In this document: in pieces, positions 1 to 64,000 of the stretch | How the letters are laid out: the number at the start of each line of letters is the position of its first letter | How positions within the stretch are numbered: the stretch's first letter is position 1 | Assembly: GCA_945900455.1 (NCBI GenBank) | Contig: CAMDJH010000003.1 | Coordinates: 5,006 to 69,005, forward strand | Direction: 5' to 3' | Source: Akkermansia muciniphila | Lineage (GTDB): Bacteria > Verrucomicrobiota > Verrucomicrobiia > Limisphaerales > UBA9464 | DNA length: 64,000 nucleotides | The notes under the pieces: model-generated | Told to the model about the DNA's origin: nothing | Database searches by the model: none | The model's input: only the letters and a program-made list of their open reading frames with translations | Program-made: the position numbers and the translations under genes

Positions 1-1442
1 TGACCCAGGGTGCGATGCGTGGGCGGACCCTGTATGTCGTGCCGTACCTGATGGGACCGGCCGGTTCCCCGATGACAAAGGTGGGGGTCGAGCTCACCGA
101 TTCGATCTATGTCGTCCTGAGCATGCGAATCATGGCTCGGATGGGCAAGGTTGCCTGGGAGCACCTCGGGGTTTCCGATGATTTCAGCCGCGGTCTGCAC
201 TGCTTATTGGACGTGCATCCCGACCGGCGTTTCATCTGCCATTTTCCTCAAGATAACAGCGTCATCTCAGTTGGGTCGGGTTATGGCGGCAACGTATTGC
301 TGGGCAAGAAATGCCTCGCGCTTCGATTGGGCTCCTGGTTGGGGCGGGATGAAGGCTGGATGGCGGAACACATGTTGCTCTTGGGAGTGGAGGCTCCGGA
401 TGGACGAAAATCGTTCATCGCCGCGGCGTTTCCCAGCCAATGCGGCAAGACCAATTTCGCCATGATGGTTCCACCCGCCCGGTACGTCGGTTGGCGCATC
501 TGGACGGTGGGTGACGACATTGCCTGGATGCGGCCGGGTCCGGATGGCCGTCTGTGGGCAATCAACCCCGAGGCCGGCTATTTCGGAGTGGCTCCCGGGA
601 CGAACGGGCGGACGAATCCCAACGCGATGCAGCTAATCCAGCGCGACACGATCTTTACGAACGTCGCGCTCAAGCCGGATGGCACGGTCTGGTGGGAAGG
701 GCACGACGATCCCGCGCCGTCGGAGTGTCTCGACTGGCAGGGTCGGCCGTGGACTCCGGCTTCGGGGGAAAAGGCGGCGCATCCGAACTCCCGTTTCACG
801 GCGCCGATGGAAAACAATCCGATGCTGGCACCGGAGGTGACGGATCCCCAAGGAGTGCCGCTGGATGCTATCATCTTCGGCGGGCGGCGGGCGACCACGG
901 TGCCGTTGGTGTTTGAGGCATTCAATTGGAGTCATGGCGTCTTTCTGGGCGCCACGATGGGCAGTGAAACGACCGCGGCGGCGACTGGGCAGGTGGGTCA
1001 GGTGCGCCGCGATCCCATGGCGATGTTGCCATTCTGTGGATATAACATGGGGCGATACTTTCGCCATTGGTTCGACATGCGGAAGAGCATTCCGTTTCCC
1101 CCAAGGATCTTCAATGTGAACTGGTTTCGTCGGGGCGCAGATGGCAAGTTTCTCTGGCCCGGTTTTGGCGACAACATGCGGGTCCTGCAATGGATTCTGG
1201 GCCGTTGCGAGGGGAGCGTCGGCGCGAACGAGGCCGCCCTCGGATGGGTGCCTCGATGGGAGGATTTTGATCTCGGGGATCTCCCGGAGATTGATCGCGC
1301 GCGGTTCGATGAATTGCAGGCCATGAACCCGGACGAATGGAGGCGGGAAATCCTGTCGCACGATGAGCTATTCATGCGCCTGTACCAGCACCTTCCCAAG
1401 GAACTGATTTTTCAGCGTGAGTTGTTGGTGGCGCGTTTGTGA
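1..1442 (+). CDS. pckG: Phosphoenolpyruvate carboxykinase (GTP); 5' end lies outside the window
   Basis: The frame is open from base 3 (TQGA precedes the Met at 15), with stop TGA at 1440-1442. GTP-PEPCK hallmarks are present: '[16 protein letters not shown]', the kinase-1a loop '[13 protein letters not shown]', and '[31 protein letters not shown]'. Roughly the first 130 residues of a ~600-aa enzyme are missing (family length from memory). Confidence 0.9.
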
Positions 1443-1502
1443 GGGGGATACCGCCGACATTTGTTGTTCCGCTCCGCGCTGGACCGAGGCATCGTCTTCG
1501 AC

Positions 1503-3773
1503 ATGTCCCCGGCTCAAAAGACAGCGGTCGCACCCTTTATCCCTCCGGAGTCAACGCTGCGCGAGTTTACGCCCCGTGCGATCCTGGTGGGGACGCTGCT
1601 CGGAATGATCTTCGGAGCGTCGTCGGTCTTCCTGACGCTGAAAGTCGGCTTGACGGTCAGCGCCAGTATTCCGGTCGCGGTGATTTCGATGACCCTGTTC
1701 CGGCTGTGGTCGAAGTTTGGAGGCTGGTTCGGAGCCCGGGATGCAACGATCCTGGAACATAACATTGCGCAGACGGCGGGTTCTGCGGGGGAATCTCTGG
1801 CATTTGGCATTGGCGTGACGATGCCGGCGATCCTGATCCTTGGGTTTGATCTGGAATGGACGCGGACTCTGCTCGTCGCGGTGCTGGGCGGCTTGCTGGG
1901 GATCCTTCTGATGATTCCATTGCGGCGGGCTCTGATCGTTCAACAGCATGGCGTGCTAAAATATCCCGAAGGCACGGCGTGCGCTGAAGTGCTCAAGGCG
2001 GGTGCCAATGCGGAATCCTGCGCCGCCGCTCACGCGTCGTTCCGCTCCGGCCGATCCGTCGCCGGGGTGAGTGCCGGAGCTGTCTTTGCCGGATTTGGGA
2101 TTGGTCTCATCTATAACACGCTTTGCCGGGCCTTGAAGTTGTGGAAAGACACCGTGGCTCACGTCTTCGGCGCCCCTCTCGCCACCGGATCGCTCGCAGC
2201 CGAAATATCGCCAGAGATGCTGGGAGTGGGCTATATCATCGGTCCCAAGATCGGGGGGGTGATGGCAGCGGGCGGCGTCCTTAGCTATCTCGTATTGGTG
2301 CCAATGATCCGATTCTTTGGAGCGGGATTGGCCGAACCGTTGTCTCCGGGAATCAAGCTAATCCGGGACATGGGAGTCCGGGAAATCCGCGATAGTTACA
2401 TTCTTTATATCGGAGCGGGTGCGGTGGCGGCGGGCGGATTGGTCAGCCTGGGCCGCTCCCTGCCCACAATCTGGCGAGGAATCCGTGGCGGACTGGCGGA
2501 TCTCACGGAAACCAGGGCCGGTCCGTTCACGAGTCTCCGCACGGAGCGGGATCTCTCCCTCAAGTTTGTGGGAATCGGCATCCTCGGACTCTTGGTCGCG
2601 ATCCTTTCGGCGAGCCCGCTGCAAATGAACCTGCCGGGTGCGTTGCTAATTCTGCTGTTTGGATCCCTCTTTGTGACGGTGTCCTCACGCTTGACCGGTG
2701 AAATCGGCTCGTCCTCGAACCCGATATCCGGAATGACGATCGCAACACTGCTTTTTACCTGCCTGATTTTCCGGCTCGTGGGTTGGTCGGGGAGTGGCTA
2801 TTTCGTCACCGCGCTGTCGGTCGGAGCGATTGTCTGCATCGCATCATCGAATGGTGGAACGACATCCCAGGACCTGAAGACTGGATTCCTGCTGGGAGGC
2901 ACTCCCCGCGCTCAACAGTTGGCGATCCTGATCGGAGCTGCTGCATCAGCCTTGGTGCTCGGTCCGGTGTTGCTGACACTAAACCGGGACGCGACAACGT
3001 ATGTCCGCGCAGCGGAGGTGGCACCCGATCTTCGGGTGACGGCCGAAAAACTAGCGGGAGCACCGCGGGAGAAGCTGACGGGTCCGCAGGCAAGATCGGA
3101 TCCCGGCGTCTATCGAGTATGGCACGAGCCGGATCGGGCGGGAGGGGCGGCCAGGAAGTTTCTAATGGATGACGCGGGGCGCGCCGTCTGGTTGGTGGAT
3201 CCAGGAATCAATGGCCAGTATCCGAAGGTTGCGGGCGGTCACGAGGTAAAGAAGCTGGATGCACCCAAAGCCATTCTGGTGAGTTATATCATCAAGGGAA
3301 TCTTGGGCGGCAAACTCCCGTGGGCCCTGGTGTTGTTTGGCGCCATGGTGACGTTGATGCTCGAACTTTGCGGCATCGGCTCGCTCGCCTTCGCCGTCGG
3401 TGTCTACCTGCCATTTGCGGTTTCACTCCCGATTTTCGTTGGCGGCTTGGTCCGATGGCTGGTCGATCGCCAGGAGAAGCCCGCCCGCATGCGGGCGGGG
3501 TGGTCGGAGGAGGAAATGACGGCGGAAAGCGATCGCAGCCCTGGGGTCTTGATGGCGTCTGGATACATCGCTGGAGGCAGCATCGCCGGCATTGTCGTCG
3601 CCTTCATGTCCGCGAGGATGGGCAATGTGGACGACGCTCTCACCCAGTGGGCGACCCGGGCAAACCCGTTTTTCGAAGGGGGCGGTTCGGACGCCCTGAG
3701 TCTGATTCCCTATGCCTTATTGATCTTGCTCTTGTGGCTGGCTGCTCGCGGAAAGATTTTCCAGCGGAGTTAA
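1503..3773 (+). CDS. OPT-family oligopeptide transporter (polytopic membrane protein)
   Basis: ORF 1461-3773, with the first ATG at 1503 (MSPAQK...). It has many hydrophobic segments. 'REFTPRAILVGTLLGMIFGASSVFLTLKVGLTVSASIPVAVISM' and 'ILEHNIAQTAGSAGESLAFG' match the conserved opening of bacterial OPT-superfamily transporters. Confidence 0.75.
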   Translation: MSPAQKTAVAPFIPPESTLREFTPRAILVGTLLGMIFGASSVFLTLKVGLTVSASIPVAVISMTLFRLWSKFGGWFGARDATILEHNIAQTAGSAGESLAFGIGVTMPAILILGFDLEWTRTLLVAVLGGLLGILLMIPLRRALIVQQHGVLKYPEGTACAEVLKAGANAESCAAAHASFRSGRSVAGVSAGAVFAGFGIGLIYNTLCRALKLWKDTVAHVFGAPLATGSLAAEISPEMLGVGYIIGPKIGGVMAAGGVLSYLVLVPMIRFFGAGLAEPLSPGIKLIRDMGVREIRDSYILYIGAGAVAAGGLVSLGRSLPTIWRGIRGGLADLTETRAGPFTSLRTERDLSLKFVGIGILGLLVAILSASPLQMNLPGALLILLFGSLFVTVSSRLTGEIGSSSNPISGMTIATLLFTCLIFRLVGWSGSGYFVTALSVGAIVCIASSNGGTTSQDLKTGFLLGGTPRAQQLAILIGAAASALVLGPVLLTLNRDATTYVRAAEVAPDLRVTAEKLAGAPREKLTGPQARSDPGVYRVWHEPDRAGGAARKFLMDDAGRAVWLVDPGINGQYPKVAGGHEVKKLDAPKAILVSYIIKGILGGKLPWALVLFGAMVTLMLELCGIGSLAFAVGVYLPFAVSLPIFVGGLVRWLVDRQEKPARMRAGWSEEEMTAESDRSPGVLMASGYIAGGSIAGIVVAFMSARMGNVDDALTQWATRANPFFEGGGSDALSLIPYALLILLLWLAARGKIFQRS

Positions 3774-3845
3774 CAATACTGGCGGCGATAGCCCTGGAGT
3801 TTGGCCATATTTTCACGTTTGTCCCCGAGGGACGATCGACATAAG

Positions 3846-3865
3846 CCCGGCGTTTCAACGCCGGG
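3846..3865 (+). terminator. GC-rich hairpin downstream of the OPT gene (possible terminator)
   Basis: cccggcg-tttcaa-cgccggg forms a perfect 7-bp stem with a 6-nt loop, 73 nt after the OPT stop. No T-run follows, so the call is weak. Confidence 0.2.
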
Positions 3866-3953
3866 TCCGAAGATTGACCTTTCTGGATCCGAGCGGCTCG
3901 CCCTCGAAAAAGGGCTTTTAAAACCCCGGGTCCAGGCAGATGCTCCGTCATCC

Positions 3954-4490
3954 ATGAAATCATCTTTTGTCATCCTTGCCTTGGTGCTTTGTCTCGTCGA
4001 ACCCCGACTCTCTGCCCAGGAATCTCCGGCGAAACCTGGACCCGAAATTAAGAAACTCTCGCTTTTTGTCGGGAGCTGGAAACTAAACGAGGTGGACGAA
4101 GCCTCTCCGTTCGGGCCCGCTGGCGCGGCTACATTCGACACGGAAATTCAGTTTGTTCACAATGGATTGTTTGTCGAGGAACGTGGCACGGGTAGACTCG
4201 CCGGCCAGCCCAACAGCTACACGATTGTGTACCACTACGATTCGGAAGCTCACACCTACCGCAGTTTCTTTTACGACAGCAACGGCAGTGCAATGCATGC
4301 CGAGGGCACGCTCGAAGGAAATACCTGGCGGTCGCATTGGAGCCAGATCGTGCATGGAAAGAGCTACAAATTCAAATCCTCGTCGATCTTTTCGTCCGAC
4401 GGGAAGACGTTTACGTATGTTTGGTCGTATTCGGAGGATGGGGCGACCTGGAAGCCATGGATCCAGGGCAAAGCAGTGAAAGTTAGATAG
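3954..4490 (+). CDS. Small secreted protein, DUF1579-like
   Basis: The ATG at 3954 gives 'MKSSFVILALVLCLVEPRLSAQE', a Sec-type signal peptide. The mature part 'PEIKKLSLFVGSWKL...' resembles the opening of DUF1579-family proteins (from memory). The portion of ORF 3801-4490 upstream of 3954 looks non-coding. Confidence 0.5.
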   Translation: MKSSFVILALVLCLVEPRLSAQESPAKPGPEIKKLSLFVGSWKLNEVDEASPFGPAGAATFDTEIQFVHNGLFVEERGTGRLAGQPNSYTIVYHYDSEAHTYRSFFYDSNGSAMHAEGTLEGNTWRSHWSQIVHGKSYKFKSSSIFSSDGKTFTYVWSYSEDGATWKPWIQGKAVKVR

Positions 4491-4719
4491 CTCGGATCGA
4501 AGGAGCTGAACTACCGTCACCGAATGGGGCAAAACGCTGTGCATGGTATCGCAGCAATTCTCACTATGCCTTTTCACCTCCCGGCATTCCTATCAGATCC
4601 ATAATGAGAACGGCTGCTCCGCAGCCTAATGGCAGTCAATGTTCTCTTCACAAATCACGACGAATCCGTGCTTTGGAACTTAAAATCTCCAACAACTTCG
4701 GGATGCGCCCCCGTTCGAC

Positions 4720-4913
4720 AGGACGCGCCCATTGATGGGAGATTGGCATTTAGAAAAGCCGCGGAGCGGCGGCAGACCGTAGCCCACGGCGCGAGCCGTG
4801 GGGATGATAACGGAAGTTACGCACCGCGCACGGCGGCCGTGAACGCCGCGCCGCTCTCATCGTTGCCAAATCCCCTCCGCTTCTTGACTTACAAAAATGG
4901 AAGGGCGCGTCCT
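4720..4913. repeat. MITE-like 194-bp element bounded by an 11-bp inverted repeat, with an internal perfect hairpin
   Basis: aggacgcgccc (4720-4730) is the reverse complement of gggcgcgtcct (4903-4913). An internal hairpin cccacggc-gcga-gccgtggg lies at 4783-4802. The right ~100 nt (4812-4913) recur at 5975-6075. No target-site duplication was seen. Confidence 0.4.
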
Positions 4914-4932
4914 AGAGCGGCGATCGCCGTCG

Positions 4933-5631
4933 CTATTTTGCCTTTTCAATCTCAAGCAATTCGACATCAAAGATCAGTGTGCTGTTAGGACCGATTTTTC
5001 CGCCAGGCCCTTGTTCACCGTAGGCTAGGGTCGAGGGAATCGCTAACTGCCACTTGTCACCGGCTTTCATCAACTGCAGGGCTTCGGTCCATCCGGGAAT
5101 TACGCCGGAGACGGGGAAAGTGACCGGTTCACCCCGGTCGACGGAACTGTCGAATACGGAGCCGTCTACCAGCGTGCCATGGTAGTGAACCTTCACCGTG
5201 TCCGTTGTGGTGGGAGATTTCCCGGCCCCGGACTTGATCACCTTGTACTGCAAGCCGCTCGGGGTGGTTTTTACGCCAGCCTTCTTACCGTTCGCGGCCA
5301 AGTATTCGCTGCCTTTCTTGAGATTCTCCACGCCGGCCAGCTTGGCCTTGGCTTCCATTTTTGCGGAGAGGGAGGTCTTGAATTCGTTGAGCGTGTCCCG
5401 GATTTCCGCGTCCGTTAATGCCATTTTTCCAGCAAAGGCATCGGCCAATCCGGCGGCCAACGCCGTCGAGTCCAAGTCCAACTCTTGGCGCTTGAGGCTC
5501 GACCCGATGTCGGTGCCGACGCAGTAACTGGCCCGCAGCCGGGGATCTTTCAAGTCAGGCTTGTCCGCGGCGAGGACGGTCCCGGATAAGGTTGCGGCCA
5601 TGAGAATCGAAGTAATCAGCGATTTGGACAT
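4933..5631 (-). CDS. FKBP-type peptidyl-prolyl cis-trans isomerase (FkpA/Mip-like), secreted
   Basis: The ATG at 5631 gives 'MSKSLITSILMAATLSGTVLAADKP', a signal peptide. The C-terminal FKBP domain reads 'VKVHYHGTLVDGSVFDSSVDRGEPVTFPVSGVIPGWTEALQLMKAGDKWQLAIPSTLAYGEQG'. The upstream part of ORF 4933-5898 is not needed. Confidence 0.9.
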   Translation of the reverse strand: MSKSLITSILMAATLSGTVLAADKPDLKDPRLRASYCVGTDIGSSLKRQELDLDSTALAAGLADAFAGKMALTDAEIRDTLNEFKTSLSAKMEAKAKLAGVENLKKGSEYLAANGKKAGVKTTPSGLQYKVIKSGAGKSPTTTDTVKVHYHGTLVDGSVFDSSVDRGEPVTFPVSGVIPGWTEALQLMKAGDKWQLAIPSTLAYGEQGPGGKIGPNSTLIFDVELLEIEKAK

Positions 5632-5974
5632 GAATTCAGGGACAGGACGGAACAATTCCGCCTTGACGGCGGGCACGCTCGGACAACGAACCTTCGCGGT
5701 CAAGCGAACGCGTCGAAAAACCAGTGATTCCCCTTTTTTTGAAAAGTGACGACAAAACCTCCCGAATACTCGGAAGGACCCGTCCACGGCTTCGAAATTG
5801 GTACTAAAGTCGACGGGAAAAAACGATGGTTCGGATCGATGCCGTTGTCCGGTTGTCTCACGCGTTGCCCGACAATAATATCGGTTAACTGATTGCACAC
5901 CATATTTTTACGACTCATAAAATAATCCGGACCCCAGAATGGAAGACCCCAAGCAAGCTCCAAAATATTCCAAC

Positions 5975-6075
5975 GGCAATTCCGCACCGTGCTCGGCGAG
6001 AGAGAACGCCTCGAAGCTCTCAACTTTGCCGAATCCCCTCCGCATCTCGATTTGCGAAAATGTCAGGGTCATCCT
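5975..6075 (+). repeat. Partial (right-half) copy of the 4720-4913 element
   Basis: By-eye alignment of 4812-4913 with 5975-6075 gives about 75-80% identity, including the identical core 'aatcccctccgc'. Both copies are in the same orientation and bracket the FKBP gene. Confidence 0.45.
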
Positions 6076-6642
6076 GGATGAACGGTGCCAAGATCGATTT
6101 TTTCTTGGCACATCATCAATGGACGCCTGTATGCGTACAATGGATCGGTGCAAATCTACCAGTGTCCCGCAGACACTCTGGGAATTGGAGTTGGAGCCGC
6201 CCGAAAGGGGACGCGGGTAAGAAGTTTTTCGATGACAGGTATGATGGGACTGAATAGCGACGGGGCACTCTTTGTGCACCCGAACAACCGTGAGAACAAA
6301 AAAGACTCCGATATCGTGGAGCCGGGCCCGTCGCAAGCCATGGTCTTCATCGACGAGAATTCGGATCCCAAACCTGAAGAATGCAGCGTCGACGATGGAT
6401 ATTTTGCGGTGAACGTGGGAGACAGCAAGACGCAGTGGCAGAATACGCCCGCGAGCCGGCATGGAAATGGCGGCATCTTCTCATTTGCGGATGGTCACAG
6501 CGAGTTGTGGCGTTGGCGCGAGGGAACTACCCAACGGCTCAAGGGCGTCTCGAAGACCACGCCGGCGGGTCTGAAGGACAAAGACCTTATACGCATGAAA
6601 GAGGCCAACTATCCGGAGAGGATCATGATTGGGAATCGGTGA
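6060..6642 (+). pseudogene. Truncated, frameshifted pseudopilin-like H-X9-DG gene (C-terminal ~190 aa only)
   Basis: 'INGRLYAYNGSVQIYQCPAD', 'VRSFSMTGMMGLNSD', 'QAMVFIDENSD' and '[21 protein letters not shown]' (H-X9-DG) align with the intact paralogs at 50325 and 52741. The prepilin leader and hydrophobic helix are absent. 'SSWMNGA' (cf. 'NSWIPGAN') sits in another frame just upstream, which implies a frameshift near 6100. Confidence 0.7.
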
Positions 6643-7245
6643 TGCACAACGGGGAGTGTGCTTGCCCTGACTGTTACCGCTGCCACCGCCCAAGTCCCGG
6701 ACAATCTCGTTGTCCAAGGTATTCCTGCGCACACGGCCGACCTGAGGGCTCGTACCGGGCGTTACCTGGAGTTCCGCACCGCATCTTTCCAGGGTTGGCA
6801 CCCGACCCGGCGGGAAATGCTCATCGTTACCCGCTTTGCGGACACCGCGCAGTTGCACCGCGTGCAACAGCCCGGTGGCGCACGCCGGCAATTGACCTTT
6901 TTTACAGAACCCGTCGCGGGCGGCAGATTTCAGCCGCGCCAGGGCAAATACATTGTTTTTTCTCAAGACTCCGGCGGTGGTGAGTTTTTCCAATTGCACC
7001 GCTACGACGTCGCGGAGGGCCGGGTAACCCAGTTGACCGACGGCAAGTCCCGGAACACCGGTGCTCGCTGGTCCCACTCCGGCGGACGAATCGCCTGGAG
7101 CAGCACTCGCCGCACCGGACGCGATACGGACATCTGGGTCATGGATCCCGAGAAACCGGCGGAGGCAAAACTTCTCATCGAACGTCAAGGCGGTGGTTGG
7201 CAGGTGAGTGACTGGTCGGAGGACGAATCGATAGAAGAGTCCTGA
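6643..7245 (+). pseudogene. N-terminal fragment of an S9-family (prolyl oligopeptidase-type) peptidase
   Basis: 'VPDNLVVQGIPAHTADLRARTGRYLEFRTASFQGWHP...RFADTAQLHRVQQPGGARRQLTFFTEPV...QLTDGKSRNTGARWSHSGGRIAWSS' matches the propeller-side N-terminus of S9 peptidases. There is no start codon or full signal peptide, and the ORF stops after ~195 aa, so the catalytic domain is missing. Confidence 0.65.
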
Positions 7246-7342
7246 GTTGAGACGTTTGATCAAGGTCGGAGTGCTCGCATTCCCATTGCAGTTTCCTTCG
7301 ACAACGGGCACAACCGCCGTCCGCTAATTCTTACCGAAATCG

Positions 7343-8032
7343 ATGAAGTCAAAAAACCTGACCGACGCGCAATTTCTGGACCTGCTCCAGAAAGTGCTGC
7401 CCACGGTGACCCGCGACACCCATCTCGCCGCCGCCATCTATGAGCAAGTGGCCAAAGAGGTCCGTCTGATCAACAGTCTGAAATCCTTCGAGAAATCGTG
7501 CGCCGAAGGGTCCTTGCCCGATGTGGAACCGGCCACCGTTGCGCGATATGAAAGCGAGCTTGCCGAGCGGTTTGGCGCGGAGAATGTCGTGGTCACGCCG
7601 ACGGAAAAAGGCGACGCCGTGGCGGTGGAGATCGCGCTGACGGACGATCGAAAGATTACCAACCGTATCAAGGTCCTGCCACCCGGTGAGGTTGAGGAGG
7701 AGGAAATCAAGACTCCGTTCGTGCCGTTTCCGGTGTCCCTGCCGGAGGATCCCGACTTGCTTTGGGTGTTGGCCCGCCGCGAAGACCTCGGACCGGACGA
7801 GGCAGCCCGGGCGCTGGCCAAGATTGAGGAGGAGTTCTGGGAAACCAAGGCTGGCCAGAAACTATTGCGGGACCGGGTGGAAAAGACGTTTGCCGAATTC
7901 GTCGCCCGGGTTCCGGCTGCGGCGCTCGCCGACAGCGGCCTCAAGCGTCACTATAAGGCGCCGGAACCCCGCAAGACCCTGCGCCGTTACGTGCCCGGCG
8001 CGCCGGTGGACTTGGCGGCTATTAGCACATAG
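7343..8032 (+). CDS. Hypothetical acidic cytoplasmic protein (no family recognised)
   Basis: 229-codon ATG ORF with GC-rich third positions. It has no signal peptide or TM segment and is rich in Glu/Ala/Leu ('EVEEEEIKTPFVPFPVSLPEDPDLLWVLARRE'). The antisense ORF 7438-7944 is Ser/Ala/Arg-rich junk. Confidence 0.55.
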   Translation: MKSKNLTDAQFLDLLQKVLPTVTRDTHLAAAIYEQVAKEVRLINSLKSFEKSCAEGSLPDVEPATVARYESELAERFGAENVVVTPTEKGDAVAVEIALTDDRKITNRIKVLPPGEVEEEEIKTPFVPFPVSLPEDPDLLWVLARREDLGPDEAARALAKIEEEFWETKAGQKLLRDRVEKTFAEFVARVPAAALADSGLKRHYKAPEPRKTLRRYVPGAPVDLAAIST

Positions 8033-8068
8033 CAGTTTGGTGCTGTGTTGAAAACGTAAAGGCTTCCG

Positions 8069-9364
8069 ATGCTTCTCGAACCAAGACCCTTCAGTGACGT
8101 CAAACCCACTCGTGGCGGGCCTAAAATAAAGGAAGTCCGCGCCCTTGTCTCCCGAGCCGATGGATACGGTGCCAGCGACGTCCATGACACTCCCGAGACC
8201 CATTGGATTCTGGGACAAACCGCTGCCGACGGAAGCTGGGATCATGAGAAGACGCATCCGCCAATCACCAACCCGATGTCCCGATTCCCGAAGTACTCGG
8301 GGTCGAGGAAGTCCTGGGGAGTCGCCAATGTTCCTTCGGTTATTGTTGAAATCGAAGATGAAAACGGTCTCGTCGGGATTGGCCTCAGCACCGGTGGAGA
8401 GGCGGCGGCCTTCCTCATCGAGCGACACCTGGCTCTCTTTGTCGAGGGGCAGACGGCCAGCGACCGATCTCATATTTGGGACCAAATGTTCCGGGCCTCG
8501 ATCCACTACGGCCGAAAAGGATTGGCCCTGCACGCCATCAGCGCGATCGATCTTGCGTTGTGGGATCTATATGGAAAAACGCTCAATGAGCCGGTCTACA
8601 ATCTAATGGGTGGCAGAACCAAGGAACGTATTCCGGTCTATGCAACAACATCTCGGCCCGACCTGGCGAAAGACCTTGGGTTTCATGGAGCCAAGATTCC
8701 GCTTCCCTATGGGCCGTCCGCCGGCCACGCAGGCATGAAATCCAACGTTGCGTTTATTGAAGGTTGGAGGAAGACCGTTGGGCCCGATTTTCCCCTGATG
8801 CTGGATTGCTACATGGCCCTGGATGTTGAATATACGGCCGACCTCGCCCAGCGACTAAAACCATACGACCTGACATGGATTGAAGAGCCCCTAATGCCGG
8901 ATGACTACGCGGGTCATGCGAAGTTGGGACGGAGGTTTGAAAGCATGAGCGGGTGCGCCACCTTCGCCACGGGCGAACACGAGTACACTCAATTCGGATA
9001 CCAGCAGCTGATCGATGCGGGGGTCCAGTTGTTGCAGCCAGATGTCATGTGGATGGGAGGCCCGACCGAGTTTTCAAAAATCGTAGCTCTCGCCAGTGCC
9101 CAATCGGTGGCGCTTGTACCTCACGGTTGCGGGGTTTACGGCTACTACATGGCGATGGCCTATGATCACATCCGATTGGCCGAGTTCATGATGATGAGCG
9201 AAAGGGGTGATCAAATTGAGGCGAACTTTGGCAAGATGTTCCAAAACGAGCCCCTGCCGGAGCAAGGCTACATCGAGCTCCCAACGACACCCGGTTTCGG
9301 ACTCGAACTCAACCGCACTGAGATCAACCTGATCCGGCCCTACGATAGAAGAGGAATCCGATGA
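8069..9364 (+). CDS. rhmD: Enolase-superfamily dehydratase, L-rhamnonate dehydratase-like
   Basis: Colinear similarity to E. coli RhmD/YfaW as I recall it: 'PKIKEVRA', 'AISAIDLALWDLYGK', 'YATTSRPDLAKDLGFHGAKIP', 'GPDFPLMLDCYMALDVEY', 'LTWIEEPLMPDDY', 'LQPDVMWMGG', 'PGFGLELNR'. Substrate specificity is inferred only. Confidence 0.8.
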   Translation: MLLEPRPFSDVKPTRGGPKIKEVRALVSRADGYGASDVHDTPETHWILGQTAADGSWDHEKTHPPITNPMSRFPKYSGSRKSWGVANVPSVIVEIEDENGLVGIGLSTGGEAAAFLIERHLALFVEGQTASDRSHIWDQMFRASIHYGRKGLALHAISAIDLALWDLYGKTLNEPVYNLMGGRTKERIPVYATTSRPDLAKDLGFHGAKIPLPYGPSAGHAGMKSNVAFIEGWRKTVGPDFPLMLDCYMALDVEYTADLAQRLKPYDLTWIEEPLMPDDYAGHAKLGRRFESMSGCATFATGEHEYTQFGYQQLIDAGVQLLQPDVMWMGGPTEFSKIVALASAQSVALVPHGCGVYGYYMAMAYDHIRLAEFMMMSERGDQIEANFGKMFQNEPLPEQGYIELPTTPGFGLELNRTEINLIRPYDRRGIR

Positions 9365-10671
9365 ACAACGAGCCGGCCGTGAGACAGAGTGGTTCTCCGG
9401 AAACGCCGGATGGGAGAATGCCTCGGGGCCTCGTCGGCCTGCTCATGGCTTTCAGTTTTCTCAGTTATTTCAATCGCACCAGCATGTCAGAAGCCGGTGC
9501 TGGCAAGATCATTCCCGAAGGCATCCTCACGGAAAGCCAGATGGGAGACATCTACTCGGCGTTGCTGGTCGCTTATACCGTTTTCATGTTGCCCGGCGGT
9601 TGGTTGACGGACCGTGCGGGCCCGCGGGTGGCTCTTATTGTGATGGGGCTTGGCACGGCATTCTTTGCAACCATGACGGGAGCGATCGGGCAGTTTCTTG
9701 TTCCGGCGACCGGACTGTTTGCCGGACTTCTGATCACGCGGGCTTTGATGGGCATATTCACCGCGCCGATCTATCCTGCCTCCGGCAGAATGGTCTCGAT
9801 TACGGTGCCTGCGAGGCGCCGGGCGGAGGCAAACGGACTGATCCTGGGGACCGCTTTGCTAGGCAGCGCCGCGGCTCCGTTCGCTTTCGGATTTCTGATG
9901 GACCGACTCAACTGGCCCGGCACCTTCGTTTTCATGGGGGGCGTCACGGGTGCCCTGGCACTTCTTTGGATGTTCGCCACCCGCCGTCGATCGTCGGAGA
10001 TTTCGACCGTAACTTCCGTCGTCAACGACGGCGAGCAGTACGCACCCTGGTGGAGCCTGCTGCGCTGTCGAAGGGTACTCTTCCTAACCGCCGCCTACGC
10101 CTTCATTGGTTACTATCAGAACCTGTTCGTTTACTGGAGTCACAGCTACTTCGACAATGTGATGCATCTGGACAAGGTGACGGGCCGGGCATATACGACT
10201 GTGTTATACTTAGCGACGGCTTTCGGTATGTTTTCCGGGGGATTTCTGGCTGACTGGCTGGGTCGGAAGGCTGGATCGAGCCAGGCCCGGTCCCGACTGC
10301 AGGTGGCGATTTCCGGACTCCTCGGTGGGGCCGTATTCTTGAGCGTAGGGCTCTCCGTGAGTCAGCCGATTTGGGTCGTCACAAGTCTGGCGTTGGCCTG
10401 GGCGGCCTTGGGACTCGTTGAGGGACCGCTCTGGGCCATGGCGGTCGAGTCCGGAGGCCGACGCGGTGGCAGTGCCGGAGCCATTTTCAACACCGGCGGC
10501 AATTTCGGCGGCATCTTCTCGCCCGCCATCACGCCGCGCCTAGCCGCCGCCTTCGGATGGACTGCGGCGGTGTCCGTCGCGGTAGGGGCCTGTCTAGTTG
10601 CCATCGTCTTTCTGATCCTGGCCATCTCGAGCAAGCCGGCTGCGAGAAGCCAGAAAATTGGATCGGCTTAG
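9361..10671 (+). CDS. MFS transporter (ACS/sugar-acid transporter-like)
   Basis: The start overlaps the dehydratase stop (ATGA at 9361-9364). About 12 hydrophobic segments. 'FLSYFNRTSMS...MLPGGWLTDRAGPRV' is the MFS loop 2-3 motif region. The pairing mirrors rhmD-rhmT in E. coli. Confidence 0.8.
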   Translation: MNNEPAVRQSGSPETPDGRMPRGLVGLLMAFSFLSYFNRTSMSEAGAGKIIPEGILTESQMGDIYSALLVAYTVFMLPGGWLTDRAGPRVALIVMGLGTAFFATMTGAIGQFLVPATGLFAGLLITRALMGIFTAPIYPASGRMVSITVPARRRAEANGLILGTALLGSAAAPFAFGFLMDRLNWPGTFVFMGGVTGALALLWMFATRRRSSEISTVTSVVNDGEQYAPWWSLLRCRRVLFLTAAYAFIGYYQNLFVYWSHSYFDNVMHLDKVTGRAYTTVLYLATAFGMFSGGFLADWLGRKAGSSQARSRLQVAISGLLGGAVFLSVGLSVSQPIWVVTSLALAWAALGLVEGPLWAMAVESGGRRGGSAGAIFNTGGNFGGIFSPAITPRLAAAFGWTAAVSVAVGACLVAIVFLILAISSKPAARSQKIGSA

Positions 10672-10679
10672 GACTCTTA

Positions 10680-11797
10680 TCAGTCGTTGCATAAGTACGT
10701 GCATACTACTCAATCGCCGCGTAGAGCGTGTCCTTTAGCTTGAAGAACGATTTCACCAGTTCGACGTTGTGTTGAATCGATAGCATCGTCGATTTGACCG
10801 CCGCTTTCATCGTTACTTTAGAATCCAGAAATAACCGTCCCAGTCGTGCTTTAGCATTGTTCCATACTTGTTCGTCGGGATTGAGCTCCGGGCTATAAGG
10901 CGGTAGGTTCGCAACGGTCACTTCCCCAGGATGAGCAGCCTGATACTTCTGAACAGGTTTGCCGTGGTGGTAAGACGCATTGTCGGCTATGACAATAATT
11001 GGGCGACCCGCATCGCGACGAAGCTTTTCCAGGAATTCTACAAACCGATCACCGTCCATTGTTCCCTCAAAGCAACCGAACTTCATATCCCCTCGCGGGC
11101 TCACCGCACTGATGAGACGAACTCCAAATCGATCTCCGGTATCCCGCACCACTGGAGTTTCTCCCGATTTGCCCCAGGTAGTTCCGCGGTGGGAATCTGA
11201 GCGAATCGAGGCTTCGTCGACGAAAAAGATCAGTGCCCCGGTGCGGCGAGCTTGTTCTCGAAGCCCTGGATAGGTTTTTTCGAGAAACTCACGCATCTCC
11301 TTTTGGTTTTGTTTGAAGCTTTTATAGAGAGGCCTCTGCGGGGTTAGACCCAATTGTTGCAGCAGGCGGCACACGGCGCTCTTGCTCAGAATGATTCCGT
11401 GCTCTTGTTTGAGCATCTGCCGAATGATTCCAAGCGTCCATAGGCAGAATTCAAATTGATATTGGCGAGGGTTACCGAGGGTAATTGCCCGGTAGATCCA
11501 TTTCATTATCGCGCCGTTTACCTTCTTGGGTCGTCCGCTTCGCCTTCCTTCAAGCAAGGCATCCCAACCACCTTGCCGATACCACGAGAGCCAATCAAAT
11601 ACGCTGCGGATCGCCACCCCAAAAACTCGAGCTACCACCGTCGGAGACTCCCCTCGCTGCACCGCAGCAACAACATCCTTCCGCTTTTGAAAGCGGGCAT
11701 TCTCAACTTCAGTCGCAACTTTCTTAACTTTGCTCAGTGCCACGAAGCTTTCATAGCCTATCCTTTCGATGAATGCACGTACTTTCGCAACGACTGA
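10680..11797 (-). mobile_element. IS630-family insertion sequence, intact (1,118 bp)
   Basis: The 25-bp terminal inverted repeats are tcagtcgttgcATaagtacgtgcat (10680-10704) and the reverse complement of 11773-11797, tcagtcgttgcGAaagtacgtgcat, with 2 mismatches. The element is flanked by TA at 10678-10679 and 11798-11799, the classic IS630/Tc1 target duplication. It carries a single transposase ORF. Confidence 0.85.
10706..11743 (-). CDS. IS630-family DDE transposase
   Basis: 345 aa. It has an N-terminal HTH region ('VVARVFGVAIRSVFDWLSWY') and DDE_3-type catalytic core motifs 'IFFVDEASIRSD', 'IIVIADNASYHH' and 'LPPYSPELNPDEQVWN'. Confidence 0.9.
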   Translation of the reverse strand: MALSKVKKVATEVENARFQKRKDVVAAVQRGESPTVVARVFGVAIRSVFDWLSWYRQGGWDALLEGRRSGRPKKVNGAIMKWIYRAITLGNPRQYQFEFCLWTLGIIRQMLKQEHGIILSKSAVCRLLQQLGLTPQRPLYKSFKQNQKEMREFLEKTYPGLREQARRTGALIFFVDEASIRSDSHRGTTWGKSGETPVVRDTGDRFGVRLISAVSPRGDMKFGCFEGTMDGDRFVEFLEKLRRDAGRPIIVIADNASYHHGKPVQKYQAAHPGEVTVANLPPYSPELNPDEQVWNNAKARLGRLFLDSKVTMKAAVKSTMLSIQHNVELVKSFFKLKDTLYAAIE

Positions 11798-11799
11798 TA

Positions 11800-12030
11800 T
11801 TCAACCTATTAATCCGGGCTTCCTCGCCGGGATTGCCACTGCACCGGCGTGGGCCGCAGCGCCCGCTCCGTGTCTGCCACCCCTCCCAACATTGTCAGCA
11901 TTGTCTCGGATGACCTTGGCTATGCCGACCTCGGAGTCCAAGGGTGCCGCGATATTCCAACGCCTCGAAACGACTCGATCGCGAGGACTCGGCCGGAGGG
12001 AGACTGGTTTGCCGAGCCATTTTCTATGAC
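11800..12030 (+). pseudogene. Remnant of a sulfatase gene (signal-peptide and N-terminal stub, frameshifted)
   Basis: One frame gives the signal-like 'GFLAGIATAPAWAAAPAP'. Another frame gives 'PPNIVSIVSDDLGYADLGVQGCRDIPTP', the conserved sulfatase opening. There is no C/S-x-P-x-R active-site motif, and the reading dies before mutM. The IS630 abuts the 5' side. Confidence 0.55.
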
Positions 12031-12089
12031 TCTCGACGGGCTAAGCTACCTCGAGTACGGTTCCGGGAAAATGCCATCAACCTTCTCAA

Positions 12090-12905
12090 ATGCCTGAACT
12101 TGCTGAGGTAGAATTCTTTCGTCGGCGCTGGAATCCCGGCCTGAAGAAGGCGGTTCGATCGGTGCACTTAAATCCCAAGGCCCGCGTCGGACGTGGACTC
12201 GCCGTTAAGATACTCAGCCACGCGTTGGTTGGAAAAATGCTCGAATCTTCTTTGGCGGCCGCGAAGCAGATGGCGTTTCGATTTGAGGGTGGAGCTTGGG
12301 TGGGTGTTCATCTCGGCATGACGGGTCGGCTCGAGTGTGGGAATGCGAAGCGCGCCCCGACGCCTCATGATCATTTCGTGCTCACGATGAGTGGCGGGAC
12401 GGAATTGGTCTTCGTTGATCCGCGGCAGTTTGGACGCATCCTCTTTTGGCAAGGTGATGGCCTACCGCCTTGGTGGGAGAAAATCCCACCGGCAATTTTA
12501 TCCGACGCATTTACAGTGGACGTGGTCCATGCGTTTCTCCGCCGTCGCGCCCGAACACCCATTAAGGCCGTCCTCCTCATGCAGGAACGGTTTCCAGGAA
12601 TTGGTAACTGGATGGCGGATGAAGTGCTTTGGAGGGCCGGCTTTCACCCCAAGGCGAAGGCCGGTGGTTTTGGCCCCAAGGCAGTGCGCAAACTCCACAC
12701 TACGCTCCACCAAGTTTGCACGGATGCGATGGATGTCATTGGGACGAATTGGTCGGATCCGCCCGATTCTTGGCTCTTCAATCACCGCTGGAAAGAAGGT
12801 GGCCGCTGCCCACGTTCCAAGAAACCGTTAGTGCGCGAAAACGTCGGCGGACGGACAACCTGCTGGTCTCCCGAACGTCAGAAGCTCGGCGCCGAACGCT
12901 CCTGA
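12090..12905 (+). CDS. mutM: Formamidopyrimidine-DNA glycosylase (Fpg/Nei family)
   Basis: The N-terminus 'MPELAEVE' carries the catalytic Pro2/Glu3. The length is 271 aa. An H2TH-like region 'IKAVLLMQERFPGIGNWMADEVLWRAGFHP' is present. The C-terminal finger region exists but lacks most canonical Cys residues (see finding). Confidence 0.8.
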   Translation: MPELAEVEFFRRRWNPGLKKAVRSVHLNPKARVGRGLAVKILSHALVGKMLESSLAAAKQMAFRFEGGAWVGVHLGMTGRLECGNAKRAPTPHDHFVLTMSGGTELVFVDPRQFGRILFWQGDGLPPWWEKIPPAILSDAFTVDVVHAFLRRRARTPIKAVLLMQERFPGIGNWMADEVLWRAGFHPKAKAGGFGPKAVRKLHTTLHQVCTDAMDVIGTNWSDPPDSWLFNHRWKEGGRCPRSKKPLVRENVGGRTTCWSPERQKLGAERS

Positions 12906-12937
12906 CCTTTCCGCCTTACAAGCCCCTGAGCGGAGGA

Positions 12938-14881
12938 TTATCCCGAACAACACGGACTTTTGCCCGCCGACTTCTTCGCTGACGGCGGCACATCATTCGC
13001 CGGGTTCTCCTTAAAGAATCCATTCGGCTTCAGCATAAAGCCGATGTACGCCGTCGGCATCACCGGGTAGTCCTCCGGCCGCGGCAGGTGGGTGTGGCCA
13101 AAGGTGTACCAGAGGACGACATCGGTGTTGGCCAGCTTGCGGTCCGCTTCCGTCCAGCGGATGAGACCGTCGCCCGGTTGGCTCTGGTTCGGATAGTTGC
13201 CAGCGGCATGGCGTTCCTCTTCCCGATAGGGCGTGACCCAGACATGGTGATCGACGAAGCCGGCGCGTTTCCGCCACCACGCGTTCTTTGACGCGTACGG
13301 AAAGCAATTATCGCCCGGGAAAAACTTGTAACCCACCGGTTCGCCGACGGCGTTCTTGACGTTCGGATTTACGATCTTCCAGGTACGCGCGGACTCAAGG
13401 TTCAGGGATGCCCGCGCCTCCTTTTCGCTTTCCAACCGCCGCGCCTGCGCGGTGAATGCGTTCTCGAACGGGTTCTCCGGCCCAAGCTTATCGGGAACCA
13501 CATCGATCTGGTATACGGAGTTGGCCGTGCCGTCGAGATCCACATCCAGGCGCATATTAAAGAAGTGCTGGTGATTCGGTGCGTAAAGCTGGGGTGCAAT
13601 CATGGACCCATAGGGGGACTTCTCGCCGGGGTGCAAGGCGCCGAGCGACAGGATGCCGGTCAGCTTGATCTCGAATTGAATGTTGCCGTCCTGGTAGAGG
13701 TACCAGAAAAAGCCGTACTCGTAGTTCTCAACCGTTGCGATCGACGAGATCACCAATCGGCGGGAGCGGCGCACCTCGGGCTTTGCAGGCAGGCGGCGAT
13801 CGGTGTGCTTCCAGAGGATCCCGAAATCCTCCTCGTGCATGCAGACCGCGTTCTTGATGGTCAACGGCTCGCCGCGGCTCGTGCAAAGATGGCCGTCGAA
13901 ATACTGGATCAGGCCAAGGCAGTCGCAACCCAACTCGAGACTGTTCGCGCAATAGCCGAGGCCGTATTCGCCAGCGTCGAACGCGTTCTTTCGCGCCTGT
14001 TGCGGAGCCGGGTCACCGTAGGGGACGACCATTTCAGAAAGCGAGCCACGATAGAGGACCGATCGCTTCCGGCCATTGTCTTCATAGCGAAGATGATTGA
14101 GCGTCAAGCCTTCGCGGGCATTGAATCCAACGACGAAGCTCCATTTCTGCCAGCGCACGACGTTTCCCTCGACTTCGAAGGTGGGCCCCGCGGGTTGCGT
14201 GATCTCCAACGGCTTGATGTCCGCGCGCATCGGGGTGACACGGTCGGCGGCGTAGTTTCCGCTTTGGGGCGGCAGCGGCCAATGTCCGTACTCCTCGATG
14301 CGGATCACTTTCATCGTGTTCAGATCAACCACGGGGCGCAATCCCTCGATCGGCTTGGCGTAGCCGTTGTCGGTCGGATCCGTGCGCAGGAAGCAAAGTG
14401 GCCGGGCAAGGCGGCGGGTGCGGTCTTCTTCCGAGCCGTAATTGCCGGCGCTCCAAATGTCGACCATGACGAGTCGGGTGTCGTCGATGCCATACTGTTT
14501 CTTGAGAGCGGCTTTGAACTCAGGACTGGCGAGCACGGCCTGCTCGCATTCGACCTGCTCGTCGGCCGTCATGGTGGGCTGCACGTCGGGGATGTGCTGG
14601 TGGAAGAGCAGTCGGCGATCCGTCAGCGATACGGCCGTCTCGAAGCACGAGTTGGTGGAGTTGTCGAACAGGACGGCGAAGGCCTCGCGCGCGAAGGCCC
14701 CACGACGGCCGTCCGGAGAGTTGTCGAAATTGTGCACCAACGCCTTGTCCGGCTCCTTCAGGCTGACGGAGATGAAGCGCGTCGTCGGGGTGATCTTGCC
14801 GGCGTCCCTGAGCAACTTGACGGCGAGTTGAACTTCCTCGGCGGTCAGGGGTTCGAGCGGATGATGGATCGGTGTGTTCAT
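12938..14881 (-). CDS. Copper-containing primary amine oxidase (TPQ enzyme)
   Basis: The ATG at 14881 gives 'MNTPIHHPLEPLTAEEV'. The TPQ consensus 'TVENYEYGFFW' and copper-ligand region 'APNHQHFFNMRLDVDLDG' are present, along with 'WYTFGHTHLPRPEDYPVMP'. No obvious signal peptide. Confidence 0.9.
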   Translation of the reverse strand: MNTPIHHPLEPLTAEEVQLAVKLLRDAGKITPTTRFISVSLKEPDKALVHNFDNSPDGRRGAFAREAFAVLFDNSTNSCFETAVSLTDRRLLFHQHIPDVQPTMTADEQVECEQAVLASPEFKAALKKQYGIDDTRLVMVDIWSAGNYGSEEDRTRRLARPLCFLRTDPTDNGYAKPIEGLRPVVDLNTMKVIRIEEYGHWPLPPQSGNYAADRVTPMRADIKPLEITQPAGPTFEVEGNVVRWQKWSFVVGFNAREGLTLNHLRYEDNGRKRSVLYRGSLSEMVVPYGDPAPQQARKNAFDAGEYGLGYCANSLELGCDCLGLIQYFDGHLCTSRGEPLTIKNAVCMHEEDFGILWKHTDRRLPAKPEVRRSRRLVISSIATVENYEYGFFWYLYQDGNIQFEIKLTGILSLGALHPGEKSPYGSMIAPQLYAPNHQHFFNMRLDVDLDGTANSVYQIDVVPDKLGPENPFENAFTAQARRLESEKEARASLNLESARTWKIVNPNVKNAVGEPVGYKFFPGDNCFPYASKNAWWRKRAGFVDHHVWVTPYREEERHAAGNYPNQSQPGDGLIRWTEADRKLANTDVVLWYTFGHTHLPRPEDYPVMPTAYIGFMLKPNGFFKENPANDVPPSAKKSAGKSPCCSG

Positions 14882-15112
14882 GATGATTACGCGATTGAAA
14901 GTGGTCGAACGTCCTCGCAGCGTCAAACAACTCATCCGGTGTCTGAGTAATTGAGTTGCAGACGGCCATCGCCAGACATCGTCTTGTTTCGTGTCATCTG
15001 CTTCATCAATTCCTCCCGCATGAGCCAGAGCACTCCCGAGATCGGGATGAGCGGTCGACCGATATTTACCTCAGATATCGCACGAGTGCTGTTTTTCTGT
15101 TATACAACGCCC

Positions 15113-15967
15113 ATGGAAATGAATTCATCACGAGGGTCGAGCGGGCGCGGGCGCGCCCTGAGGTTCATGGTCCCCATCGTGATTGCAATTGGGCTCGCCA
15201 TCTTCAGATACGCCTCGGCTCCCACCGTGATTGACACGGAGACCGGCAGGAAGATTCGCGGTTCGCTCACGGATCAGCAGGGTGAGACCCTTGGGCTGCA
15301 AAGTTTTCAAGAGGTTCTGCGCAGCGAACGGGTGGTGCCGTCGGGCCCCGCGGCGGATCAAGTGATCCGGGTGGCGAAACGGTTGATCGAGATCGTCCGC
15401 CAAGCCGAGCCCGGTTTTGACTGGAAGGTGAGCGTCGTAGACAGCCCGCAGGTCAACGCATTTTGCCTCCCCGGTGGCAAGATCGTGGTCTATACCGGTT
15501 TATTGCCGGTGGCAAAGAACGACGACGGGCTGGCGGTCGTGATGGGCCATGAGATTGCCCACGCGGTGCTGCGACACAGTTCACAGCGGATGCTGAAGAC
15601 CGAGGTGCTCAACACCGTAATGCAGGGGGCTTCCGCGGCCGTGGCTTTGGGTGACATGAGCTTGGAGCAGCGGCGGGTTGTGATGGGGGCTCTCGGATTG
15701 GGCACCCAGTTCGGCGTCCTGATGCCTTTCAGTCGGGATCATGAGACCGATGCCGATGAGCGCGGTCTCTTGTACGCCGCGCGAGCGGGATACAACCCGC
15801 AGGAGGCCGTGGGATTCTGGGAACGGATGTCGGCCGCGGGCAGCGGCGGACAACCGCCGGAATTCCTCAGCACGCACCCAAGTCATGGTTCTCGTATCGC
15901 ACATCTGAAGGAAATCATGCCGAAGGCGCTGGCGGAATATAGTCGAGCAACCGGCAAGCAACGGTGA
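15113..15967 (+). CDS. M48-family zinc metalloprotease
   Basis: The ATG at 15113 gives 'MEMNSS...FMVPIVIAIGLAIF', an N-terminal TM segment. The HExxH motif reads 'VMGHEIAHAVLRH'. Downstream are 'SRDHETDADERG' and 'LSTHPSHGSRIAHL', typical of M48 peptidases. Confidence 0.8.
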   Translation: MEMNSSRGSSGRGRALRFMVPIVIAIGLAIFRYASAPTVIDTETGRKIRGSLTDQQGETLGLQSFQEVLRSERVVPSGPAADQVIRVAKRLIEIVRQAEPGFDWKVSVVDSPQVNAFCLPGGKIVVYTGLLPVAKNDDGLAVVMGHEIAHAVLRHSSQRMLKTEVLNTVMQGASAAVALGDMSLEQRRVVMGALGLGTQFGVLMPFSRDHETDADERGLLYAARAGYNPQEAVGFWERMSAAGSGGQPPEFLSTHPSHGSRIAHLKEIMPKALAEYSRATGKQR

Positions 15968-16091
15968 CCGCAGGAAATCGGAATCGCTTTTCTCCAACGG
16001 ATATCTTGGTTCGGAGTGAGCGACTGCGGTCGACAGGCGGCGGGCGGCGGGGCACTGCGGCGCCAACGTTCAGAGTGTCGCTTGAAGGTGT

Positions 16092-19000
16092 TCAGGGGAA
16101 ACTGTTCAACCGATAGAACTTACTGGTTTCAAGGCCCAGGGGCAGCGGTTGACCAGAATGGACGTCGGGTAATCCCTCCCAGGGCCCAAGGGGTGATGTC
16201 GACGATTCCAGTCGAATATCGGCCGATTCATCCCATACCAGAGTAATCACGCCCGGCCCCAGGACCGATTGCACATTCAAAACCCGGCGGCATTCGACAA
16301 TCACCGGGAACGCGCATTCGATCGATTGTCCGTTTGCGAGCGGGAACCGACAGATGACGCTATTGGTTCCCGATGGGAAGAAGCTGCCCGAAGGGGGCAG
16401 GCAAAGAACTTCATTGCTGGTCACCGTGCACCCTTTGAGCAACCGGACAGGGTATGTCACGAAGGCACCATTGTTCGTCGTACACTGGGTCCGGATCTGT
16501 GTCGGGCAGTCCAGCCGAAACGGTCCGTTTGGATTAAGATCGATCACCACGAAAGGCACCACGCACATGCCCATGTTACCCCTCGCATCGGTGACGGTGA
16601 GCTTAATCAGCCAGGTGCCCACTCCGACGAGAGTGCCGGGAGGCGGGTTCTGCTGGACCTGGAACTCCCGCCCCAAATCACAGTTATCGGAAACCGTGGC
16701 CTGTCTCCTCAAGTCTGGTATCGGCGTCGTGCAACTCGCAACGTTGCTGGCGACGTCGGAATTCAGCTCGCGGCGAATCTCGTTCGTCGGACACTCGATG
16801 TGGGGCGGGGTTGTGTCACCGAAGAATAAGCACGCCGGCCAGGCATAGGATTCGTACTTGTTCCAGCCGTAAACAATGACTCCCACTGGGTGGGAAGCAG
16901 TCAGGGAATGGCGTCCGGCCGTCACCGGAATGCTCGCACAGACAAACGGCGTGCCCGGAATCGGCTGGAAAACGACAGCGGGGAGCACGCCGTCCAAGCG
17001 GAGGCTGGCGACGGCGGCCGCGGGTGACACCACATTGATAAAGTGCTTTAGAAATCCGGCGGCGGCGGTGCAAAAGACATGATTGCTGGTGTAAAGCGCG
17101 CGGCCCGGGACGGTGACCATGAACGGATCCGCATTCTCAACGTCATCGGCATCCGAGCTGTTGGCGTATTGGATTACCATCACGGGTTGAGAACTCAAGA
17201 TCCTCGCGGGCCCGGTGACAGATCGTTCGATAAATCCACCCCGATCCGGGATGTTGACCAAGATGCCATTGACCGAGGCCACGGTGTTGGATTGGGCAGC
17301 CACCACCCGGACCGTGTAGTTCGATCGAGTCGCCAGCGAATGGGTATAGTATTCCACCGTCCAACGATTCACGGGCAGCAGTTGCTCGACCAGATAGTCA
17401 CAAAAGAATGTGGTGGGGGAGCGGATGCTCGCACAACCGTGGCTTCCATATACTCCAATTGGCTTGTCCGATGTGATGAGTGTCCCGGTAAGATCTGCCG
17501 GTGAGCCATTGGTTTCCACGAGCTGATACACATCACCCGTGTTCAGGGAAATTGAATACGAAAACCCCGCATCATGACTCCCGACCACTGCGGAGGGCGT
17601 GATATTTACGGTGGTGTCATCTTCGGTTGCCACCAAGGCGAATTGGCTCCCGTTGAGCTCAGGCACCGCTCCAAAGACGTTGCTATATCCGACCACGATA
17701 TAGCTCGTTCCCAACACTTCCGTGGGCAGAGCCAGGTAACCGTCACTGCTGAACTGGACTTGATCCATGGCATGAACCGAGATCGCGTCCGTTGCCGTGA
17801 CATGAACCCCGCGATTCGTCACCAGGTCATTGAGGTCAGCCAAATCCGCCGCCCGCGGCAGCAGCACATGCAACAGCCCGCTCGGGGGAATCGGCGTGGT
17901 CGGATTGAAGCCCAGGCCGGGGATCTCCACAGTAACCAGCGCGCCAGGGTTGCCCAGCACACAAAGCTGAGGCGCCGGCGGATTGGCCGGATCGGGCGCG
18001 TAGTTTCCGGGGAACGTCAGCCAGAAATCCCGACCTGTGCAGCTGAGATCACACCGTTCTTGCAAGACTCGCACCCGATGATCCTCAACCTCTCCATCCT
18101 CGGCCAGTCCGGTGGGAGACAAGCCCCCTTTGCTGCTGAAGCGGAAGCGAGTATAGGTTGATCCAGCGTGAGCGGCGCCGGGCACTAGAAACGTGAGCAC
18201 ATTCGTGCCGGCAACCAGCGATTGGCCGTTGAATATTTGATCCGCCCCATCCGTCCAGTTGCCATTCTGGGCAAAATCAACCCAGGCATCGAGCCGGCCG
18301 GGGGCACTGGCCACGACTTCCACGCTCGCAAAATGCCCGGGCGCCAGCGCACCCAGGAATCTCACCCCGTCTTCGTCGTCCAATCCACTCGGATTGAAGT
18401 CATCGCCACCGGAGCTCGCGGTTGGCTGACCGTCCGGCTCGACATCCACTCGTTGGCCCAAATAGAAGCCCGTCACCTTGCGATGGCGCGCCCCGTTGCG
18501 GGCAAGCGTCGTCGGATATCCCCCGCCCCCGGCACCCACCACATTCGGATCCTCGGGCGCATCACCAAAATCGAACGGCTCCTCGGCCGTGACTTTTACC
18601 GGATAGTCCTCAACCTCACCGGAGAGCGCCAGGCCATCGAATGAAGGCACGCCAGCAAGCGAGAAGCGAAAGCGTGCAAACGTTGAGCCTTCTTTGGCCG
18701 CGGCCGGGACCTGAAAGGTGAGGGTGTTAGGGCCACTGCCAATTAGAAGGTTGTTGAAAATGAGATCGGCCGGTTCCGCCCACGACCCATTTCGATCAAA
18801 ATCGATCCAGGCATCGAGTCGGCCGCGAGTCGAGGCTGTGACCATGACTAATGCAGTGGCACCCGCTTTGATGGGTGAGAGGAAGGTCACCCCATCCTCA
18901 TCCTTGAGGGCGGGGTTCGGTTGGTTGTCATCTCCCAAGGCACCCGAGTCCGGCTGGCCATCCGACTCCACATCAACGCGACTCCCGAGAAACACATCCG

Positions 19001-21623
19001 GATTGAAACGATGACGGGCGCCATCCCGGACCCGGGTGGTGGGATAGCTCGTTCCCTTTTCCGGTGCGTCGCCAAAGTCTAATCGGGCCGGGTCGGAAAT
19101 CTTGACTTCATAGTCCTCGATTTCACCCGCTTCTGTACTCGATCCGAAGGATTCCACCTTGCCCTCCTGGCTGAGTCGGAAGCGCGCGAAGGTTCGGCCC
19201 GGTTTTGCCGAGAGGGGAATCGGGAATTGCCAATCCTTCAATCCCGCAGGCTGCATCCCATCGATGACATGCTCATCGGCATCCAGCCAGTCTCCGTCGC
19301 CGTTAAAATCGATCCAGGCGTCGAGTTGTCCATTGCCGATGGAACTATTGAGGGTCACGCGCACCGTCACGAGCTCGCCCGGAACGAACGGGGTCAAAAA
19401 CTGGACACCATCCTCGTCGGTCCCGTCGCCGGTCGCATCCGCATTGGGTTGGCCGTCCGGTTCGGTGTCGATCGACTTTCCCAAGACAAACTGTGGATTC
19501 ACGCGCTGGCTGGCCCCGTTGTGTGCCAAGAGAGTTGGATACGGTTGATCCGGCGCATCGCCGAAATCGAACCGGACCGGCTCGGCAATGCTGACCTGGT
19601 AATCCTCGACTTCGCCCAACTGATCGCTCGGGCCGAAGAAATCAACCGGCCCCTTCTGGCTAAGCCGAAACCGGGCAAACGTAAAGCCCGGCTTGGCATC
19701 AAGCGGTACCACCACATCAAAATCCGTCGCGCCGGGGGAGACAAACGTATCGAGTATATGCTCACCGGGGCCCGACCACTTGCCGTCCGCGTCCCAGTCC
19801 ATCCACGCGTCCAGTTTGCCGGTACCAATCGAGCTCAGGAGGTTGACGCGAATCTTCATGGTCAAACCCGGGACCAGTGCTGTGAGGAACTGGACGCCAT
19901 CCTCGTCGCTCCCGTCCCCAGTGGCATCGGCATTCGGCTGCCCGTCCGCTTCGGCATCAACCTTTCCTCCCAGGAGAAATTTCTGACTGATGATCTGGCT
20001 GGCACCGTTGTCGCCCTTCAGCGTCGGATAGGGCCTATCCGGTGAATCCCCGTAATCCCGAGTTACGGGAGCCGCCGTAATGATCAATGGGTAATCCTCA
20101 ATCTCTCCCTCCTGGTCCGAAATCCCGGCAGGGTCACCCACTCCATCGCGACTCAACCGGAAGCGCGCGAAATTGGTGCCGAGTCTTGCGACGGTTGGAA
20201 TTGGGATGAGCAATGAGTTAGTGCCCTTGAGCAGATTAAACACGAACGATTCACCCGGTTCACCCCAGACACCATTCCCATCGAAATCGATGAAGATATC
20301 CAGAACGCCCCCGGGATTAGCGTGAACGGTGTCGGTTAGAACCACTTGAGCGACGGCATCGAGTCCGGGAATGAGAAGCCCCGCAAAAGTCACGCCATCC
20401 TCGTCCGCTCCATCACCGCTGGCGACGGCATTGGGCTGGCCATCCGGTTCGCCATCGACGGTCGCCCCCAAGCTATAACCCTTGAGCACACGCTGAGCCG
20501 CGCCGTTGCTATTGCGCAATGTCGGATACGGTTTATCCGGAGCATCTCCGAAATCAAAGATGGTGGGGGCGGGATTCACCGAGACATTGATGGTCTTGGT
20601 GACAACACGGACCCCGTCGTTGATGCGCAGGGTGATTTGGGTATCTCCTGCCTGACCGGCCGCGGGAATAATGGTCAGCGTGCGCTGGCCGGATCGACCT
20701 TCCAGGATCAGTCCGGCATTCGGCAGGAGCCGACGATCTCCACTGGCGACGGTAGCTTCCAGCTTATCAACAACCGTATCCACATCGGCAATCTGGAAAA
20801 AGATCGGTCCGCTCGAACTGTCCTGCTGAATTGTCTGGTCGGCAATATCATGGATCGTCGGAGGAAATGGACCTTCCGTGGTCAGATTGGCAAACTCGGC
20901 ACTCGTCAAATCGCCCACCGCTCTCAAACCGCGGCCGACCGCCAAGCCGACAAAAGGGCCTCCCTGGCCGGGTAATCCTCCCAACCAACCCTTGGCATTG
21001 CCATCACCCAGCAGGTCCCACTGGATTCCGTCGTGCGACAAATAGGCTCCAACAACATCGCCGTGACGTTCCAGACGCAACCAAGCCTCGGGGTACTGCG
21101 GACTCGGCCCGTCGGTGGGAGGCATCAAAATATCCTTCGCACCGGCCCTCAAACGCTCCTGCAACCGCACATCGTTGTCGCCGAACAAATTGGAAGGTGT
21201 GATCCCTTCCGGAGTCGCCCGAACATAGAACATTCGACTATCGTCACTCAGGGTTTCGCGCAACATCAAACCAGCCTTAGAGCTCGGCGAACTGGGCTCA
21301 AGTGATAGGATCTGCACTCGCCAATCGAAATCGCCTGGCGTATTGAGAAAATGAAACGTGAAGTTGTCCTGGCTCCCGCCGATGTCCACCCCGCCGCCTA
21401 CCACCAAGTACGAGTTCCTGGTATTGCCTAGTGAGATTTTGCCTTGAACCCCGAATTGACCGATCTGCGTGGATCCAAAATCCTGTGCGAATACGAAGTG
21501 GGGCGCGCTCAGAAGCAGGAGCCACGTGGCACATAAACCGCGGAGCACCGTAGCGTGAAGTGCAGTTCTGGTGGCTGATCGTGTAGGTCCGACCCGCGCT
21601 TGACACATTGCGACGAAGTTCAT
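16092..21623 (-). CDS. 1,843-aa secreted protein: ConA-like module, Ig-like region, 5 tandem GEVED modules, IgGFc-binding-like region, 2 HYR-like domains
   Basis: The ATG at 21623 is followed by a signal peptide '...LLLLSAPHFVFAQD'. Five ~165-aa repeats each begin 'GDAPD.PYPT' and end 'GE(I/V)ED(Y/H)' (about 18070-20575). 'GRDFWLTFPGNYAP...DLTGTLITSDKPIGVYGSHGCA...YLVEQLLPVNRW' is IgGFc-binding-like. 'TTPPHIECPT' marks HYR-like domains (about 16300-16825). Confidence 0.85.
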   Translation of the reverse strand: MNFVAMCQARVGPTRSATRTALHATVLRGLCATWLLLLSAPHFVFAQDFGSTQIGQFGVQGKISLGNTRNSYLVVGGGVDIGGSQDNFTFHFLNTPGDFDWRVQILSLEPSSPSSKAGLMLRETLSDDSRMFYVRATPEGITPSNLFGDNDVRLQERLRAGAKDILMPPTDGPSPQYPEAWLRLERHGDVVGAYLSHDGIQWDLLGDGNAKGWLGGLPGQGGPFVGLAVGRGLRAVGDLTSAEFANLTTEGPFPPTIHDIADQTIQQDSSSGPIFFQIADVDTVVDKLEATVASGDRRLLPNAGLILEGRSGQRTLTIIPAAGQAGDTQITLRINDGVRVVTKTINVSVNPAPTIFDFGDAPDKPYPTLRNSNGAAQRVLKGYSLGATVDGEPDGQPNAVASGDGADEDGVTFAGLLIPGLDAVAQVVLTDTVHANPGGVLDIFIDFDGNGVWGEPGESFVFNLLKGTNSLLIPIPTVARLGTNFARFRLSRDGVGDPAGISDQEGEIEDYPLIITAAPVTRDYGDSPDRPYPTLKGDNGASQIISQKFLLGGKVDAEADGQPNADATGDGSDEDGVQFLTALVPGLTMKIRVNLLSSIGTGKLDAWMDWDADGKWSGPGEHILDTFVSPGATDFDVVVPLDAKPGFTFARFRLSQKGPVDFFGPSDQLGEVEDYQVSIAEPVRFDFGDAPDQPYPTLLAHNGASQRVNPQFVLGKSIDTEPDGQPNADATGDGTDEDGVQFLTPFVPGELVTVRVTLNSSIGNGQLDAWIDFNGDGDWLDADEHVIDGMQPAGLKDWQFPIPLSAKPGRTFARFRLSQEGKVESFGSSTEAGEIEDYEVKISDPARLDFGDAPEKGTSYPTTRVRDGARHRFNPDVFLGSRVDVESDGQPDSGALGDDNQPNPALKDEDGVTFLSPIKAGATALVMVTASTRGRLDAWIDFDRNGSWAEPADLIFNNLLIGSGPNTLTFQVPAAAKEGSTFARFRFSLAGVPSFDGLALSGEVEDYPVKVTAEEPFDFGDAPEDPNVVGAGGGGYPTTLARNGARHRKVTGFYLGQRVDVEPDGQPTASSGGDDFNPSGLDDEDGVRFLGALAPGHFASVEVVASAPGRLDAWVDFAQNGNWTDGADQIFNGQSLVAGTNVLTFLVPGAAHAGSTYTRFRFSSKGGLSPTGLAEDGEVEDHRVRVLQERCDLSCTGRDFWLTFPGNYAPDPANPPAPQLCVLGNPGALVTVEIPGLGFNPTTPIPPSGLLHVLLPRAADLADLNDLVTNRGVHVTATDAISVHAMDQVQFSSDGYLALPTEVLGTSYIVVGYSNVFGAVPELNGSQFALVATEDDTTVNITPSAVVGSHDAGFSYSISLNTGDVYQLVETNGSPADLTGTLITSDKPIGVYGSHGCASIRSPTTFFCDYLVEQLLPVNRWTVEYYTHSLATRSNYTVRVVAAQSNTVASVNGILVNIPDRGGFIERSVTGPARILSSQPVMVIQYANSSDADDVENADPFMVTVPGRALYTSNHVFCTAAAGFLKHFINVVSPAAAVASLRLDGVLPAVVFQPIPGTPFVCASIPVTAGRHSLTASHPVGVIVYGWNKYESYAWPACLFFGDTTPPHIECPTNEIRRELNSDVASNVASCTTPIPDLRRQATVSDNCDLGREFQVQQNPPPGTLVGVGTWLIKLTVTDARGNMGMCVVPFVVIDLNPNGPFRLDCPTQIRTQCTTNNGAFVTYPVRLLKGCTVTSNEVLCLPPSGSFFPSGTNSVICRFPLANGQSIECAFPVIVECRRVLNVQSVLGPGVITLVWDESADIRLESSTSPLGPWEGLPDVHSGQPLPLGLETSKFYRLNSFP

Positions 21624-24600
21624 GAGGTCCTCCCGTTCGGTGGATTCAACCCTTCGAGCGGCGATGGGGTGAGCCTGAGTTGCTGTTGGGAATCAAACGA
21701 ATGCAAAGGCTGTGGTCCAACCGAAAGGACGGCGGAACTATCCCAGAGCACAGCGACGGTGGGCGGCGCTGCAATAGCGCGCGTCCAGGTCATGGGCGAA
21801 ATCAAATGGAGATCCGGCCGCAACACCAGCGGGGCCAGGTCACGGCCGGCGGCAGGCACCAAAAGGGTCGAGCCGAGCCCGACATGAACAACATGGATCA
21901 CTTCGAATCCGACGTAGGTCACTGGCTGGAAACCCACGCTTGAGAACAGCGTCGGTGTCTGCACCGTAACAGCGTTCTGGGCGACATAGATCAGCTCATC
22001 GGCATTTGCATCCCCTGCTTCGACGCGCAAGGCAGTGGTCATCGACGGCGTCACGCTGACTTGATCGTCAAACCCACTGGCACGAATCTGTTCAACATTC
22101 GCGGCCGGTAAAACCTGATTGCCGTTAGAATCCGACGCGGAAGTCGAATCACCCAGGGCAATGGTCATTCCGCTCGACGCGAAACTGAAGTCCAGGCGGT
22201 CGACACCTTCACCGGCCAACTCGATGAGAGTGTCGGTCCCCCACGCACCTCGGAACATATAGACATCATCGCCCTTTCGCCCCACTAGGATATCCGATCC
22301 ATCGCCGCCTTCCAAAATGTCGTCACGGTCCGTACCGACGAGGATGTCATTGCCTCCTTCGCCGCGGAACAGAACGTTGACAGTAGCGACACCAGCGGCT
22401 GTAAAGAAGTTGTTGTTCGGGCCACCGGAAATCTCGACGCGAACAAGGTTCGTAAAGGTATCCACTCCGGAAGGGGTAAACAATTGCGTGTTCGAGAGAA
22501 TGATATTGCCATCAATCACCTCGATCAAAACATCGTCCCCCGTGCCGCCATTGATGATATCACTACCGGCACCGCCCGTAATCTGATCATCTTTCGATCC
22601 GCCCTTGAGGGTGTCATCTCCATCACCGCCAACGAGAATCACAGGCCCGAGGACGAAGCCAGAGGCGAGTAGAATGTTCGCGCTTGGGCCACCAATCAGG
22701 GTCGCGCGTTCAATCGAGACAAGCGTGTCGGTTTCCGCACCGATCGTTAGCTGGGCATTGGTGACGCTCATATCGGCATCACGCGAGGCAAAGACTCGAT
22801 CCAGCCCGCTGGCGCCACCTCTCAGGGTATCATTTCCAAGCCCACCGTCGAGTGTCACGGGTCCCAGCGAATAATTACTGGCATCCAAAACATTCGGACC
22901 AGGACCACCCGTCAGCTCCGCCCGCTCGATTTCATCCAAGCTGTCGACTTCGGAGCCAATCCTCAGACTGGCATTCTTTAAAACAAAGTCTGCGTCCGCG
23001 TGTTCAACCAACGTGTCAACGCCGTCACCGCCAATCAGCTTATCCACACCAGGACCTCCAGTAAGGCGATTGTCGAGCACGTTGCCGATGAGTGTATCGT
23101 CGAGCGAAGCGCCTATGACGTTTTCGACGACATCCCCGGCTGCGAGGATCAGCGTGAGAGCGGGTCTAGGCGGAGCGGGGAATGTCGGCCCAGGGGCAGG
23201 CGCGACGTTGAAAGCCACCACTTGCGGACTGGCGAGCCCCAAGTCAACGACGACGCCCGTCGTGCCGGTCTCCAAGAAGTCGAGGGTATCCGTGCCATCC
23301 CCTGCTCTTTCTTCAATCCGATCGACACCATAGGTATCGCCATAGACATGGACATCATCGACGTCGAATCGGTAGGTGTCGTCGCCCGGTCCTCCGGCTA
23401 GGATGTTGTCGAGCTTGTTACCCCGGAGAACATCATCCCGAGATGTTCCCACGATATTTTCGAATCGGTTTCCCAGCCCGAGTGTCAGCGTGAGGTTCGG
23501 GTTCAACACCTGCGCGAGGCCGCGCGAAAGGTCCAACTGTACTCCGAGGGTTTGGGACGCGGAGAAGTCCAGCGTGTCATTCCCGCCCGTAAGCGGCTCG
23601 CTTAACGTGTCCAAACCCAACGCAGTGTCCGTGTCGAACAAATAGAGGTCATTTCCAGATCCGCCACTGATGAAATCATTGCCGGAGCCTCCCTCTAGAC
23701 GATCCTCTCCAATGCCACCGAAAAGAAAATCGTTCCCAGCATTGCCAAGGAGCATGTCATTGCCCGCACCCGCACTGAGAAGATCGCCCCCCGATCCACC
23801 GTCGAGCAGATTATCGAGGGAGTTTCCAATCAAGATGTCGGCGCCCAAACCACCAAACACATTTTCAAAAGCGAGATTTCCGAACACCGGCAAATAGATC
23901 AGCGAGGTGAGTGTGAGGTTTAGGTTGATGTTGACGTTTTGGTTGAGACTGTTCGAGAGATCAAGACTGACCGCATTGGTGCTGCCCCGGAAATCGAGAG
24001 TGTCGATACCGCCTTCCACATCGGCCGTTTCGACGAGAATGTCCGAACCTAACGCTGCGCTGGTGTTAAATATATAAGTGTCGTCGCCACGGCGCCCGCT
24101 CAGCGTGTCGTTGCCAGGTCCCCCCGTGAGATGATTGTCGAGGGAGTTGCCCAGGAGGATGTCGTTGCCGGCCCCACTGATCACATCTTCAATCCCATCG
24201 CAGGACAACAAGTGCAGCGAGAGCCGCCCAGGCACAACGATTTGCAGATGACCGAGAGTAAGATCAACAGTCAGACTTGCGGCAGTGCTGGAGAAATCCA
24301 ATGTATCCGTCCCGCCACCACCCACCGACTCGAGAATCCGATCCGATCCCAGAGCGAAGTCTGGGTTGAACGCATAGCGATCATTCCCGTCGCCACCGGC
24401 AAGGGTGTCATCTCCGTCGAATCCTTCCAGCCGATCATTCCCGGCATTCCCAACCAGCACATTGCCAGCGGCATTGCCATAGAGACGATCGTTCAAAGCA
24501 CTGCCGAGGACATCTTCGACCGCCGTGGCGGAAGTGAGCACCAAGTTCAAATTGGAATTGATAAATTGAGGGATCGCCAAGCCAAGCCTCACGGTCACAG

Positions 24601-27600
24601 CCCGCGTTGTGGTCAGAGAAAAATCAAGGGTGTCTTCACCTGAGAACGGTCCGCCAACTTCGATGACTGTGTCCGTTCCGAGCGGTGTGTCCGTATCGAA
24701 TATATAGGTATCGCCTCGGAGTCCTCCCGCGAGCGTATCATCACCTGCCCCGCCGATCAGGCGATCTCCGTCAAAACCCCCGGTCAACACGTCGTTCCCC
24801 TCTTCACCAAACAAGCTGGCTGGATAGAAGAAGAATCCAGCATTGATATGGTTGTCACCGAGCCCGCCCGCAAGGAGCGCCCCCTCAAAGCCCACCACGA
24901 TTTCGGTCTCGGCTCCCGCGAAATTGATTATAGCCAGGCTAAGACCCAGCGACGCGAGTGTGATATCGGTGTCCCGTTGCTCAACGATCTGGTCCGCATA
25001 CACAATCATGAACGGTGGCGCTAGGATTGGCGTGTTCTCACCACCGAAGAGTTGGTCACTGCCCAGACCTCCCGTGATCGCGTCGTTGCCGAAGTTCCCT
25101 TCGATTCGGTTGACGAGAGCATTCCCGACCAAGACATCGTCGCTTTGAGTGCCTTTTAGGTTCTCGATTAATTCAGGGGGCAAGGTGAGCGACAGATTCG
25201 GGTTCAATACCTGCGTATGGGTAAACGGAAGGAGAGTTCCGTCACTCCGGAAGATATTCTCACCCAATGTCAACGTGACACCGAAAGTGTCTGTCGATGA
25301 GAAATCCAAGGTATCTGTACCACCACCGGCCAGTTCAACGATCGTGTCAGAACCCAGTGTTGTGTCGGTGTCGAACGGATAGGTATCATCGCCAGCCGCG
25401 CCGACGAGCAAATCGTCGCCGGCACCGCCGATGAGCGTATCGTTATGGGTGGTGCCAAAGAGTTGATCATTACCCGCGGCTCCATCCAGGGTGACGGTTC
25501 CGTTAAATGCAGACGCGTCCAACGTGTTATCATGATCACCGCCCGTAAGATGCGCCTCGGAGATGCTACTCGTCGTATCGGTTTCTGCAACTCCACCAAA
25601 AGGTGTAATCTGCAGTGAAAGCGGAGTTAGTTTGAAGTCACCATCCCGCTGCTCGGTCAGAATGTTGGTCCCACCGCCGCCGGTGATGGTGTCAACACCG
25701 GGTCCTCCGGTGAAGGTGTTCGTCCCTGCACCTCCGATGAGTGTGTCGTTACCCGCGCCGCCATCGAGGCGCACCAACCCACCGAAACTGGACGCATCCA
25801 AGGAATTGTCGTTTGAATCGCCCGTAAGGCTGATTTCCTCAAAGGTCGGTGTGAAGGTATCCACCTCACCCGTATCCAGTAATTTCAAGATGCCGGTGGA
25901 AAGCATCCAGTTTCCTCCTCGGATCTCAGCCAGGACGTCATAGCCAGCCGCACCATCGAGCGAGTCATCCCCCACAAAACCCCAGAGCACGTTATCGCGG
26001 GCATTTCCCGTGAGCACGTCGTTCTTGTTGGTGCCGTATAGGATCTCGATGCCGCCAGCATCCGTCAACGTCAGGAGGAGGTTTGCGTTTACGGGTTGAG
26101 CCGCGGTGAGACTCAGGTTCACAGCGACCCCCACCGTCATGGAGGTTCGGAAATCCAACAAATCCACATCCTCGTCCGTCGCGGCCGAATCGATTTCGTT
26201 GACGATGTCGTGCCCGAGCGAACCATCGGCATTGAACAGGTAACTGTCGCTACCCTTGCCTCCGATAAGTTCGTCCTTGCCGTTCTTTCCCTCGAGCGTG
26301 TCGTTACCGTCGCCACCCGCAAGGCGGTTGTCCAGATCGTTGCCCGTCAGCACATCATCCCGTCGGCCGCCCGTCGCATTTTCGATGACGTTGATGGGGA
26401 AACGCACTTGCAGCACGGGGACGTCACTCACGCCGTCGAAACGAGAGGTGACCGCCTGGAGAACTGCGCTGCCCAGATCAATGCGTGCCGATCGGCCGCT
26501 TGTCGTGGACAGATCGATGGCATCGGTGCCGCCCAAGGGTGAGCCCATCTCGTCAATCACATTCACGCTGGCATCGTGATCTCCATCGAACACATAAGTG
26601 TCATTCTCACTTCCGCCGACCAATCGGTCATTGCCCGGTCCACCCTCCAATCGATCATTGCCGCCCTCGCCAAAAATGAGATCGAATTTGGCTTTATCAA
26701 GCTGACTCGTATCGCCGGGATCGCCGGCACCGCTGATGCCACCGGACAGGATATCGTTGCCCATTCCGCCGAGCAGGACGAATTTCTCCGCCGCGGCCGG
26801 GTCATAATATCCATAGTCGCCCAGGATGACGTCGTTTCCATCCGAACCCTGGATGACGTCATCGTCCGGGGCCGGATTATCGAAAATCAGCAATACCGCT
26901 TGGGGTAGGTTGCCGTGCACATCACCGCCGGTCGGGTTTCTTAGCTGCAAGAAGACGGTCTCGTACCCTTCGGCAATCGTGTCTTGAATCACCGGCACGA
27001 CGAAACTCTGACTGAGCTCATGGAGGTCGAACCGAGCGGTGCCCTTGACCGGAACATAATCCGCCGGCAGAGCGGGCGGCGTGTGAACGCCATCACTGGC
27101 GGTACCATTGACTGTATAATAATCCCCGACACCCTGCCGCCGGTTATCCGTGTGGAGGACCGTGATGGTGGCGGCTCCATCCGATTCGCGCACACTGTAG
27201 ATAACGTGATCAAAGGAGAGATTCCACGGTTCGGGTCCCGGTGCCGGCAAGGCCACCAAGCCGGCGTCCAAATCGATATTCAGACTGCCACCGGCGACTG
27301 GCAGCAGGCTCGTGAGCCCCGTTGCCGGGTCGGCGTCACTGTCTGCCGTATCGATGCCCACATCGCGGGCCGTCAGGCGGAACCCGGTCGGCGGCAGGAA
27401 CTGCACGCGATAACTGCAGGCGGCCAGTTTCTCAAACTTGTAGTTACCATGGGTGTCGGTCCATGCCGTGCCAACCAATGTCCAGTACTGGTCGTACAGA
27501 TTGACCTGCATATCCTTGACGCCAAGCTCGCCGGCATCCTGAGTGCCGTTGGAATTGACATCGTTCCAAACGCGATCGCCCAACGTGCCCGTGGGAGGCA

Positions 27601-30600
27601 GGCTGGCGGGATTGATATACTTGTGAGCTCCGTCGACGGCAGACTGTTGGAGGATCGATCCATCATACGGAGTGCCGCTCGTGGCGCAGCCCGGACCCAG
27701 CCAATGTCCTCCGAATAGCCAGTCCTCGCCCGCCCCCCCATCGATGCGGTCGTTGCCCGGACCTCCATATACCGTGTCATTGTTGAATGCGCCGCCGTTT
27801 CCGATGGATTCCTCAGGGATATCCGGCTCTGGTTTCACTTCGAAGCCAATATCATCGACGGTGGTGACGCTGGGAGTGACCTGGAATGCGCCTCCGTTGT
27901 TGCCCGTGGACACCGAGGCGTCCGTGGGCAAATCGGAGTCGGCTTCATCAGCCGTTACAAGGATCGAACCCAGCAAGACGTTTGCAGTCCACTGGCCCGA
28001 ACCGTTGGTCGGTGCAACCCCAAGTACCGAGCCCTCCCGGTCCTGGACCGCCACGGAGATGTTCTTAAGGCGGTACTCGGTGCTACTGTCGAAGAATCCG
28101 TTGCCATTCGCATCGTAGAAAACAAAGCCGGTAATCAGCTGGCGGTCATTATCCTCGATGGTGCCTTTGCCTTCATACCGGGTGATCTCTCCGCCCACTG
28201 CGTTGCTGAGGTGCAACAATAGGTTCTCGGTCAACTCGGCAGTGACATCGTTGACCAGAGAGATCGAAACAGTCTTGGAGGCTCGCTGTGGCGTCGAGTC
28301 GCCATCCGGCACCGGGAGAAAATCCGCCGCCGAAAATGTCACGGTACCCGGCGCGGGCGCCACGAAATCCGATCCGGCATGGGCAGTGCCATTGAGAACA
28401 CTCCAGTCCACGGACACCGTCACACCCGGCGCCAGTCGTACATCATCTGGCAATTCAGCGACAATTTCAAAGGTGATCAGACCACTGGCCACACCCTCAC
28501 TCACCGTCACGTCGCCGACGCTCAGTTTGGGGAGTGGTTGAGCATCAAGAATCCGGAGGACGGCGTTGGGAACCGCTCCCCGTACGGGACCTCCCGTCGG
28601 ATTGAGCAGACTGAGGAGAATCGTTTCGGTTGGTTCAATGTCCTTATCCTGCTGCAGATGTACCGTGAACGTCTTTGCGGTCTCGCCCGACTCAAAATAC
28701 ACCCAGTGGCGGGGCGGCATAGCGCCGTGCTCCCAGATGGCGCCGGTATAGTCGGCACTGGGCGTCGCTGTACCCGCCGTGGTCCAGTAGACCCCGATGG
28801 GATTCGAACTCCCGCCCGCCCGCACCAGGGTGATCTCCAGATCGTCCCCTTCGGTCCCTTGATAAACAACGTTGCTAAACTGGACGTACCACGGCCCGGG
28901 ATCGGGCACCTCATCATCCTGAATCTGTATCACCGCATGGTTGAGATTGGAGTCGTCCGAATCCAACTGACCGTTCGTAGCGGTGAGCAGATTGACAAAG
29001 AAATACTCCCAGACACCTTGCACTGGATCGAACGGCTCGAACCGGGTGTCTCCGTTGATGTTGACCGTGATTGGCTTCGACATTTCAGTCGGCTTGAAGA
29101 CGACGTTCGCGAAAGCGTACTCCGCGTCGGCATCCAGCGGGTTCGGCGCAGAGAGAGTTGCGGTGCCGGGAGAGGTGTTCCAACTCACCACGACCGGTCG
29201 GCCGCTGGCGATCGGTGCATTGGTGACGCCATCGATCAAAGTGAGGGTCAAGCCAACCGGTTTTTTTCCAGCGTGTCCCTCGATCACGGGCAACGCGGGC
29301 CCGGTAATCCTCACAAACGGTGTCGCATCATCGTCGGCAATCCGTCCAATGGCCTCCCCGTCGCCGAGTACCGCGCGGTTGCTCGGTGTGCCCGAGTTGA
29401 TCGCGACACGCATGCTCATTTGCTCGTCGTACTCATCCAGCAAGTCCGGCTTCGGCTGAACAACCAGCGTCAGGCTTGTCTGGTTGGGCAGGAAGGTCAC
29501 CGAACCCGGCAACGGTGTGATGTAGTCGACCCCTTGAGTCGCCGCATCGAATACCAAGACTCCATCGCTGCCCACCACCTGTTCCGAACGATAGTCCACC
29601 GTGATCGAGAATTTGCTGGGCCGCGACAAAGTCACCTCAAAGGTCAGATCCGTGACCTCCGTTACAGGGCCGAAGCCAGGGATTTGGACGGCATTGTTGA
29701 TATTAATCACCGGAGCGTCATCGTCATCAATGATTGTTCCGACGCCGATCGTATGAGCAGGGTCCAGGGCGACCGTGATTGCCGGATGAATTTCCGCTAT
29801 GTTGGGATCGCAGAGCGTGACGTTGAATTGCTCGACATCGCCCTCATCAATGCCGTCCCCATGAATTGCCACTAAGACAGTCTTGGTGATCTCACCCGGC
29901 TTGAACGTCAGTGTCGAATCAACACTGCCGTAATCCAAGATACGGTTCGCCGTCCCATCGGCACTCTTGTAACAAACCGTCACGGTCTGACTGAGCGGGT
30001 TGGTCAGGGTCACCGTGAACATGAGGTTCTGGGTGCCGGTGTCGCCCTCGACAAGGGACGGATTGTCGATGGCGAGCAATGCCGTGGTGCCTCGGTAACC
30101 AACGGCCCACGTATCGGTCGAATCACCCGCATCGACGTGGATCGATCCCGTCTTGCCTGTGGCATCGGCGTCGTTGTCGATCGTGTCATCACTTCCAATA
30201 TCGACTGCCACCACCGCTAATCCTGCGGGTGTCTGGAACTTCAGATAATAATCCCCGCCCTCAAGCCCCACAAACCGGAATGTGCCGTCCGGACCCGTTG
30301 CCGAAGTCCCGATCAAGGTCGTATCCGCTTTATGCAACTCCACAGTCACGGCGGCAACCCCGCGTTCGGTCGGATCACGAACATCATTCCGAATCCCATG
30401 CTCGTCGTTCACATCGAACCAGGCTAGGCCCTTGATGGTTGACCCGGGGAAGGTCGTGGCCTGGCCGCCGTGAGCGTCGTCCGCAAATATTATGTCCGCG
30501 CCATCGCCCCCATCGATGAAGTCGATGCCGTCGGGTTCGACATTCGTAAGCACCCCGCTAACCAGAAGTGTGCCGCCGAATACCTTGTCGTTTCCGCCCG

Positions 30601-33600
30601 CCGCAAACAGGTTGTCGCCGCCCGGGCCTCCCGCGAGAATGTCGTTACCGGAGCCAGAAATCCCGGTGACGTGGGTCAAATCAATGATTGTTCCGTTGTC
30701 GCCCAACAAGACGTCATCGCCCATCCCGCCATCCAGGGTGTCATCGCCATTGCCACCCACCAGTTTGTCACTGCCGGGTCCACCTTCCAGGTGGTCGTCC
30801 CCTTCTTCTCCGTAGAGTTCGTCATCGGCCTCGCCCGTCGTGGCCGGGTCATCGCCGATCAACACATCGGCGCCATCGCCGCCGTAAAGGGTGTCCGGAC
30901 CATCGCCACCATAGAGTTGATCGTTCCCAGAGCCGCCCCGGAGTTCATCCATGCCGGCATTCCCGTATAGTTTATCCCTCCCATCATCGCCGGAGAGCCT
31001 GTCGTTCCGGGCCCCACCCGTGAGAAGATCGTCCCCAGGTCCGCCATGAAACTCGTTGGTGGCGCCCAGGAACATGTCCTTGGCTTCCTCGGCCACGAGG
31101 GTGTCATCGCCCCCACCACCGAAGAACATACTGCCATCACTTTGACCTGCGTATAGGGTATCGTTGCCATCTCCGCCATACGCATCGACCGGGGCCAGCA
31201 CTCCTCGAACATCCAGGACGTCGTCGCCTTTGCCCGCTTTGACGACGATCCGTTTGACTCCGTTATACGTCTGCTTGATGCCGTTGAAACTGACCTCGAC
31301 CGTTTCGGGATCCGCGTTGGTGCCCGCTCCGGACAGATGTTTGACGATGAACGTTTCCGAACCATCGGCGGTGTCACCGACGATTCGATCGGCGGCCCGC
31401 TCGCCCATGTGCAGCGTCAGCAACCCTGGATCCGCGAGTCCAACCGGGACCAGAGGTCCATGGCCATCGACATCGGCCAGCACCGGCTGCGGGCAGTTGA
31501 TATCGAATGTCAGAATCGTGATACGGGCGAATGTCCATTCAAAATCGAGAGAGAAGAACAGCAGGTTGATCTTCAGGTAAGCGGCCAGTTCAACATATAG
31601 TTCCCCATGAATATCGAAAATGCAGCGAATGTCCTGTTTGGCGTTGGCGATAATCTCACTGACGCGAACTTTGCCGTCGTGATCCGGATCATTGAGGTTG
31701 AATTCGATGACGACGAACACTCCGCCCGTGACTCCAAGTTCGATCGGACCGATGCTAAGCGCCGCCCCGGCAAAGATTCCTCCGTGCAGGGTAATCTCAG
31801 GAACGTCGATCCCCTGATCATTGACGTCCTTGACGAAGAAACCGTCGAGGATATCGAGGAAATTCTTCTCCGGACTGCTGATAAATTTTGCAATGCCATA
31901 GGTATCGTACCCAAAGGTGAGATCAATCTTGGCACCGACCTCTCCTCCAAACACCACATAGAGAGGGGGGTAAAGGGGGATGCTCTGGGAGAAGCGCGCG
32001 CTAAATTCGAGCACCGGCATGTGGTACTCGACGAGGGTCACCGGCTTGCCCGTAAAGAGCTTGAACACTTCGCCGATACTGAGGAACGGGAACTTGAATC
32101 CGAGGTCCTCGAGTTTTTGGAGGAAGTTGCGAGCCCCGGCGTGACTCGTCTGAGTGGAAGGCATCGCCGCCTGCGGATTGGTCTCCCCGGCCATGCGCTG
32201 AATCTGGCCGAAAGGGTTGCGCTGCATGTTCAAACCGCCCAGGGGAATGAGAATGGAACCGTTCGATGCCACATTGGTCTCATTGACCAGCGTGATAATC
32301 TTGCCGATCGCTTCGATAAACTTACGCGTGCCGGGTGTTAGTTCGCCGTAAATTTCCGCCAACCGAACCATGTTGATCGGTTCACCGGCCAAATCCGACA
32401 AAATCGGAATGGGAGCCGTGAGCACATCCACCAGGGGTTGGATCGGTCCGGTCACTTTCTTAATCTGCTCAAGGATAGGAGCGATGAACTGGCCGATGAA
32501 CGAGCCGACATCCAGTTGAACGTTATGGAAACCAATATGCAGGTCTCCATCGGAGTGCCCCCCCAGAGTCCACATCCATTCGAGGTCGAATTCCACCAAG
32601 AGTCTCGGGAACTGGGCATCGCCTCCAAAACTCACCACCAAGTCCAGGTGTACCCCCGCTTCCGCTCCCAGCCGTGCCTCGATGAACCGGTCCAGGCTGA
32701 AGCCAGGGCTCCTCATGTCAGCAAAGGTCAGCTTGTTTCCGCTGCCAATCGGATCCTTGAGGTTGACACTGAAAAACCCGCCAAATGAAGAGGAATGTCG
32801 CTCGTGACCCTGCGCATCCACACCATTCGTTTCATCACTGACATCGAGTTGCAGGAAGAACAGGTTTCCTCGGGCGTGCAGACCCGGAATCGTAATCATG
32901 AAGTCGACCTTCAGCTCTTCCGGATCCTCTGTTCGGAAGTAGAACCCGTCACTGGCACTAACGCCAAAGTACAGCTTTAGATCAAATCCAAGTTGGATCT
33001 TAACATTGCCATCCACGCTCAGGCCCAGCCCTGGCACTCCTACATCAAACTGGATGGGATTGGCCGTTGTATCAACGAGGGCCAGCGATTTCTTGATGCG
33101 GATCTTGAAGTCGATCGCGTTGCCGTTGCAGACGATATCGACATCATTGAACTCGGTGATTGGGGTCCCATCCGGCTTCACAATCAGATCCAGTCCCGGT
33201 TTGCCCAGGACATCGAAGATCGCCTTCTTCACCAAACCGATTGGATCGCCGGCCTTGGCGAGTTCACGTCGGATGTCGGCCAGAAGCCCGTTGCGGAATT
33301 GCCCGATGAATCCGCCCACTTCCATGAGTTTGCTACCCACCAGCGGCAGGTTCCGGTTTAAAACCTTGTTGGTCAGGGCGTCCTGGATCGTTCCCAACAG
33401 GGCGTCCAAGCCGTCGAGCAGAACCGGGGTATTGCGGATTGCGGTGCAGGCATCGAAACCGTGGAGCAAACTTCCCAGATCGGGTGTCAGGATCGTGACA
33501 TTTGAATAGACCTTTCCATTGCCCGGCCCGCTATCACCCGTGGGATTCGCCACAACCGCCCAACCTGGAGGCAGGCTCAATGCGATGACCTGAGCTGCAG

Positions 33601-36600
33601 TCGTCTTAGCCGGCCGAACTCGAACCTGAAGATTTCCGCTGCCGTCCAGTGTCGCGGACGGGCTGTCACCCGGATTGGCAACCTCGATAAACTTGACGCT
33701 CTTGCCGGCGGCCGGTCCCGTGAACTTGAGATCGTTCTGCCCAAACGGGAATCGAAGGATGGCTTCGTTGGTTCCCAGATTGTCATGGAGTGTGGCTGGG
33801 ACAAACAAGCCGGGCAGGCTGGGAATGATGACGACGAGGTCATTGTCCGGGAAACCGTCGAGGTTGCCGTCGCTGGTGCTGCCGAGAGGAATTGATTCGA
33901 TCGGTGCGTAAACCGGCAGCACGGCACTCGCGCCGACGTTCAAATTAAAGCCGATGTTGTGGCCGTCGAAGAACGTTTCGCCTCCGCGCAAGTAGTGACG
34001 GCCATCGTGATTACTGTCTTCAAGTTTGACCGCAAACTCCGCGTCCTGGCCAGGCCCGGTGGTGGCTGGATCCCCGTCGCGATCCAGCGTTGCGGTTCCG
34101 TTCTTGATGTAGGCGCCCACGGCCCCGAGACTGGCACGAAAATTGAGATTGGTTCCGCGTAGTGCGGCGCTCAGCACGATGCCAGTACCGGTATTCGGTC
34201 CATCATAATCCGTGTCGTAGAGGAACGGCTCCCAGTGGCAGGGGCTGCTGACATCCAGGCCGAACACGATCTTGAGATCCGCCTTGGCGGTCACCGCCAA
34301 ATCGCCACTGCCGCTCACCGTGACAAGATCCGTCACACCCTGGAGCAGCGAATGTGCCGGTGAGCCGTCGGGTAGAAAGGCGGCGAGATCTCCAAGACTG
34401 AATTGGAAAGGCAAGTTATTTGCATAAGTCGGCGTATAGGCCAACACCATCTTTAAGGCGGTCTGCTGAACGGCCCCACTTCCGTTATTGCCCGGGTCCG
34501 CAGCGCCGTCCAGCTGAGCCGTGAATGGGAGGCTGGCGCCGTGGGCTGAAGCCATGGCATCACGAATCGTTGCGGCCGTCGTATACGTCGCGTTATACCG
34601 GATCTTGAGAGCCTTGTGCGGTGCATCGTACTCCGCCGTCGCGACATTTGCATGCGCCGCGAGCGTTGCATCATCCACAAACAAGACCTCGCTCAATGTA
34701 TCGCCGTTGTTGTCGGCCTGAAAACTGAGCGCGTTGTTGTCACCGCGCGGGTTAAACGTGGCGCTGGCGCGGGTCGAGATATTGCCCGCCGCAATGGCCA
34801 CCACACTGTGTTCGACGGAGAATTCGAGGTTGTTGTCCGAGAGATGGAGCAATTCCTCGATCGTATGTTCCAATTGGTCGAGTTGCTCCCCTTCCCCACG
34901 GCCGACCGCCTGGATCGTCTCGGCAATCTGGCTCGCGAAATCAAGAATATCACCAATGCTTTTATTGATCAGCGGCAACGGTTTATTGAGGAAGTCAAAG
35001 GTGTTGATTTGTCGTAACTGATCACTGAGAGATGCGAGGGTGATGGCGAAGTCGGTGAAACCGAGACATCGGAAATTCATCAGGGCGCCAAAATTGGGAT
35101 ACGTAATGAACACGCCCTGGTCATTGACACCGACCTCGTATGGATTGGGGTTGTATTGCAGATGCCGGAAATCCGGGATCTTGATGGTGATCGCCGGTGT
35201 TCCGGTCAGCAGGCCTGGAATGTTCGGCGTGACCTTGAGATTGGGCAGATTGACATCCAGGTCCGCATGAAAACTCGGATCAAGTTGGACATAGCTTCCA
35301 ATATGGGACAGGTCACCCAGGATCCGGGTAAGATCGATCCGATTCCCCCCGTCCGGGTTGCGAACGTTCAGCAGGACCGAAACATTACCCATCGCCGAAC
35401 CGATCCCGTGGCCCATGCCATCGTGCCCGATATCGACACCAAAGATGGCGAACCGTGCGGTGGCTGCCAGATTGCTGGCCGAAACGGTAAGCATACCTCC
35501 GAAGGACGCGTTATCGAGGAAGATGCCAAGGATTGGGGCCCGCCCGACTCCGCCAGTGAACCCGATCTCAGTGACCATGGGATCGTTCGAGAGAGCCTCG
35601 ATCTCGATTGACGTGACGCCGAACGGAACGACATCCAGGCGGCCGTTCGGGACGAGTGTGTCTTCAAGAGGATCGAGAACCCCGTTACGGTTGGTGTCCT
35701 CGTTGATCGCTTCCAGCACGAGGGCATTTCCGGAGACCACAAAATGAACGACCTCCCGGATGAGATGCCCATGGAATCGGTAACTCGCCGGTGCCAGGAC
35801 CAGGAGGTTATTGAGGTCATCACGCAAATCCGTGAGTTGCGTATTCAGAGCCGAGTGGGGCAGCGTGAACCGGAAGCGGTCGCTGTCGCTCAATTTGATC
35901 GAGAACGTGGAATCCGCCGTGATGCGGCCACTCGACGGCGGTGGAACGACGATCGAGGTAACCAGGCGAGGTGCGGCGCGTTCGTTAAAATCGAACCCGA
36001 GAGTTGCCGCCAGGCTGACCTGTCCATCCAAACCCAAATCACCCGAGGCGCCAAAATTAGCCAGATCTCCCAAACCAATGTTGGTATTATAGGTGAATGA
36101 AGTCGAGGTGGCGAAATGATAACTAAACTCCACGCGGAATGTGAGGCGACGGTTCGGCTGATCGTAATCCAGGTGGATATCGAAGTGCAGCGGACCCTCG
36201 TCATCCGGATCGAGGAGGTCCTCGAGTTTGGCGAACAAGCTTTGCAGGGTGGGAAGCTTGAGGTGTTCGACGCCCGCCTGCCCGCTGCGGAACCCGAGTT
36301 TGGTAAAGATCGGATTGTTGGCGTCGGTGCCGGCGATTCCCAGGCTAAATCCATCAAGGAGTCGAAAAGCCAGGTTGCCGCGCATCACGGTGGCTTGAAC
36401 TTTCTGTGCGGGGTTCCCGGGGAACGCCGCCAGGGCACTGTTGATTTCAGCCGCCAGGTCCGCGATCGAATGCCGACTGCCGTTGACGGCAGGCAGGATG
36501 ATATCCGGCGTAGCGACGTCATTGATGAGGAGACTGAATTTCAAGGGGGCAGAAAATTCGCCCCGCAACACCGCGGGCGTTGGTGACGCTCCGAGATTGC

Positions 36601-39600
36601 CGGTCATGTTCACATCGACCAGATCGCGGTATACTTGGTCGAGGAAGGCGGTGGAAAAATTGAAGGTCGACTTTAGTTTAATCCCATTCCCGAATGGCAA
36701 CTCGATGTTCAGAGCCTCCTGATCTCCGAGACGCGACAGGAAACCGATGAAGCGCCGTAAATCACCCAGGACGGTGGTGCCATTGAACCCGAGGAACCGC
36801 ACGACGATATCCGCACCCACGTCTCCCATGGTGTCGATCCGGAAGCTACTCGCGTCGCGGATATCATCCCAGATCAGGCCGACGTGGAACGTGCCCAGGT
36901 TGAGGAATGGATCCTCCGAATCGAAACCGGCGGCCACGGTGAAATTTCCCACGAGCGTCAGATCGGGCGCGCCGGGATCGTCGTGCACCGTCACGGTGAT
37001 ATAGTCGGCCAGGCGGTCCCAGGCTTCATGTGGGCGCAGGCGACCGGGAGCTTCACCGCCGAGAAGCGGGTCGGCCGCCGTTTCCTGGAGGTCGATCTCG
37101 AAACTCACTCCGGGCGCCAAATGGACCATGCCGCCATCGAGTTTTACGGAAAGCAGACCAAATTGGCCCGCTCCTTCGATTTCTCCGGAGACCACGATGT
37201 CACGAATTACAATCTCCGAGGACGATAGATCGGTTCGCACATAGAATCCGCGTTCGTCGACTCCGAGATCCAGCTCCAGGTCCACCATGACGGATAGATC
37301 GATGTCCGCCTTTAGGCTGAGCGAGCCTCCCAGCAGATCGAGATCGATCATGGGGTGGGCGCTGATCGCCCGGTGAACCCCCACGTGGAACTGGTGGTCG
37401 CTGCCGGCGGTGGTGGCGGTCACATTGCCCGGGATATCATCTAATCCATCCAACAAACTGATCAGTTGCCCGTCGGTCGTAATCGTCACCCCGAGATCGG
37501 AGAACTGGAAACGGCTCGCACCGCCCTCGAGGATGCGTGCAAGTAAGGTTCCTATTTGATCCTCGGAAGATAGTCCCTCTTCCGTTTCTGTTTCCGGACC
37601 GTCGCCCGGGTCACTCAGAGGGGCTCCCAGGCGGAAAGGCACCCCGAAGACCGATCGGCCGAAGGAGCCCCCAAAGGGCCCCACGTCGCGTCCCAGCAAA
37701 CCCCGATCCTGCAACGGCCATGAGCTGTCAGAGAACAAACCCAAGCCCCGCCCGAAAGACCTCAATATATTTGCGAAACTCCCATGGTCTTCGACGGTCT
37801 CGGTGTTCAGCGCGGTCACGCGCTCAAAGCCAACGGTAAGCAACCGTACGGGAGGCAGCGCGGCATTCAAGACAGGCCCCAACGTCGCGCCCGTGAATTC
37901 AACCGTGTCGGCATTCGCGCCCCCATCGTATCGAATGCGCTGGGGGAAGGCGACGTCCCCGTTTTCGCTGTCAATGACCAGTCGATCGTCACCCCCATTC
38001 GAGAAGATCGAGACCGCCTGTACTTGCGACGCCGCCACCCTCAGCAACGTCACTCCACCCACAATGACTTCCAGATCCTCGGGCACCAATACGGAATCGC
38101 CATCGAGTTGCAGGCGAATGGTGTCGGCTCCGGGCCCCGTGTCGATTCGTAGCACCGGCTCTTCGAACGCACCGGCGGCGGCACCGGTCATTTTCCACGC
38201 GCCACGGCCCAGGGTTGCGGCGACCAGCACGTCATCCACGCGGTCGTAGTCGAGATCGGTCACCGTCACATGCGGCAAGCCATTGCCGAACCGCCGCCAA
38301 ACGATATCCGCCGGAGCGGTAGTGGCGAGCGTGGCCGGGTCCTCCACAGGGAGGCGATAGACCCCGTTGCCCGTGCCCGCCAGCACTACCAGCTTGCCAC
38401 CGCGTTCAATGACACTCACGGACTTGTTGCCCTGACTTAATCCAAGCAGGGTCCCGGTTATATCCGTGGCGATCGCGCCCGTGATGGTCTCGGCGGCACC
38501 CACCCCGGTCGTTGTGACCCGGATCATCCAGACATGGCTACCGTCGACCGCGAAGGCGGTGCGCCAATTGTGCGGATCGAGAACGAGATAGCTTACAGAG
38601 GAGACTCCCGCCAGCGCGACCGTGCCAGGAAACGTGCTGCCATCGTCCAGGCTCACGATGACATTATTGCCTCGCGCGACATAGATGACGTTTGGCCTGG
38701 TATCCAGGTTATCCCGACCGCCGTACGCCAGGGCAGACACCTTAGTGGGTAGCAACGCACCGGTGTTCAAAGGAGTGATCGTATCGCCGTGATCCATGCT
38801 CCGATACACCTGGGCTCGTCCCAGCAGAAGCCGGTCCGGCGCCACCTCATTCACGACCATGGGGACATATTCGAATCCAGAACCCCGGGCCAGAGCGGCG
38901 TCGGTGCCCCATCCATCCACGGTCCCGTTGGTAGCATCCAACCCACTGCGAAACAGCGCCGCACCTCCCGCGGTAACCAACGCTTGGCTCCGCAACAGAA
39001 TCGAATCCACCCGCTGCCAGTTGCTTCCGCCGGTATAAGCAGCGTTGCCCACTACGTTGGTGAGCGTGAATTGATTGGGGTTGACGACGGCCACCTTCCA
39101 GGTCCCGGTGGCGGCCGTGTTGCCTCCGCCTAAAAATGCCGGCGCGGTCGTATCCGCGTTGTTCCAGACCGTGACTCTGTCGTCGTTCACCAGTCCATGA
39201 TTATTTGATGTAATCGTGACGGGCACCCCATTTCCGGTCATGTTCGCGACAGGAATCGGGTGAATCACTACAAAGTCACCCCCCCCGCGGTAAGCTCCGT
39301 TGAACGCCAGTCCGTTCACGGTGAAATTATTGACATCCACCACAGTGACACCGAACGCTTGGCCGTTGATCCCGACCAAACCCACCACGCTTGAAAACTG
39401 GGCAAAATCGGTGTTCGCCAAGCCGTGTGCCACCGAGTTCACCCGCACCGCACCCGCCACATTGGTGATATTGGTGATCGTGTGACTGACCGGCCGAATC
39501 TCGTTATTGAGGTTATCGAACGTTCGCAGGGATAAGAATCCCAGGTTGTTCGACATGATATACCGCAGTGAATTACCCCCGGCGTAATCCACCGCCACAA

Positions 39601-42394
39601 AATTGCCGTCACCGCCGGTCAGGCTAGTCCAAACCAAGCCTCCCGGCGTGAGTTGGCTGATCAGGCCATTGTCCTGGGTTCCCGCAAAGATCGTATCGGT
39701 AAATCGATCATAGGCGGCCGACCGTGCCAACTCGGTGATGCTGAGGCCGCTTCCAATCCATTGCCAACCGGGGCTGAGGTTCCCAATCCGGGGATTCGCC
39801 GACCGATATAATCCCCCGTCGGACCCGACGATCAAGTCGGTGCCAGCGCTATTAAAGCGAATCGTCCGTACGTCACCGTGTGGCCCGGTCGTGTATGGGT
39901 CGGCAGCCGCAGCGTTCGTAGTGGTCACCTGGGTCCAACCGGACTGGATCGAACCGTCGCCATTGGTGTCCTCAAGGGGATCGAGAACTCCGTTTAGATT
40001 TCGATCTTCCGTATCCCACCGAAAGATCGCGGCGGTATACGGCGCAGTGCTGTTGATCGCACCGGCCACGAACAGCGTGCTCGGATTGGTCGGATCCGTT
40101 ACGATCGCCGAATGGATGTCCCCCTGGCCGGTAGGGTTGGCGATCGGTGGGGCTGCACCCACCGAGGTCCAGATCCCGCCGATGTTGGTGGACTTGAAAA
40201 CCCCTGCCAACTGGTTGTCGGGACCGACAATGGAGGCATAAACCGGGTTCGAACCACTCGCAACGGCCGTGGCACCGATCGCCAGCAAAATTCGGTTTGA
40301 GACCTTGATTCCCTCGCCCACCTCGTCCGTAACGGTGTCTTGATCGTCATCGGTCATGTTACTATCGAGCGGAAGAACAATCCCGCTCGTAATACGGGTC
40401 CAATGAATGTTGGCTACGGTTGCCTCAGTTCCGTTGCTCGTGACATAGACCCCCTTCTGAAGGGCTGGAATCTTGGAATTGTCCGTGCGTTGGAACGGTC
40501 CCGACAGGGAGACATACCACCGCCCGGGTGCGCCCGGGTCTTCGACAATGTCATTCACGGTTCCCTCCGGCAGTGGATGCACTCCTCCGAGAGCAGAGAT
40601 TCGTACCCAGGTGCCGTCGACGCCCCGACTGGTGCTCCGGTAGAGGCCGCCACGCCCCGGGGTTGCGCCCGAGGCGGGAGTCACTTCAAACGTCGACGCA
40701 TAGACCACATCCTTGGTGGCTACGTTACGCGAAGGAACGATCGCGGTGATCCGCAGGCCGGAGAACTCGCCACGGCTCGTAGCTTGCCATGTCGCGCCGC
40801 CATCCAATGAACGGAAAAGACCGGCATTGATTCCCGTCTGAGCGCTGCTGGTGAAGGACCCCGTGCCCGCATAGAGAACCAATTGATTGTCTGCCGTGAC
40901 TCCCGTTACAGGCGTCCCGTCCACCGCAAATGGACTCATCGCCAAGGCACCGATTCCCAGCGTTGGGAAACGGTCGGTCACGGGACCACCGGTGGCGGTA
41001 ACCAGCAGAGACCACGTCGGGTTTACGGTATTGAAGTCGGTGCTCTTCCAGATGCCGCCATTCACACTCCCGAGAAACGCGATGTTCGGCTTGGCCGGGT
41101 GAACGGCCAGGGCTTGAACGGCGCCGTCGGTGGGATTGGCGTTCGCTGGCGGAGCGTTCGAAGGCAGCAATTCATTCTGATTATTAATGATGCTGTTCGG
41201 ACCTTGCGACTGCCAGGTGGCGGGATTGAAGTAGACGTACGGTGTCTGCGGAAGATAACGGAGGAGCAGATCGCGCCCATCATTCGAAAGATCGACGACG
41301 AAGGCATGGCCAGCCGGCCTGGCGTTCAAGAACACCCCAGGGACAGAATCCAGGCTGAACTTGGTTCGGTCAAAACCCGTGATACCAGCGGTAGTATGGA
41401 CAATTCGCCAGATATAGGTCTGGGAATTATCGAAGTTCGCAGCGACCCCAAGCGTTCCCGGGGACGACAACGTATTGAGATGGATCGCAAAGGGACTGAC
41501 CGCAGTGGCCTGGATGTCGAGGCTTCCCGTGACGTTGATGATGTCCCAATCCGTGCCTTCAAGACCCGTCGCACTCTTCATGTCCCAGGCATACTCTTCG
41601 GTGCTGCTCCAAATCTCGTTCGAGGCGATCGCCTCGATCCCAGGCCCGTGAGGAATGGAAGAGACCGTCTCCAGGGAAGCATGACCTCGACGCGAACTTT
41701 CCAACAGCACGTCCAAAGCAGATGGCGGCCCGTTGGCGCTCCGCAATGTTTCCAACAACTGAGTGGTGATGGAACTTCCCTCCGGTTTGGCGGGCACGAC
41801 CGAATCGAATGCGGCCGGCAGCAGTGGCGAAACTTCGGGTCCCGGCGACGCGAACTCCGCTGCGGAAGTTTCAACGGTCGTCGGCGCACATCCTTTTGGC
41901 TCGGGTTGATTCGGCGCTCCCGCGACTGGCGACGGGACGGAAAACGGGATGCTAGGAGCCAAATCCTCGAGGGAATCACAATGCCCGAGAAGATCCTTCG
42001 CGGAGCGCGAAGCCTCGGCACTCTCGATGGCCGCTTGTTCGCTCCGTTGCAGTGCCGTCGCCGCTTCCGCGAGCGGATGCTGGACGTGCTCTTCGACAAC
42101 GGCGACCTGGCTGTTGGATTGACTGTGGGCGGCCGCAGGCGCGAGCGAACCCAACCCTTCGCCGGAAAGCAAAATCCGAGGCTCAAGAGCCTCCAAATCA
42201 AATGGAGCGTCTTTACGCACAGAGAGCAAAAAGCAACCGAACTGAAAATCAGCCGCCTCGGAAGACAGAGTTCCCGCTTTAACCCGCGCGCCGCGTCGCG
42301 TCGGAACCACCCTCTCCAACAATCCAATTCCCAGGTGCGGGTGAAACTTTTTCGGCGGTTCATATTTAGAACCATAGCCATACGCAAAAATCAA
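21620..42394 (-). CDS. 6,924-aa giant secreted protein: LEPR-XLL-type N-terminus, BNR/Asp-box beta-propeller, unassigned ~2,100-aa core, RTX blocks, SdrD-B-like and Calx-beta arrays
   Basis: One uninterrupted ORF of 20,775 nt. 'LEALEPRILLS' lies at 42164-42196. Asp-box motifs include 'GGIWKSTD' and 'SLDGGATWQ'. GGxGxD nonapeptides are numerous (e.g. 'GGSGNDQLYGGDGPDTLYGGDGADVLIGD'). Calx-beta-like units read 'LAIDNPSLVEGDTG...'. An SdrD-B-like unit reads 'IKGLAWFDVNDEHGIRND...'. The 5' end is uncertain: the ORF opens at TTG 42394, there is no ATG in the first ~270 codons, and alternative GTG starts lie at 42310 and 42220. Confidence 0.85.
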   Translation of the reverse strand: MIFAYGYGSKYEPPKKFHPHLGIGLLERVVPTRRGARVKAGTLSSEAADFQFGCFLLSVRKDAPFDLEALEPRILLSGEGLGSLAPAAAHSQSNSQVAVVEEHVQHPLAEAATALQRSEQAAIESAEASRSAKDLLGHCDSLEDLAPSIPFSVPSPVAGAPNQPEPKGCAPTTVETSAAEFASPGPEVSPLLPAAFDSVVPAKPEGSSITTQLLETLRSANGPPSALDVLLESSRRGHASLETVSSIPHGPGIEAIASNEIWSSTEEYAWDMKSATGLEGTDWDIINVTGSLDIQATAVSPFAIHLNTLSSPGTLGVAANFDNSQTYIWRIVHTTAGITGFDRTKFSLDSVPGVFLNARPAGHAFVVDLSNDGRDLLLRYLPQTPYVYFNPATWQSQGPNSIINNQNELLPSNAPPANANPTDGAVQALAVHPAKPNIAFLGSVNGGIWKSTDFNTVNPTWSLLVTATGGPVTDRFPTLGIGALAMSPFAVDGTPVTGVTADNQLVLYAGTGSFTSSAQTGINAGLFRSLDGGATWQATSRGEFSGLRITAIVPSRNVATKDVVYASTFEVTPASGATPGRGGLYRSTSRGVDGTWVRISALGGVHPLPEGTVNDIVEDPGAPGRWYVSLSGPFQRTDNSKIPALQKGVYVTSNGTEATVANIHWTRITSGIVLPLDSNMTDDDQDTVTDEVGEGIKVSNRILLAIGATAVASGSNPVYASIVGPDNQLAGVFKSTNIGGIWTSVGAAPPIANPTGQGDIHSAIVTDPTNPSTLFVAGAINSTAPYTAAIFRWDTEDRNLNGVLDPLEDTNGDGSIQSGWTQVTTTNAAAADPYTTGPHGDVRTIRFNSAGTDLIVGSDGGLYRSANPRIGNLSPGWQWIGSGLSITELARSAAYDRFTDTIFAGTQDNGLISQLTPGGLVWTSLTGGDGNFVAVDYAGGNSLRYIMSNNLGFLSLRTFDNLNNEIRPVSHTITNITNVAGAVRVNSVAHGLANTDFAQFSSVVGLVGINGQAFGVTVVDVNNFTVNGLAFNGAYRGGGDFVVIHPIPVANMTGNGVPVTITSNNHGLVNDDRVTVWNNADTTAPAFLGGGNTAATGTWKVAVVNPNQFTLTNVVGNAAYTGGSNWQRVDSILLRSQALVTAGGAALFRSGLDATNGTVDGWGTDAALARGSGFEYVPMVVNEVAPDRLLLGRAQVYRSMDHGDTITPLNTGALLPTKVSALAYGGRDNLDTRPNVIYVARGNNVIVSLDDGSTFPGTVALAGVSSVSYLVLDPHNWRTAFAVDGSHVWMIRVTTTGVGAAETITGAIATDITGTLLGLSQGNKSVSVIERGGKLVVLAGTGNGVYRLPVEDPATLATTAPADIVWRRFGNGLPHVTVTDLDYDRVDDVLVAATLGRGAWKMTGAAAGAFEEPVLRIDTGPGADTIRLQLDGDSVLVPEDLEVIVGGVTLLRVAASQVQAVSIFSNGGDDRLVIDSENGDVAFPQRIRYDGGANADTVEFTGATLGPVLNAALPPVRLLTVGFERVTALNTETVEDHGSFANILRSFGRGLGLFSDSSWPLQDRGLLGRDVGPFGGSFGRSVFGVPFRLGAPLSDPGDGPETETEEGLSSEDQIGTLLARILEGGASRFQFSDLGVTITTDGQLISLLDGLDDIPGNVTATTAGSDHQFHVGVHRAISAHPMIDLDLLGGSLSLKADIDLSVMVDLELDLGVDERGFYVRTDLSSSEIVIRDIVVSGEIEGAGQFGLLSVKLDGGMVHLAPGVSFEIDLQETAADPLLGGEAPGRLRPHEAWDRLADYITVTVHDDPGAPDLTLVGNFTVAAGFDSEDPFLNLGTFHVGLIWDDIRDASSFRIDTMGDVGADIVVRFLGFNGTTVLGDLRRFIGFLSRLGDQEALNIELPFGNGIKLKSTFNFSTAFLDQVYRDLVDVNMTGNLGASPTPAVLRGEFSAPLKFSLLINDVATPDIILPAVNGSRHSIADLAAEINSALAAFPGNPAQKVQATVMRGNLAFRLLDGFSLGIAGTDANNPIFTKLGFRSGQAGVEHLKLPTLQSLFAKLEDLLDPDDEGPLHFDIHLDYDQPNRRLTFRVEFSYHFATSTSFTYNTNIGLGDLANFGASGDLGLDGQVSLAATLGFDFNERAAPRLVTSIVVPPPSSGRITADSTFSIKLSDSDRFRFTLPHSALNTQLTDLRDDLNNLLVLAPASYRFHGHLIREVVHFVVSGNALVLEAINEDTNRNGVLDPLEDTLVPNGRLDVVPFGVTSIEIEALSNDPMVTEIGFTGGVGRAPILGIFLDNASFGGMLTVSASNLAATARFAIFGVDIGHDGMGHGIGSAMGNVSVLLNVRNPDGGNRIDLTRILGDLSHIGSYVQLDPSFHADLDVNLPNLKVTPNIPGLLTGTPAITIKIPDFRHLQYNPNPYEVGVNDQGVFITYPNFGALMNFRCLGFTDFAITLASLSDQLRQINTFDFLNKPLPLINKSIGDILDFASQIAETIQAVGRGEGEQLDQLEHTIEELLHLSDNNLEFSVEHSVVAIAAGNISTRASATFNPRGDNNALSFQADNNGDTLSEVLFVDDATLAAHANVATAEYDAPHKALKIRYNATYTTAATIRDAMASAHGASLPFTAQLDGAADPGNNGSGAVQQTALKMVLAYTPTYANNLPFQFSLGDLAAFLPDGSPAHSLLQGVTDLVTVSGSGDLAVTAKADLKIVFGLDVSSPCHWEPFLYDTDYDGPNTGTGIVLSAALRGTNLNFRASLGAVGAYIKNGTATLDRDGDPATTGPGQDAEFAVKLEDSNHDGRHYLRGGETFFDGHNIGFNLNVGASAVLPVYAPIESIPLGSTSDGNLDGFPDNDLVVIIPSLPGLFVPATLHDNLGTNEAILRFPFGQNDLKFTGPAAGKSVKFIEVANPGDSPSATLDGSGNLQVRVRPAKTTAAQVIALSLPPGWAVVANPTGDSGPGNGKVYSNVTILTPDLGSLLHGFDACTAIRNTPVLLDGLDALLGTIQDALTNKVLNRNLPLVGSKLMEVGGFIGQFRNGLLADIRRELAKAGDPIGLVKKAIFDVLGKPGLDLIVKPDGTPITEFNDVDIVCNGNAIDFKIRIKKSLALVDTTANPIQFDVGVPGLGLSVDGNVKIQLGFDLKLYFGVSASDGFYFRTEDPEELKVDFMITIPGLHARGNLFFLQLDVSDETNGVDAQGHERHSSSFGGFFSVNLKDPIGSGNKLTFADMRSPGFSLDRFIEARLGAEAGVHLDLVVSFGGDAQFPRLLVEFDLEWMWTLGGHSDGDLHIGFHNVQLDVGSFIGQFIAPILEQIKKVTGPIQPLVDVLTAPIPILSDLAGEPINMVRLAEIYGELTPGTRKFIEAIGKIITLVNETNVASNGSILIPLGGLNMQRNPFGQIQRMAGETNPQAAMPSTQTSHAGARNFLQKLEDLGFKFPFLSIGEVFKLFTGKPVTLVEYHMPVLEFSARFSQSIPLYPPLYVVFGGEVGAKIDLTFGYDTYGIAKFISSPEKNFLDILDGFFVKDVNDQGIDVPEITLHGGIFAGAALSIGPIELGVTGGVFVVIEFNLNDPDHDGKVRVSEIIANAKQDIRCIFDIHGELYVELAAYLKINLLFFSLDFEWTFARITILTFDINCPQPVLADVDGHGPLVPVGLADPGLLTLHMGERAADRIVGDTADGSETFIVKHLSGAGTNADPETVEVSFNGIKQTYNGVKRIVVKAGKGDDVLDVRGVLAPVDAYGGDGNDTLYAGQSDGSMFFGGGGDDTLVAEEAKDMFLGATNEFHGGPGDDLLTGGARNDRLSGDDGRDKLYGNAGMDELRGGSGNDQLYGGDGPDTLYGGDGADVLIGDDPATTGEADDELYGEEGDDHLEGGPGSDKLVGGNGDDTLDGGMGDDVLLGDNGTIIDLTHVTGISGSGNDILAGGPGGDNLFAAGGNDKVFGGTLLVSGVLTNVEPDGIDFIDGGDGADIIFADDAHGGQATTFPGSTIKGLAWFDVNDEHGIRNDVRDPTERGVAAVTVELHKADTTLIGTSATGPDGTFRFVGLEGGDYYLKFQTPAGLAVVAVDIGSDDTIDNDADATGKTGSIHVDAGDSTDTWAVGYRGTTALLAIDNPSLVEGDTGTQNLMFTVTLTNPLSQTVTVCYKSADGTANRILDYGSVDSTLTFKPGEITKTVLVAIHGDGIDEGDVEQFNVTLCDPNIAEIHPAITVALDPAHTIGVGTIIDDDDAPVININNAVQIPGFGPVTEVTDLTFEVTLSRPSKFSITVDYRSEQVVGSDGVLVFDAATQGVDYITPLPGSVTFLPNQTSLTLVVQPKPDLLDEYDEQMSMRVAINSGTPSNRAVLGDGEAIGRIADDDATPFVRITGPALPVIEGHAGKKPVGLTLTLIDGVTNAPIASGRPVVVSWNTSPGTATLSAPNPLDADAEYAFANVVFKPTEMSKPITVNINGDTRFEPFDPVQGVWEYFFVNLLTATNGQLDSDDSNLNHAVIQIQDDEVPDPGPWYVQFSNVVYQGTEGDDLEITLVRAGGSSNPIGVYWTTAGTATPSADYTGAIWEHGAMPPRHWVYFESGETAKTFTVHLQQDKDIEPTETILLSLLNPTGGPVRGAVPNAVLRILDAQPLPKLSVGDVTVSEGVASGLITFEIVAELPDDVRLAPGVTVSVDWSVLNGTAHAGSDFVAPAPGTVTFSAADFLPVPDGDSTPQRASKTVSISLVNDVTAELTENLLLHLSNAVGGEITRYEGKGTIEDNDRQLITGFVFYDANGNGFFDSSTEYRLKNISVAVQDREGSVLGVAPTNGSGQWTANVLLGSILVTADEADSDLPTDASVSTGNNGGAFQVTPSVTTVDDIGFEVKPEPDIPEESIGNGGAFNNDTVYGGPGNDRIDGGAGEDWLFGGHWLGPGCATSGTPYDGSILQQSAVDGAHKYINPASLPPTGTLGDRVWNDVNSNGTQDAGELGVKDMQVNLYDQYWTLVGTAWTDTHGNYKFEKLAACSYRVQFLPPTGFRLTARDVGIDTADSDADPATGLTSLLPVAGGSLNIDLDAGLVALPAPGPEPWNLSFDHVIYSVRESDGAATITVLHTDNRRQGVGDYYTVNGTASDGVHTPPALPADYVPVKGTARFDLHELSQSFVVPVIQDTIAEGYETVFLQLRNPTGGDVHGNLPQAVLLIFDNPAPDDDVIQGSDGNDVILGDYGYYDPAAAEKFVLLGGMGNDILSGGISGAGDPGDTSQLDKAKFDLIFGEGGNDRLEGGPGNDRLVGGSENDTYVFDGDHDASVNVIDEMGSPLGGTDAIDLSTTSGRSARIDLGSAVLQAVTSRFDGVSDVPVLQVRFPINVIENATGGRRDDVLTGNDLDNRLAGGDGNDTLEGKNGKDELIGGKGSDSYLFNADGSLGHDIVNEIDSAATDEDVDLLDFRTSMTVGVAVNLSLTAAQPVNANLLLTLTDAGGIEILYGTNKNDVLTGNARDNVLWGFVGDDSLDGAAGYDVLAEIRGGNWMLSTGILKLLDTGEVDTFTPTFEEISLTGDSNDNSLDASSFGGLVRLDGGAGNDTLIGGAGTNTFTGGPGVDTITGGGGTNILTEQRDGDFKLTPLSLQITPFGGVAETDTTSSISEAHLTGGDHDNTLDASAFNGTVTLDGAAGNDQLFGTTHNDTLIGGAGDDLLVGAAGDDTYPFDTDTTLGSDTIVELAGGGTDTLDFSSTDTFGVTLTLGENIFRSDGTLLPFTHTQVLNPNLSLTLPPELIENLKGTQSDDVLVGNALVNRIEGNFGNDAITGGLGSDQLFGGENTPILAPPFMIVYADQIVEQRDTDITLASLGLSLAIINFAGAETEIVVGFEGALLAGGLGDNHINAGFFFYPASLFGEEGNDVLTGGFDGDRLIGGAGDDTLAGGLRGDTYIFDTDTPLGTDTVIEVGGPFSGEDTLDFSLTTTRAVTVRLGLAIPQFINSNLNLVLTSATAVEDVLGSALNDRLYGNAAGNVLVGNAGNDRLEGFDGDDTLAGGDGNDRYAFNPDFALGSDRILESVGGGGTDTLDFSSTAASLTVDLTLGHLQIVVPGRLSLHLLSCDGIEDVISGAGNDILLGNSLDNHLTGGPGNDTLSGRRGDDTYIFNTSAALGSDILVETADVEGGIDTLDFRGSTNAVSLDLSNSLNQNVNINLNLTLTSLIYLPVFGNLAFENVFGGLGADILIGNSLDNLLDGGSGGDLLSAGAGNDMLLGNAGNDFLFGGIGEDRLEGGSGNDFISGGSGNDLYLFDTDTALGLDTLSEPLTGGNDTLDFSASQTLGVQLDLSRGLAQVLNPNLTLTLGLGNRFENIVGTSRDDVLRGNKLDNILAGGPGDDTYRFDVDDVHVYGDTYGVDRIEERAGDGTDTLDFLETGTTGVVVDLGLASPQVVAFNVAPAPGPTFPAPPRPALTLILAAGDVVENVIGASLDDTLIGNVLDNRLTGGPGVDKLIGGDGVDTLVEHADADFVLKNASLRIGSEVDSLDEIERAELTGGPGPNVLDASNYSLGPVTLDGGLGNDTLRGGASGLDRVFASRDADMSVTNAQLTIGAETDTLVSIERATLIGGPSANILLASGFVLGPVILVGGDGDDTLKGGSKDDQITGGAGSDIINGGTGDDVLIEVIDGNIILSNTQLFTPSGVDTFTNLVRVEISGGPNNNFFTAAGVATVNVLFRGEGGNDILVGTDRDDILEGGDGSDILVGRKGDDVYMFRGAWGTDTLIELAGEGVDRLDFSFASSGMTIALGDSTSASDSNGNQVLPAANVEQIRASGFDDQVSVTPSMTTALRVEAGDANADELIYVAQNAVTVQTPTLFSSVGFQPVTYVGFEVIHVVHVGLGSTLLVPAAGRDLAPLVLRPDLHLISPMTWTRAIAAPPTVAVLWDSSAVLSVGPQPLHSFDSQQQLRLTPSPLEGLNPPNGRTS
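21628..21634 (-). promoter_or_regulatory. Shine-Dalgarno-like GGGAGGA for the 1,843-aa gene, embedded in the 3' end of the giant gene
   Basis: The minus strand reads ...GGGAGGAcctcATGA. The SD lies 4 nt before the ATG (21621-21623), and that ATG overlaps the giant gene's TGA stop (21620-22). Confidence 0.5.
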
Positions 42395-42428
42395 CCGTAA
42401 TGTTCAACGAACCGCCCTCGTTCAAAGC

Positions 42429-45400
42429 ATGTTACCCAAGAAGCCGTCTTTCCGTCTCCCCCTGACATTCTGGGGACTCGCCGTAGCGATGGTCCTGCTC
42501 GCGGGCCGACCCCCGCGAGCGGGCGCGCAGGCTCCGGGGGTCTTTCGCGAGCTGTTCACGGGCTTCAATCGCGCGAACAGTCCGCTTTGGCAGCTAACGA
42601 ATGATATCCGCTTTCTCGCCAACACGCCGACCTCCACGAACATCCTCGCAACCTTCAGCGCACCCCAGGCCGCCGGCGAAGATTACGGTCAGCGTGTGCG
42701 CGGCTTTCTCACCGCACCGACGACCGGCAACTATACCTTCTGGATTTCCAGCGATGAAGTCGGCCAGCTTTTCCTGGGCACCACCGAAAATCCCAGATCA
42801 AAACACCTCATCGCCGTCTGCGATCCGCGCGCCCAACCCGGCAACTACACCACGCATGCCGGCCAGCAATCGTCGAACATCGTCCTCCAGGCCGGACACC
42901 GTTATTACATCGAGGCGCTGCACGGCGAGGCCAACCTGATCGACCATCTTTCGGTGCAATGGCGGCTGCCGAACACGGTGGTCGAGTCGCCAATTCCCAG
43001 CACACGCCTCCAATACGAAATCGCACCGCTCCTCACCTCCACGCCAACGAATCGGGTCGTCGAAGAGGGCCGTCCCGCCGTCTTCCAAGCCGAAACGGCC
43101 AATTTCCTCCCGCAAAATTTTCGCTGGCAGCGTGGCAGCTCGGACATTCCCGGCGCGACGAACCCGAGTTACACTTTGTTCGCAGCCACACTCGCTGATG
43201 ACGGCGCGCGCTTCCGCGCGTTTGTCAGCAATCGCCTCGGCGCCACCAATACCCCCGAAGTCACCCTGACAGTACTGCCTGACACGAACGCGCCGCTCGT
43301 TGTCAGCGTGGTCGCTCTCAGTCAAACCAATCTACTTGTGACATTCTCCGAATCGGTCGCGATGGCGTCGGCACTCGACACGGCCAACTACGCCCTTGCA
43401 GGCGCGGCCATTCAAGGCGCCGCCTTTGGAACCGACGCGCGGACGGTATCGCTCCGGACTTCACCCCTGGTCTTTCAAAACAACTATACTCTCCTGATCT
43501 CCGGCGTTCAGGATTCAGCCAGCCAGCCGAACACGATGGCGTCCGCGCGTGTGGGGTTCACGGCCCGCGAGTTCAACCCTCAAGCCATCGGCCCTCCGGC
43601 GCAGCCCGGATCGATCGCGATCGTGACCGGAGGTGTAAACGTGGCCGGAAGCGGAGTGGATGGGGGCGAGCGCTCGGATCAGTTTCAATTCGGTTACCAA
43701 GCGCAATCGGGCGATTTCGATCTCAAAGTTCGGGTGCAGGGATTGGACTTCACCGACCTTTGGGCCAAGGCGGGATTAATGGCCCGCGAGAGCCTCGATT
43801 CAAACAGCCGTTTCGCCGCCACGTTCGCCACGCCGACGCTGGCGGGGACCTTCTTCCAGCATCGCGCGGCGACGGGTGGCCTCACGACGAGTGCCGGTTC
43901 CGTTTCCGGGAGCTTCCCCGACACTTGGTTGCGGTTGCAGCGAGTGCGGGAACTTTTCAGTGGCTACGCCAGCATGGACGGCCAAAATTGGACACACCTC
44001 GGTTCCGTTGCGATCGCGATGTCCAACCAGCTCTATTTCGGCTACGCCGTGTCGAGCCAGCGCACGAATCAGACGGCGACCGCACAATTCCGTGATTTCA
44101 GCACAGTGACCGGCGGAACGATCGACACGGGGGCGAGGACGCGCGAGACACTCGGTCCATCCAGCCGCAAGACGGGCCTGGTGATTTCGGAAATCATGTA
44201 TCATCCGCGCGACATGCTTCTTGGTGTCCATCCCGCTGAACTCGAATTTGTTGAGTTGTTCAACTCGACTCCCTCCTACGAAGATATCAGTGGCTACCGG
44301 CTTGCCGGCGACATTGATTACACGTTTCCACCGGGAACGGTCCTCGGTGGCGGCCAATTTCTGGTGGTTGCCCGGTCCCCGGAGGATCTGCAGACCGTAT
44401 CCGGAATTGTCGGGGCACTTGGCCCGTTCACGAACAATCTCCCGAACGACGCCGGCCGCGTCCGCCTGCGCAATGAAAGCGGTGCGGTGCTGTTGGAGGT
44501 GAACTATTCCGCCAAGTTCCCGTGGCCCATCGCGGCAGACGGCGCGGGTCATTCGCTCGTGCTGGCACGTCCGTCCTTCGGCGAAGGGCAACGCGCCGCC
44601 TGGGCGGCGAGCGACGCTCTGGGGGGCTCGCCCGGCGGACTGGAGCCGTTCGGTGTCGAGCCCTTGCGTCCCATCATGATCAACGAATTCCTCGCGCATA
44701 CGGATGCGTCCGCGCTCGATTTCATTGAACTCTACAATCACAGTGACCAACCCGTGGATCTCGGCGGCGCGTGGCTGTCCGACAGTACGGTCACGAACAA
44801 ATTCCGCATCCCCTCACCCACGACCCTCACCGCGCGCGGTTTCGTCTCGTTTGATCAAAATCAACTCGGCTTCTCGCTCAACTCGGCCGGCGAACGAATC
44901 CTGCTGGTAAACTCGAACCAAACGCGGGTCGTCGACGCTGTCGCGTTTGAGCCGCAGGCGCAGGGTGTTTCCTCCGGCCGCTTTCCCGATGGCGCACTCG
45001 AAATACGAATTCTGTCCACACCCTCGCCCGACTCGGCCAACCCCGGAACCCTCGCGCACGACATCGTTATCAACGAGATCATGTACCACCCGATCTCCGG
45101 GGATCGCGACGACGAATTCGTGGAATTGTACAACCAGGGTGAGACGTCCGTGAATCTCGAGGGCTGGCGTTTCACCGACGGGATCGACTTCACGTTCCCG
45201 CCCAACACCTGGATCGCGGCGGGCGGCTATAGGGTCGTTGCTCGAAACCAGCTGCGGTTGCTGGCGAATTACTCGACCCTGAATTCGAGCAATACCGTCG
45301 GCAATTTCCGTGGCAGCCTGCGCGACGCCGGAGAGCGCTTGGCACTGGCCAAACCGCATCCGTCCATTCATGCCGACGATCCAATGAATGTTACCACAAA

Positions 45401-48400
45401 CATAATTTACGTGGAAGTGGATGCCGTGGAGTTCGGAGTGGGGGGGCGTTGGGGTAAATGGGCCGACGGCGGCGGCAGCAGTCTGGAGTTGATCGACCCG
45501 CGCGCCGACAATCGCCTCGCGCCGAACTGGGCTGACAGCGATGAATCGGCCAAGGCACCCTGGACCTCCATCGAAACGACCGGCGTGCTCGACAACGGCG
45601 GCGACCAACCGACTGCGCTCCACGTCCTCCTGCTCGACGAAGGAGAGTGCTTGCTCGACAACGTCGAGGTCTTCCGGTCTCCCGCCGGCGGCAACCTGAT
45701 TTCCAATCCCACGTTCGAGGCTGGCACCAATGGCTGGTCGCTTCGCGGCAATCATCAGCGGTCGTCGGGAGAGACGACCGAAGGTTTCAACAGTTCGCGC
45801 TCGCTCCACATCCGGGCCTCCTCGCGGGGGGACATCGGGGCCAACAAGATTTCCATCAACCTCAATGGTCTGGTCGCTGGACAGACCGCCACCCTTCGCG
45901 CAAAAGCCCGTTGGTTGCGGGGTTGGCCCGAGTTGCTCCTGCGGTTGCGGGGGAGTTGGCTCGAAGCGACTGATCGCATGATCGTACCCCACAACCTCGG
46001 CACGCCCGGCGCGCCCAACAGCCGACTCGTCGCCAACGCCGGCCCGGCCATCACCGACGCGCGCCACGCTCCCGCTGTGCCAGCGGCCAATCAGCCGGTG
46101 GTTGTGACCGCGCGCGTCAGCGATCCGGAGAATGTCACTTCGGTGGTCGTGAATTACCGCCTTGATCCCGCCACCGGCCTGACCGCATTACCGATGAATG
46201 ACGCGGGGACCGGCGGCGATGCGTTCGCCGGGGACGGGATTTTTAGTGGAACGATTCCGGGCCAAGCCGCTGATCGAATCATCGCGTTCTTCATCGAGGC
46301 GACCGACGGGGCATCGGCCACGGCGCGTTTTCCGGCGTCACGAAACGACAACGGCCCGGCGCGCGAGTGCCTGATTCACTTTGGAAGCCCGCAACCCGCG
46401 GGTACGTTTGGCACCTATCGGTTCTGGATCACTCAACAATCGATCACGAATTGGATCAATCGCGAAGTCCTCAGCAATGAGCCAATTCCTGGCACGTTCG
46501 TGTACGGCAATGAGCGCATCATTTACGACGCCGGCGCGCACTACTCCGGCAGCCCAGCGCATCAGGATCAGGCCGCGCCCGACTTCTCCCCCGTCGGCAC
46601 GCCCAACAATTACACGCTCGATATGGCGAAGGACGATCGCGTGCTCGGCACCGACAACTTCAACAAAATCCACGGGCCGGGGAACAATCATCATGATGAC
46701 AATACGCTCCAGCGCGAAACCATCGCCTACTGGATGGCGCGACGGCTCGGGCTGACCGAGTGCCACAAGCGTTATGTGGCGATGTACATCAACGGCGAGC
46801 GCCGGGGCCGCCTGATGGAGGACACGCAGGTGCCGAACAACGATTACATTGAATCCGCCTTTCCGGACGACGCCAACGGTGATCTCTACAAGCTTTCAAT
46901 CTGGTACGAATTCGGCACACCCGGTGCCGCACCGCAGGTCCTGTCCGCCAACGGGCTCTCCGAGTGCAATCTCAACAATTACATCACGGTCGCTGGCGTG
47001 AAAAAAAGGGCTCGCTATCGCTGGAACTGGCAGGGCCGCACGGTTCACGGCACCGCGAACGACTACACCAACGTCTTCGCCCTCATTGATGCCGCGAACA
47101 CTCCCGTCAATGGGCCGTTCACCCAGAACCTCGAGGCGGTTGTCGACATCGAGCAATGGATGCGCACATTTGCGTTGGAGCACGCATTGGGGAACTGGGA
47201 CAGCTTCGGCTACCGTAATGAGCAAAACATGTTCGCCTACAAGCCGGAACGAGATCGCTGGAAGCTGCTCATCTGGGACATCAACATCACCTTCGGCGGC
47301 GGCACCCGCGGGACGCCCGTCGCCGTCACCGACGACTTGTTCGAGTTCGACGCATCCAATGGTCCGATGGCGAACATTTACAATTCACCGCAATTTCGCC
47401 GCGCCTATTACCGGGCGCTGCGCGACATCATCGATGGCCCACTCCTCAACGCCAACGCGGATCCGGTGCTGGACGCGCGGTTCGCCACCTTCGCAACGAG
47501 CGGCGTCCACGTTTCGCCGCCGGACGCGATCAAAACCTGGATCGGCCTGCGCCGCGCCTATATTCAATCGCAGTTGGACGCTGCGGACACGGCCGCGTTT
47601 GCCGTCACCACGCCGGACGGCTTGGTCACCAACAACAACGTGGTGCAAATCAACGGCACGGCCCCATTTGCGATCAAGACCATCAAAATCAACGACATCA
47701 CGCGCCTCGTCACGTGGACGAGCCTGTCGAACTGGACGGTGCGGCTGCCGGTCGACCCGATGCAAAGTGAGAATTCCATCGTGGGCTACGACTCACGTGG
47801 ACAGCCCGTGCCGGGCGCCAGTGAACAGCGCGTGCTCCATTACACCGGATCCGTCTCGCAACCCGAGGACACGCTTGTTCTCAATGAAATCCTGTACAAC
47901 TCGCCCTCGCCCGAATCCTCCTTCATCGAAATCTACAACACCTCAACCCACTTTGCCTTCGACCTGTCCAACTGGCGCTTGAATGGCGCGGGTTTTTCGT
48001 TCCCCGAGGGTTCTCTCATTACCAACGGGCAGTTCCTGCTCGTCGTGGGGAACCGCGCTGTGTTCTCGCAAGTTTATGGGAGCAGTAACGTGATTGCGGG
48101 CGAACACCAAGGCCGGCTCGATGCGGGCGGTGAAACGTTGACCCTGGAACGGCCCGTCCTGGTCACCCTGACAAATGGCACGATCGTCACAACCAACCGA
48201 GTCTATCGGACCGTGGACAAAGTACGCTACGAGCCCGATTTACCCTGGCCCACACTGGCGAACGGCACCGGCCCGTCGCTGCAACTCACCGACCCGACCC
48301 AGGACAACAGTCGCGTGAGCAACTGGCGCGCCGGGAGCACCGACGCCGCGGCGATCAACGCGACACCTGGCGCACGGAATCTCTTCATCGAGTCCCTACC

Positions 48401-49547
48401 GCCCTACGATCTGCTCTGGTTGAATGAGCTCCAGTCCGACAACGCCAGCGGCATCATTGACAACTTTGGTGAACGCGAGCCGTGGATTGAACTCTACAAC
48501 GCCGGTACCAACACACTACCGCTCGAGGGCTATTTTCTCGCCGACAATTACACCACGAACCTGACCCAGTGGCCGTTTCCCCCGGGAAGCCGCATCGCGC
48601 CCGGTGAATTCAAAATTGTGTGGGCCGACGGCGAACCCGGTCAAACGGGCGGGACGAATCTGCACACGAACTTCCGTTTGAATCGCACGACCGGCGCAGT
48701 CGCCCTGGTGCGGATCGTCAAGAGTCAACCCCAGATCACCGACTACCTGACGTACCCGAACCTTGGCGCAAATCTGTCTTATGGCGCGGTCCCGGACGGT
48801 CAGCCGTTCCACCGGCAAGTATTGAATTTCGTCACGCCACGCACGAAAAATGTCACACCGACGGTTGCCCTTTTTATTAACGAATGGCTGGCGGGCAATA
48901 CGAATACGCTAAGGGATCCCGCGGACTCGGATCCCGAGGATTGGTTCGAACTCTACAACGCTGGATCCTCCCCCGTGGACCTGACGGGTTATTACCTGAC
49001 CGATACCCTGGCGAACCCGACGAAGTTTAGAATTCCGAACGGCTATGTCATGCCGCCCGGCGGCTTTCTGCTCATTTGGGCTGACGAGGAACCAGAACAA
49101 AACCATAGCAACCGAATCGATCTGCACGTCAATTTCCGACTCGCGAGCGGAGGTGAAGTGATTGGTCTATTCTCCCCCACCGGCGGCGCGGTTGATCAAA
49201 TCGCGTTCGGACCGCAGACCAACGACGTCAGTCAGGGTCGCTATTCCGACGGGGCGGCACCGATCTATTTCATGACGACCCCAACGCCGAGGGGACCCAA
49301 CACTCTTGCCGGCGGCAATACCGCCCCGCAGTTAACCGGCATCAGCGTGACCGCGGATGGAATGGTCGCACTCACGATGCAAACGATCGTCGGCAAAACC
49401 TACCGGTTGGAATACAAGCACAGCCTGAACAATCCAGGCTGGATCCCCATCGCACCGGACCGGTTGGCTCTTTCCGACAGTCTGACCCTCCATGACGACA
49501 TCGGTGCAAGCACTCAGCGCTTTTATCGCCTTGTCATCCTGGAGTAA
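42429..49547 (+). CDS. 2,372-aa secreted PA14 / Ig-like / ConA-like / 6x lamin-tail-domain (LTD) / CotH-domain protein
   Basis: ATG followed by signal peptide '...[19 protein letters not shown]'. PA14-like '[28 protein letters not shown]...[10 protein letters not shown]' at about 42640-43010. LTD openings are '[10 protein letters not shown]', 'IMINEFLAH', '[10 protein letters not shown]', 'LVLNEILYN', 'LWLNELQSD' and 'LFINEWLAG', each followed by 'F(I/V/W)ELYN'. CotH core '[20 protein letters not shown]...[17 protein letters not shown]' at about 46350-47560. Confidence 0.85.
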
Positions 49548-49591
49548 AACATGACACCAACAATGAGTGCTTTCCGTCACCAATCGCCACC

Positions 49592-50305
49592 ATGAATCCG
49601 CACGCACGCACCACCTCCACCTCCGCCTTCACCCTGATTGAATTGTTGGTTGTCATTGCCATCATCGCCATTTTGGCCGGCATGATCTTGCCGGCGCTCA
49701 CTCGAGCTAAAGCCAAGGCAAAACAAACCCAATGTGCGAACAACCAAAGGCAGCAAAGCCTCGCGTACATAATGTATACCGCTGACTACAGCGATTATTA
49801 TCCGATGCAACGTGATTGGCCGGCAGTGGGTGGTAAAAATGGTACGTACACCATTTTTGTGGCGGCGACCAACCGGCCGCTAAATGCGTATGCCCCAGCC
49901 CTGAGCACGTTTAACTGCCCCAGTGATCGCGGAGATGCCATTTTCGCGATATCGAACTGCTTTGGTGTTTACGGAAATAGTTATCTGACCGAATGGGGGC
50001 TGGACGCTTGGCGGGTCAAACACGTCACCGGAGATCCAACCGCGCCCGCCGGCAGTTCCCTGGCAACCCCCATCCGGGGCAGCGAGGTCGCCAAAGGTCC
50101 AACCACAAAAATCATTCAAGGGGACTGGGTCTGGCATCCCAATCGCGGCGTAACCGATAACCGCAGTGTATGGCATAACTACCGCGGAAAGAATCTCACA
50201 ATGATGTTATTCGGTGATGGCCATGTTCAGGCGTACCGTTTTCCGGATGAATTCAAGAACTGGAATTCCACACCCCTTCCGGACGTGAATTTCCTGTGGT
50301 GGTAA
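49592..50305 (+). CDS. Pseudopilin-like protein (prepilin-type N-terminal domain plus degenerate H-X9-DG C-terminus)
   Basis: '[12 protein letters not shown]|[24 protein letters not shown]', with C-terminal '[12 protein letters not shown]'. It starts 44 nt downstream of the CotH-protein stop on the same strand. Confidence 0.85.
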
Positions 50306-50324
50306 GGGGCAATGCGGACACCCG

Positions 50325-51092
50325 TTAGTTGCGGGGCACACCGATGGTGACTTTCAGCCGTTCAAAATCCCGGTCCAATGGCTTCCGGGCAGGTGCATCA
50401 TAGGCGTGTTTTCCCGTGTCCGGTTCCACCCATTTATAGATCTCAGCATGGCCGTCGGCGAAGCTCAGATTTGCACCCTTGCTGTGCCGGTCGGACGGGT
50501 CATTCTGCCAAACCTTGTTATCGACCTGGATTGCGAAATAGGTGTCTTCGAGGGTCTTGCTGCTTTCGTCGATAAACACCAGAGCCTGCGACGGCGATGG
50601 AAACGCGATGTCACCATGCTTCCGATAAACGGGGTACTTTGGGTTGACCCAATCCACATCACTATTCATTTGACCGCTCATCGAGAAGCTTCGGACCCGC
50701 TTCAGCGGCCTGCCACCAAGCTTAAAATCATCCGCAGGACACACATAGATGCCCGGAGCTCCATTATAAGGAAAGAGAAGGCCCCTCTTGATAGCGTTAA
50801 CGTTCGTCGCTCCCGGGAGCGAATTAACGTCATTCGCGCCGGGAATCCACGAATTCGACGTGCCCCCAATGTAGTTGGGCACGAGGCTGTCGCGGTTATC
50901 CCCGGTATACGTGAACCAAGCCAAACCTAATTGCTTGCCATTCGAGAGGCACGCGATGCTCAAGGCCTTGGACTTTGCCTTCGCGAGGGCCGGCAGGAGC
51001 ATCCCCGCCAGAATGGCGATGATGGCGATCACAACGAGGAGCTCAATCAGGGTGAAACCCTTCCCAGGTCGGACAATTGCAGATGTTTTCAT
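50325..51092 (-). CDS. Pseudopilin-like H-X9-DG protein (paralog A)
   Basis: The ATG at 51092 gives '[12 protein letters not shown]|[24 protein letters not shown]'. The C-terminal '[19 protein letters not shown]' is an exact H-X9-DG motif. The upstream part of ORF 50325-51155 is not needed. Confidence 0.9.
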
Positions 51093-51306
51093 TTTTCTCT
51101 CGGCTCGTGTGGTCAAGTGGCCATCCTTATCGTCGATCCCGTACGGTTTTGGCAACAGCGAAGATGGGCTCCCTGATCCGTGCGGTGCATCCCGATGCTG
51201 TCGGAATGACCACAGAAGGAAACAATGGAAACGAAGGCAGGCAAAGACTGGAAGAATCTTCGTTCTCTTGGTTTGCTTCTGTTCAAAGAGATTTCAGAAA
51301 AAGTAC

Positions 51307-51343
51307 AAAAAGTGACAGGTTCAATTGAGTGGTTCAATTGAGT
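51307..51343. repeat. Half-copy of a palindromic intergenic repeat, with a 13-bp tandem duplication
   Basis: aaaaagtgacaggttcaattgagtg (51307-51331) is identical to 59018-59042. ggttcaattgagt is duplicated in tandem at 51318-51330 and 51331-51343. Confidence 0.6.
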
Positions 51344-51380
51344 AAAACAATTTGTCGCCACCGACTATTGGGGAAAGAGA

Positions 51381-51476
51381 ATCGCGGATAAACGCCGATC
51401 GACACAGATTCCAGGCCCCTTCTCTTCCGCGTCCATCCGGGTTCATCCGCGGTTCATTCGCGGTTCTTCTTCTCGG
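51381..51476. repeat. Short intergenic repeat of the 'ICV..R.SA' type common in PVC genomes
   Basis: The reverse strand reads 'aatctgtgtcgatcggcgtttatccgcgat' (NLCRSAFIRD when translated). On the plus strand there is an imperfect 11-bp tandem gttcatccgcg / gttcattcgcg. I recognise this as a recurrent non-coding repeat family from memory only. Confidence 0.4.
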
Positions 51477-51878
51477 CTTCCCTCTCTTCCCCGGCAGATG
51501 AAGGATTCCTGACCCAACCGGGGCGAAGGCTGTCTTGGTCTTTTTCAGGCCGAATCCAATAACACTCTCACGGAATTCGCTCGAACGCGGCGCCAAGTCG
51601 CCATCCGTCACCGTCGTAGGCCGGAGTAACCCCGACTGGAGAATTCCGCCGGTCTTAAAAAACCGCCCCCACCTGCTCTATCCCTTCCTATCCATCCGCC
51701 GATTTGGGTGGGCTCCGGAAGTGATCCCCTTTTCGCGAATCACGCCCCGGCGGACGGAAGTCTGCTCTCCGGCCGAGGGAGCGGGGGATTCCTCGCGTAA
51801 GAACGTCCTTCGCCGACGAGTGGGCGAAAGCCGTATCCGGGCGCTCGACTATCGTGGCTCCCAGGCCGTTAGCGAAGT

Positions 51879-52673
51879 TTACCACGCACCACGATAGATC
51901 CCACTTTGCGAATAGATCCAGTAGGTTTGGCTCATGAGTTCAATTCGCTTCCAAGCAACCGACCCGTCGATCAAGGCGACGTTGCCGCCAGTGGCTCCGA
52001 TACCCTTGGAGGTTTGCCCCTCCGAGGGCATGATCCAAGCGGAGCCTTTGCGCTTAACCGCTCCGCTTTTTGTGTGGGGAGCCATGACGTTCGGGGGATA
52101 ACCGCCGCCCATATTTCCCCAGAGGTTCGCGTCGGCAAACAAAGCCAATTGGTCAACCGGAACGATCTTAGGGTTGTTCCGCTCGGGCAAATCCGTGGTC
52201 TTGATCGGCGATTTCCAGCCGGACTCGGGCGGCATGACGCGCCCACCCAGGTAATGATAGCTGATGTAGTAACCGATGCCGGTCTGGAATCGAGTGGTCG
52301 CTGTATCGGTAATGCCCGGAATGCTAAACGGGTATACATTCGGGCAATCGAACACCTTGTCGCCATATTGGTTGCTGATGCTGCGGTACATGGATGATGC
52401 AATACTCAATGTATATGAATCCCCGCTATCGCGAATACCGTTAAAAAGCTTATCTCCATTATCGAGCGCGTACACGTTACACGCCAACGTCATCTGGCGC
52501 AGATTGCTCAAACAATTGGCGCGCCGGGCTCTTTCCCGGGCACCCGCCAGTGCTGGCAGCAGCATCCCCGCCAGAATGGCGATGATGGCAATCACGACCA
52601 GGAGTTCGATCAGCGTAAAACCGCCGATGGAAACGCGTGTTCGACCGTACGGATAAAACCGAAGGCGTTTCAT
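51879..52673 (-). CDS. Pseudopilin-like protein (prepilin-type N-terminus; divergent C-terminus '[11 protein letters not shown]')
   Basis: '[18 protein letters not shown]|[42 protein letters not shown]'. Confidence 0.85.
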
Positions 52674-52740
52674 AATGTTTTAACTTTCATTCCTAACGTG
52701 AAGCGGGCCGTCAACACGCGGCCAGCGGTTCGCACACCCA

Positions 52741-53508
52741 CTAGTTGCGAGGAATCGCGATGGTGACCTTCAACCGCTCAAAATCCCGGTCCAAAGGCGT
52801 CTTGGCAGGCGCGTTCCATGTGTGTTTTCCCGTTTCGGGCTCAACCCACTTATAAATCTCGGAATGACCGTCGGCGAAACTCAGATTCGCACCCTTGCTG
52901 TGCCGGTCGGATGGATCATTCTGCCATATCTTGGCATCGACCTGAATCGCAAAATAGGTGTCTTCGAGGGTTAGGGTACTTTCGTCGATAAAGACGAGCG
53001 CCTGCGACGGTGATGGAAACGCGATATTCCCGTGCTTCGTATAGATCGGATACTTTGCGTTGACTCCCGGCACATCACTGTTCATCTGACCGTTCATCGA
53101 AAAGCTACGCACTCGCTTCATCGGTCTGCCTTTGTACTTGAAATCATCCGCTGGACACACATAGATACCGGGGGCTTCGTTATACGGATACAGTATCCCC
53201 TTCTTGATCGCGTTAACGTTCGTAGCGCCCGGGAGCGAGTTGACGTCGTTGGCACCCGGAATCCACGAATTTTGCCCACCGCCGATGTAGTTGGGCACGA
53301 GGTTGTCGCGGTTATCTACGGTATACGTGAACCAAGCCAAACCCAATTGCTTGCCATTCGAGAGGCACGCGATACTCAAGGCCTTGGACTTTGCCTTCGC
53401 GAGGGCCGGCAGGAGCATCCCGGCCAAAATGGCGATGATGGCGATGACTACAAGGAGCTCAATCAGCGTGAAGCCCTTTCCCGGGCGAACGATGGCAGAC
53501 GTTTTCAT
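52741..53508 (-). CDS. Pseudopilin-like H-X9-DG protein (paralog B of 50325-51092)
   Basis: The ATG at 53508 gives '[12 protein letters not shown]|FTLIELLVV...', and the C-terminus is '[19 protein letters not shown]'. The first 63 residues are identical to paralog A. Overall identity is roughly 85% by eye. Confidence 0.9.
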
Positions 53509-53620
53509 GAATTTTCTCAGCACGTGTGGTAAATCTGCCTCCCTTATCGTCGATCCAAAGAGGTTTACGCAACAGAATACGGTGCACACCCGGTCCACCC
53601 TGCTTTCGCCGAGGCGGCGG

Positions 53621-54496
53621 CTATTCCTGAACGAGGGCATAATCCCGGTTTCGGGGCCCATACCCCTTGAAGCGCGTCACGCGAGCGGCGTGCCCGTCGA
53701 AAAATCCAACCGCGGCCGTTGGCTCGCTGCGGTAAGGTTCATGGAAATTCGCGTTGCCATCGAATCCGTAGCCGTAGCCTTCGATGCGAGTGACCCCCGG
53801 CTTCAGCGGTTCACAATTGACGTCCCAGAAAGGGAACTCCCAGAAGATCACAAACTTAGCAGCTTCTCGAATTCCGACCGCCTTGTTGGCAATGTTGGAA
53901 TTGGGGTTCACGGTAGCCCGATCCCATTTGGCCGGCACGCCCGCGGTGTTGAAACAGTAACTCGCCCCCGCTATCGGGTCGCCCCAGATCGTGGGCTTCA
54001 GTTGCAGGAAGGACCCAAACCCTGGAATCGTACCCGCCGCACGCCCCTTATCGGAAGGGCATTTCCACACTTCATACGTCCGGAGGTACCCATTGAGGGG
54101 GCGCCAGTCGATTTTACCGGCATACCTTACGGGATCATTCACCTGTGCGGGAATTCCACCCTGACCAAAATCCCGATCAGCCGGGGACTGGGCCGAGGCG
54201 TCCCCCTGCCAGTACTCATAAAAAATATCGTTGTTATCGGGTAGGTAGAGTTGCGCGGCGACAACGACCTGGTGCTGGTTGGACAGGCAGACCGCCCCCG
54301 TCGCTTTCTTGCGAGCTCGGCTCAGAGCGGGCAGCAGAAGGGAGCTCAGGATCGCGATGATCGCAATGACGACCAGCAGTTCAATCAATGTGAACCCGCC
54401 GAAGGGACTTCGCGAAGTGCGAACGGATGAACAGGTGTCGGCAGCCCGCCCGCCAGATTCTCCCTGCCCCGTCGGATCCCGAAAAGTGCAGATCAT
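53621..54496 (-). CDS. Pseudopilin-like protein (prepilin-type N-terminus, 'FFDGHAARV' C-terminus)
   Basis: The ATG at 54496 gives '[34 protein letters not shown]|[31 protein letters not shown]'. The leader is unusually long at 34 aa. The upstream part of ORF 53621-54748 is not needed. Confidence 0.8.
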
Positions 54497-54702
54497 TTTG
54501 TATCGGTAGCATTGCAAAGATTTCTGCCAAGGAATTTGTTGAGTAACGGCACCTGGCAAAGCCGGCGGCGGAGATGCCCTATCACACCTAACCGAGTGAA
54601 ACCCCGCTTTGATGCGTTGCGTTCCCCGATGTCTTCCCTTTAGTTTTCCCCCTGGCAACTCCTGACAACTCTTTTTCCCACCGCGTGAGCGATGCTCAAA
54701 TA

Positions 54703-55986
54703 ATGAAACCGTTTCCAAAGATGATCGCCGTGCGTCAGGCGTTTCCAAAGTCGTCGCCGATCGACATTCGTGCCATGCTCCAAGGCGAATTCGCCCCGAT
54801 TCTTCCTCGACTGAAACCAGGAGCCCGCATCGCTGTCGCCGTCGGCAGCCGAGGAATCACGAACCTCCAGGGGATTGTTGGCACGGTGCTCGATCTCTTA
54901 AAGGCCGCGGGCGCCAAACCCTTTATCGTTCCGGCCATGGGCAGCCACGGCGGCGCGACCGCCGAAGGGCAAAAAGAGCTATTGACGGAATATGGCATCG
55001 GTGAGGCGGAACTTCATGTCCCGATCTGCGCCGCCATGGATGTTGAACGTTTGGGTGTGACGGAGGAAGGTTCGGAAGTCTTCTGGAGCGCCGAAGCGTT
55101 GCGAGCGGACGGCGTGGTCCTTGTCAACCGCGTTAAACCGCACACGGATTTCAGCGGAGCACTGGGCAGTGGGATTCTGAAAATGATGGTCGTCGGTCTG
55201 GGCAAACGCGCGGGTGCCGCCAACTACCATGCGGCAGCGGTTCAGTTAGGCTACGAACAGGCCCTGCGGACTTCCGCTCGGCTTATCCTACGGTCCGCTC
55301 CAATTCTTTGCGGAATCGCCATTGTCGAAAACCAATTCCACGAAACTGCGAAATTGGCCCTGCTGCCGCCCGCGGAAATGGAGCGCCGTGAGGAGGAACT
55401 TTTTCAAGACGCCCAGCGACTGATGCCCGCCCTGCCGTTCGACGATATTGATCTCCTGATTGTGGATCGTCTGGGGAAGAATATTAGCGGTGCCGGGATG
55501 GACCCAAACATCATCGGACGCGGAGTGCATGGCTATGAGTCGGTTTTGGGGAAAACCAGCCACCGGAAACCTCTCATTCGCCGGCTTTTTGTGCGTGACA
55601 TCACGCCAGAAAGCCACGGAAACGCGATCGGAATCGGCATGGCAGACGTGACCACGACACGCCTGGTCCGCGCCATGAATCCGCAGGTGACCTTCATCAA
55701 TGCACTGACGTCATTGACGGTGCAATCCGCCAAGATTCCGATGCATTTCGACACGGATCGGGAAGCGATTACCCATGTGCTGGCTTCTCTGGGCCTGCGC
55801 GATTCCAGCCGTGCCAAAGTCGTGCGCATCGCCGACACGCTGTCGTTGGAGCAGTTGGAACTTTCCGAAGCCTGCACCGAAGGGAATCAACCGAATTCAC
55901 GGCTGAAGCCGCTCGGTTCACCCCATGAGATGAGCTTTGGCCCTGACAGCAATTTGTTGCCCATCTCTACCTGTTTACAGGGGTAA
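54703..55986 (+). CDS. Conserved uncharacterised protein, possibly LarA-like (DUF2088-type) fold
   Basis: The ATG at 54703 gives [12 protein letters not shown]. '[53 protein letters not shown]' is a block I associate with proteins annotated as lactate-racemase-domain/DUF2088. This assignment is from memory and is not firm. Confidence 0.4.
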
Positions 55987-56092
55987 TGCGGGGCATTCTA
56001 GAATTCGTGCGGCCTTCTGCCTCACACCCCTCTCGCGAAGAAGCTCAATATTTTTATCGAGTTTTGCGCGTCGCCCGCCAAAGTCCGCCCTC

Positions 56093-57196
56093 ATGTCGGC
56101 TGCAAAAATACCTTTTGTCGATCTGGGTCAACAGTATCGGGCGCTCAAACCCGAGATGGACGCGGCCGTAACCGCGGTCATGGGCCGTGGGGATTTTATC
56201 CTCGGCGAAGACGTTGCCGCCTTTGAACGAGAGTTCGCGGAATTCTGTCAGGCGGAGCATTGCATCGGAGTCAGCGATGGTCTCGATGCCTTGCAACTCG
56301 CCCTGCGCGTACTCGGAATCGGCCCCGGAGACGAGGTCATCCTGCCGACTCACACGTTCATCGCCACCGCCCTCGCCGTCTGGCAGTCTGGCGCAAAACC
56401 GGTCCTCGTCGATGTCGATCCCTGCCATTACACGATGGATCCGGAGGCCACCGCCCGGGCGATCACCTCTCGAACGAAGGCGTTACTGCCGGTTCATCTC
56501 TACGGTCAACCCGCGGATATGGATCCGCTGCTTGAGCTGGCCCGAAAGCACAAACTTTCCGTCGTGGAGGATGCCGCTCAGGCGCACGGCGCAGAATACA
56601 AAGGCCGCCGATGCGGCACCTTGGGCGACATCGGTTGTTTCAGCTTTTACCCAGGCAAGAATCTCGGTGCCTACGGTGACGCCGGCGGCATCACGACACA
56701 ACGCGAGGATCTCGCCAGCCGTCTTCGGATCTTGCGCAACTACGGTCAGCAGCCGAAAAATGTTCACCCGTTGAAGGGCTTTAATAGTCGGCTCGATACG
56801 ATGCAGGCGGCGATTCTCCGCGTAAAATTGCGCCACCTCGAATCATGGAATGAGAGTCGACGCAAGGCGGCCGCCCGATACGGGGAACTGCTCCGCAACT
56901 CCAAGATTCAAGCGCCCGCGACCGCGACCTATGCCAAGCACGTGTGGCACTTGTATGTCATCGAAACCGACCACCGGCCCGCAGTGCAGTCGGCACTCGA
57001 TGCCGCCGGCGCCTCGCATGGTGTCCATTATCCTTCTCCGGTGCATCTTCACGAGGCGTTCCGGGATTTGGGCTACGCCCGAGGATCGTTCCCCGTCGCG
57101 GAAGCACTGACACCTCGGATCGTTTCGTTGCCGATTTTCCCAGAAATCACCGAGGACCAGATCCAGCGGATCGCCGCGGCCTGTCGCAGTGTCTAG
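56093..57196 (+). CDS. DegT/DnrJ/EryC1/StrS-family PLP-dependent sugar aminotransferase
   Basis: The ATG at 56093 gives '[26 protein letters not shown]...[20 protein letters not shown]'. '[17 protein letters not shown]' and the PLP-lysine region '[16 protein letters not shown]' are present. Confidence 0.85.
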
Positions 57197-58778
57197 GCGC
57201 GGCGTAAGGCCCACCTCCCAATCCTCTGTGGACTCAACCGCCATCCCGCAGCACACACTCTCCAGGAAACGGGATGCGCTTTGGTTCATCGGCCTGCTGG
57301 CGGTGGCCACCGGCTATTACTGGATCATCCAATGGCAGCATTTTGGCTATTGGTCGGACACCACTCTCTACATCGCCGGAGCCCGCTCGCTGGCGGAAGG
57401 CCACGGATACAACTTTGGCGCTCACTACGGAACTCCCCGAATCGGCCTCTACCCTCCGGTGCAGTCCGCCTGGATGGCCCTGTGGTGGAAGCTCAACCCC
57501 AATTTCCCCGACAACGTCCCCTGGCTCAATGCCAGCATGATTGTCCTCGCCGTCGGATCCCTCGGCTGCGGCTTCTACTATCTTCGAAAGCAATCCGTCC
57601 CGCCCATGGTCGCCGCCGCCGCAATGCTCACCTGGGGCGCTTCCGCGAAATGGTCGAATTTTATCTTCTGGCTCTCGTCCGACATCGGATTCTGCGGGCT
57701 CGGCATCGCGATCGCGTGCGTATGGCTGCGCCCTTGGAAAAACCGCGACATCCCCTGGTGGCTGACCGGGTTCGCCCTGGCGCTCGCTTATGGGTGGCGG
57801 ACGGCCGCGGTCGGCCTCATTGCCGGAACTGGCTTGGTCGCTCTCTGGCAGGTTCGGCAGCGACGATTTGTCCCGCTGCTGGCGATCGGCCTGCCGACCG
57901 GCATCGCGTTTTTCACCTGGCGCGCGTTATCAGCGGGGAGCCCTGGATATCTTGCCATCTGGCCCGAATTCATCCGCGACCTGGGCGGCTGGGGCGGCTA
58001 CGTCCTGCAAGTTCTCAAGAACATTGGCTCGTGTGTTCGCGGTCAACCGTTCTGGGATATGATTTGCGGATCAATCGCCCGGCTTCCAGAGCGGATCGGT
58101 GAAAAAAATGCGGCCGCCGGGTTCCTGGCGGGACTCTTAACCATGACGGCCTTCTGGCTCTTCGCGCGCCTCGTTTGGAAAGGCTGGCGAACTGGCACCA
58201 CCGACCTCGACCGCGCACTCGCTATCATCGCCGGGGTGTACACGCTCCAAGTCGTGGTGGTTCCGTTCGGTCCCGAACATTTTCACCGCTACTTCTACTT
58301 GTTCCTGACCCCGGCTTTCGCGTGGGCTTGGCGCGGCTGGCAAACAACCCAACGCCCCGCCTCCTGGGAATCGCGGGTCACCCTGGGAGCCCTCGCCCTA
58401 TTCGTCGGCCTCTTCCTCGCAAATGCACAAAAAATCCGCAAAGATCGCCTCTACATGGAGGAACTGCTGCCGCTGTCCGAACTGAAGGAAGCCGCGGATT
58501 GGACTCGCAATAACACACCCTCGGAGGCGCCTGTGGCGATCGACTTCAGGCTCCCAATCGAACATTTTCATGCCTGGCTCGGTCGCCCTCTGCTCGTGGA
58601 TTATTTCCACCCAACCTATCGCACAAGTCCCGTGCCCTACTCCGCGCAGGGCGGGATTAAGGCGGACTATGTATTGGTCTGTACCAAGGGGCCCGAGATC
58701 TACACACCTCCGGCGCGCTTCCCCGTGGTGTTCCGCTCGCACTCGGACCGATTCCGCGTCGTCCAGGTGGTGCCGTAG
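57189..58778 (+). CDS. Polytopic membrane glycosyltransferase, ArnT/PMT (GT39/GT83)-like
   Basis: The GTG start at 57189 overlaps the aminotransferase stop; another GTG lies at 57228. About 11-13 TM segments. The N-terminal loop '[24 protein letters not shown]' resembles the ArnT/PMT_2 opening motif. The alternative-frame ORF 57281-58102 is Arg/Pro-rich junk. Confidence 0.55.
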
Positions 58779-58798
58779 GGAACGGGGGGAGGAGGGGG

Positions 58799-58868
58799 CA
58801 GTAGTCAGTAGTCAGTAATCAGTGATCAGTAATCAGTGATCAGTAGTCAGGGATCAGTAGTCAGGAGT
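58799..58868. repeat. Heptanucleotide microsatellite, 10 units of CAG(T/G)RRT
   Basis: The units are cagtagt cagtagt cagtaat cagtgat cagtaat cagtgat cagtagt cagggat cagtagt caggagt. The array follows a G-rich tract, gggaacggggggaggaggggg, at 58778-58798. Confidence 0.9.
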
Positions 58869-59017
58869 TCAATCTTTCAGGTCGCCAGTCTCGAATCACG
58901 TCCCACTAATCCGGAGGGTCTTGAAGCGCGACACCGATTTGCGTGAGTATTCACGCCGGGCGGCAGATCGAAAGCGCCGTCGTCGCTAAGAGCTCTGCCG
59001 GCGCACTCCAAATCGCG

Positions 59018-59067
59018 AAAAAGTGACAGGTTCAATTGAGTGACAAATATTAAGCCTGTCACTTTTT
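59018..59067. repeat. Palindromic intergenic element (13-bp arms, 24-nt spacer); possible bidirectional terminator
   Basis: aaaaagtgacagg (59018-59030) is the perfect reverse complement of cctgtcacttttt (59055-59067). The A-run/T-run flanks give a terminator-like shape on both strands, but the loop is long. The left arm plus 12 nt is identical to 51307-51331. Confidence 0.5.
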
Positions 59068-59206
59068 CTGAAAACTGATACGCACCCGTACCATTTTCGT
59101 TTGCACGCCGCTCCCGCCACCGGCATGTTCCGATCGTTCGTCGCCGCCTTGCGGTGCCCCGACTTGGCACTGTCAGGCAGTGCCGTTATTGTCTCTTCCG
59201 CCAACC

Positions 59207-61588
59207 ATGAAACGCTCGCTCGCCATCCCCGCCGTGACGGCTCTGTTCCTCGCCGCCGCATCCCTTCACCCCGCCTTTTCCGCGGATGGTTGGCTCACGT
59301 GGCGCGGGCCGCTCGGCACGTCGGTTTCCACCGAAAAAGGTCTGCCGAGCCGCATCGAGGGGCGCGAAACTCTCTGGACCGCCGATTTTCCAGGCCAGAG
59401 TAGTGCCGTCGTTGCGGACGGGCGTCTGTACATCAACGGCTATCTCGGCGAGGGATCGGATCTTCGCGAGGTGACCGCATGCTTCGATGCCGAAACGGGT
59501 CAACTCCTCTGGAACCACGCTGAGAACGATTTTCTGAGTGACACAATTTACCTCCGTTACGCCACCTCGTCTCCCAGCATCGACCTGGAAACTGGCAATA
59601 TTTATGTCCAGCACACGCAGGGGCTCGTGATGTGTTTCTCCCCAACCGGCACGCTCTTGTGGAAGCGGTCGATGATGGAGGAATTTGGGCGCCTGACCTT
59701 TCCGAACTCGCGGACCGCGACGCCCGTCATCGATCGGGAACTGGTCATCCTCCGTGGCATCACCAGTGCCTGGGGCGCACACGGTGCGGCCGGCGACCGA
59801 TTCTACGCCTTCGACAAACGAACCGGTGAACTCGTCTGGAGCTCCGCCCCCGGCGACCGTCCGCAGGACAACACCTTCTCCCAGCCATGGCTGGATTTTT
59901 GGAATGGAAAACGCGTGCTGTATAGCGCCGGGGGAGACAGTTCGATTCTGGCGATCAATGCCCGCACCGGCGAGCCGCTGTGGCGCTTTCCCTTCGCCAA
60001 GGCCGGTGCCAAAGGCGGCATCAACGCCGGGCTTGTTCGTCACGGCGACCATCTGATTGCCTTACACGAATCCGAAAACCTGGACTCGACCGAAATCGGA
60101 CGCATGGCCGCCTTCCGGATCCCCGCACCGGATACCGTCAAGCCGACCAACAGTCTGACGCCTCACGTCTTCGGCCCCAGGGACCTCGAGGTTTGGCGGA
60201 ACGGGATCGGCTCGCTCGCGAGTTCGCCGGTCCTCGTCGGGGATACGATCTATGAGGTGAACGGGACCGGCGATCTCTGCGCGGTAGACGCGCGGGATGG
60301 CAAGGTGTTGTGGAAGAAGAAAATCGGCATTGAACAGCGCCAAAGCACGCCGTTCTATGCGGACGGCCTTCTGTATGTCGCGATGTATGTGACGATGAAG
60401 GATGCCAAGGGTGCTGCCAGCTCGGACGGGGACAGCGTCGCAAATGGCGACCTCATTGTCCTGCGCCCCAGTCGCGACGGAGTGGAGGAATTGAGCCGAA
60501 CCCAATTAATTGGACGCTGCTACGGTTCTCCCATCGGGTACAACGGAAAGTTATATGTGCAGACCGATAAGAAGCTGTATGCGTTCGGGCGCGGTGGCCG
60601 GAACGCGGGACTGGCGGCGACGCCACCCCCGGTTGCGTGGCCAACGCCCGGTCTGGCCCGCCTTCTCCAGGCAATTCCCTATGAAGTGCTTCTCAAGCCG
60701 GGCGTTGCCCAGTCGTTCCGGATCCGATCGCTCGATGCCAATGGTTTCACGGTTTCAGAAAATCTGGATCCAAAAGCCCTGCATTGGGAGTCCTTCATCC
60801 CGCCGACCGCACTCGTGCGGGCCACGTTACGGGGCAGTTTTGACTCCGACGGCCGGCTGGTGGCGGACCAAGGCTCAACGCCGAGCGCCGGTCAGTTCAA
60901 ATGCAGTCTGGCTGGACCCGACGGGTCGACGTTGACGGGATATATCAAAGGCCGGGTGCTGCCGGATCTCCCGTTGAAATTTGATTTCCAAAACTATGCC
61001 ATTACGAACAAGACCACGAACTCCGTGGAAATGCCAACGGCGTTTGCCTATCCACCCCTTTCGTGGAATTCGGCCCGATTCCGCTTCGAAGTCCGCCAGA
61101 AGGACCCGGACTCCGGCACCAACCAGGCGCTCGTAAAAACCATCGACAACAAACTGTTTCAGCGCGGCCAGGTATTCTTTGGCCATTATTCGATGAAGAA
61201 CTATACGATCGAAGCCGATGTCCTGAGCGAAGGCACAAAGCGCAAGATGAGTGAAGTGGGGGTCATCAACCAACGCTACCTCATCCTCCTCAAAGGCAAT
61301 GCCCAACAACTCGAAATCAATTCGAACCAGGAACGTCTCAAGGTGGCTGCATCCTTTAAATGGCTTCCCGAAACGTGGTATCGGATCAAGGCACGCGTGG
61401 ACCTCGCCGACGACGGCTCGGGAACGGTCCGGGCCAAGGCTTGGAAGCGAGGCGATCCGGAGCCGGACGCGTGGACCCTGGAGGTTCCTCATAAGACGGC
61501 CCACCGGGAAGGCTCTCCGGGGCTATTCGGTTTTGCCCCGCAGGAAATGCGGGTGGCCATCGATAATATAGTCGTATCCGCCAACTAA
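59207..61588 (+). CDS. Secreted PQQ-like (BamB-type) beta-propeller repeat protein with a C-terminal jelly-roll-like extension
   Basis: The ATG at 59207 gives 'MKRSLAIPAVTALFLAAASLHPAFSADGWLTWRGP'. Recurrent 'G.LY....dG.l.A.D..tG...W' strands are present, e.g. 'DLCAVDARDGKVLWKK'. The last ~250 aa resemble ConA-like lectin/glucanase-fold modules (weak call). Confidence 0.7.
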   Translation: MKRSLAIPAVTALFLAAASLHPAFSADGWLTWRGPLGTSVSTEKGLPSRIEGRETLWTADFPGQSSAVVADGRLYINGYLGEGSDLREVTACFDAETGQLLWNHAENDFLSDTIYLRYATSSPSIDLETGNIYVQHTQGLVMCFSPTGTLLWKRSMMEEFGRLTFPNSRTATPVIDRELVILRGITSAWGAHGAAGDRFYAFDKRTGELVWSSAPGDRPQDNTFSQPWLDFWNGKRVLYSAGGDSSILAINARTGEPLWRFPFAKAGAKGGINAGLVRHGDHLIALHESENLDSTEIGRMAAFRIPAPDTVKPTNSLTPHVFGPRDLEVWRNGIGSLASSPVLVGDTIYEVNGTGDLCAVDARDGKVLWKKKIGIEQRQSTPFYADGLLYVAMYVTMKDAKGAASSDGDSVANGDLIVLRPSRDGVEELSRTQLIGRCYGSPIGYNGKLYVQTDKKLYAFGRGGRNAGLAATPPPVAWPTPGLARLLQAIPYEVLLKPGVAQSFRIRSLDANGFTVSENLDPKALHWESFIPPTALVRATLRGSFDSDGRLVADQGSTPSAGQFKCSLAGPDGSTLTGYIKGRVLPDLPLKFDFQNYAITNKTTNSVEMPTAFAYPPLSWNSARFRFEVRQKDPDSGTNQALVKTIDNKLFQRGQVFFGHYSMKNYTIEADVLSEGTKRKMSEVGVINQRYLILLKGNAQQLEINSNQERLKVAASFKWLPETWYRIKARVDLADDGSGTVRAKAWKRGDPEPDAWTLEVPHKTAHREGSPGLFGFAPQEMRVAIDNIVVSAN

Positions 61589-61635
61589 TTTTTCTCGAAC
61601 TCAAATTCACACCGGACTACCGCTTTGCAGATCCA

Positions 61636-63279
61636 ATGAAACTGTCGCTTCTGACTCCCGCTCTCCTCACTGCCGCGCTGCTCGCCCATGCCGAAGACTG
61701 GCCTCAATGGGGTGGCAATGATCTAGGCCGAAACATGTACGCTCCGGCCAAAGGTCTGCCGGACACCTTCAACCCCGGTAAAGTCAAGGCGGGTAGCGAG
61801 GAGATTGACCTCAAGACCACCAAGAATGTGAAATGGGCCGTAAAGCTCGGCTCCCAAAGTTACGGCAATCCCGTAGTGAGCAACGGCAAGGTGTACGTCG
61901 GCACCAACAATGAATCCCCCCGCGACAAGCGCCACTCCGGGGACCGCAGTGTCTTGTATTGCTTCGATGAAAAGACGGGGGCATTTCTCTGGCAACTCGT
62001 GGTCCCCAAGTTGAAATCCGGCAAGGTGAACGACTGGGAAAGCCTCGGGTTGCTCGCATCCCCCCTCGTCATCGGAAACCGTCTCTGGATCGTGACCAGT
62101 CGATGCGAAGTGCTGTGCCTGGACACGGAAGGCCTCGCCAACGGCAATGACGGCGAATATCAGGACGAGGCCAAGTACGCCGTCCTCGACACTGGCAAAC
62201 CCCCCGTGGAACTTGGCAAAAGGGACGCCGATATCATCTGGCGCTACGACATGATGTTTGAACTCGGCGTATTCCCGCACAACGCTTCGAATTGCTCGGT
62301 AATCCTTGTCGACGGAATCCTCTACATCTGCACCTCGAATGGCCAGGACTGGACCCATGTCAATATTCCGTCGCCGACCAGTCCCTCCTTCATCGCGCTC
62401 GATCCGAAGACAGGCAAACTTCTCGGAGAAGACGATGCCGGAATCGGCCCGCGGATTTTCCACGGGCAATGGACCTCCCCTTCCGCCGGCAAAGTGAAAG
62501 GAAAATGGCAGATTTTCTTCGGCGGTGGTGACGGCGTCTGCTATGCGTTGGCGGCAAAACCCGCCAAAGGCGACGGATCCCCGATCGTCCCCGTTCTACC
62601 CGGGGCCGAACTGAAGCGGGAGGAGGACCCGGAAAACAATTATCTCCGCAAGGTCTGGTGGGCCGATTTGAATCCGCCCGAGTATAAGACTAAGGCGGGC
62701 AAGCCCATCAAATACCCGGAGCCCGAAGGGCCGAGTGAAATCAATTCAACCCCGGTTTTCTACCAGGACCGGATCTATGTTGCGACCGGCCAAGACCCTG
62801 AACACGGCGAGGGCGTTGGTCGCCTCGTCTGCCTGGATTCGACCCAGACCGGCGATATCACAAAGACGGGGGTTATCTGGGATTACAAGGGGGTGAAACG
62901 AAGCATCTCCACGGTTTCGATCGATCCCGACACCGGGCTCCTTTTCCTGGCGGACTACAGTGGCTTCATTCACTGCCTGGATGCGGCAAAAGGCACCTTG
63001 CACTGGATATACGACATGAAAGCGCATATGTGGGGCTCCACATTGGTCGCCGACGGCAAGGTTTATGTTGGAGACGAAGACGGCGACGTTGTGGTGCTCA
63101 AGGCGGACAAGAAACTCAAGGTCATTAGCGAGACCAACCTCGGATCCCCTGTTTATGGAACTCCGATTGTGGCCAATGGGACCCTGTATCTCATGAGCCA
63201 GAATCATCTTTTTTCCGTGGGGGCCAATGCCACTCCGGTGCTGTCCGACAAGGCGGACGGCGTGCAAATCAAGAACTAG
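61636..63279 (+). CDS. Secreted PQQ-like (BamB-type) beta-propeller repeat protein
   Basis: 'MKLSLLTPALLTAALLAHAEDWPQWGGNDLGRNMY', 'VLYCFDEKTGAFLWQ', 'VLCLDTEGL', 'FIHCLDAAKGTLHWIYD' and 'GTLYLMSQNHLFSV' are typical PQQ-like repeat strands. Confidence 0.75.
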   Translation: MKLSLLTPALLTAALLAHAEDWPQWGGNDLGRNMYAPAKGLPDTFNPGKVKAGSEEIDLKTTKNVKWAVKLGSQSYGNPVVSNGKVYVGTNNESPRDKRHSGDRSVLYCFDEKTGAFLWQLVVPKLKSGKVNDWESLGLLASPLVIGNRLWIVTSRCEVLCLDTEGLANGNDGEYQDEAKYAVLDTGKPPVELGKRDADIIWRYDMMFELGVFPHNASNCSVILVDGILYICTSNGQDWTHVNIPSPTSPSFIALDPKTGKLLGEDDAGIGPRIFHGQWTSPSAGKVKGKWQIFFGGGDGVCYALAAKPAKGDGSPIVPVLPGAELKREEDPENNYLRKVWWADLNPPEYKTKAGKPIKYPEPEGPSEINSTPVFYQDRIYVATGQDPEHGEGVGRLVCLDSTQTGDITKTGVIWDYKGVKRSISTVSIDPDTGLLFLADYSGFIHCLDAAKGTLHWIYDMKAHMWGSTLVADGKVYVGDEDGDVVVLKADKKLKVISETNLGSPVYGTPIVANGTLYLMSQNHLFSVGANATPVLSDKADGVQIKN

Positions 63280-63303
63280 ATCCCATTCCCTCCAGCCCTG
63301 ATC

Positions 63304-64000
63304 ATGAGTACTGCAATGACACCGGACGCCGTTCAAACGGCGCGGAACCAACTAAACCAACACCTGGTCGAGATTCTCGACTGGCATTTCAGCCCGGAGA
63401 CCGGATCGCCGTTCTGGCTCGACTGGGCGAAAAGGAACTTCGATCCCCGGAAGGAAGTCCGATCCGTCGACGACTTGAACAAGTTTCCCCATTTCCAGGA
63501 CGAATGGCTCCGCGATCTCCAACCCGAGGTTTGGGTGCCCGCCGCCTTCAAAGGCAAGCCCTTCAACATTTTTGAAACGGGAGGGACGACGGGCATGCCA
63601 AAACAGCGGATCGGATGGAACGACTACAAGGTCGACTATTCGGAGTTTAGTGAGAAGATTGCAGACGCCCATTTCCCTCGGAATCATTTCTGGTTGATGA
63701 TGGGCCCGACCGGTCCCCGTCGCCTGCGGTTGGCCATTGAACACCTGGCCAATGTCCGGGGCAGTTGCTGCTACTTCATCGACCTCGATCCGCGCTGGGT
63801 GAAAAAAGTGATCACCCGGAAACAGTTTGATCAGGCCAAGGCCTATATGGATCACGTGGTGGATCAGGCGGCGACGATCTTAAAACACCGCAAGGTCAGC
63901 GGGCTTTTTACCACTCCGAAGCTTCTGGAGGCGCTCGCCGAAAAGGTCAACCTGTATGAATCCGGAATTCGGGGAGTTTTCTGCGGCGGCACCACCATGG
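63304..64000 (+). CDS. Adenylate-forming enzyme, phenylacetate-CoA ligase / F390 synthetase-like; 3' end outside the window
   Basis: Not in the ORF track because there is no stop in the window. My translation from the ATG at 63304 is 'MSTAMTPDAVQTARNQLNQHLVEILDWHFSPETGSPFWLDW...FNIFETGGTTGMPKQR...GVFCGGTTM'. 'ETGGTTGMPK' resembles the AMP-binding P-loop of PaaK-like ligases. Confidence 0.5.
   Translation, partial: MSTAMTPDAVQTARNQLNQHLVEILDWHFSPETGSPFWLDWAKRNFDPRKEVRSVDDLNKFPHFQDEWLRDLQPEVWVPAAFKGKPFNIFETGGTTGMPKQRIGWNDYKVDYSEFSEKIADAHFPRNHFWLMMGPTGPRRLRLAIEHLANVRGSCCYFIDLDPRWVKKVITRKQFDQAKAYMDHVVDQAATILKHRKVSGLFTTPKLLEALAEKVNLYESGIRGVFCGGTTM

Follow-up and report, generated by a model that had tools for sequence, protein, structure and literature searches.

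Related Surface Proteins and Secretion Systems

Among the giant RTX adhesins that leave the cell by type I secretion are LapA of Pseudomonas, MpIBP of Marinomonas, and SiiE of Salmonella. The giant protein considered here is like them in being several thousand residues long, acidic, and poor in cysteine, in lacking a Sec signal, and in combining calcium-binding beta-sandwich repeats with C-terminal RTX repeats and a short non-repeat tail. It differs, however, in that no ABC/MFP/OMP genes adjoin it or recur in related loci, and in that it has an obligately coupled gene for a Sec-exported partner. To our knowledge, no such partner accompanies LapA, MpIBP, or SiiE. Unlike LapA, the giant carries a LEPR-XLL motif and a propeller-like module, and its aa 1–3450 gave no Pfam or NCBIfam match to a LapA-type retention module.

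LEPR-XLL proteins (NF012209), which occur in Planctomycetota, Verrucomicrobiota, and other bacteria, share with the giant an N-terminal LE(P/D)RxLLS motif, followed in many of them by a propeller-like module and RTX repeats. The homologs recovered are 1,100–3,400 aa long, whereas the giant is far longer and has a coupled partner. The NF012209 family itself is defined by the LEPR-XLL motif alone.

GEVED has been described as a stalk domain of fibrillar adhesins (PMC10952558). The partner resembles the CshA-type adhesins in having GEVED domains (five), a signal peptide, and Ig-like domains, but neither a CshA NR2 head nor an LPXTG anchor was detected in it, its host is a Gram-negative PVC bacterium, and it ends in the domain that we call FYRL. 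T2SS/T4P-like loci stand ahead of the giant genes of Omnitrophota (bioRxiv 10.1101/2023.11.21.568195). The present locus is similar in that a giant surface protein of a PVC host is encoded near genes with prepilin-type signal peptides; it differs in that gspD/E/F and other machine genes are missing, the pilin-like genes are generic, and their adjacency is not conserved. In Planctopirus limnophila, no paralog group is larger than DUF1559, which has 68 copies there (PMC10632474). The five pilin-like proteins studied here (pp1–pp5) match this DUF1559/H-X9-DG family (PF07596, TIGR04294) in the N-terminus, in the DGH tail (four of five), in their tandem arrangement, and in a recent duplicate pair, with no difference of substance.

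Layout of the Locus

The window, i.e., the whole 64-kb stretch of DNA that was analysed, contains a 38-kb region encoding three large proteins and pp1–pp5. ORF coordinates and domain searches confirmed the sequence-only reading: the eight ORFs exist with the domains described, the ATGA overlap and a gap of 44 nt are present, and the three large proteins total 11,139 aa (1,843 + 6,924, counted from the first TTG, + 2,372). The partner gene (16092–21623, minus strand) is an ORF of 1,843 aa. The giant gene lies upstream on the same strand (21620–42220, the ORF being open to TTG 42394) and encodes 6,866 aa from GTG 42220. Its TGA (21622–21620) overlaps the ATG of the partner (21623–21621), giving ATGA at 21620–21623 on the minus strand. 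A divergent spacer (42221–42428) separates the giant from the CotH gene (42429–49547, plus strand; 2,372 aa). Its length, earlier put at no more than 118 bp, has been corrected to 34–256 bp, depending on the ambiguous start of the giant.

The same gene order is found in contigs of two other ENA samples, making three independently assembled contigs altogether, which rules out an assembly chimera. Searches for promoters and terminators in the divergent spacer, along the pp array, and at the left boundary returned counts at the level of shuffled sequence and are thus uninformative on operon structure.

In our judgment, the 38-kb region is probably a mosaic of three units, each inherited on its own, which stand side by side in this lineage by chance; the first of them would be a fibre/adhesin operon. 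This first unit comprises the LEPR-XLL/RTX giant followed by the overlapping GEVED protein with its Sec signal. The second would be the secreted PA14/ConA-like/LTD/CotH protein, with one pilin-like gene behind it in this genus, and the third the tandem prepilin-type/H-X9-DG paralogs, presumably members of the largest PVC paralog family. Of the single apparatus proposed previously, the giant/GEVED pair stands as conserved and coupled, whereas CotH and pp1–pp5 turned out to be unlinked to this pair in relatives.

The Giant Protein

Four start candidates (TTG 42394, GTG 42310, GTG 42220, and TTG 42172) yield products of 6,850–6,924 aa. The LEPR-XLL motif (NF012209, 22.9 bits vs. a cutoff of 17) occupies aa 67–87 of the TTG-started ORF (FDLEALEPRILLS), directly after GTG 42220. 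This favours GTG 42220 (MRKDAPFDLEALEPRILLS) as the predicted start. The Pfam domains of the giant, namely 19 RTX stretches, Calx-beta, SdrD_B, and CarboxypepD_reg, all fall within aa 3451–6866; no Pfam domain was found in aa 1–3450. A propeller-like module covers aa ~335–910 and ~1120–1450, and about 2,000 aa without annotation lie between it and the Calx-beta/SdrD_B/CarboxypepD_reg/RTX part. RTX nonapeptide matches number 51 and extend over aa 1799–6658 of 6866, with 50 of them from aa 3682 on. The final one starts at aa 6658, which leaves a non-repeat tail of ~200 aa. A BLAST of the giant against itself brought up no usable internal repeats. The protein has a pI of 4.26 and 13 Cys. That the giant has RTX and Calx-beta arrays and no Sec signal, as had been noted from the sequence, was borne out.

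A C-terminal motif after the RTX repeats is common to the giants and ends in E[FY]S[FY] in one subfamily. The N-terminal halves diverge quickly in homolog searches: the N-terminus of the present giant retrieved only fragments and proteins having the propeller-like module in common with it, and a PDB sequence search with its N-terminal half gave no match.

Given the lack of a Sec signal, RTX repeats reaching almost to the C-terminus, the low pI, and the small number of cysteines, the giant would exit the cell by a type I-like route that relies on a C-terminal signal and would be encoded elsewhere in the genome. Calcium would then rigidify it outside the cell. No T1SS genes recur in the downstream flanks of related loci, and the ABC systems in two such flanks scanned with Pfam (L011 and L020) were generic and limited to an importer of the sugar type and a single MsbA-like half-transporter.

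The Partner Protein

The partner consists of a ConA-like/DUF1349-like module (aa ~46–206), five GEVED domains (206.9 bits), an IgGFc_binding-like domain (aa 1294–1586), HYR, and the C-terminal FN3-like FYRL domain; a Sec signal peptide is predicted. A PDB sequence search gave no match. Its C-terminal half was modelled (pLDDT 75.6) as a string of beta-sandwich domains, for which a fold search returned only generic beta-sandwich chains with TM of ~0.13. Together with the role of GEVED as a fibrillar adhesin stalk domain, this string underlies the adhesin reading. Either the ConA-like or the IgGFc-binding-like domain could serve as a ligand-binding head. Synthesised in step with the giant and exported by Sec, the partner may associate with it at the surface and would act as the tip, base, or anchor of the fibre or adhesin. 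Two-partner secretion (TpsA/TpsB) was considered and dropped, as its defining domains are absent: the partner has no Omp85-type beta-barrel or POTRA domains and is modelled as a beta-sandwich string.

The Giant/Partner Operon in Verrucomicrobiota

A scan of GTDB species genomes revealed 58 verrucomicrobial partner loci in 47 assemblies, 10 of which contain two or more copies of the operon. Across Verrucomicrobiota, partner orthologs with 40–50% identity follow a giant gene. The part of the earlier reading that is upheld concerns the giant and the GEVED protein, a conserved pair with extracellular, adhesin-like domains. A giant match lies upstream in 41 of the loci, and in every one of them the giant reading frame closes adjoining the partner gene. 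The two genes overlap or are separated by up to ~130 nt in ~38 of the 41, three loci (L014, L024, and L030) having given no clean junction; the overlap is ATGA in 16 loci and GTGA in 5. The partner homologs of four examined loci (L006–L009) all overlap the upstream giant by 4 nt, as annotated, and their giants (>4,782, 6,401, 6,083, and >5,539 aa) have the same Pfam content. By these junctions, the giant and partner genes are a translationally coupled two-gene operon conserved in Verrucomicrobiota. The neighbourhood survey of the partner loci took in flanks of up to 10 kb and so covered the downstream side, the giants spanning about 18 kb; it revealed no recurring third gene downstream of the partner; the best candidate was present in 4 loci and belongs to generic families.

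The most likely function of this operon, as far as its domains tell, is that of a calcium-stiffened surface fibre or adhesin. Alternatively, the pair might serve offence or predation at the surface or form a coat like an S-layer, with the partner helping in processing or targeting. Giant proteins of PVC bacteria have been connected with attachment to prey and attack on cell walls, the operon is present in several assemblies in two or three copies that have diverged, and fast N-terminal divergence is expected under diversifying selection. However, no catalytic domain of a toxin, peptidase, or glycosidase was found in the giant or the partner, small immunity-like genes do not recur downstream, and the domains detected are all of the stalk or binding type; we consider such a role very unlikely. 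A polymorphic toxin, whose defining domains are absent, was dropped as a candidate.

In the Verrucomicrobiota, which abound in soils, lakes, and guts, a giant with an obligate, coupled partner is present in at least 47 assemblies, the cultured Limisphaera strains sp. VF-2 and 4302-co among them. This offers a testable handle on the assembly of surface fibres and on LEPR-XLL.

The CotH Protein and the Variable Slot

The secreted CotH protein contains PA14, DUF1349/ConA-like, six LTD, CotH, and C-terminal FYRL domains, the CotH domain (PF08757) scoring 84.6 bits against a gathering threshold of 23.8 at aa 1419–1683. It is a member of a separate, widespread verrucomicrobial family and an independent unit. 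The closest relative (L002, 87% nucleotide identity) retains CotH, pp1, and the M48 peptidase gene of the left flank (14951–15967, plus strand), which is the left synteny anchor. It matches the window at 15112–15965 (90% identity) and 42401–50181. Between M48 and CotH, 5.2 kb of unrelated genes replaces the 26-kb giant/partner block, and homology resumes at 42401, 28 nt ahead of the CotH ATG. Near the more distant CotH orthologs (47–65% identity), a giant or partner was found at none of 17 loci and an N_methyl gene at one. The co-occurrence of the three large genes in related genomes, which the sequence-only reading had proposed as a check, was thus not borne out at these loci: neither L002 nor any of the 17 has the giant and partner beside CotH.

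Viewed from the other side, an LTD/CotH gene stands near only one of the 58 verrucomicrobial partner loci, downstream DNA of 3 kb or more being available for 35 of them. This single gene is only distantly paralogous, and its arrangement is another one: in a distant genome (L007/L055), the order is partner, N_methyl, LTD/CotH. Given this case, there may be a loose association of the three gene types.

The M48 gene marks the left edge of a slot that holds the giant/partner block. Up to CotH, the slot contains different DNA in the window, in L002 and L003, and in L001. The block between M48 and CotH might be a recently acquired mobile island, which would explain its absence from the relative. The differing contents of the slot and an IS630-type transposase 4.3 kb to the left agree with this. 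Nevertheless, there is no tRNA, integrase, flanking direct or inverted repeat, or GC shift at the block boundaries, and the giant/partner operon family is native to the phylum. We regard recent acquisition as rather doubtful. It is compatible with the mosaic explanation, the two not being mutually exclusive.

The Pilin-Like Genes and Secretion Machinery

The CotH gene ends at 49547, and pp1 (49592–50305, plus strand) begins 44 nt downstream. The other four genes lie on the minus strand: pp2 (50325–51092), pp3 (51879–52673), pp4 (52741–53508), and pp5 (53621–54496), all starts having been trimmed to the methionine preceding the N_methyl motif. All five proteins score above the cutoffs of N_methyl PF07963 and TIGR02532. 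With TIGR04294, pp2 reaches 19.2 bits (cutoff 19) and pp4 18.0, and the PF07596 (DUF1559) matches of pp1 and pp3 are just under the cutoff. The DGH tail is visible in pp1, pp2, pp4, and pp5. The pp2 and pp4 proteins are 88% identical and are a tandem duplication. None of the five reaches the GspG/H/I/J equivalog cutoffs; the best GspG score is 40 bits vs. 88.85 and covers the N-terminal helix only. By these matches, pp1–pp5 are ordinary members of the PVC prepilin/H-X9-DG (DUF1559) paralog family.

The adjacency of the pilin-like genes, to which meaning had been attached, did not hold up as a signal. Downstream of partner genes, 5 N_methyl genes were counted in 316 kb against 2.6–4.0 expected from the background rate, and N_methyl genes are not enriched beside CotH loci either. 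The CotH-pp1 pairing, with its 44-nt gap, is kept only in the relative with 87% identity, where pp1 is truncated at the position equivalent to window 50181 and the sequence beyond it has no match to pp2.

As had been stated before, domains of T1SS, the secretin (GspD), the assembly ATPase (GspE), and the prepilin peptidase (PilD) are absent from the flanking ORFs with a Pfam hit and from the scanned window ORFs of at least 100 aa; the same scans found no platform protein (GspF).

These results bear on the view that the eight genes together make up a single, co-regulated apparatus at the surface, in which the pilin-like proteins, within a T2SS/T4P-like machine encoded elsewhere, would export or anchor the large proteins. 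The Sec-signal partner and CotH do need some outer-membrane route, they have ConA-like and FYRL modules in common, and pp1 follows CotH on the same strand at a distance kept in the relative. Partner, N_methyl, and LTD/CotH genes stand side by side in L007, and T2SS/T4P-like loci precede the Omnitrophota giants mentioned above. However, the giant/partner block is missing beside CotH in the nearest relative and at all 17 distant loci, N_methyl genes occur beside partner genes at background frequency, and what follows the truncated pp1 of the relative is unlike pp2. In addition, the window lacks GspD/E/F and PilD, the pp scores are far under the GspG/H equivalog cutoffs, and FYRL is generic. We find a single apparatus highly improbable: CotH/pp1 and the pp array are no components of the giant/partner unit. 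PVC genomes are rich in modules shared between proteins and in pilin-like neighbours, so adjacency by itself should not be taken for a secretion apparatus.

Shared Modules and the FYRL Domain

The ConA-like module common to the partner and CotH, reported previously, was recovered with 34% identity over 161 aa (E 2e-15), and the C-terminal FYRL module was indeed present in exactly two window ORFs, those of the same two proteins. FYRL is an FN3-like domain carried by about 48,000 cluster representatives and, in 1.2 Mb of DNA from related loci, by about 11 bystander genes. Both modules are generic features of the large proteins that Verrucomicrobiota secrete, so their sharing gives no support for one system made of the pair, CotH, and the pilin-like genes. 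The FYRL model (pLDDT 89.5) has an FN3-like look, with no PDB match at E ≤ 1e-3.

It is conceivable, if quite unlikely, that the giant and partner are an undescribed kind of two-component surface fibre, in which the Sec-independent LEPR-XLL/RTX giant would be assembled with the Sec-exported GEVED protein, and that FYRL is a signal, specific to the phylum, by which an outer-membrane system would sort or anchor proteins. A putative FYRL-linked export or attachment system might use the expanded prepilin-like family. The domain stands at the extreme C-terminus in all 45 verrucomicrobial ORFs that have it, and in the partner it sits where T9SS or PEP-CTERM-type tags sit in the GEVED proteins of other phyla.

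Gene arrangement and domain content of the locus

In the ORF table, the gene of the GEVED protein (the partner; 1,843 aa) occupies 16092-21623 and that of the giant (6,924 aa counted from the first TTG) 21620-42394, both on the minus strand. The gene of the CotH protein (2,372 aa) follows at 42429-49547 on the plus strand, with five pilin-like ORFs, pp1 to pp5, between 49592 and 54748. The table reproduces the coordinates of the sequence-only reading, and both junctions it described are present: the giant stop codon overlaps the partner start codon as ATGA, and 44 nt separate the CotH stop from the pp1 start. The arrangement is genuine, and it was seen again in contigs assembled from two further samples. 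The giant gene stands as proposed, with its start corrected. The start is ambiguous, and GTG 42220 (MRKDAPFDLEALEPRILLS...) is favoured because the LEPR-XLL motif (NF012209, score above cutoff) is then N-terminal; this gives a giant of 6,866 aa and a divergent spacer of 208 bp to the CotH gene. A gene caller put the start at 42172 on a sister contig.

Pfam, NCBIfam and signal-peptide analysis confirmed the domain assignments made earlier. The partner contains five GEVED domains, IgGFc_binding (aa 1294-1586) and HYR; the CotH protein contains PA14, a DUF1349/ConA-like module, six LTD domains and CotH. Both begin with a Sec-type signal peptide, and the giant has none, as had been stated. All RTX, Calx-beta, SdrD_B and CarboxypepD_reg matches of the giant lie within aa 3451-6866, and neither Pfam nor NCBIfam detects a domain in aa 1-3,450. 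Segments at aa ~335-910 and ~1120-1450 represent a module common to many LE(D/P)RxLLS-headed RTX proteins, in which precomputed Pfam annotation places Sortilin-Vps10/BNR-type propellers. The giant is acidic (pI 4.26), has 13 Cys in 6,866 aa and carries RTX as far as aa 6658. A post-RTX motif, YDAxGLxxTQ...GFxPV...GFExV, is conserved near the C-termini of giants (window 21623-22400; also L013, L021, L025, L051, L055 and other related loci), and one subfamily has the final residues E[FY]S[FY], with E[FY]SF in L033, L038, L041 and L067. These C-termini may resemble the acidic-plus-hydrophobic ends of some type I secretion substrates.

The giant and its partner form a conserved operon

Each of the three large proteins has homologs almost exclusively in Verrucomicrobiota (subdivision 3, Limisphaerales, Pedosphaera, 'Verrucomicrobiales'). 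The database holds no close partner ortholog, the best matches being 44-48% identical. All same-architecture partner homologs looked up lie directly behind a same-strand giant with a 4-nt overlap, and these giants (>4,782, 6,401, 6,083 and >5,539 aa) carry RTX, SdrD_B, Calx-beta and CarboxypepD_reg. A profile of the C-terminal 560 aa of the partner, run against one genome per GTDB species, yielded 59 loci, 58 of them verrucomicrobial and from 47 assemblies. Ten assemblies have two or three diverged operon copies (three in CAUJJW01; two in JADLFD01, CAZSOV01 and JACQFQ01), and the cultured strains are two, Limisphaera sp. VF-2 and 4302-co.

The proposed link between giant and GEVED protein holds across the phylum: by tblastn, a homolog of the giant's C-terminal half lies directly upstream of the partner in all 41 verrucomicrobial loci where a giant is matched upstream. 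In ~38 of them the two genes either overlap or are no more than ~130 nt apart, the overlap reading ATGA in 16 and GTGA in 5; for L014, L024 and L030 the script returned no clean junction. No third gene recurs downstream of the partner, where the commonest families are seen in 4 loci and are of generic type (DUF1549/1553/1501, ABC transporters); therefore, the conserved unit is exactly two genes, giant and partner. Literature text searches on LEPR-XLL, GEVED and giant genes in Verrucomicrobia gave no description of it. This phylum-wide operon is new, a modest but real finding.

GEVED is described as a stalk domain of fibrillar adhesins (PMC10952558). The operon structure, coupling and domain content of the two-gene unit are observed directly, and the unit is probably a surface fibre or adhesin. 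The giant would use a type I-like export route, dependent on a C-terminal signal and encoded elsewhere, and would fold extracellularly with calcium; the partner, synthesised in step with it and exported through Sec, would join it at the surface. The unit would work like giant RTX adhesins, but two of their features, adjacent T1SS genes and a LapA-type retention module, are missing here, and the coupled partner is an extra feature. The giant also belongs to the LEPR-XLL class, for which the motif is the sole definition.

The CotH protein is not linked to the operon

The sequence-only reading had proposed, as one hypothesis, that all eight genes form a co-regulated fibre or adhesion apparatus, with pseudopilin-like proteins serving export or anchoring. 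This was reasonable a priori because giant genes lie beside T2SS-like loci in Omnitrophota (bioRxiv 10.1101/2023.11.21.568195), although the machine genes that define those loci are absent from the window locus. The giant/partner operon survives from that reading; the CotH and pilin-like genes do not, as they are not linked to it in relatives. The neighbours of the operon in the window appear, from locus comparison, to be a lineage-specific juxtaposition.

The CotH protein is one of a large family in Verrucomicrobiota (463 matches at E<=1e-10). Its closest ortholog (87% identity), on three contigs (L001-L003), keeps pp1 and the 44-nt gap. In L002, the M48 peptidase gene on the left is also kept (window 15112-15965, 90% DNA identity), but the M48-CotH interval holds 5.2 kb of other genes (an Asp-protease-like gene, a P-type ATPase and a 61-aa ORF) versus the 26.4-kb giant/partner block in the window. 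Homology restarts at 42401, 28 nt ahead of the CotH ATG. L001 has yet another upstream context. Neither giant nor partner lies within 10 kb of the CotH gene in any of 17 loci with distant orthologs (47-65% identity; L004, L005 and the metagenomic L069-L083, 15 in number). From the partner side, in flanks of up to 10 kb, an LTD/CotH gene is near only 1/58 verrucomicrobial loci (L007, the same place as L055); it encodes a distant paralog of 1,685 aa, lies downstream of the partner and is separated from it by a generic N_methyl gene. These absences argue against a common system.

A same-strand gene for a 680-870-aa FYRL-ending protein precedes several distant CotH orthologs (L005 7947-9989; L070 2-2341; L071 2-2221; L073 8879-11497), the L005 copy with a weak Big_5 match; the window has no such gene.

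Shared modules

The partner and the CotH protein do share a ConA-like and a C-terminal FYRL module (window 16095-16300 and 49290-49544; loci L001-L082), as had been noticed, but the modules are too generic to indicate one system. The FYRL profile (consensus L.W....G..YRVE.K..L....W..L......QRFYRV) matches 48,269 cluster representatives with E<=1e-3, of which 7,020 reach E<=1e-10, and the ConA-like module is a widespread annotation within the CotH-protein family. Across 1.2 Mb of verrucomicrobial loci, FYRL occurs in 45 ORFs, ~11 of them bystander genes, and at the extreme C-terminus in 45/45; in the wider database, the profile also matches multi-copy internal repeats. The structure predicted for FYRL (pLDDT 89.5) is a sandwich of FN3/Ig-like type without a specific relative in the PDB. 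In other phyla, the C-terminus of GEVED proteins is instead a T9SS C-terminal domain or a hydrophobic-helix-plus-basic tail, and FYRL may serve for sorting or anchoring in this phylum specifically. The common modules mark partner and CotH protein as large secreted verrucomicrobial proteins, not as mutual partners.

The pilin-like genes

The prepilin methylation motif is present in each of the five pp proteins, and GspG/H-type models match only their N-terminal helix, with scores far under cutoffs. The H-X9-DG signature is found in pp2 and pp4, and weak DUF1559 matches in pp1 and pp3. The pp2 (50325-51092) and pp4 (52741-53508) genes arose by recent tandem duplication: their products are 88% identical in aa, and the DNA is about 82% identical over 845 bp with short flanks included. 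Right-hand homology to the 87%-identity relative ends at 50181, within pp1; the relative's pp1 is 95% identical and truncated ahead of the DGH tail, and the next 270 nt contain a forward-strand ORF and show no match to pp2. Of the 17 distant CotH loci, L070 alone has a prepilin-type gene in its vicinity, and this is of another kind.

The genome of Planctopirus limnophila is ~5.4 Mb in size. It has 68 DUF1559 copies (PMC10632474). From these, or from the overall frequency across the fetched loci (10 per 1,214 kb), 2.6-4.0 prepilin-type genes are expected in the 316 kb downstream of partner genes versus 5 found, which is no enrichment. The proposed tie to the giant and partner fails this check for chance adjacency, the frequency being that of the background. 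The pp genes are typical of the prepilin/H-X9-DG family of PVC bacteria and do not form a T2SS or T4P locus.

Flanking genes and other observations

The flanking genes are housekeeping: PEPCK, an OPT transporter, FKBP, an enolase-superfamily enzyme, MFS, an IS630-type transposase, Fpg, a copper amine oxidase and the M48 peptidase on the left; a LarA-like gene, DegT and PQQ-propeller proteins on the right. By Pfam none encodes secretion machinery, which bears out its reported absence from the window. Pfam gives no match for the 529-aa ORF right of DegT (57189-58778, plus strand) or for ORFs of 184, 276 and 229 aa near 6-8 kb (5908-8032).

Synteny with the 87%-identity relative breaks at 15965-15967, 42401 and 50181, and the DNA in the M48-CotH slot differs between the window, L002/L003 and L001. 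The IS630-type transposase gene (10706-11743, minus strand; DDE_3 + HTH) is intact and lies 4.3 kb left of this slot. In L008, the operon is followed (15791-24549) by genes for a glycosyltransferase, exosortase EpsH, EpsI, a sugar transferase and an Amuc_1100-family protein, a PEP-CTERM/exopolysaccharide-type neighbourhood absent from the other loci. Gene content suggests wrong names for several MAGs in the scan filed as 'Akkermansia muciniphila' and for one filed as 'Bifidobacteriaceae'.

Follow-up and report, generated by a model that had tools for sequence, protein, structure and literature searches.

The window analysed here, a stretch of DNA 64,000 nucleotides in length, contains on its minus strand a single reading frame that stays open across 21620..42394. 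In the ORF listing of the 64-kb window this maximal ORF begins at TTG and comprises 6,924 codons plus a stop, and our own translation places its sole stop at the end, which reproduces exactly the uninterrupted 20,775-nt, 6,924-aa frame noted in an earlier sequence-only reading. The probability of 6,924 open codons arising by chance is ~3e-109 when base composition is taken into account. The remaining two minus-strand frames carry 8-33 stops per 500 codons, and GC content by codon position (0.62/0.45/0.67) is even throughout the ORF and resembles that of the neighbouring genes. The open frame is therefore as first described, but 42394 does not hold as the gene start. The called starts of the relatives P0019 (MRKEAQFDLEVLEPRILLS), L001/P0020 (MRRVRVRNRRPSNLFELEALEPKVLLS) and L002 (a GTG giving SRNNQFEIEALEPRVLLS) all line up with the GTG at 42220 of the window (VRKDAPFDLEALEPRILLS). 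Because of this alignment the product is probably 6,866 aa in length, with GTG 42220, residue 59 of the maximal ORF, as the most likely true start and 21620..42220 as the predicted coding sequence. With this start, 208 nt separate the gene from the divergent one beginning at 42429. Residue numbers given below refer to the maximal ORF, and all features of the giant gene lie on the minus strand.

Collinear giant ORFs are present in other Verrucomicrobia MAGs at identities of 87%, about 50% and about 45%. The closest, P0019, comes from an independent assembly and is a single ORF of 6,484 aa with 87% identity across residues 59-6443. L001/P0020 (at least 5,276 aa, 42-51% identity) and L002 (6,397-6,408 aa, 36-46% identity) are likewise collinear single ORFs, as are P0021 and P0036. 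A search of the giant ORF for direct DNA repeats of at least 40 nt found none and its single tandem repeat is one 59-nt stretch, which makes repeat collapse unlikely; taken together with the collinear single ORFs in other MAGs, the absence of such repeats indicates that the locus is not chimeric and that its assembly has not collapsed. The 20.8-kb ORF is confirmed as a real, conserved and intact single gene belonging to an uncultured Verrucomicrobiota bacterium from a lake. Its product had been called a chimera of module types from different kinds of surface protein, a label that overstates its novelty, since the full module order is preserved among orthologues at 45-87% identity and is typical of a large class of LEPR-XLL/RTX giants of the Planctomycetes-Verrucomicrobia-Chlamydiae (PVC) bacteria. 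The gene is of an ordinary kind for its bacterial group, where giant genes are common, and encodes one more putative giant RTX-type surface protein. Surface proteins or PKS/NRPS are the products of over 90% of bacterial giant genes, and Planctomycetes harbour many such genes (PMC5177795); proteins of at least 10,000 aa are frequent in PVC phyla (bioRxiv 10.1101/2023.11.21.568195).

The earlier module map is largely upheld: seven of its eight items were tested and stand, with refinements. From the N- to the C-terminus, the protein consists of a LEPR-XLL motif, a propeller 'head', a ~2,000-residue repeat region, and a ~3,200-residue half made of RTX, six Calx-beta and SdrD_B units. The LEPR-XLL-type N-terminus recognised earlier by its LEALEPRILLS string is borne out by NF012209, which scores 25 bits against a curated cutoff of 17 at residues 67-87 (42134..42196). 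The motif begins ~9 residues after GTG 42220, at the extreme N-terminus of the 6,866-aa protein, and is the sole family match of the N-terminus in Pfam and NCBIfam scans; it is scarcely mentioned in the literature searched. A Sec-type hydrophobic core was not found after the motif, the maximum 10-residue hydropathy being 1.16, as compared with 2.1-2.7 in two neighbours with signal peptides. An acidic, Pro/Ala-rich linker at residues 88-250 leads into a beta-rich region at residues ~250-395 (41210..41647) that is conserved in L001, L002 and P0021 and has no Pfam or NCBIfam match. A LapG-type [TP]AA[GV] motif is absent from the first 400 residues.

The head is a BNR/Asp-box beta-propeller in two parts, at residues 395-960 (39515..41212) and 1165-1400 (38195..38902), the second of which carries Asp-box-like motifs at 1195 and 1248 and is collinear with the orthologues. 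The propeller contains about eight blade motifs of Asp-box-like type, including those at residues 446, 529, 582, 735, 860 and 1248. This assignment, first made by eye, is upheld by a family profile and fails by Pfam BNR alone, which lies below threshold on the giant protein (13.8 bits versus 27, E 0.06). Matches of homologues to Sortilin-Vps10/BNR_2 are also sub-threshold (24-32 bits versus 33 for Sortilin-Vps10), and the second propeller part gives no family match when scanned alone. Profile A4, built from eight sequences over residues 395-965 and searched against the PDB, matched GH74 xyloglucanases (E 1.3e-15), a 'BNR repeat glycosyl hydrolase' (8e-11) and sialidase (5.5e-6), as well as Ycf48 and sortilin; the matched entries include 2cn3, 6mgl, 3b7f, 3sil and 5znn. 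Between the two parts lies an E1_FCCH-like small beta-barrel insertion (39005..39502), of which residues 988-1039, scanned alone, score 34.3 bits with PF16190 (E1_FCCH; cutoff 29.5). The insertion also shows a weak endosialidase beta-barrel match (E 0.02) and is missing, as an alignment gap, from orthologues L001 and L002. A second copy at residues ~1045-1130 was recognised by eye. The propeller is followed by a linker with no significant family (residues 1400-1600, 37595..38197).

Beyond the linker, ~2,100 residues had been regarded as unassignable. No curated family matches them, in keeping with that view, but the region is not blank: it is an array of cryptic repeats in which a single beta-rich unit recurs in five or more diverged copies (hhalign 82-97%), some with EF-hand-like loops. 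Units U1 (residues 1600-2060, 36215..37597), U2 (residues 2060-2560, 34715..36217, with an EF-hand-like loop at 2233) and U3 (residues 2560-2965, 33500..34717) precede module M (residues 2960-3665, 31400..33517), a ~700-residue module formed by the last two copies, whose halves are related at 94%. The hhalign values are 97.3% for U1 versus U2 (E 1.7e-11), 96.9% for U1 versus the first half of M (E 1.5e-10), 94.7% for U3 versus the first half of M and 90.1% for U2 versus U3, and the sub-HMM Mbeta1 matches residues 1654-1776 within U1. In each half of M a helical segment leads into long beta-hairpins, and a canonical EF-hand-like loop (DPDHDGKVRVSE) lies at residue 3569. Two AF2 models of M (pLDDT 69.7 and 73.9; pTM 0.41-0.46) both contain up-and-down beta-hairpins of 15-19 residues. 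The module has no Pfam or NCBIfam match, no Pfam family occurs among 30 members, and the PDB holds no match by sequence or by fold. It was matched in 4,668 representatives of 50%-identity protein clusters, mostly proteins of 2,000-8,000 residues. Among full-looking M-bearing proteins, 72 of 118 also start with a LEPR-XLL motif, and in 82% of the M-bearing proteins examined RTX follows within 350 aa of M. As judged by these profile comparisons, U1-U3 and M are copies of a widespread domain that has no curated-library description. M stands at the N-terminus in some family members, which may reflect truncated gene calls.

Directly after M comes the first RTX nonapeptide block (residues ~3709-3985, 30440..31270), where PF00353 at E 1.3e-28 agrees with the block proposed earlier at ~30465-31195. 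The modular RTX region, expected at ~22250-26880, was likewise recovered at residues 5176-6745 (22160..26869), with PF00353 E-values down to 2e-43 and serralysin C-terminal-like matches. It consists of beta-roll blocks with linkers of two kinds between them, among which are nine 'DTLDF'-type modules, and is ~380 aa longer than in P0019, the 87% relative. Overall, GGxGxDxUx nonapeptides are matched by PF00353 in five tiles (E 1e-28 to 2e-43), with ~51 strict motifs. Three SdrD-B/Cna-B-like units had been proposed between the RTX regions. Two are supported by PF17210, at residues 3991-4100 (30095..30424, 68.2 bits) and 4937-5046 (27257..27586, 108.4 bits), whereas the middle one (residues 4752-4860, 27815..28141) falls short of the 29.7-bit cutoff at 21.8 bits and, as a degenerate SdrD_B-like unit, aligns to the first half of the model only. 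Calx-beta (Pfam PF03160, gathering cutoff 27 bits) is the best or sole family for all six units suggested, namely five in tandem at residues 4101-4752 (28139..30094; 56.7, 16.1, 19.1, 28.5 and 24.1 bits) and a sixth at residues 5049-5175 (26870..27250; 52.0 bits); half of them exceed the cutoff (56.7, 28.5, 52.0) and half lie below it (16.1, 19.1, 24.1), with no family other than Calx-beta matched in these weaker three. The non-repeat C-terminus matched no family in Pfam and NCBIfam scans. It contains a conserved domain at residues ~6750-6845 (...GFQPVTYVGFEVIHVVHV; 21860..22147), which can be aligned to the C-terminal ends of P0019, P0021 and P0036, and a low-complexity tail of ~80 aa (21623..21859) that is conserved in P0019 only. 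This ~100-aa conserved domain is a candidate secretion-signal region.

The downstream partner gene (16092..21623, minus strand) is co-oriented, and its ATG overlaps the TGA stop of the giant gene (ATGA). It encodes a 1,843-aa protein with a Sec signal peptide, five GEVED, IgGFc_binding and HYR, and the same partner also follows the homologous gene in L006 (47% identity). The giant lies among three consecutive very large exported proteins. How does a protein of this size leave the cell? Its composition includes 880 D+E versus 372 K+R and 13 Cys, and being acidic, cysteine-poor and without a Sec signal is typical of type I substrates, whose secretion signals lack a sequence consensus. Genes for type I secretion (ABC, membrane-fusion or TolC-type) were not found in the 64-kb window, within 10 kb of three homologues (L007-L009) or beside L006. 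Since type I genes can be unlinked, their absence nearby weakens the case for type I export and does not exclude it; this route is probable.

We hypothesize, with a probability of about 0.6, that the giant is a ~6,870-residue, very acidic, cysteine-poor, Ca2+-dependent extracellular or surface fibre that is adhesin-like or glycan-engaging, the adhesion, Ca2+ binding and surface location being predicted from its domain families. By analogy with RTX proteins, it would exit the cell unfolded, most likely C-terminus first, via a type I secretion system. Folding would occur outside the cell upon Ca2+ binding at the RTX, Calx-beta and EF-hand-like sites, and the folded protein would form a long stiff stalk that displays the propeller to polysaccharide or surfaces, while the LEPR-XLL end would remain at the envelope or close to it, serving as a tag for sorting or retention. 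The giant may also be co-expressed with the Sec-exported GEVED/IgGFc-binding/HYR protein encoded directly downstream. The position of the propeller at the N-terminal end speaks against an adhesin; in characterised type I adhesins the binding domains lie close to the C-terminus. The lack of Ig-like extender repeats and of a LapG-type site counts against it as well.

An alternative hypothesis is that the propeller is catalytic, such that an active GH74-like glycanase or sialidase on a Ca2+-stiffened stalk would make the protein a tethered polysaccharide-degrading enzyme in which degradation matters more than adhesion. Verrucomicrobiota are known to degrade polysaccharides, the best solved relatives of the propeller are GH74 xyloglucanases and sialidases, and homologue P0003 is named 'exo-alpha-sialidase' in a source. 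However, profile A4 aligns to the PDB in short blade-level pieces that are not collinear and score 11-21 bits apiece; this shows Asp-box blades rather than a conserved active site, and no glycoside-hydrolase family exceeds its curated Pfam or NCBIfam threshold in the giant protein; we consider an enzyme unlikely. A structural envelope or matrix protein without a specific ligand, for example a coat resembling an S-layer, a holdfast or a scaffold for biofilm, is also doubtful. Size, acidity and density of Ca2+ sites are compatible with it, as is the position among very large exported proteins, and structural roles have been proposed for giant genes of PVC bacteria (PMC5177795), but an S-layer or anchoring domain was not detected and the conserved propeller head suggests specific recognition.

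Two further proposals concern the central hairpins. It is quite unlikely that U1-U3 and M constitute an undescribed Ca2+-binding beta-hairpin fold that would act with LEPR-XLL and the RTX block as a PVC-specific system for both export and anchoring, M being membrane-inserting or envelope-anchoring (a barrel-like beta-meander) rather than a passive spacer. We find it improbable that the protein is a membrane-active RTX toxin or contact weapon whose long amphipathic hairpins insert into a target or outer membrane as a barrel or pore, in the manner of an RTX/MARTX-type cytolysin or an inverse-autotransporter-style anchor. The up-and-down hairpins of both AF2 models would suit insertion, as would the N-terminal M of some family members, and the top Foldseek ranks for M are outer-membrane barrels (MtrB, E 4.8e-4, probability 0.87; FhaC; BtuB; BamA/TamA) together with the pore formers gasdermin, MAC and perforin-2. 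However, all TM-scores are ≤0.15 with rmsd >20 Å, and thus there is no real fold match; the pTM of the models is low, N-terminal M may come from truncated gene calls, and the maximum 19-residue hydropathy is 1.9. Moreover, neither a hydrophobic pore-forming or acylation region nor any effector or cysteine-protease domain is revealed by Pfam and NCBIfam, and the source is a free-living lake bacterium. Finally, an assembly artefact or pseudogene read-through, in which genes were fused by mis-assembly or a dead gene is read, would fit the two or three consecutive ORFs of the homologous locus in some MAGs (L006; L007-L009) but is already largely refuted by collinear single ORFs in at least four independent assemblies, the 87% one near gap-free over 6,385 residues, by the even coding signal and by the absence of long DNA repeats.

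Module M is built from an older ~150-200-residue beta-rich unit and recurs across thousands of very large proteins from the environment; its curation would allow large tracts of many PVC giants that now look 'blank' to be annotated as repeats. Having neither a Pfam or NCBIfam model nor a solved relative, it is a target for structure determination. The regular pairing of an N-terminal LEPR-XLL with a C-terminal RTX, without a Sec signal or linked type I genes, poses a testable question about the export and retention of the largest surface proteins in Verrucomicrobiota and Planctomycetota.

Several known systems resemble parts of this protein. MARTX and RTX cytolysins are also very large RTX proteins with long non-RTX repeats N-terminal to the RTX, but Pfam and NCBIfam tiles of the giant contain no A/B repeats and no cysteine-protease, effector, acylation or hydrophobic domains, and NCBIfam RTX_toxin matches are confined to the nonapeptide region, far under the cutoff of 1000. 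With GH74 xyloglucanases, bacterial sialidases and sortilin/VPS10 the giant shares repeated G-G-[ILV]-[YWF]-[KR]-S-x-D-x-G-x-T-W blades; unlike theirs, its propeller is below curated Pfam thresholds, is known from blade-level matches and holds an inserted pair of FCCH-like barrels missing in orthologues. The LEPR-XLL giants of Planctomycetota and Verrucomicrobiota (NF012209, 'LEPR-8K') have in common with it the N-terminal motif, very large size and superphylum, and that family is defined by a 24-residue motif alone, silent on the other 6,800 residues. LapA (Pseudomonas), SiiE (Salmonella), MpIBP (Marinomonas) and FrhA (Vibrio) are giant type I-secreted RTX adhesins of several thousand residues. 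The giant is like them in size, acidity, scarcity of Cys and lack of a Sec signal, and like type I RTX adhesins in its C-terminal RTX beta-rolls, long repetitive Ca2+-stiffened extender and sugar-binding-type domains. In contrast to the LapA and SiiE type, it has no adjacent ABC, MFP or OMP genes and no LapG-type di-alanine (TAAG) site, and it carries its propeller at the N-terminal end instead of towards the C-terminus. Pfam and NCBIfam tiles of the giant yielded no Big, cadherin or Ig family, and where LapA, SiiE and MpIBP have bacterial Ig-like or cadherin-like repeats, the extender of the giant is made of the beta-hairpin units U1-U3 and M together with Calx-beta and SdrD_B. RTX, a short terminal block in the LapA and SiiE type, makes up about a quarter of the giant protein.

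The giant product is very acidic (880 Asp and Glu residues versus 372 Lys and Arg, with 13 Cys) and lacks a Sec signal, and families of Ca2+-binding modules predominate in it. We put the probability that it is a secreted or surface Ca2+-dependent protein at roughly 85%. The BNR/Asp-box propeller that the sequence-only reading placed in its N-terminal part was borne out by profile comparison, such that a profile of eight sequences (residues 395–965 of the window's protein, numbered from the TTG at 42394, and seven homologues) reaches GH74 xyloglucanases in the PDB at E 1.3e-15, a 'glycosyl hydrolase, BNR repeat' at 8e-11 and sialidases at 5.5e-6. The same profile also matches dispase autolysis-inducing protein, Ycf48 and sortilin. 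Blade motifs of the type GG[ILV][YW][KR]S.D.G.TW lie at residues 446, 529, 582, 735, 860, 1195 and 1248. A single-sequence phmmer search of residues 1–1419 against PDB sequences gave no match, a Pfam scan of the propeller returned no family at E ≤ 0.01 (BNR reached merely 13.8 bits), and the aligned region of the homologues shows Sortilin-Vps10 and BNR_2 matches below threshold. At the level of profile similarity, the assignment as a BNR/Asp-box propeller is supported. The first rival to be weighed, a tethered glycanase, would draw on the xyloglucanase and sialidase matches and is an unlikely reading.

The propeller contains an insertion at window 39005–39502 (minus strand, residues ~965–1130) that comprises an E1_FCCH-like small beta-barrel, which passes its cutoff of 29.5 bits with 34.3 bits in a scan of this segment by itself, and a second copy recognized by eye. 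This insertion weakly matches the barrel inserted in phage endosialidase propellers and is absent from the orthologues at loci L001 and L002. The propellers of two further homologues, P0003 and P0050, carry a different insertion.

Where does translation of this protein begin? The TTG at 42394, at which the sequence-only reading had opened the gene, is merely the earliest codon at which translation could begin. Three relatives, namely P0019 (MRKEAQFDLEVLEPRILLS), L002 (GTG, giving SRNNQFEIEALEPRVLLS) and L001/P0020 (MRRVRVRNRRPSNLFELEALEPKVLLS), have called starts that all align with a GTG at 42220 in the window, from which translation reads VRKDAPFDLEALEPRILLS. Initiation at this GTG gives a product of 6,866 aa and leaves 208 nt to the start of the divergent gene at 42429; the intergenic DNA 5' of the giant gene was scanned for sigma-70 promoters, with no match. 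From residue 59 onward no Sec-type hydrophobic core is present, the highest 10-residue Kyte-Doolittle mean being 1.16 as compared with 2.13 and 2.67 for the two neighbouring genes with signal peptides. The LEPR-XLL N-terminus was recovered by NF012209 at residues 67–87 (25 bits, cutoff 17). The E-A-L-E-P codons of this motif (window 42178–42193, minus strand) form a perfect 6-bp hairpin, GAGGCT-CTTG-AGCCTC, which is followed by GGAUUUUGCU and is terminator-like in appearance. A terminator was rejected because the hairpin is not kept in L001, L002 or L006, and codon choice is the probable reason for its presence.

The stretch that could not be assigned by eye does lack any curated family, since residues ~1400–3660 match nothing in Pfam, NCBIfam or the PDB sequences at a threshold as loose as E ≤ 5, and single-sequence phmmer of residues 1420–3660 against PDB sequences gave no match. 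However, hhalign reveals that it is not blank. Module M (residues 2960–3665) consists of two homologous halves (hhalign probability 94%, E 1.4e-7), each of which follows the pattern DGFY...EL.V...FLQ...F.VDL.DP..DGK....E, and three cryptic units precede it: U1 (1600–2060), U2 (2060–2560) and U3 (2560–2965). In terms of hhalign probability, U1 aligns with U2 at 97.3% (E 1.7e-11), with the first half of M at 96.9% (E 1.5e-10) and with U3 at 82.4% (E 1e-5), and U3 aligns with the first half of M at 94.7% (E 6.3e-8) and with U2 at 90.1% (E 1.6e-6). Matches of sub-HMMs back up the kinship of the upstream segments to M. Whole-protein self-BLAST found nothing beyond the identity match and tiled BLAST found repeats in the RTX and Calx regions only, so that HMMs and hhalign were needed to resolve the central ones. 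Based on this mutual similarity, the central region is, as judged from profile comparison, an array in which a single beta-rich unit is present in five or more highly diverged copies. Canonical EF-hand-like loops are seen at residues 2233, within U2, and 3569 (DPDHDGKVRVSE), and U3 has partial ones.

Word-indexed searches had returned 17 and 9 relatives of the central region, and the resulting picture of a rare family was overturned by an exhaustive search of the module M profile (residues 2960–3665, alignment A1) against 1.84 billion cluster representatives, which matched 4,668 proteins at E ≤ 1e-3, of which 2,497 reach E ≤ 1e-30. These proteins are mostly 2,000–8,000 aa long, match the full profile of ~700 residues, and come from Phycisphaeraceae, Isosphaeraceae, Verrucomicrobiaceae and similar taxa under the source names 'Ca2+-binding RTX toxin-like protein', 'calcium-binding protein' and 'hypothetical protein'. 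No Pfam family covered M in any of 30 members scanned singly, which gave only RTX (18 of the 30) and weak EF-hand matches. At least three RTX nonapeptides follow M within 350 aa in 82% of 174 M-bearing proteins examined, and among the 118 of seemingly full length, 72 open with a LEPR-like motif.

Two AF2 models of M, built from MSAs of 12 and 30 sequences, reached pLDDT values of 69.7 and 73.9 and pTM values of 0.41 and 0.46, and both place helical segments ahead of up-and-down hairpins of 15–19 residues. Do these models favor a second rival, a membrane-active RTX protein? The top Foldseek matches were outer-membrane barrels and pore-forming proteins among PDB entries, and maturation proteins of ssRNA phages in BFVD, but every TM-score was ≤0.15, and none of these matches is counted as assigning a fold. 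We read M, as modeled, as a long antiparallel beta-meander that matches no known fold, and do not take it as evidence for a membrane barrel. In P0165, encoded on a metagenome contig of 2,083 nt, the first 442 residues of M lead on to a segment resembling TolC/OEP (PF02321, 38 bits). Either this short contig is a chimera or the fusion of M to the TolC/OEP-like segment is genuine, and a genuine fusion would tie the M family to outer-membrane channel proteins. Since so short a contig may be chimeric, P0165 was left unused as a link to type I secretion.

Downstream of M, the first RTX block was located by Pfam scan at residues ~3709–3985. Of the three SdrD_B units proposed by eye, those at 3991–4100 (68 bits) and 4937–5046 (108 bits) held, whereas the middle one reached only 21.8 bits over half the model. 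For all six proposed Calx-beta units the best or only family is Calx-beta, with scores in order of 56.7, 16.1, 19.1, 28.5, 24.1 and 52.0 bits, such that the first, fourth and sixth pass the cutoff of 27 bits and the others fall below it. The modular RTX region (residues 5176–6745) gives strong RTX and serralysin C-terminal-like matches and includes nine 'DTLDF'-type modules interspersed with a second kind of linker. Compared with P0019, a homologue of 6,484 aa with 87% identity, the C-terminal RTX region of the window's protein is ~380 aa longer (window 22160–23100, minus strand, residues ~6443–6815); RTX module number therefore varies between close relatives. The last ~190 residues have no match in family scans, in agreement with the non-repeat C-terminus described from sequence; P0019, P0021 and P0036 conserve residues ~6750–6845 at their own C-termini, and P0019 alone conserves the final ~80. 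A third rival, and an unlikely one, is a structural coat protein, which the size, acidity and density of Ca2+ sites of the giant would suit.

The weakest rival, an artefact, is countered by the reading frame itself, as the single ORF at 21620..42394 (minus strand; 6,924 aa, TTG start) was reproduced by ORF listing and translation with its sole stop at the end, and the probability of so many codons staying open by chance is ~3e-109 at a per-codon stop probability of 0.035 from base composition. The other two frames of the same strand hold 8–33 stops per 500 codons, and codon-position GC (0.62/0.45/0.67) is even along the ORF and similar to that of adjacent genes. No direct DNA repeats of at least 40 nt were found in the ORF, and its sole tandem repeat is one stretch of 59 nt. 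The repeats seen in the protein have therefore diverged well in their DNA, and assembly collapse or expansion is unlikely.

Relatives extend this result. When GTDB species representatives were scanned with the single sequence of residues 2960–3665, five loci emerged. L002, from a Verrucomicrobia MAG, holds one ORF of 6,397 aa (open frame 6,408 codons) that is collinear with residues 249–6773 at 36–46% identity, and at L001 a frame open for at least 5,276 codons extends past the contig end and is collinear with residues 65–5521 at 42–51%. The exhaustive profile search added P0019, aligned nearly without gaps over residues 59–6443, as well as P0021 (6,442 aa) and P0036 (6,198 aa). This collinearity indicates a single conserved unit with an old module order; the description of the protein as a mosaic is thus fair for its composition, but a recent chimera is not what the relatives show. 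The homologous giants of L006 (4957–21480), L007, L008 and L009 appear broken into two or three ORFs that follow one another with slight overlap, which could reflect frameshift errors, pseudogenisation or genuine splitting. Unlike these split homologues in several MAGs, the window's copy is intact.

Directly downstream, the ATG of a second gene (window 16092–21623, minus strand) overlaps the TGA stop of the giant gene. Its 1,843-aa product has a Sec signal peptide, five GEVED domains, IgGFc_binding and HYR. At L006, the LEPR-started homologue, split into three ORFs, is followed by a 2,208-aa GEVED/IgGFc_binding/HYR protein with 47% identity to the window's partner. The pairing is therefore conserved, and the giant gene and its partner look like a conserved two-gene unit. 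Upstream, a divergent gene (window 42429–49547, plus strand) encodes a 2,372-aa protein with a classical signal peptide, six LTD (lamin-tail) domains, a CotH kinase-like domain and PA14, such that three very large exported proteins are encoded consecutively over 33 kb. Window 49592–54748 holds a cluster of five genes that encode prepilin-type N-terminal methylation motifs, and two of the five weakly match DUF1559; these N_methyl/DUF1559 genes and a DUF1579 gene are PVC hallmarks. An IS630-type transposase (DDE_3 and HTH; window 10706–11743, minus strand) lies ~4.3 kb away from where the surface-protein block ends, and a PEPCK gene at the window start shares 79–80% identity with proteins named from Verrucomicrobiota MAGs. 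The DNA comes from an uncultured member of the Verrucomicrobiota.

How might such a protein reach the cell surface and act there? By analogy with RTX proteins, it would be exported unfolded, most likely via a type I system, and would fold outside the cell upon Ca2+ binding into a long, stiff fibre, with the N-terminal propeller engaging glycans or surfaces and the LEPR-XLL end serving as a sorting or retention tag. Type I secretion is a tentative choice of route, somewhat short of an even bet; no ABC, MFP or TolC-type genes were found in the window or within 10 kb of the L006–L009 homologues. An adhesive or glycan-engaging role we consider an open wager with balanced odds.

Giant genes are already known to be common in the PVC superphylum: genes >5 kb were present in 29 of 29 planctomycete genomes examined and genes >20 kb in 15 of the 29 (PMC5177795), and proteins of at least 10,000 aa are frequent in PVC phyla (bioRxiv 10.1101/2023.11.21.568195). 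An NCBI model likewise exists for the LEPR-XLL N-terminus of such giants. What is new to curated knowledge is the central repeat unit and the ~700-residue module M, which are abundant in metagenomes and absent from Pfam-A (2025 copy), NCBIfam release 20 and the PDB. In overall logic the giant protein resembles the type I RTX adhesins LapA, SiiE and MpIBP, but it lacks their defining features, namely Ig-like extenders, a LapG-type site and linked transporter genes, and it is therefore placed among the giant LEPR-XLL/RTX exoproteins of PVC bacteria.

Follow-up and report, generated by a model that had tools for sequence, protein, structure and literature searches.

Aquatic Verrucomicrobiota, Planctomycetota and Cyanobacteria commonly carry giant surface proteins of the RTX type, most of whose length is unannotated. 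The stretch of DNA analysed here (64,000 nucleotides, hereafter the window) encodes a giant protein of this type, and the question that it raises is what occupies the ~2,100 residues between the N-terminal head, a sortilin-type propeller, and the first RTX block. The original prediction was that this core belongs to no recognisable family and that it arose by ancient internal duplication of very large units. The features that we delimited are collected in Table 1.

Table 1. Features of the giant protein and their positions in the window (all on the minus strand)
Feature	Residues	Window	Remarks
Giant ORF	6,924 aa	21620..42394	Residue numbering begins at first TTG
Uncharacterised core	1531-3630	31505..37804	Without Pfam, NCBIfam or PDB sequence match
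Unit A	H 1539-1630, B 1639-1849	36848..37780	D-module HMM, orthologue-only hhalign
Unit B	H 1850-1931, X1 1934-2033, B first half 2034-2143, X1' 2145-2258, B second half 2259-2413	35156..36847	hhalign, B-module HMM, AlphaFold strands of 21-28 residues
Insert X1	1934-2033	36296..36595	Small alpha/beta domain, conserved G..F..DL..N motif
Insert X1'	2145-2258	35621..35962	Paralogue of X1
Unit C	H 2425-2516, X2 2517-2612, B 2619-2846	33857..35122	hhalign, B-module HMM
Insert X2'	2847-2938	33581..33856	Paralogue of X2 (2517-2612)
Module D	~2961-3700 (~730 aa)	31295..33514	Best-conserved part, directly before first RTX block; unit D1 (H 2963-3070, B 3071-3290) and unit D2 (H 3294-3450, B 3455-3660)
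Hydrophobic stretch	3536-3567	31694..31789	Predicted strands 3534-3548 and 3551-3567, best-modelled part of D
EF-hand-like loop DPDHDGKVRVSE	3569-3580	31655..31690	12 residues, follows hydrophobic stretch
First GGxGxD nonapeptide	3740	31160..31177	Opens first RTX block; D-RTX junction

The core is a conserved module

The likely true start of the giant protein is a GTG at residue 59 (window 42220), yielding MRKDAPFDLEALEPRILLS. The LEPR-XLL motif lies 9 residues from this start, and the LEPR-8K model NF012209 matches residues 67-87 with 23.9 bits, above its curated cut-off of 17. The protein thus shares the N-terminal motif of the LEPR-XLL giants of PVC phyla, but this model covers only the ~24-residue motif and not the core. 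Besides the propeller, Pfam matches include Calx-beta, SdrD_B and 20 stretches of PF00353 (E 6.5e-109), every one downstream of residue 3740.

Within the core, Pfam and NCBIfam scans yielded no family at E≤0.1, Big, Cadherin and other Ig-type families included, and no PDB chain matched its sequence at E≤10, so that the absence of a recognisable family is borne out. No GGxGxD is found within it, and the sole strict Asp-box of the whole protein is at residue 529, again as had been proposed. The core is indeed nearly free of Cys (0.2%, 5 of 2,100 residues), but this is also the value of the whole protein and hence not distinctive. All seven strings quoted in the original prediction were recovered where expected, among them GGDDRLVIDS at residues 1467-1476. 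The sequence entropy of the core equals that of the propeller region, showing that it is not low-complexity filler. Furthermore, the region upstream of its best-conserved part, module D, is colinear in 30 to 84 of 168 family members, with homologues sharing 29-54% identity across 1,100 aa. The core is a genuine conserved module.

The core is composed of five diverged units

Judged by sequence comparison, the core shows itself to be made of five anciently duplicated and diverged units. Each begins with a helical segment of ~90 aa (H), after which comes a module of ~200 aa (B) composed of very long amphipathic beta-hairpins. H carries an 'LPL(I/V)(G/N)' motif and B a recurring 'xLxLxFGxD' strand-turn, the very pattern that had been noticed as short motifs recurring at long range. 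Indeed, the five motifs quoted at the time, VDLELDLGVDERGFYVRTD (residues 1704-1722, in unit A), LAATLGFDFNERAAP (2128-2142), LKIVFGLDVSSP (2707-2718, in unit C), GFDLKLYFGVSASDGFYFRTEDPE (3136-3159) and AKIDLTFGYDTYG (3488-3500), mark one shared strand-turn position across the five unit copies. Their recurrence is above chance: BLAST of tiles against the rest of the protein gave E values of 1e-4 to 8e-3, compared with 0.1 or more in three shuffles, and hhalign of orthologue-only alignments gave probabilities of 93-98% for five segment pairs (95.4% for residues 1655-1848 against 3082-3285). The repeats were also found by hhalign of jackhmmer tiles and by the D-module HMM, positions 104-250 of which match residues 1631-1775 in unit A with 28.8 bits, while the B-module HMM has six matches in the giant protein. 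The HMM and profile-profile comparisons uphold an ancient duplication of large units as opposed to a tandem array.

In AlphaFold models of the core, helices alternate with long hairpins, the B strands being 14-28 residues long and strongly amphipathic, with polar faces rich in Asp, Glu, Lys and Arg. Two models and the amphipathicity of the strands agree with the expected beta-rich character and alternating hydrophobics. Foldseek searches of the models against PDB and BFVD returned no convincing match to any adhesin stalk or toxin translocation domain described so far, in keeping with the lack of any confident profile match. An undescribed fold, as proposed for this region, is hence plausible, but it falls short of proof because model confidence is only moderate (pLDDT 66-75, pTM 0.45-0.49).

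The original prediction also had the core ending in a hydrophobic stretch. The stretch exists, with a conserved Gly pattern (alignment A1), and is predicted to form a buried Gly-rich beta-hairpin, not a transmembrane helix, directly before an EF-hand-like loop. This loop, DPDHDGKVRVSE, is nearly invariant in the family (LNDPxxDGKVR), and its [DN]x[DN]x[DN]G pattern is kept in 25 of 29 orthologues. Another EF-hand-like loop, DTNRNGVLDPLE, lies at residues 2233-2244 in insert X1', and unit C has conserved DxNxDG loops at residues 2793 and 2842. Four of the five DxDxDG loops of the core are kept in 70-92% of orthologues and two are complete EF-hand-type 12-mers. From their sequence, these loops probably bind Ca2+.

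Module D is coupled to the RTX block

The profile of module D matches at least 4,868 protein clusters (defined at 50% identity) at E≤1e-3 and 2,552 at E≤1e-30. It is carried by free-living aquatic members of the Verrucomicrobiota, Planctomycetota and Cyanobacteria, and the family is also present in Myxococcota and Actinomycetota. In 148 of the 169 members examined, a median of 42 aa (interquartile range 28-52) separates the end of D from the first GGxGxD; members with RTX before D number only 23. Minimal members consist of D and RTX alone, and the number of B-like copies among homologues ranges from 1 to 13, with a mode of 5. This shows that the position of the D-RTX junction is fixed and the number of units variable.

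N-terminal heads also vary: an LCAT-type lipase in homologue P0006, Peptidase_M10 in P0008 and the propeller in the giant protein. Among 24 homologues there is no shared precomputed Pfam match other than RTX; PF26766 (Choice_anch_L) and PF27198 (FlaEY_3rd) occur in one homologue each. A LEPR-XLL-like motif is present within the first 300 residues of 64 of the 169 members. The suggestion that the family might be restricted to LEPR-XLL giants therefore fails, since it extends to proteins without the motif and includes Cyanobacteria, Actinomycetota and Myxococcota.

The top PDB matches of D in Foldseek are outer-membrane barrels (SprA, LptD, FhaC, TonB-dependent receptors, TamA and Sam50), which, together with its amphipathic strands, would fit a beta-barrel serving to anchor or export the giant protein, as in autotransporters or two-partner secretion. 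We consider this very improbable. The matches have TM≤0.18 and probability≤0.28, and AlphaFold closed no barrel (pLDDT 66.5 and pTM 0.45 for D). In addition, D contains helical stretches of 80-100 aa as well as EF-hand-like loops and sits mid-chain with thousands of residues on either side, an N-terminal signal peptide for entry into the periplasm is lacking, and D occurs in the monoderm actinobacterium Terrabacter (homologue P0010).

The fixed place of D just N-terminal to RTX, like that of the pore-forming and acylated segment of HlyA or CyaA, raises another reading, namely that D, perhaps with the other B modules, is a membrane-inserting device whose hairpins, refolding in a target membrane, form a pore or a channel for translocation. 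D would work with the RTX block like the hydrophobic domain of an RTX cytolysin and could deliver or present the N-terminal heads, some of which are enzyme-like in relatives. In RTX cytolysins (HlyA, CyaA, RtxA of Kingella) a several-hundred-residue non-repeat module likewise lies directly N-terminal to RTX and is functionally coupled to it. The length and strong amphipathicity of the hairpins are consistent with such a device, as is the fact that most of the weak Foldseek matches are to gasdermin, MACPF, leukocidin and aerolysin-type pores. Nevertheless, these matches all have probability≤0.47 and TM≤0.15, from models with pLDDT 66-75, the polar faces of the strands are charged, and conserved putative Ca-binding loops interrupt the hairpins. 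The cytolysin module, which is alpha-helical and hydrophobic, precedes acylation sites dependent on a HlyC-type acyltransferase, while D is mostly beta; the window contains neither a gene for such an enzyme nor a type I secretion operon. The NCBIfam RTX_toxin profile (NF033943) matches the giant protein only at profile positions ~679-800, its RTX part, with 341 bits against a cut-off of 1000, and none of the MARTX traits (glycine-rich A/B repeats, cysteine protease, effector domains) has a Pfam or NCBIfam match anywhere in the protein. Free-living aquatic hosts also speak against a membrane device, and a B copy number of 1-13 suits a spacer better than a defined pore. Altogether we regard this reading as improbable. 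A bolder version, in which the H-B unit is a new fold and D with RTX a widespread, hitherto unrecognised calcium-triggered machine that inserts its hairpins into a target membrane or surface with the heads as cargo or warheads, is a long shot; if true, environmental bacteria would possess a new platform for delivery, with a reach comparable to that of RTX cytolysins or MARTX toxins.

D is a widespread RTX-adjoining module without a model in the Pfam and NCBIfam releases searched and without a PDB relative. A family description would annotate thousands of proteins now called 'Ca2+-binding RTX toxin-like' or hypothetical. Its structure would tell whether the RTX beta-roll needs an obligatory partner fold, and would distinguish adhesins from lattice formers and membrane-active agents.

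A proposed calcium-stabilised stalk

In D the invariant positions are occupied by Gly, Pro, Leu, Asp and Lys and show no pattern of catalytic type (alignment A1). The reading that we prefer, and to which we give an even chance, is that the core is a non-enzymatic structural super-module acting as a stalk that varies in length, is stabilised by calcium and connects to the RTX block in a secreted surface protein. The giant protein has no N-terminal signal peptide, nor does homologue P0014, in which D begins at residue 2, and because of this absence export would probably proceed by a C-terminal type I signal. After export, the units would fold around bound Ca2+, as the adjacent RTX rolls do, into an elongated and stiff stalk, the length of which would be set by the number of units. 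Such a stalk would put distance between the variable N-terminal head and the part that contains RTX, Calx-beta and SdrD-B. D, in which the last two units are fused and which is the obligate neighbour of the first RTX block on its N-terminal side, would provide a junction with that block or a platform for folding on it.

Some observations count against a stalk. The strict coupling between D and RTX exceeds what a mere spacer explains, pore-forming proteins also use long amphipathic hairpins, and the pTM values of the models are too low for the predicted arrangement of the units to be relied on. Also on this side, type I secretion genes (ABC transporter, membrane fusion protein, TolC-like) are found neither among the window's 20 neighbouring ORFs nor beside three homologues (P0014, P0010 and P0008). 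Such genes can be unlinked, so that their absence near the gene is compatible with type I secretion.

The nearest parallel to a stalk is found in the RTX adhesins (LapA of Pseudomonas, MpIBP of Marinomonas, FrhA of Vibrio), giant Ca2+-dependent surface proteins of type I secretion systems. Like the giant protein, they are Cys-poor, lack an N-terminal signal peptide and have C-terminal RTX repeats, and their two ends are kept apart by a long region of modules that vary in copy number. In these adhesins the modular region is an extender stiffened by calcium (PMC7493085). The adhesin extender, however, is made of tandem ~100-aa Ig-like beta-sandwich domains that Pfam recognises, whereas the middle of the giant protein consists of five diverged units of ~350-570 aa, with helices and long hairpins and no Pfam match. 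Moreover, ligand-binding domains adjoin RTX in the adhesins, while the head of the giant protein is N-terminal. Neither an N-terminal retention module nor LapG/LapD was found in the window.

Small insert domains may weakly resemble FliD

Within or between units B and C lie four small inserted alpha/beta domains, which fall into two types (X1, X1', X2 and X2'). Orthologue-only hhalign relates X1 to X1' with a probability of 98.0%, and hhalign relates X2 to X2' with 98.2% (E 4.6e-14). The sole high-probability Foldseek matches, to the flagellar cap protein FliD (5h5w, 0.96) and outer domains of a phage sheath protein (8fvg, 1.00), with E values of 4e-3 to 1.5e-2 and TMt of 0.18-0.37, most likely come from these inserts, as far as the models can be trusted. 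Both were obtained with the model of residues 1861-2960 (R2), which includes X1; the FliD match has TMt 0.34-0.37 and E 4e-3.

This resemblance bears on the possibility that the H-B units are self-association surfaces and that the protein polymerises into an S-layer-like lattice, a sheath or a fibre on the cell surface. RTX-containing S-layer proteins exported by type I systems do exist (RsaA of Caulobacter and cyanobacterial S-layer proteins) and could, by analogy, serve as a precedent. One-sided hydrophobic sheets require a partner surface, the family is abundant in Cyanobacteria and PVC phyla, and at least one insert type resembles outer domains of the polymer-forming FliD and of the phage sheath protein. 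Yet the resemblance is local and weak, no sign of oligomerisation was seen, and these proteins far exceed known S-layer subunits in size and carry many adhesin-type domains (Calx-beta, SdrD_B, propeller). We therefore think a lattice unlikely.

The lack of a recognisable family in the core calls for one qualification, namely that at least one insert domain of the X1/X2 types appears, in the models, to weakly resemble FliD D2-D3. X1 is a candidate, although its profile finds FliD chains in the PDB at E 0.2 only and 18 X1 sequences match no flagellar Pfam family at E≤1. The resemblance concerns at most the four inserts, ~400 of the 2,100 core residues. Common to the X1 inserts is a 'DL..(I/L/F)N' motif known from the flagellin IN motif.

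The core as a series of diverged units

The core of the giant protein (residues 1531-3630) had been predicted to belong to no recognisable family, and indeed nothing was returned from Pfam or NCBIfam (E<=0.1) or from all PDB sequences (phmmer, E<=10). As predicted, it holds no GGxGxD repeat, the first lying at residue 3740, and every string quoted in the original prediction was found in its place. Its low Cys content, also taken as a feature of the core, is not specific to it, the value of 0.2% being the same in the whole protein. The core is not of low complexity, its sequence being as high in entropy as the propeller region; it is also conserved and colinear in homologues, and is hence not the unconserved filler that had been considered as an alternative.

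On the N-terminal side of the core, Pfam and NCBIfam scans gave a below-threshold E1_FCCH match inside the propeller region, and on the C-terminal side 20 RTX stretches, CarboxypepD_reg, and SdrD_B and Calx-beta with three matched stretches apiece. The segment carrying GGDDRLVIDS (residues 1417-1497, window ~37904-38146) weakly resembles residues 3718-3790, which lead into the first RTX block (33% over 80 aa; E 9e-5 from one comparison without correction). Beta-roll-like segments therefore seem to flank the core on both sides.

Five independent comparisons show, at the level of sequence, that the core is built from diverged copies of one unit, each with a helical segment (H) and a long-hairpin module (B). 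Self-BLAST of the whole core returned the identity match only; in its place, tiles were compared by BLAST with the masked rest, yielding E of 1e-4 to 8e-3 (at least 0.1 in three shuffles). The HMM of module D (residues 2961-3700, units D1 and D2) matches residues 1631-1775 with 28.8 bits and gives four weaker partial matches, and six pieces of the giant match a B-module HMM, two of them being the halves of a single B module divided by an insert. Comparing jackhmmer tiles profile against profile gave many pairs at 95-99.9%, a result that is partly circular because tiles recruit paralogous copies. Profiles cut from 30 colinearly aligned orthologues are free of this circularity and still paired the small alpha/beta insert domains of units B and C (X2 with X2' at 98.2%, X1 with X1' at 98.0%), H(B) with H(C) (97.0%), B(A) with B(D1) (95.4%, 178 columns), B(C) with B(D1) (93.5%) and B1(B) with B(C) (92.9%). 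The ancient duplication of large units that had been proposed is thus borne out by BLAST tiles, HMMs and profile-profile comparisons, and the resulting map has five units. Furthermore, the five short motifs whose recurrence had been noticed represent one strand-turn position across the five B modules, and the motif pairs (1704 to 3136, 2128 to 2707 and 3136 to 3488) are recovered from the offsets at which the profiles align.

Coordinates of the giant ORF, its N-terminal motif, the units of the core and the modelled segments (residues of the giant unless stated)
Feature	Position	H	B	Inserts	Basis	pLDDT	pTM
Giant ORF, 6,924 aa	window 21620..42394, minus strand
LEPR-XLL motif	67-87				Pfam/NCBIfam scans
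Unit A		1539-1630	1639-1849	none
Unit B		1850-1931	2034-2143 and 2259-2413	X1 1934-2033, X1' 2145-2258
Unit C		2425-2516	2619-2846	X2 2517-2612, X2' 2847-2938
Unit D1		2963-3070	3071-3290	none
Unit D2		3294-3450	3455-3660	none
AlphaFold2 model, module D	2961-3700				13 sequences	66.5	0.45
AlphaFold2 model	1861-2960				19 sequences	74.9	0.49

Module D defines a widespread family joined to RTX repeats

A word-index search with the 2,100-aa core recovered 14 homologues, from Planctomycetota, Verrucomicrobiales, Terrabacter (Actinomycetota) and the cyanobacterium Myxacorys. Residues ~2965-3700, that is, module D, are common to all of them except the truncated P0001, which stops at the equivalent of giant residue 2321. 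A second such search with the module D alignment added only 10 proteins. Searching the module D profile against 1.84 billion representative proteins gave 4,868 clusters at E<=1e-3, of which 2,552 reach E<=1e-30, with proteins mostly of 2,000-8,000 aa. Among precomputed Pfam matches of 24 homologues, RTX is the sole family in common, so module D has no model in the newer Pfam release or in NCBIfam 20.0. Two unfamiliar accessions, PF26766 (Choice_anch_L) and PF27198 (FlaEY_3rd, a weak match), were rejected as models of the core, each occurring in a single homologue. Looking up the clusters of family members returned generic names alone, such as 'Ca2+-binding RTX toxin-like protein'. Module D is real, very widespread and without annotation in every library searched.

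GGxGxD repeats follow module D in 148 of the 169 sequences in hand, the first repeat at a median distance of 42 residues (interquartile range 28-52 in these 148), while RTX lies upstream in only 23 of the 169 and an LExRxLL-like motif near the N-terminus in 64. Upstream of module D, residues 2640-2840 are colinear in ~84 of 168 proteins, residues 2280-2520 in 70-80 and residues 1880-2280 in 30-50; residues 1401-1880 are common to ~10. Identity to the giant is 88-91% for the orthologue P0016, and in a single-protein scan of species-representative genomes the nearest module D relatives were all Verrucomicrobiota MAGs (45-66% identity). Family members carry between 1 and 13 B-like modules each, and the smallest consist of module D plus RTX. 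Heads vary too: a propeller in the giant, an LCAT-type lipase in P0006, Peptidase_M10 in P0008, or nothing recognisable; in the cyanobacterial P0014, module D starts at residue 2.

Predicted structure of the core

In both AlphaFold2 models very long hairpins alternate with helical bundles, with strands of 14-19 residues in module D and up to 21-28 upstream. The long strands are mostly strongly amphipathic, an aliphatic/aromatic face opposing one rich in charged residues, in line with the predicted beta-rich character and alternating hydrophobics. The hydrophobic stretch expected at the end of the core is present (residues 3536-3567), but reading it as a transmembrane helix was rejected: although its hydropathy is borderline (1.81), two Glu and a pattern of conserved Gly lie within it, and the model of module D folds it into a hairpin where prediction is best (pLDDT ~85).

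Neither model had a Foldseek match in the PDB at E<=1e-3. For module D the search returned outer-membrane barrels and gasdermin or MACPF pores at TM <=0.18; an outer-membrane barrel is disfavoured, mainly because the family has a member in an actinobacterium and there is no signal peptide. For residues 1861-2960 it returned leukocidin and aerolysin-type toxins (probability <=0.16) and two local matches that combine high probability with weak E values, one to FliD D2-D3 (5h5w; prob 0.96, TMt 0.34-0.37, E 4e-3), the other to the phage sheath protein 8fvg (prob 1.00, 141 columns, E 1.5e-2). The Foldseek output does not list the aligned residues; both matches were tentatively attributed to the X inserts, which suit them in size and alpha/beta content. 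The X1 profile retrieved two FliD chains from the PDB at a non-significant E of 0.2, and no flagellar family from Pfam. BFVD gave only levivirus maturation proteins (TM <=0.14), taken as secondary-structure mimicry, and a lipid-transfer reading (AsmA/TamB-like groove) was dropped, its only matches being MTP and lipovitellin (E 0.035-0.08, TM <=0.13). Pfam, NCBIfam, PDB and Foldseek thus yielded no convincing match to a known domain, and the fold of the core may be new among the structures compared (PDB and BFVD), as judged from models of moderate confidence.

Calcium loops and proposed function

The core contains five [DN]x[DN]x[DN]G loops, four of which are kept in 70-92% of orthologues. Loops with DxDxDG motifs of this type are known to bind Ca2+, and those of the core may do so too. 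Two of the four conserved ones are complete 12-residue EF-hand-type loops, DTNRNGVLDPLE at 2233 and DPDHDGKVRVSE at 3569, the latter nearly invariant across the family (LNDPxxDGKVR). The string NGVLDPLEDT, resembling a calcium loop, occurs identically twice, 1,400 residues apart, in the propeller region (residues 800-816, NLNGVLDPLEDTNGDGSIQ) and in X1' (residues 2236-2247, NRNGVLDPLEDT).

While anatomy, conservation and coupling to RTX can be read directly, function we infer: the most economical reading is that the core would be a calcium-stabilised, non-enzymatic stalk of variable length, whose last double unit, module D, would be structurally paired with the first RTX block. The long amphipathic hairpins and the fixed junction of module D with RTX would also suit membrane insertion, which we consider unlikely; assembly into a lattice or fibre is unlikely too, its likelihood being comparable. 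As a stalk, the core would work as the extender of RTX adhesins does, but the giant falls outside that class: an Ig-like extender, a retention module and linked secretion genes were sought in the giant and its locus and were not found. It is rather a variant within the already known giant RTX surface proteins, with a core module that the libraries searched do not annotate.

Start codon, export and gene neighbourhood

The listed ORF starts at a TTG (window 42218-42394, minus strand), but the true start is likely the GTG at residue 59 (window 42220), which gives the N-terminus MRKDAPFDLEALEPRILLS. The N-terminus of P0016, MRKEAQFDLEVLEPRILLS, matches the giant from this GTG, and the protein is therefore probably ~6,866 aa long. 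Read from there, the protein shows no hydrophobic signal peptide, and LEPR-XLL stands 9 residues from its N-terminus. Type I secretion would probably export the giant without an N-terminal signal, for display on the cell or release from it; genes for type I secretion are absent from the window and from beside three homologues.

The stop codon of the giant overlaps the start of a 1,843-aa gene (ATGA, junction 21620-21623; gene 16092-21623, minus strand) with IgGFc_binding, five GEVED stretches and an HYR domain. In locus L005, a 71% identical gene follows the orthologous giant, likewise with a 4-nt overlap, and the pair looks like a conserved two-gene operon. In Myxacorys (L001, a cyanobacterial MAG, 9113-9937 and 10001-14677), P0014 begins directly with module D, 63 nt from a separate upstream 274-aa VWA7_N gene, which may represent a split head-plus-core arrangement; a Choice_anch_L/cadherin gene and an SLH-OprB porin gene follow. 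Around the Peptidase_M10-headed P0008 (L004, 5835-18651), called genes of 386, 1021 and 805 aa bearing RTX repeats overlap end to end, and are possibly one much longer gene split by frameshifts or assembly errors.

Divergent from the giant lies a 2,372-aa gene (window 42429-49547, plus strand) with a PA14/GLEYA-like N-terminus, six Lamin Tail Domain stretches and a CotH kinase-like domain, so that three very large surface-type proteins are encoded side by side. It is followed by five small genes with a prokaryotic N-terminal methylation motif (49592-54748), two also with DUF1559, a cluster typical of PVC phyla. Taken with the nearest relatives of module D, all of them from Verrucomicrobiota, this cluster suggests a Verrucomicrobiota and not a planctomycete origin for the window. 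An IS630-like transposase gene (DDE_3 and HTH; 10706-11743, minus strand) lies between those of an MFS transporter and a Fapy-DNA glycosylase.
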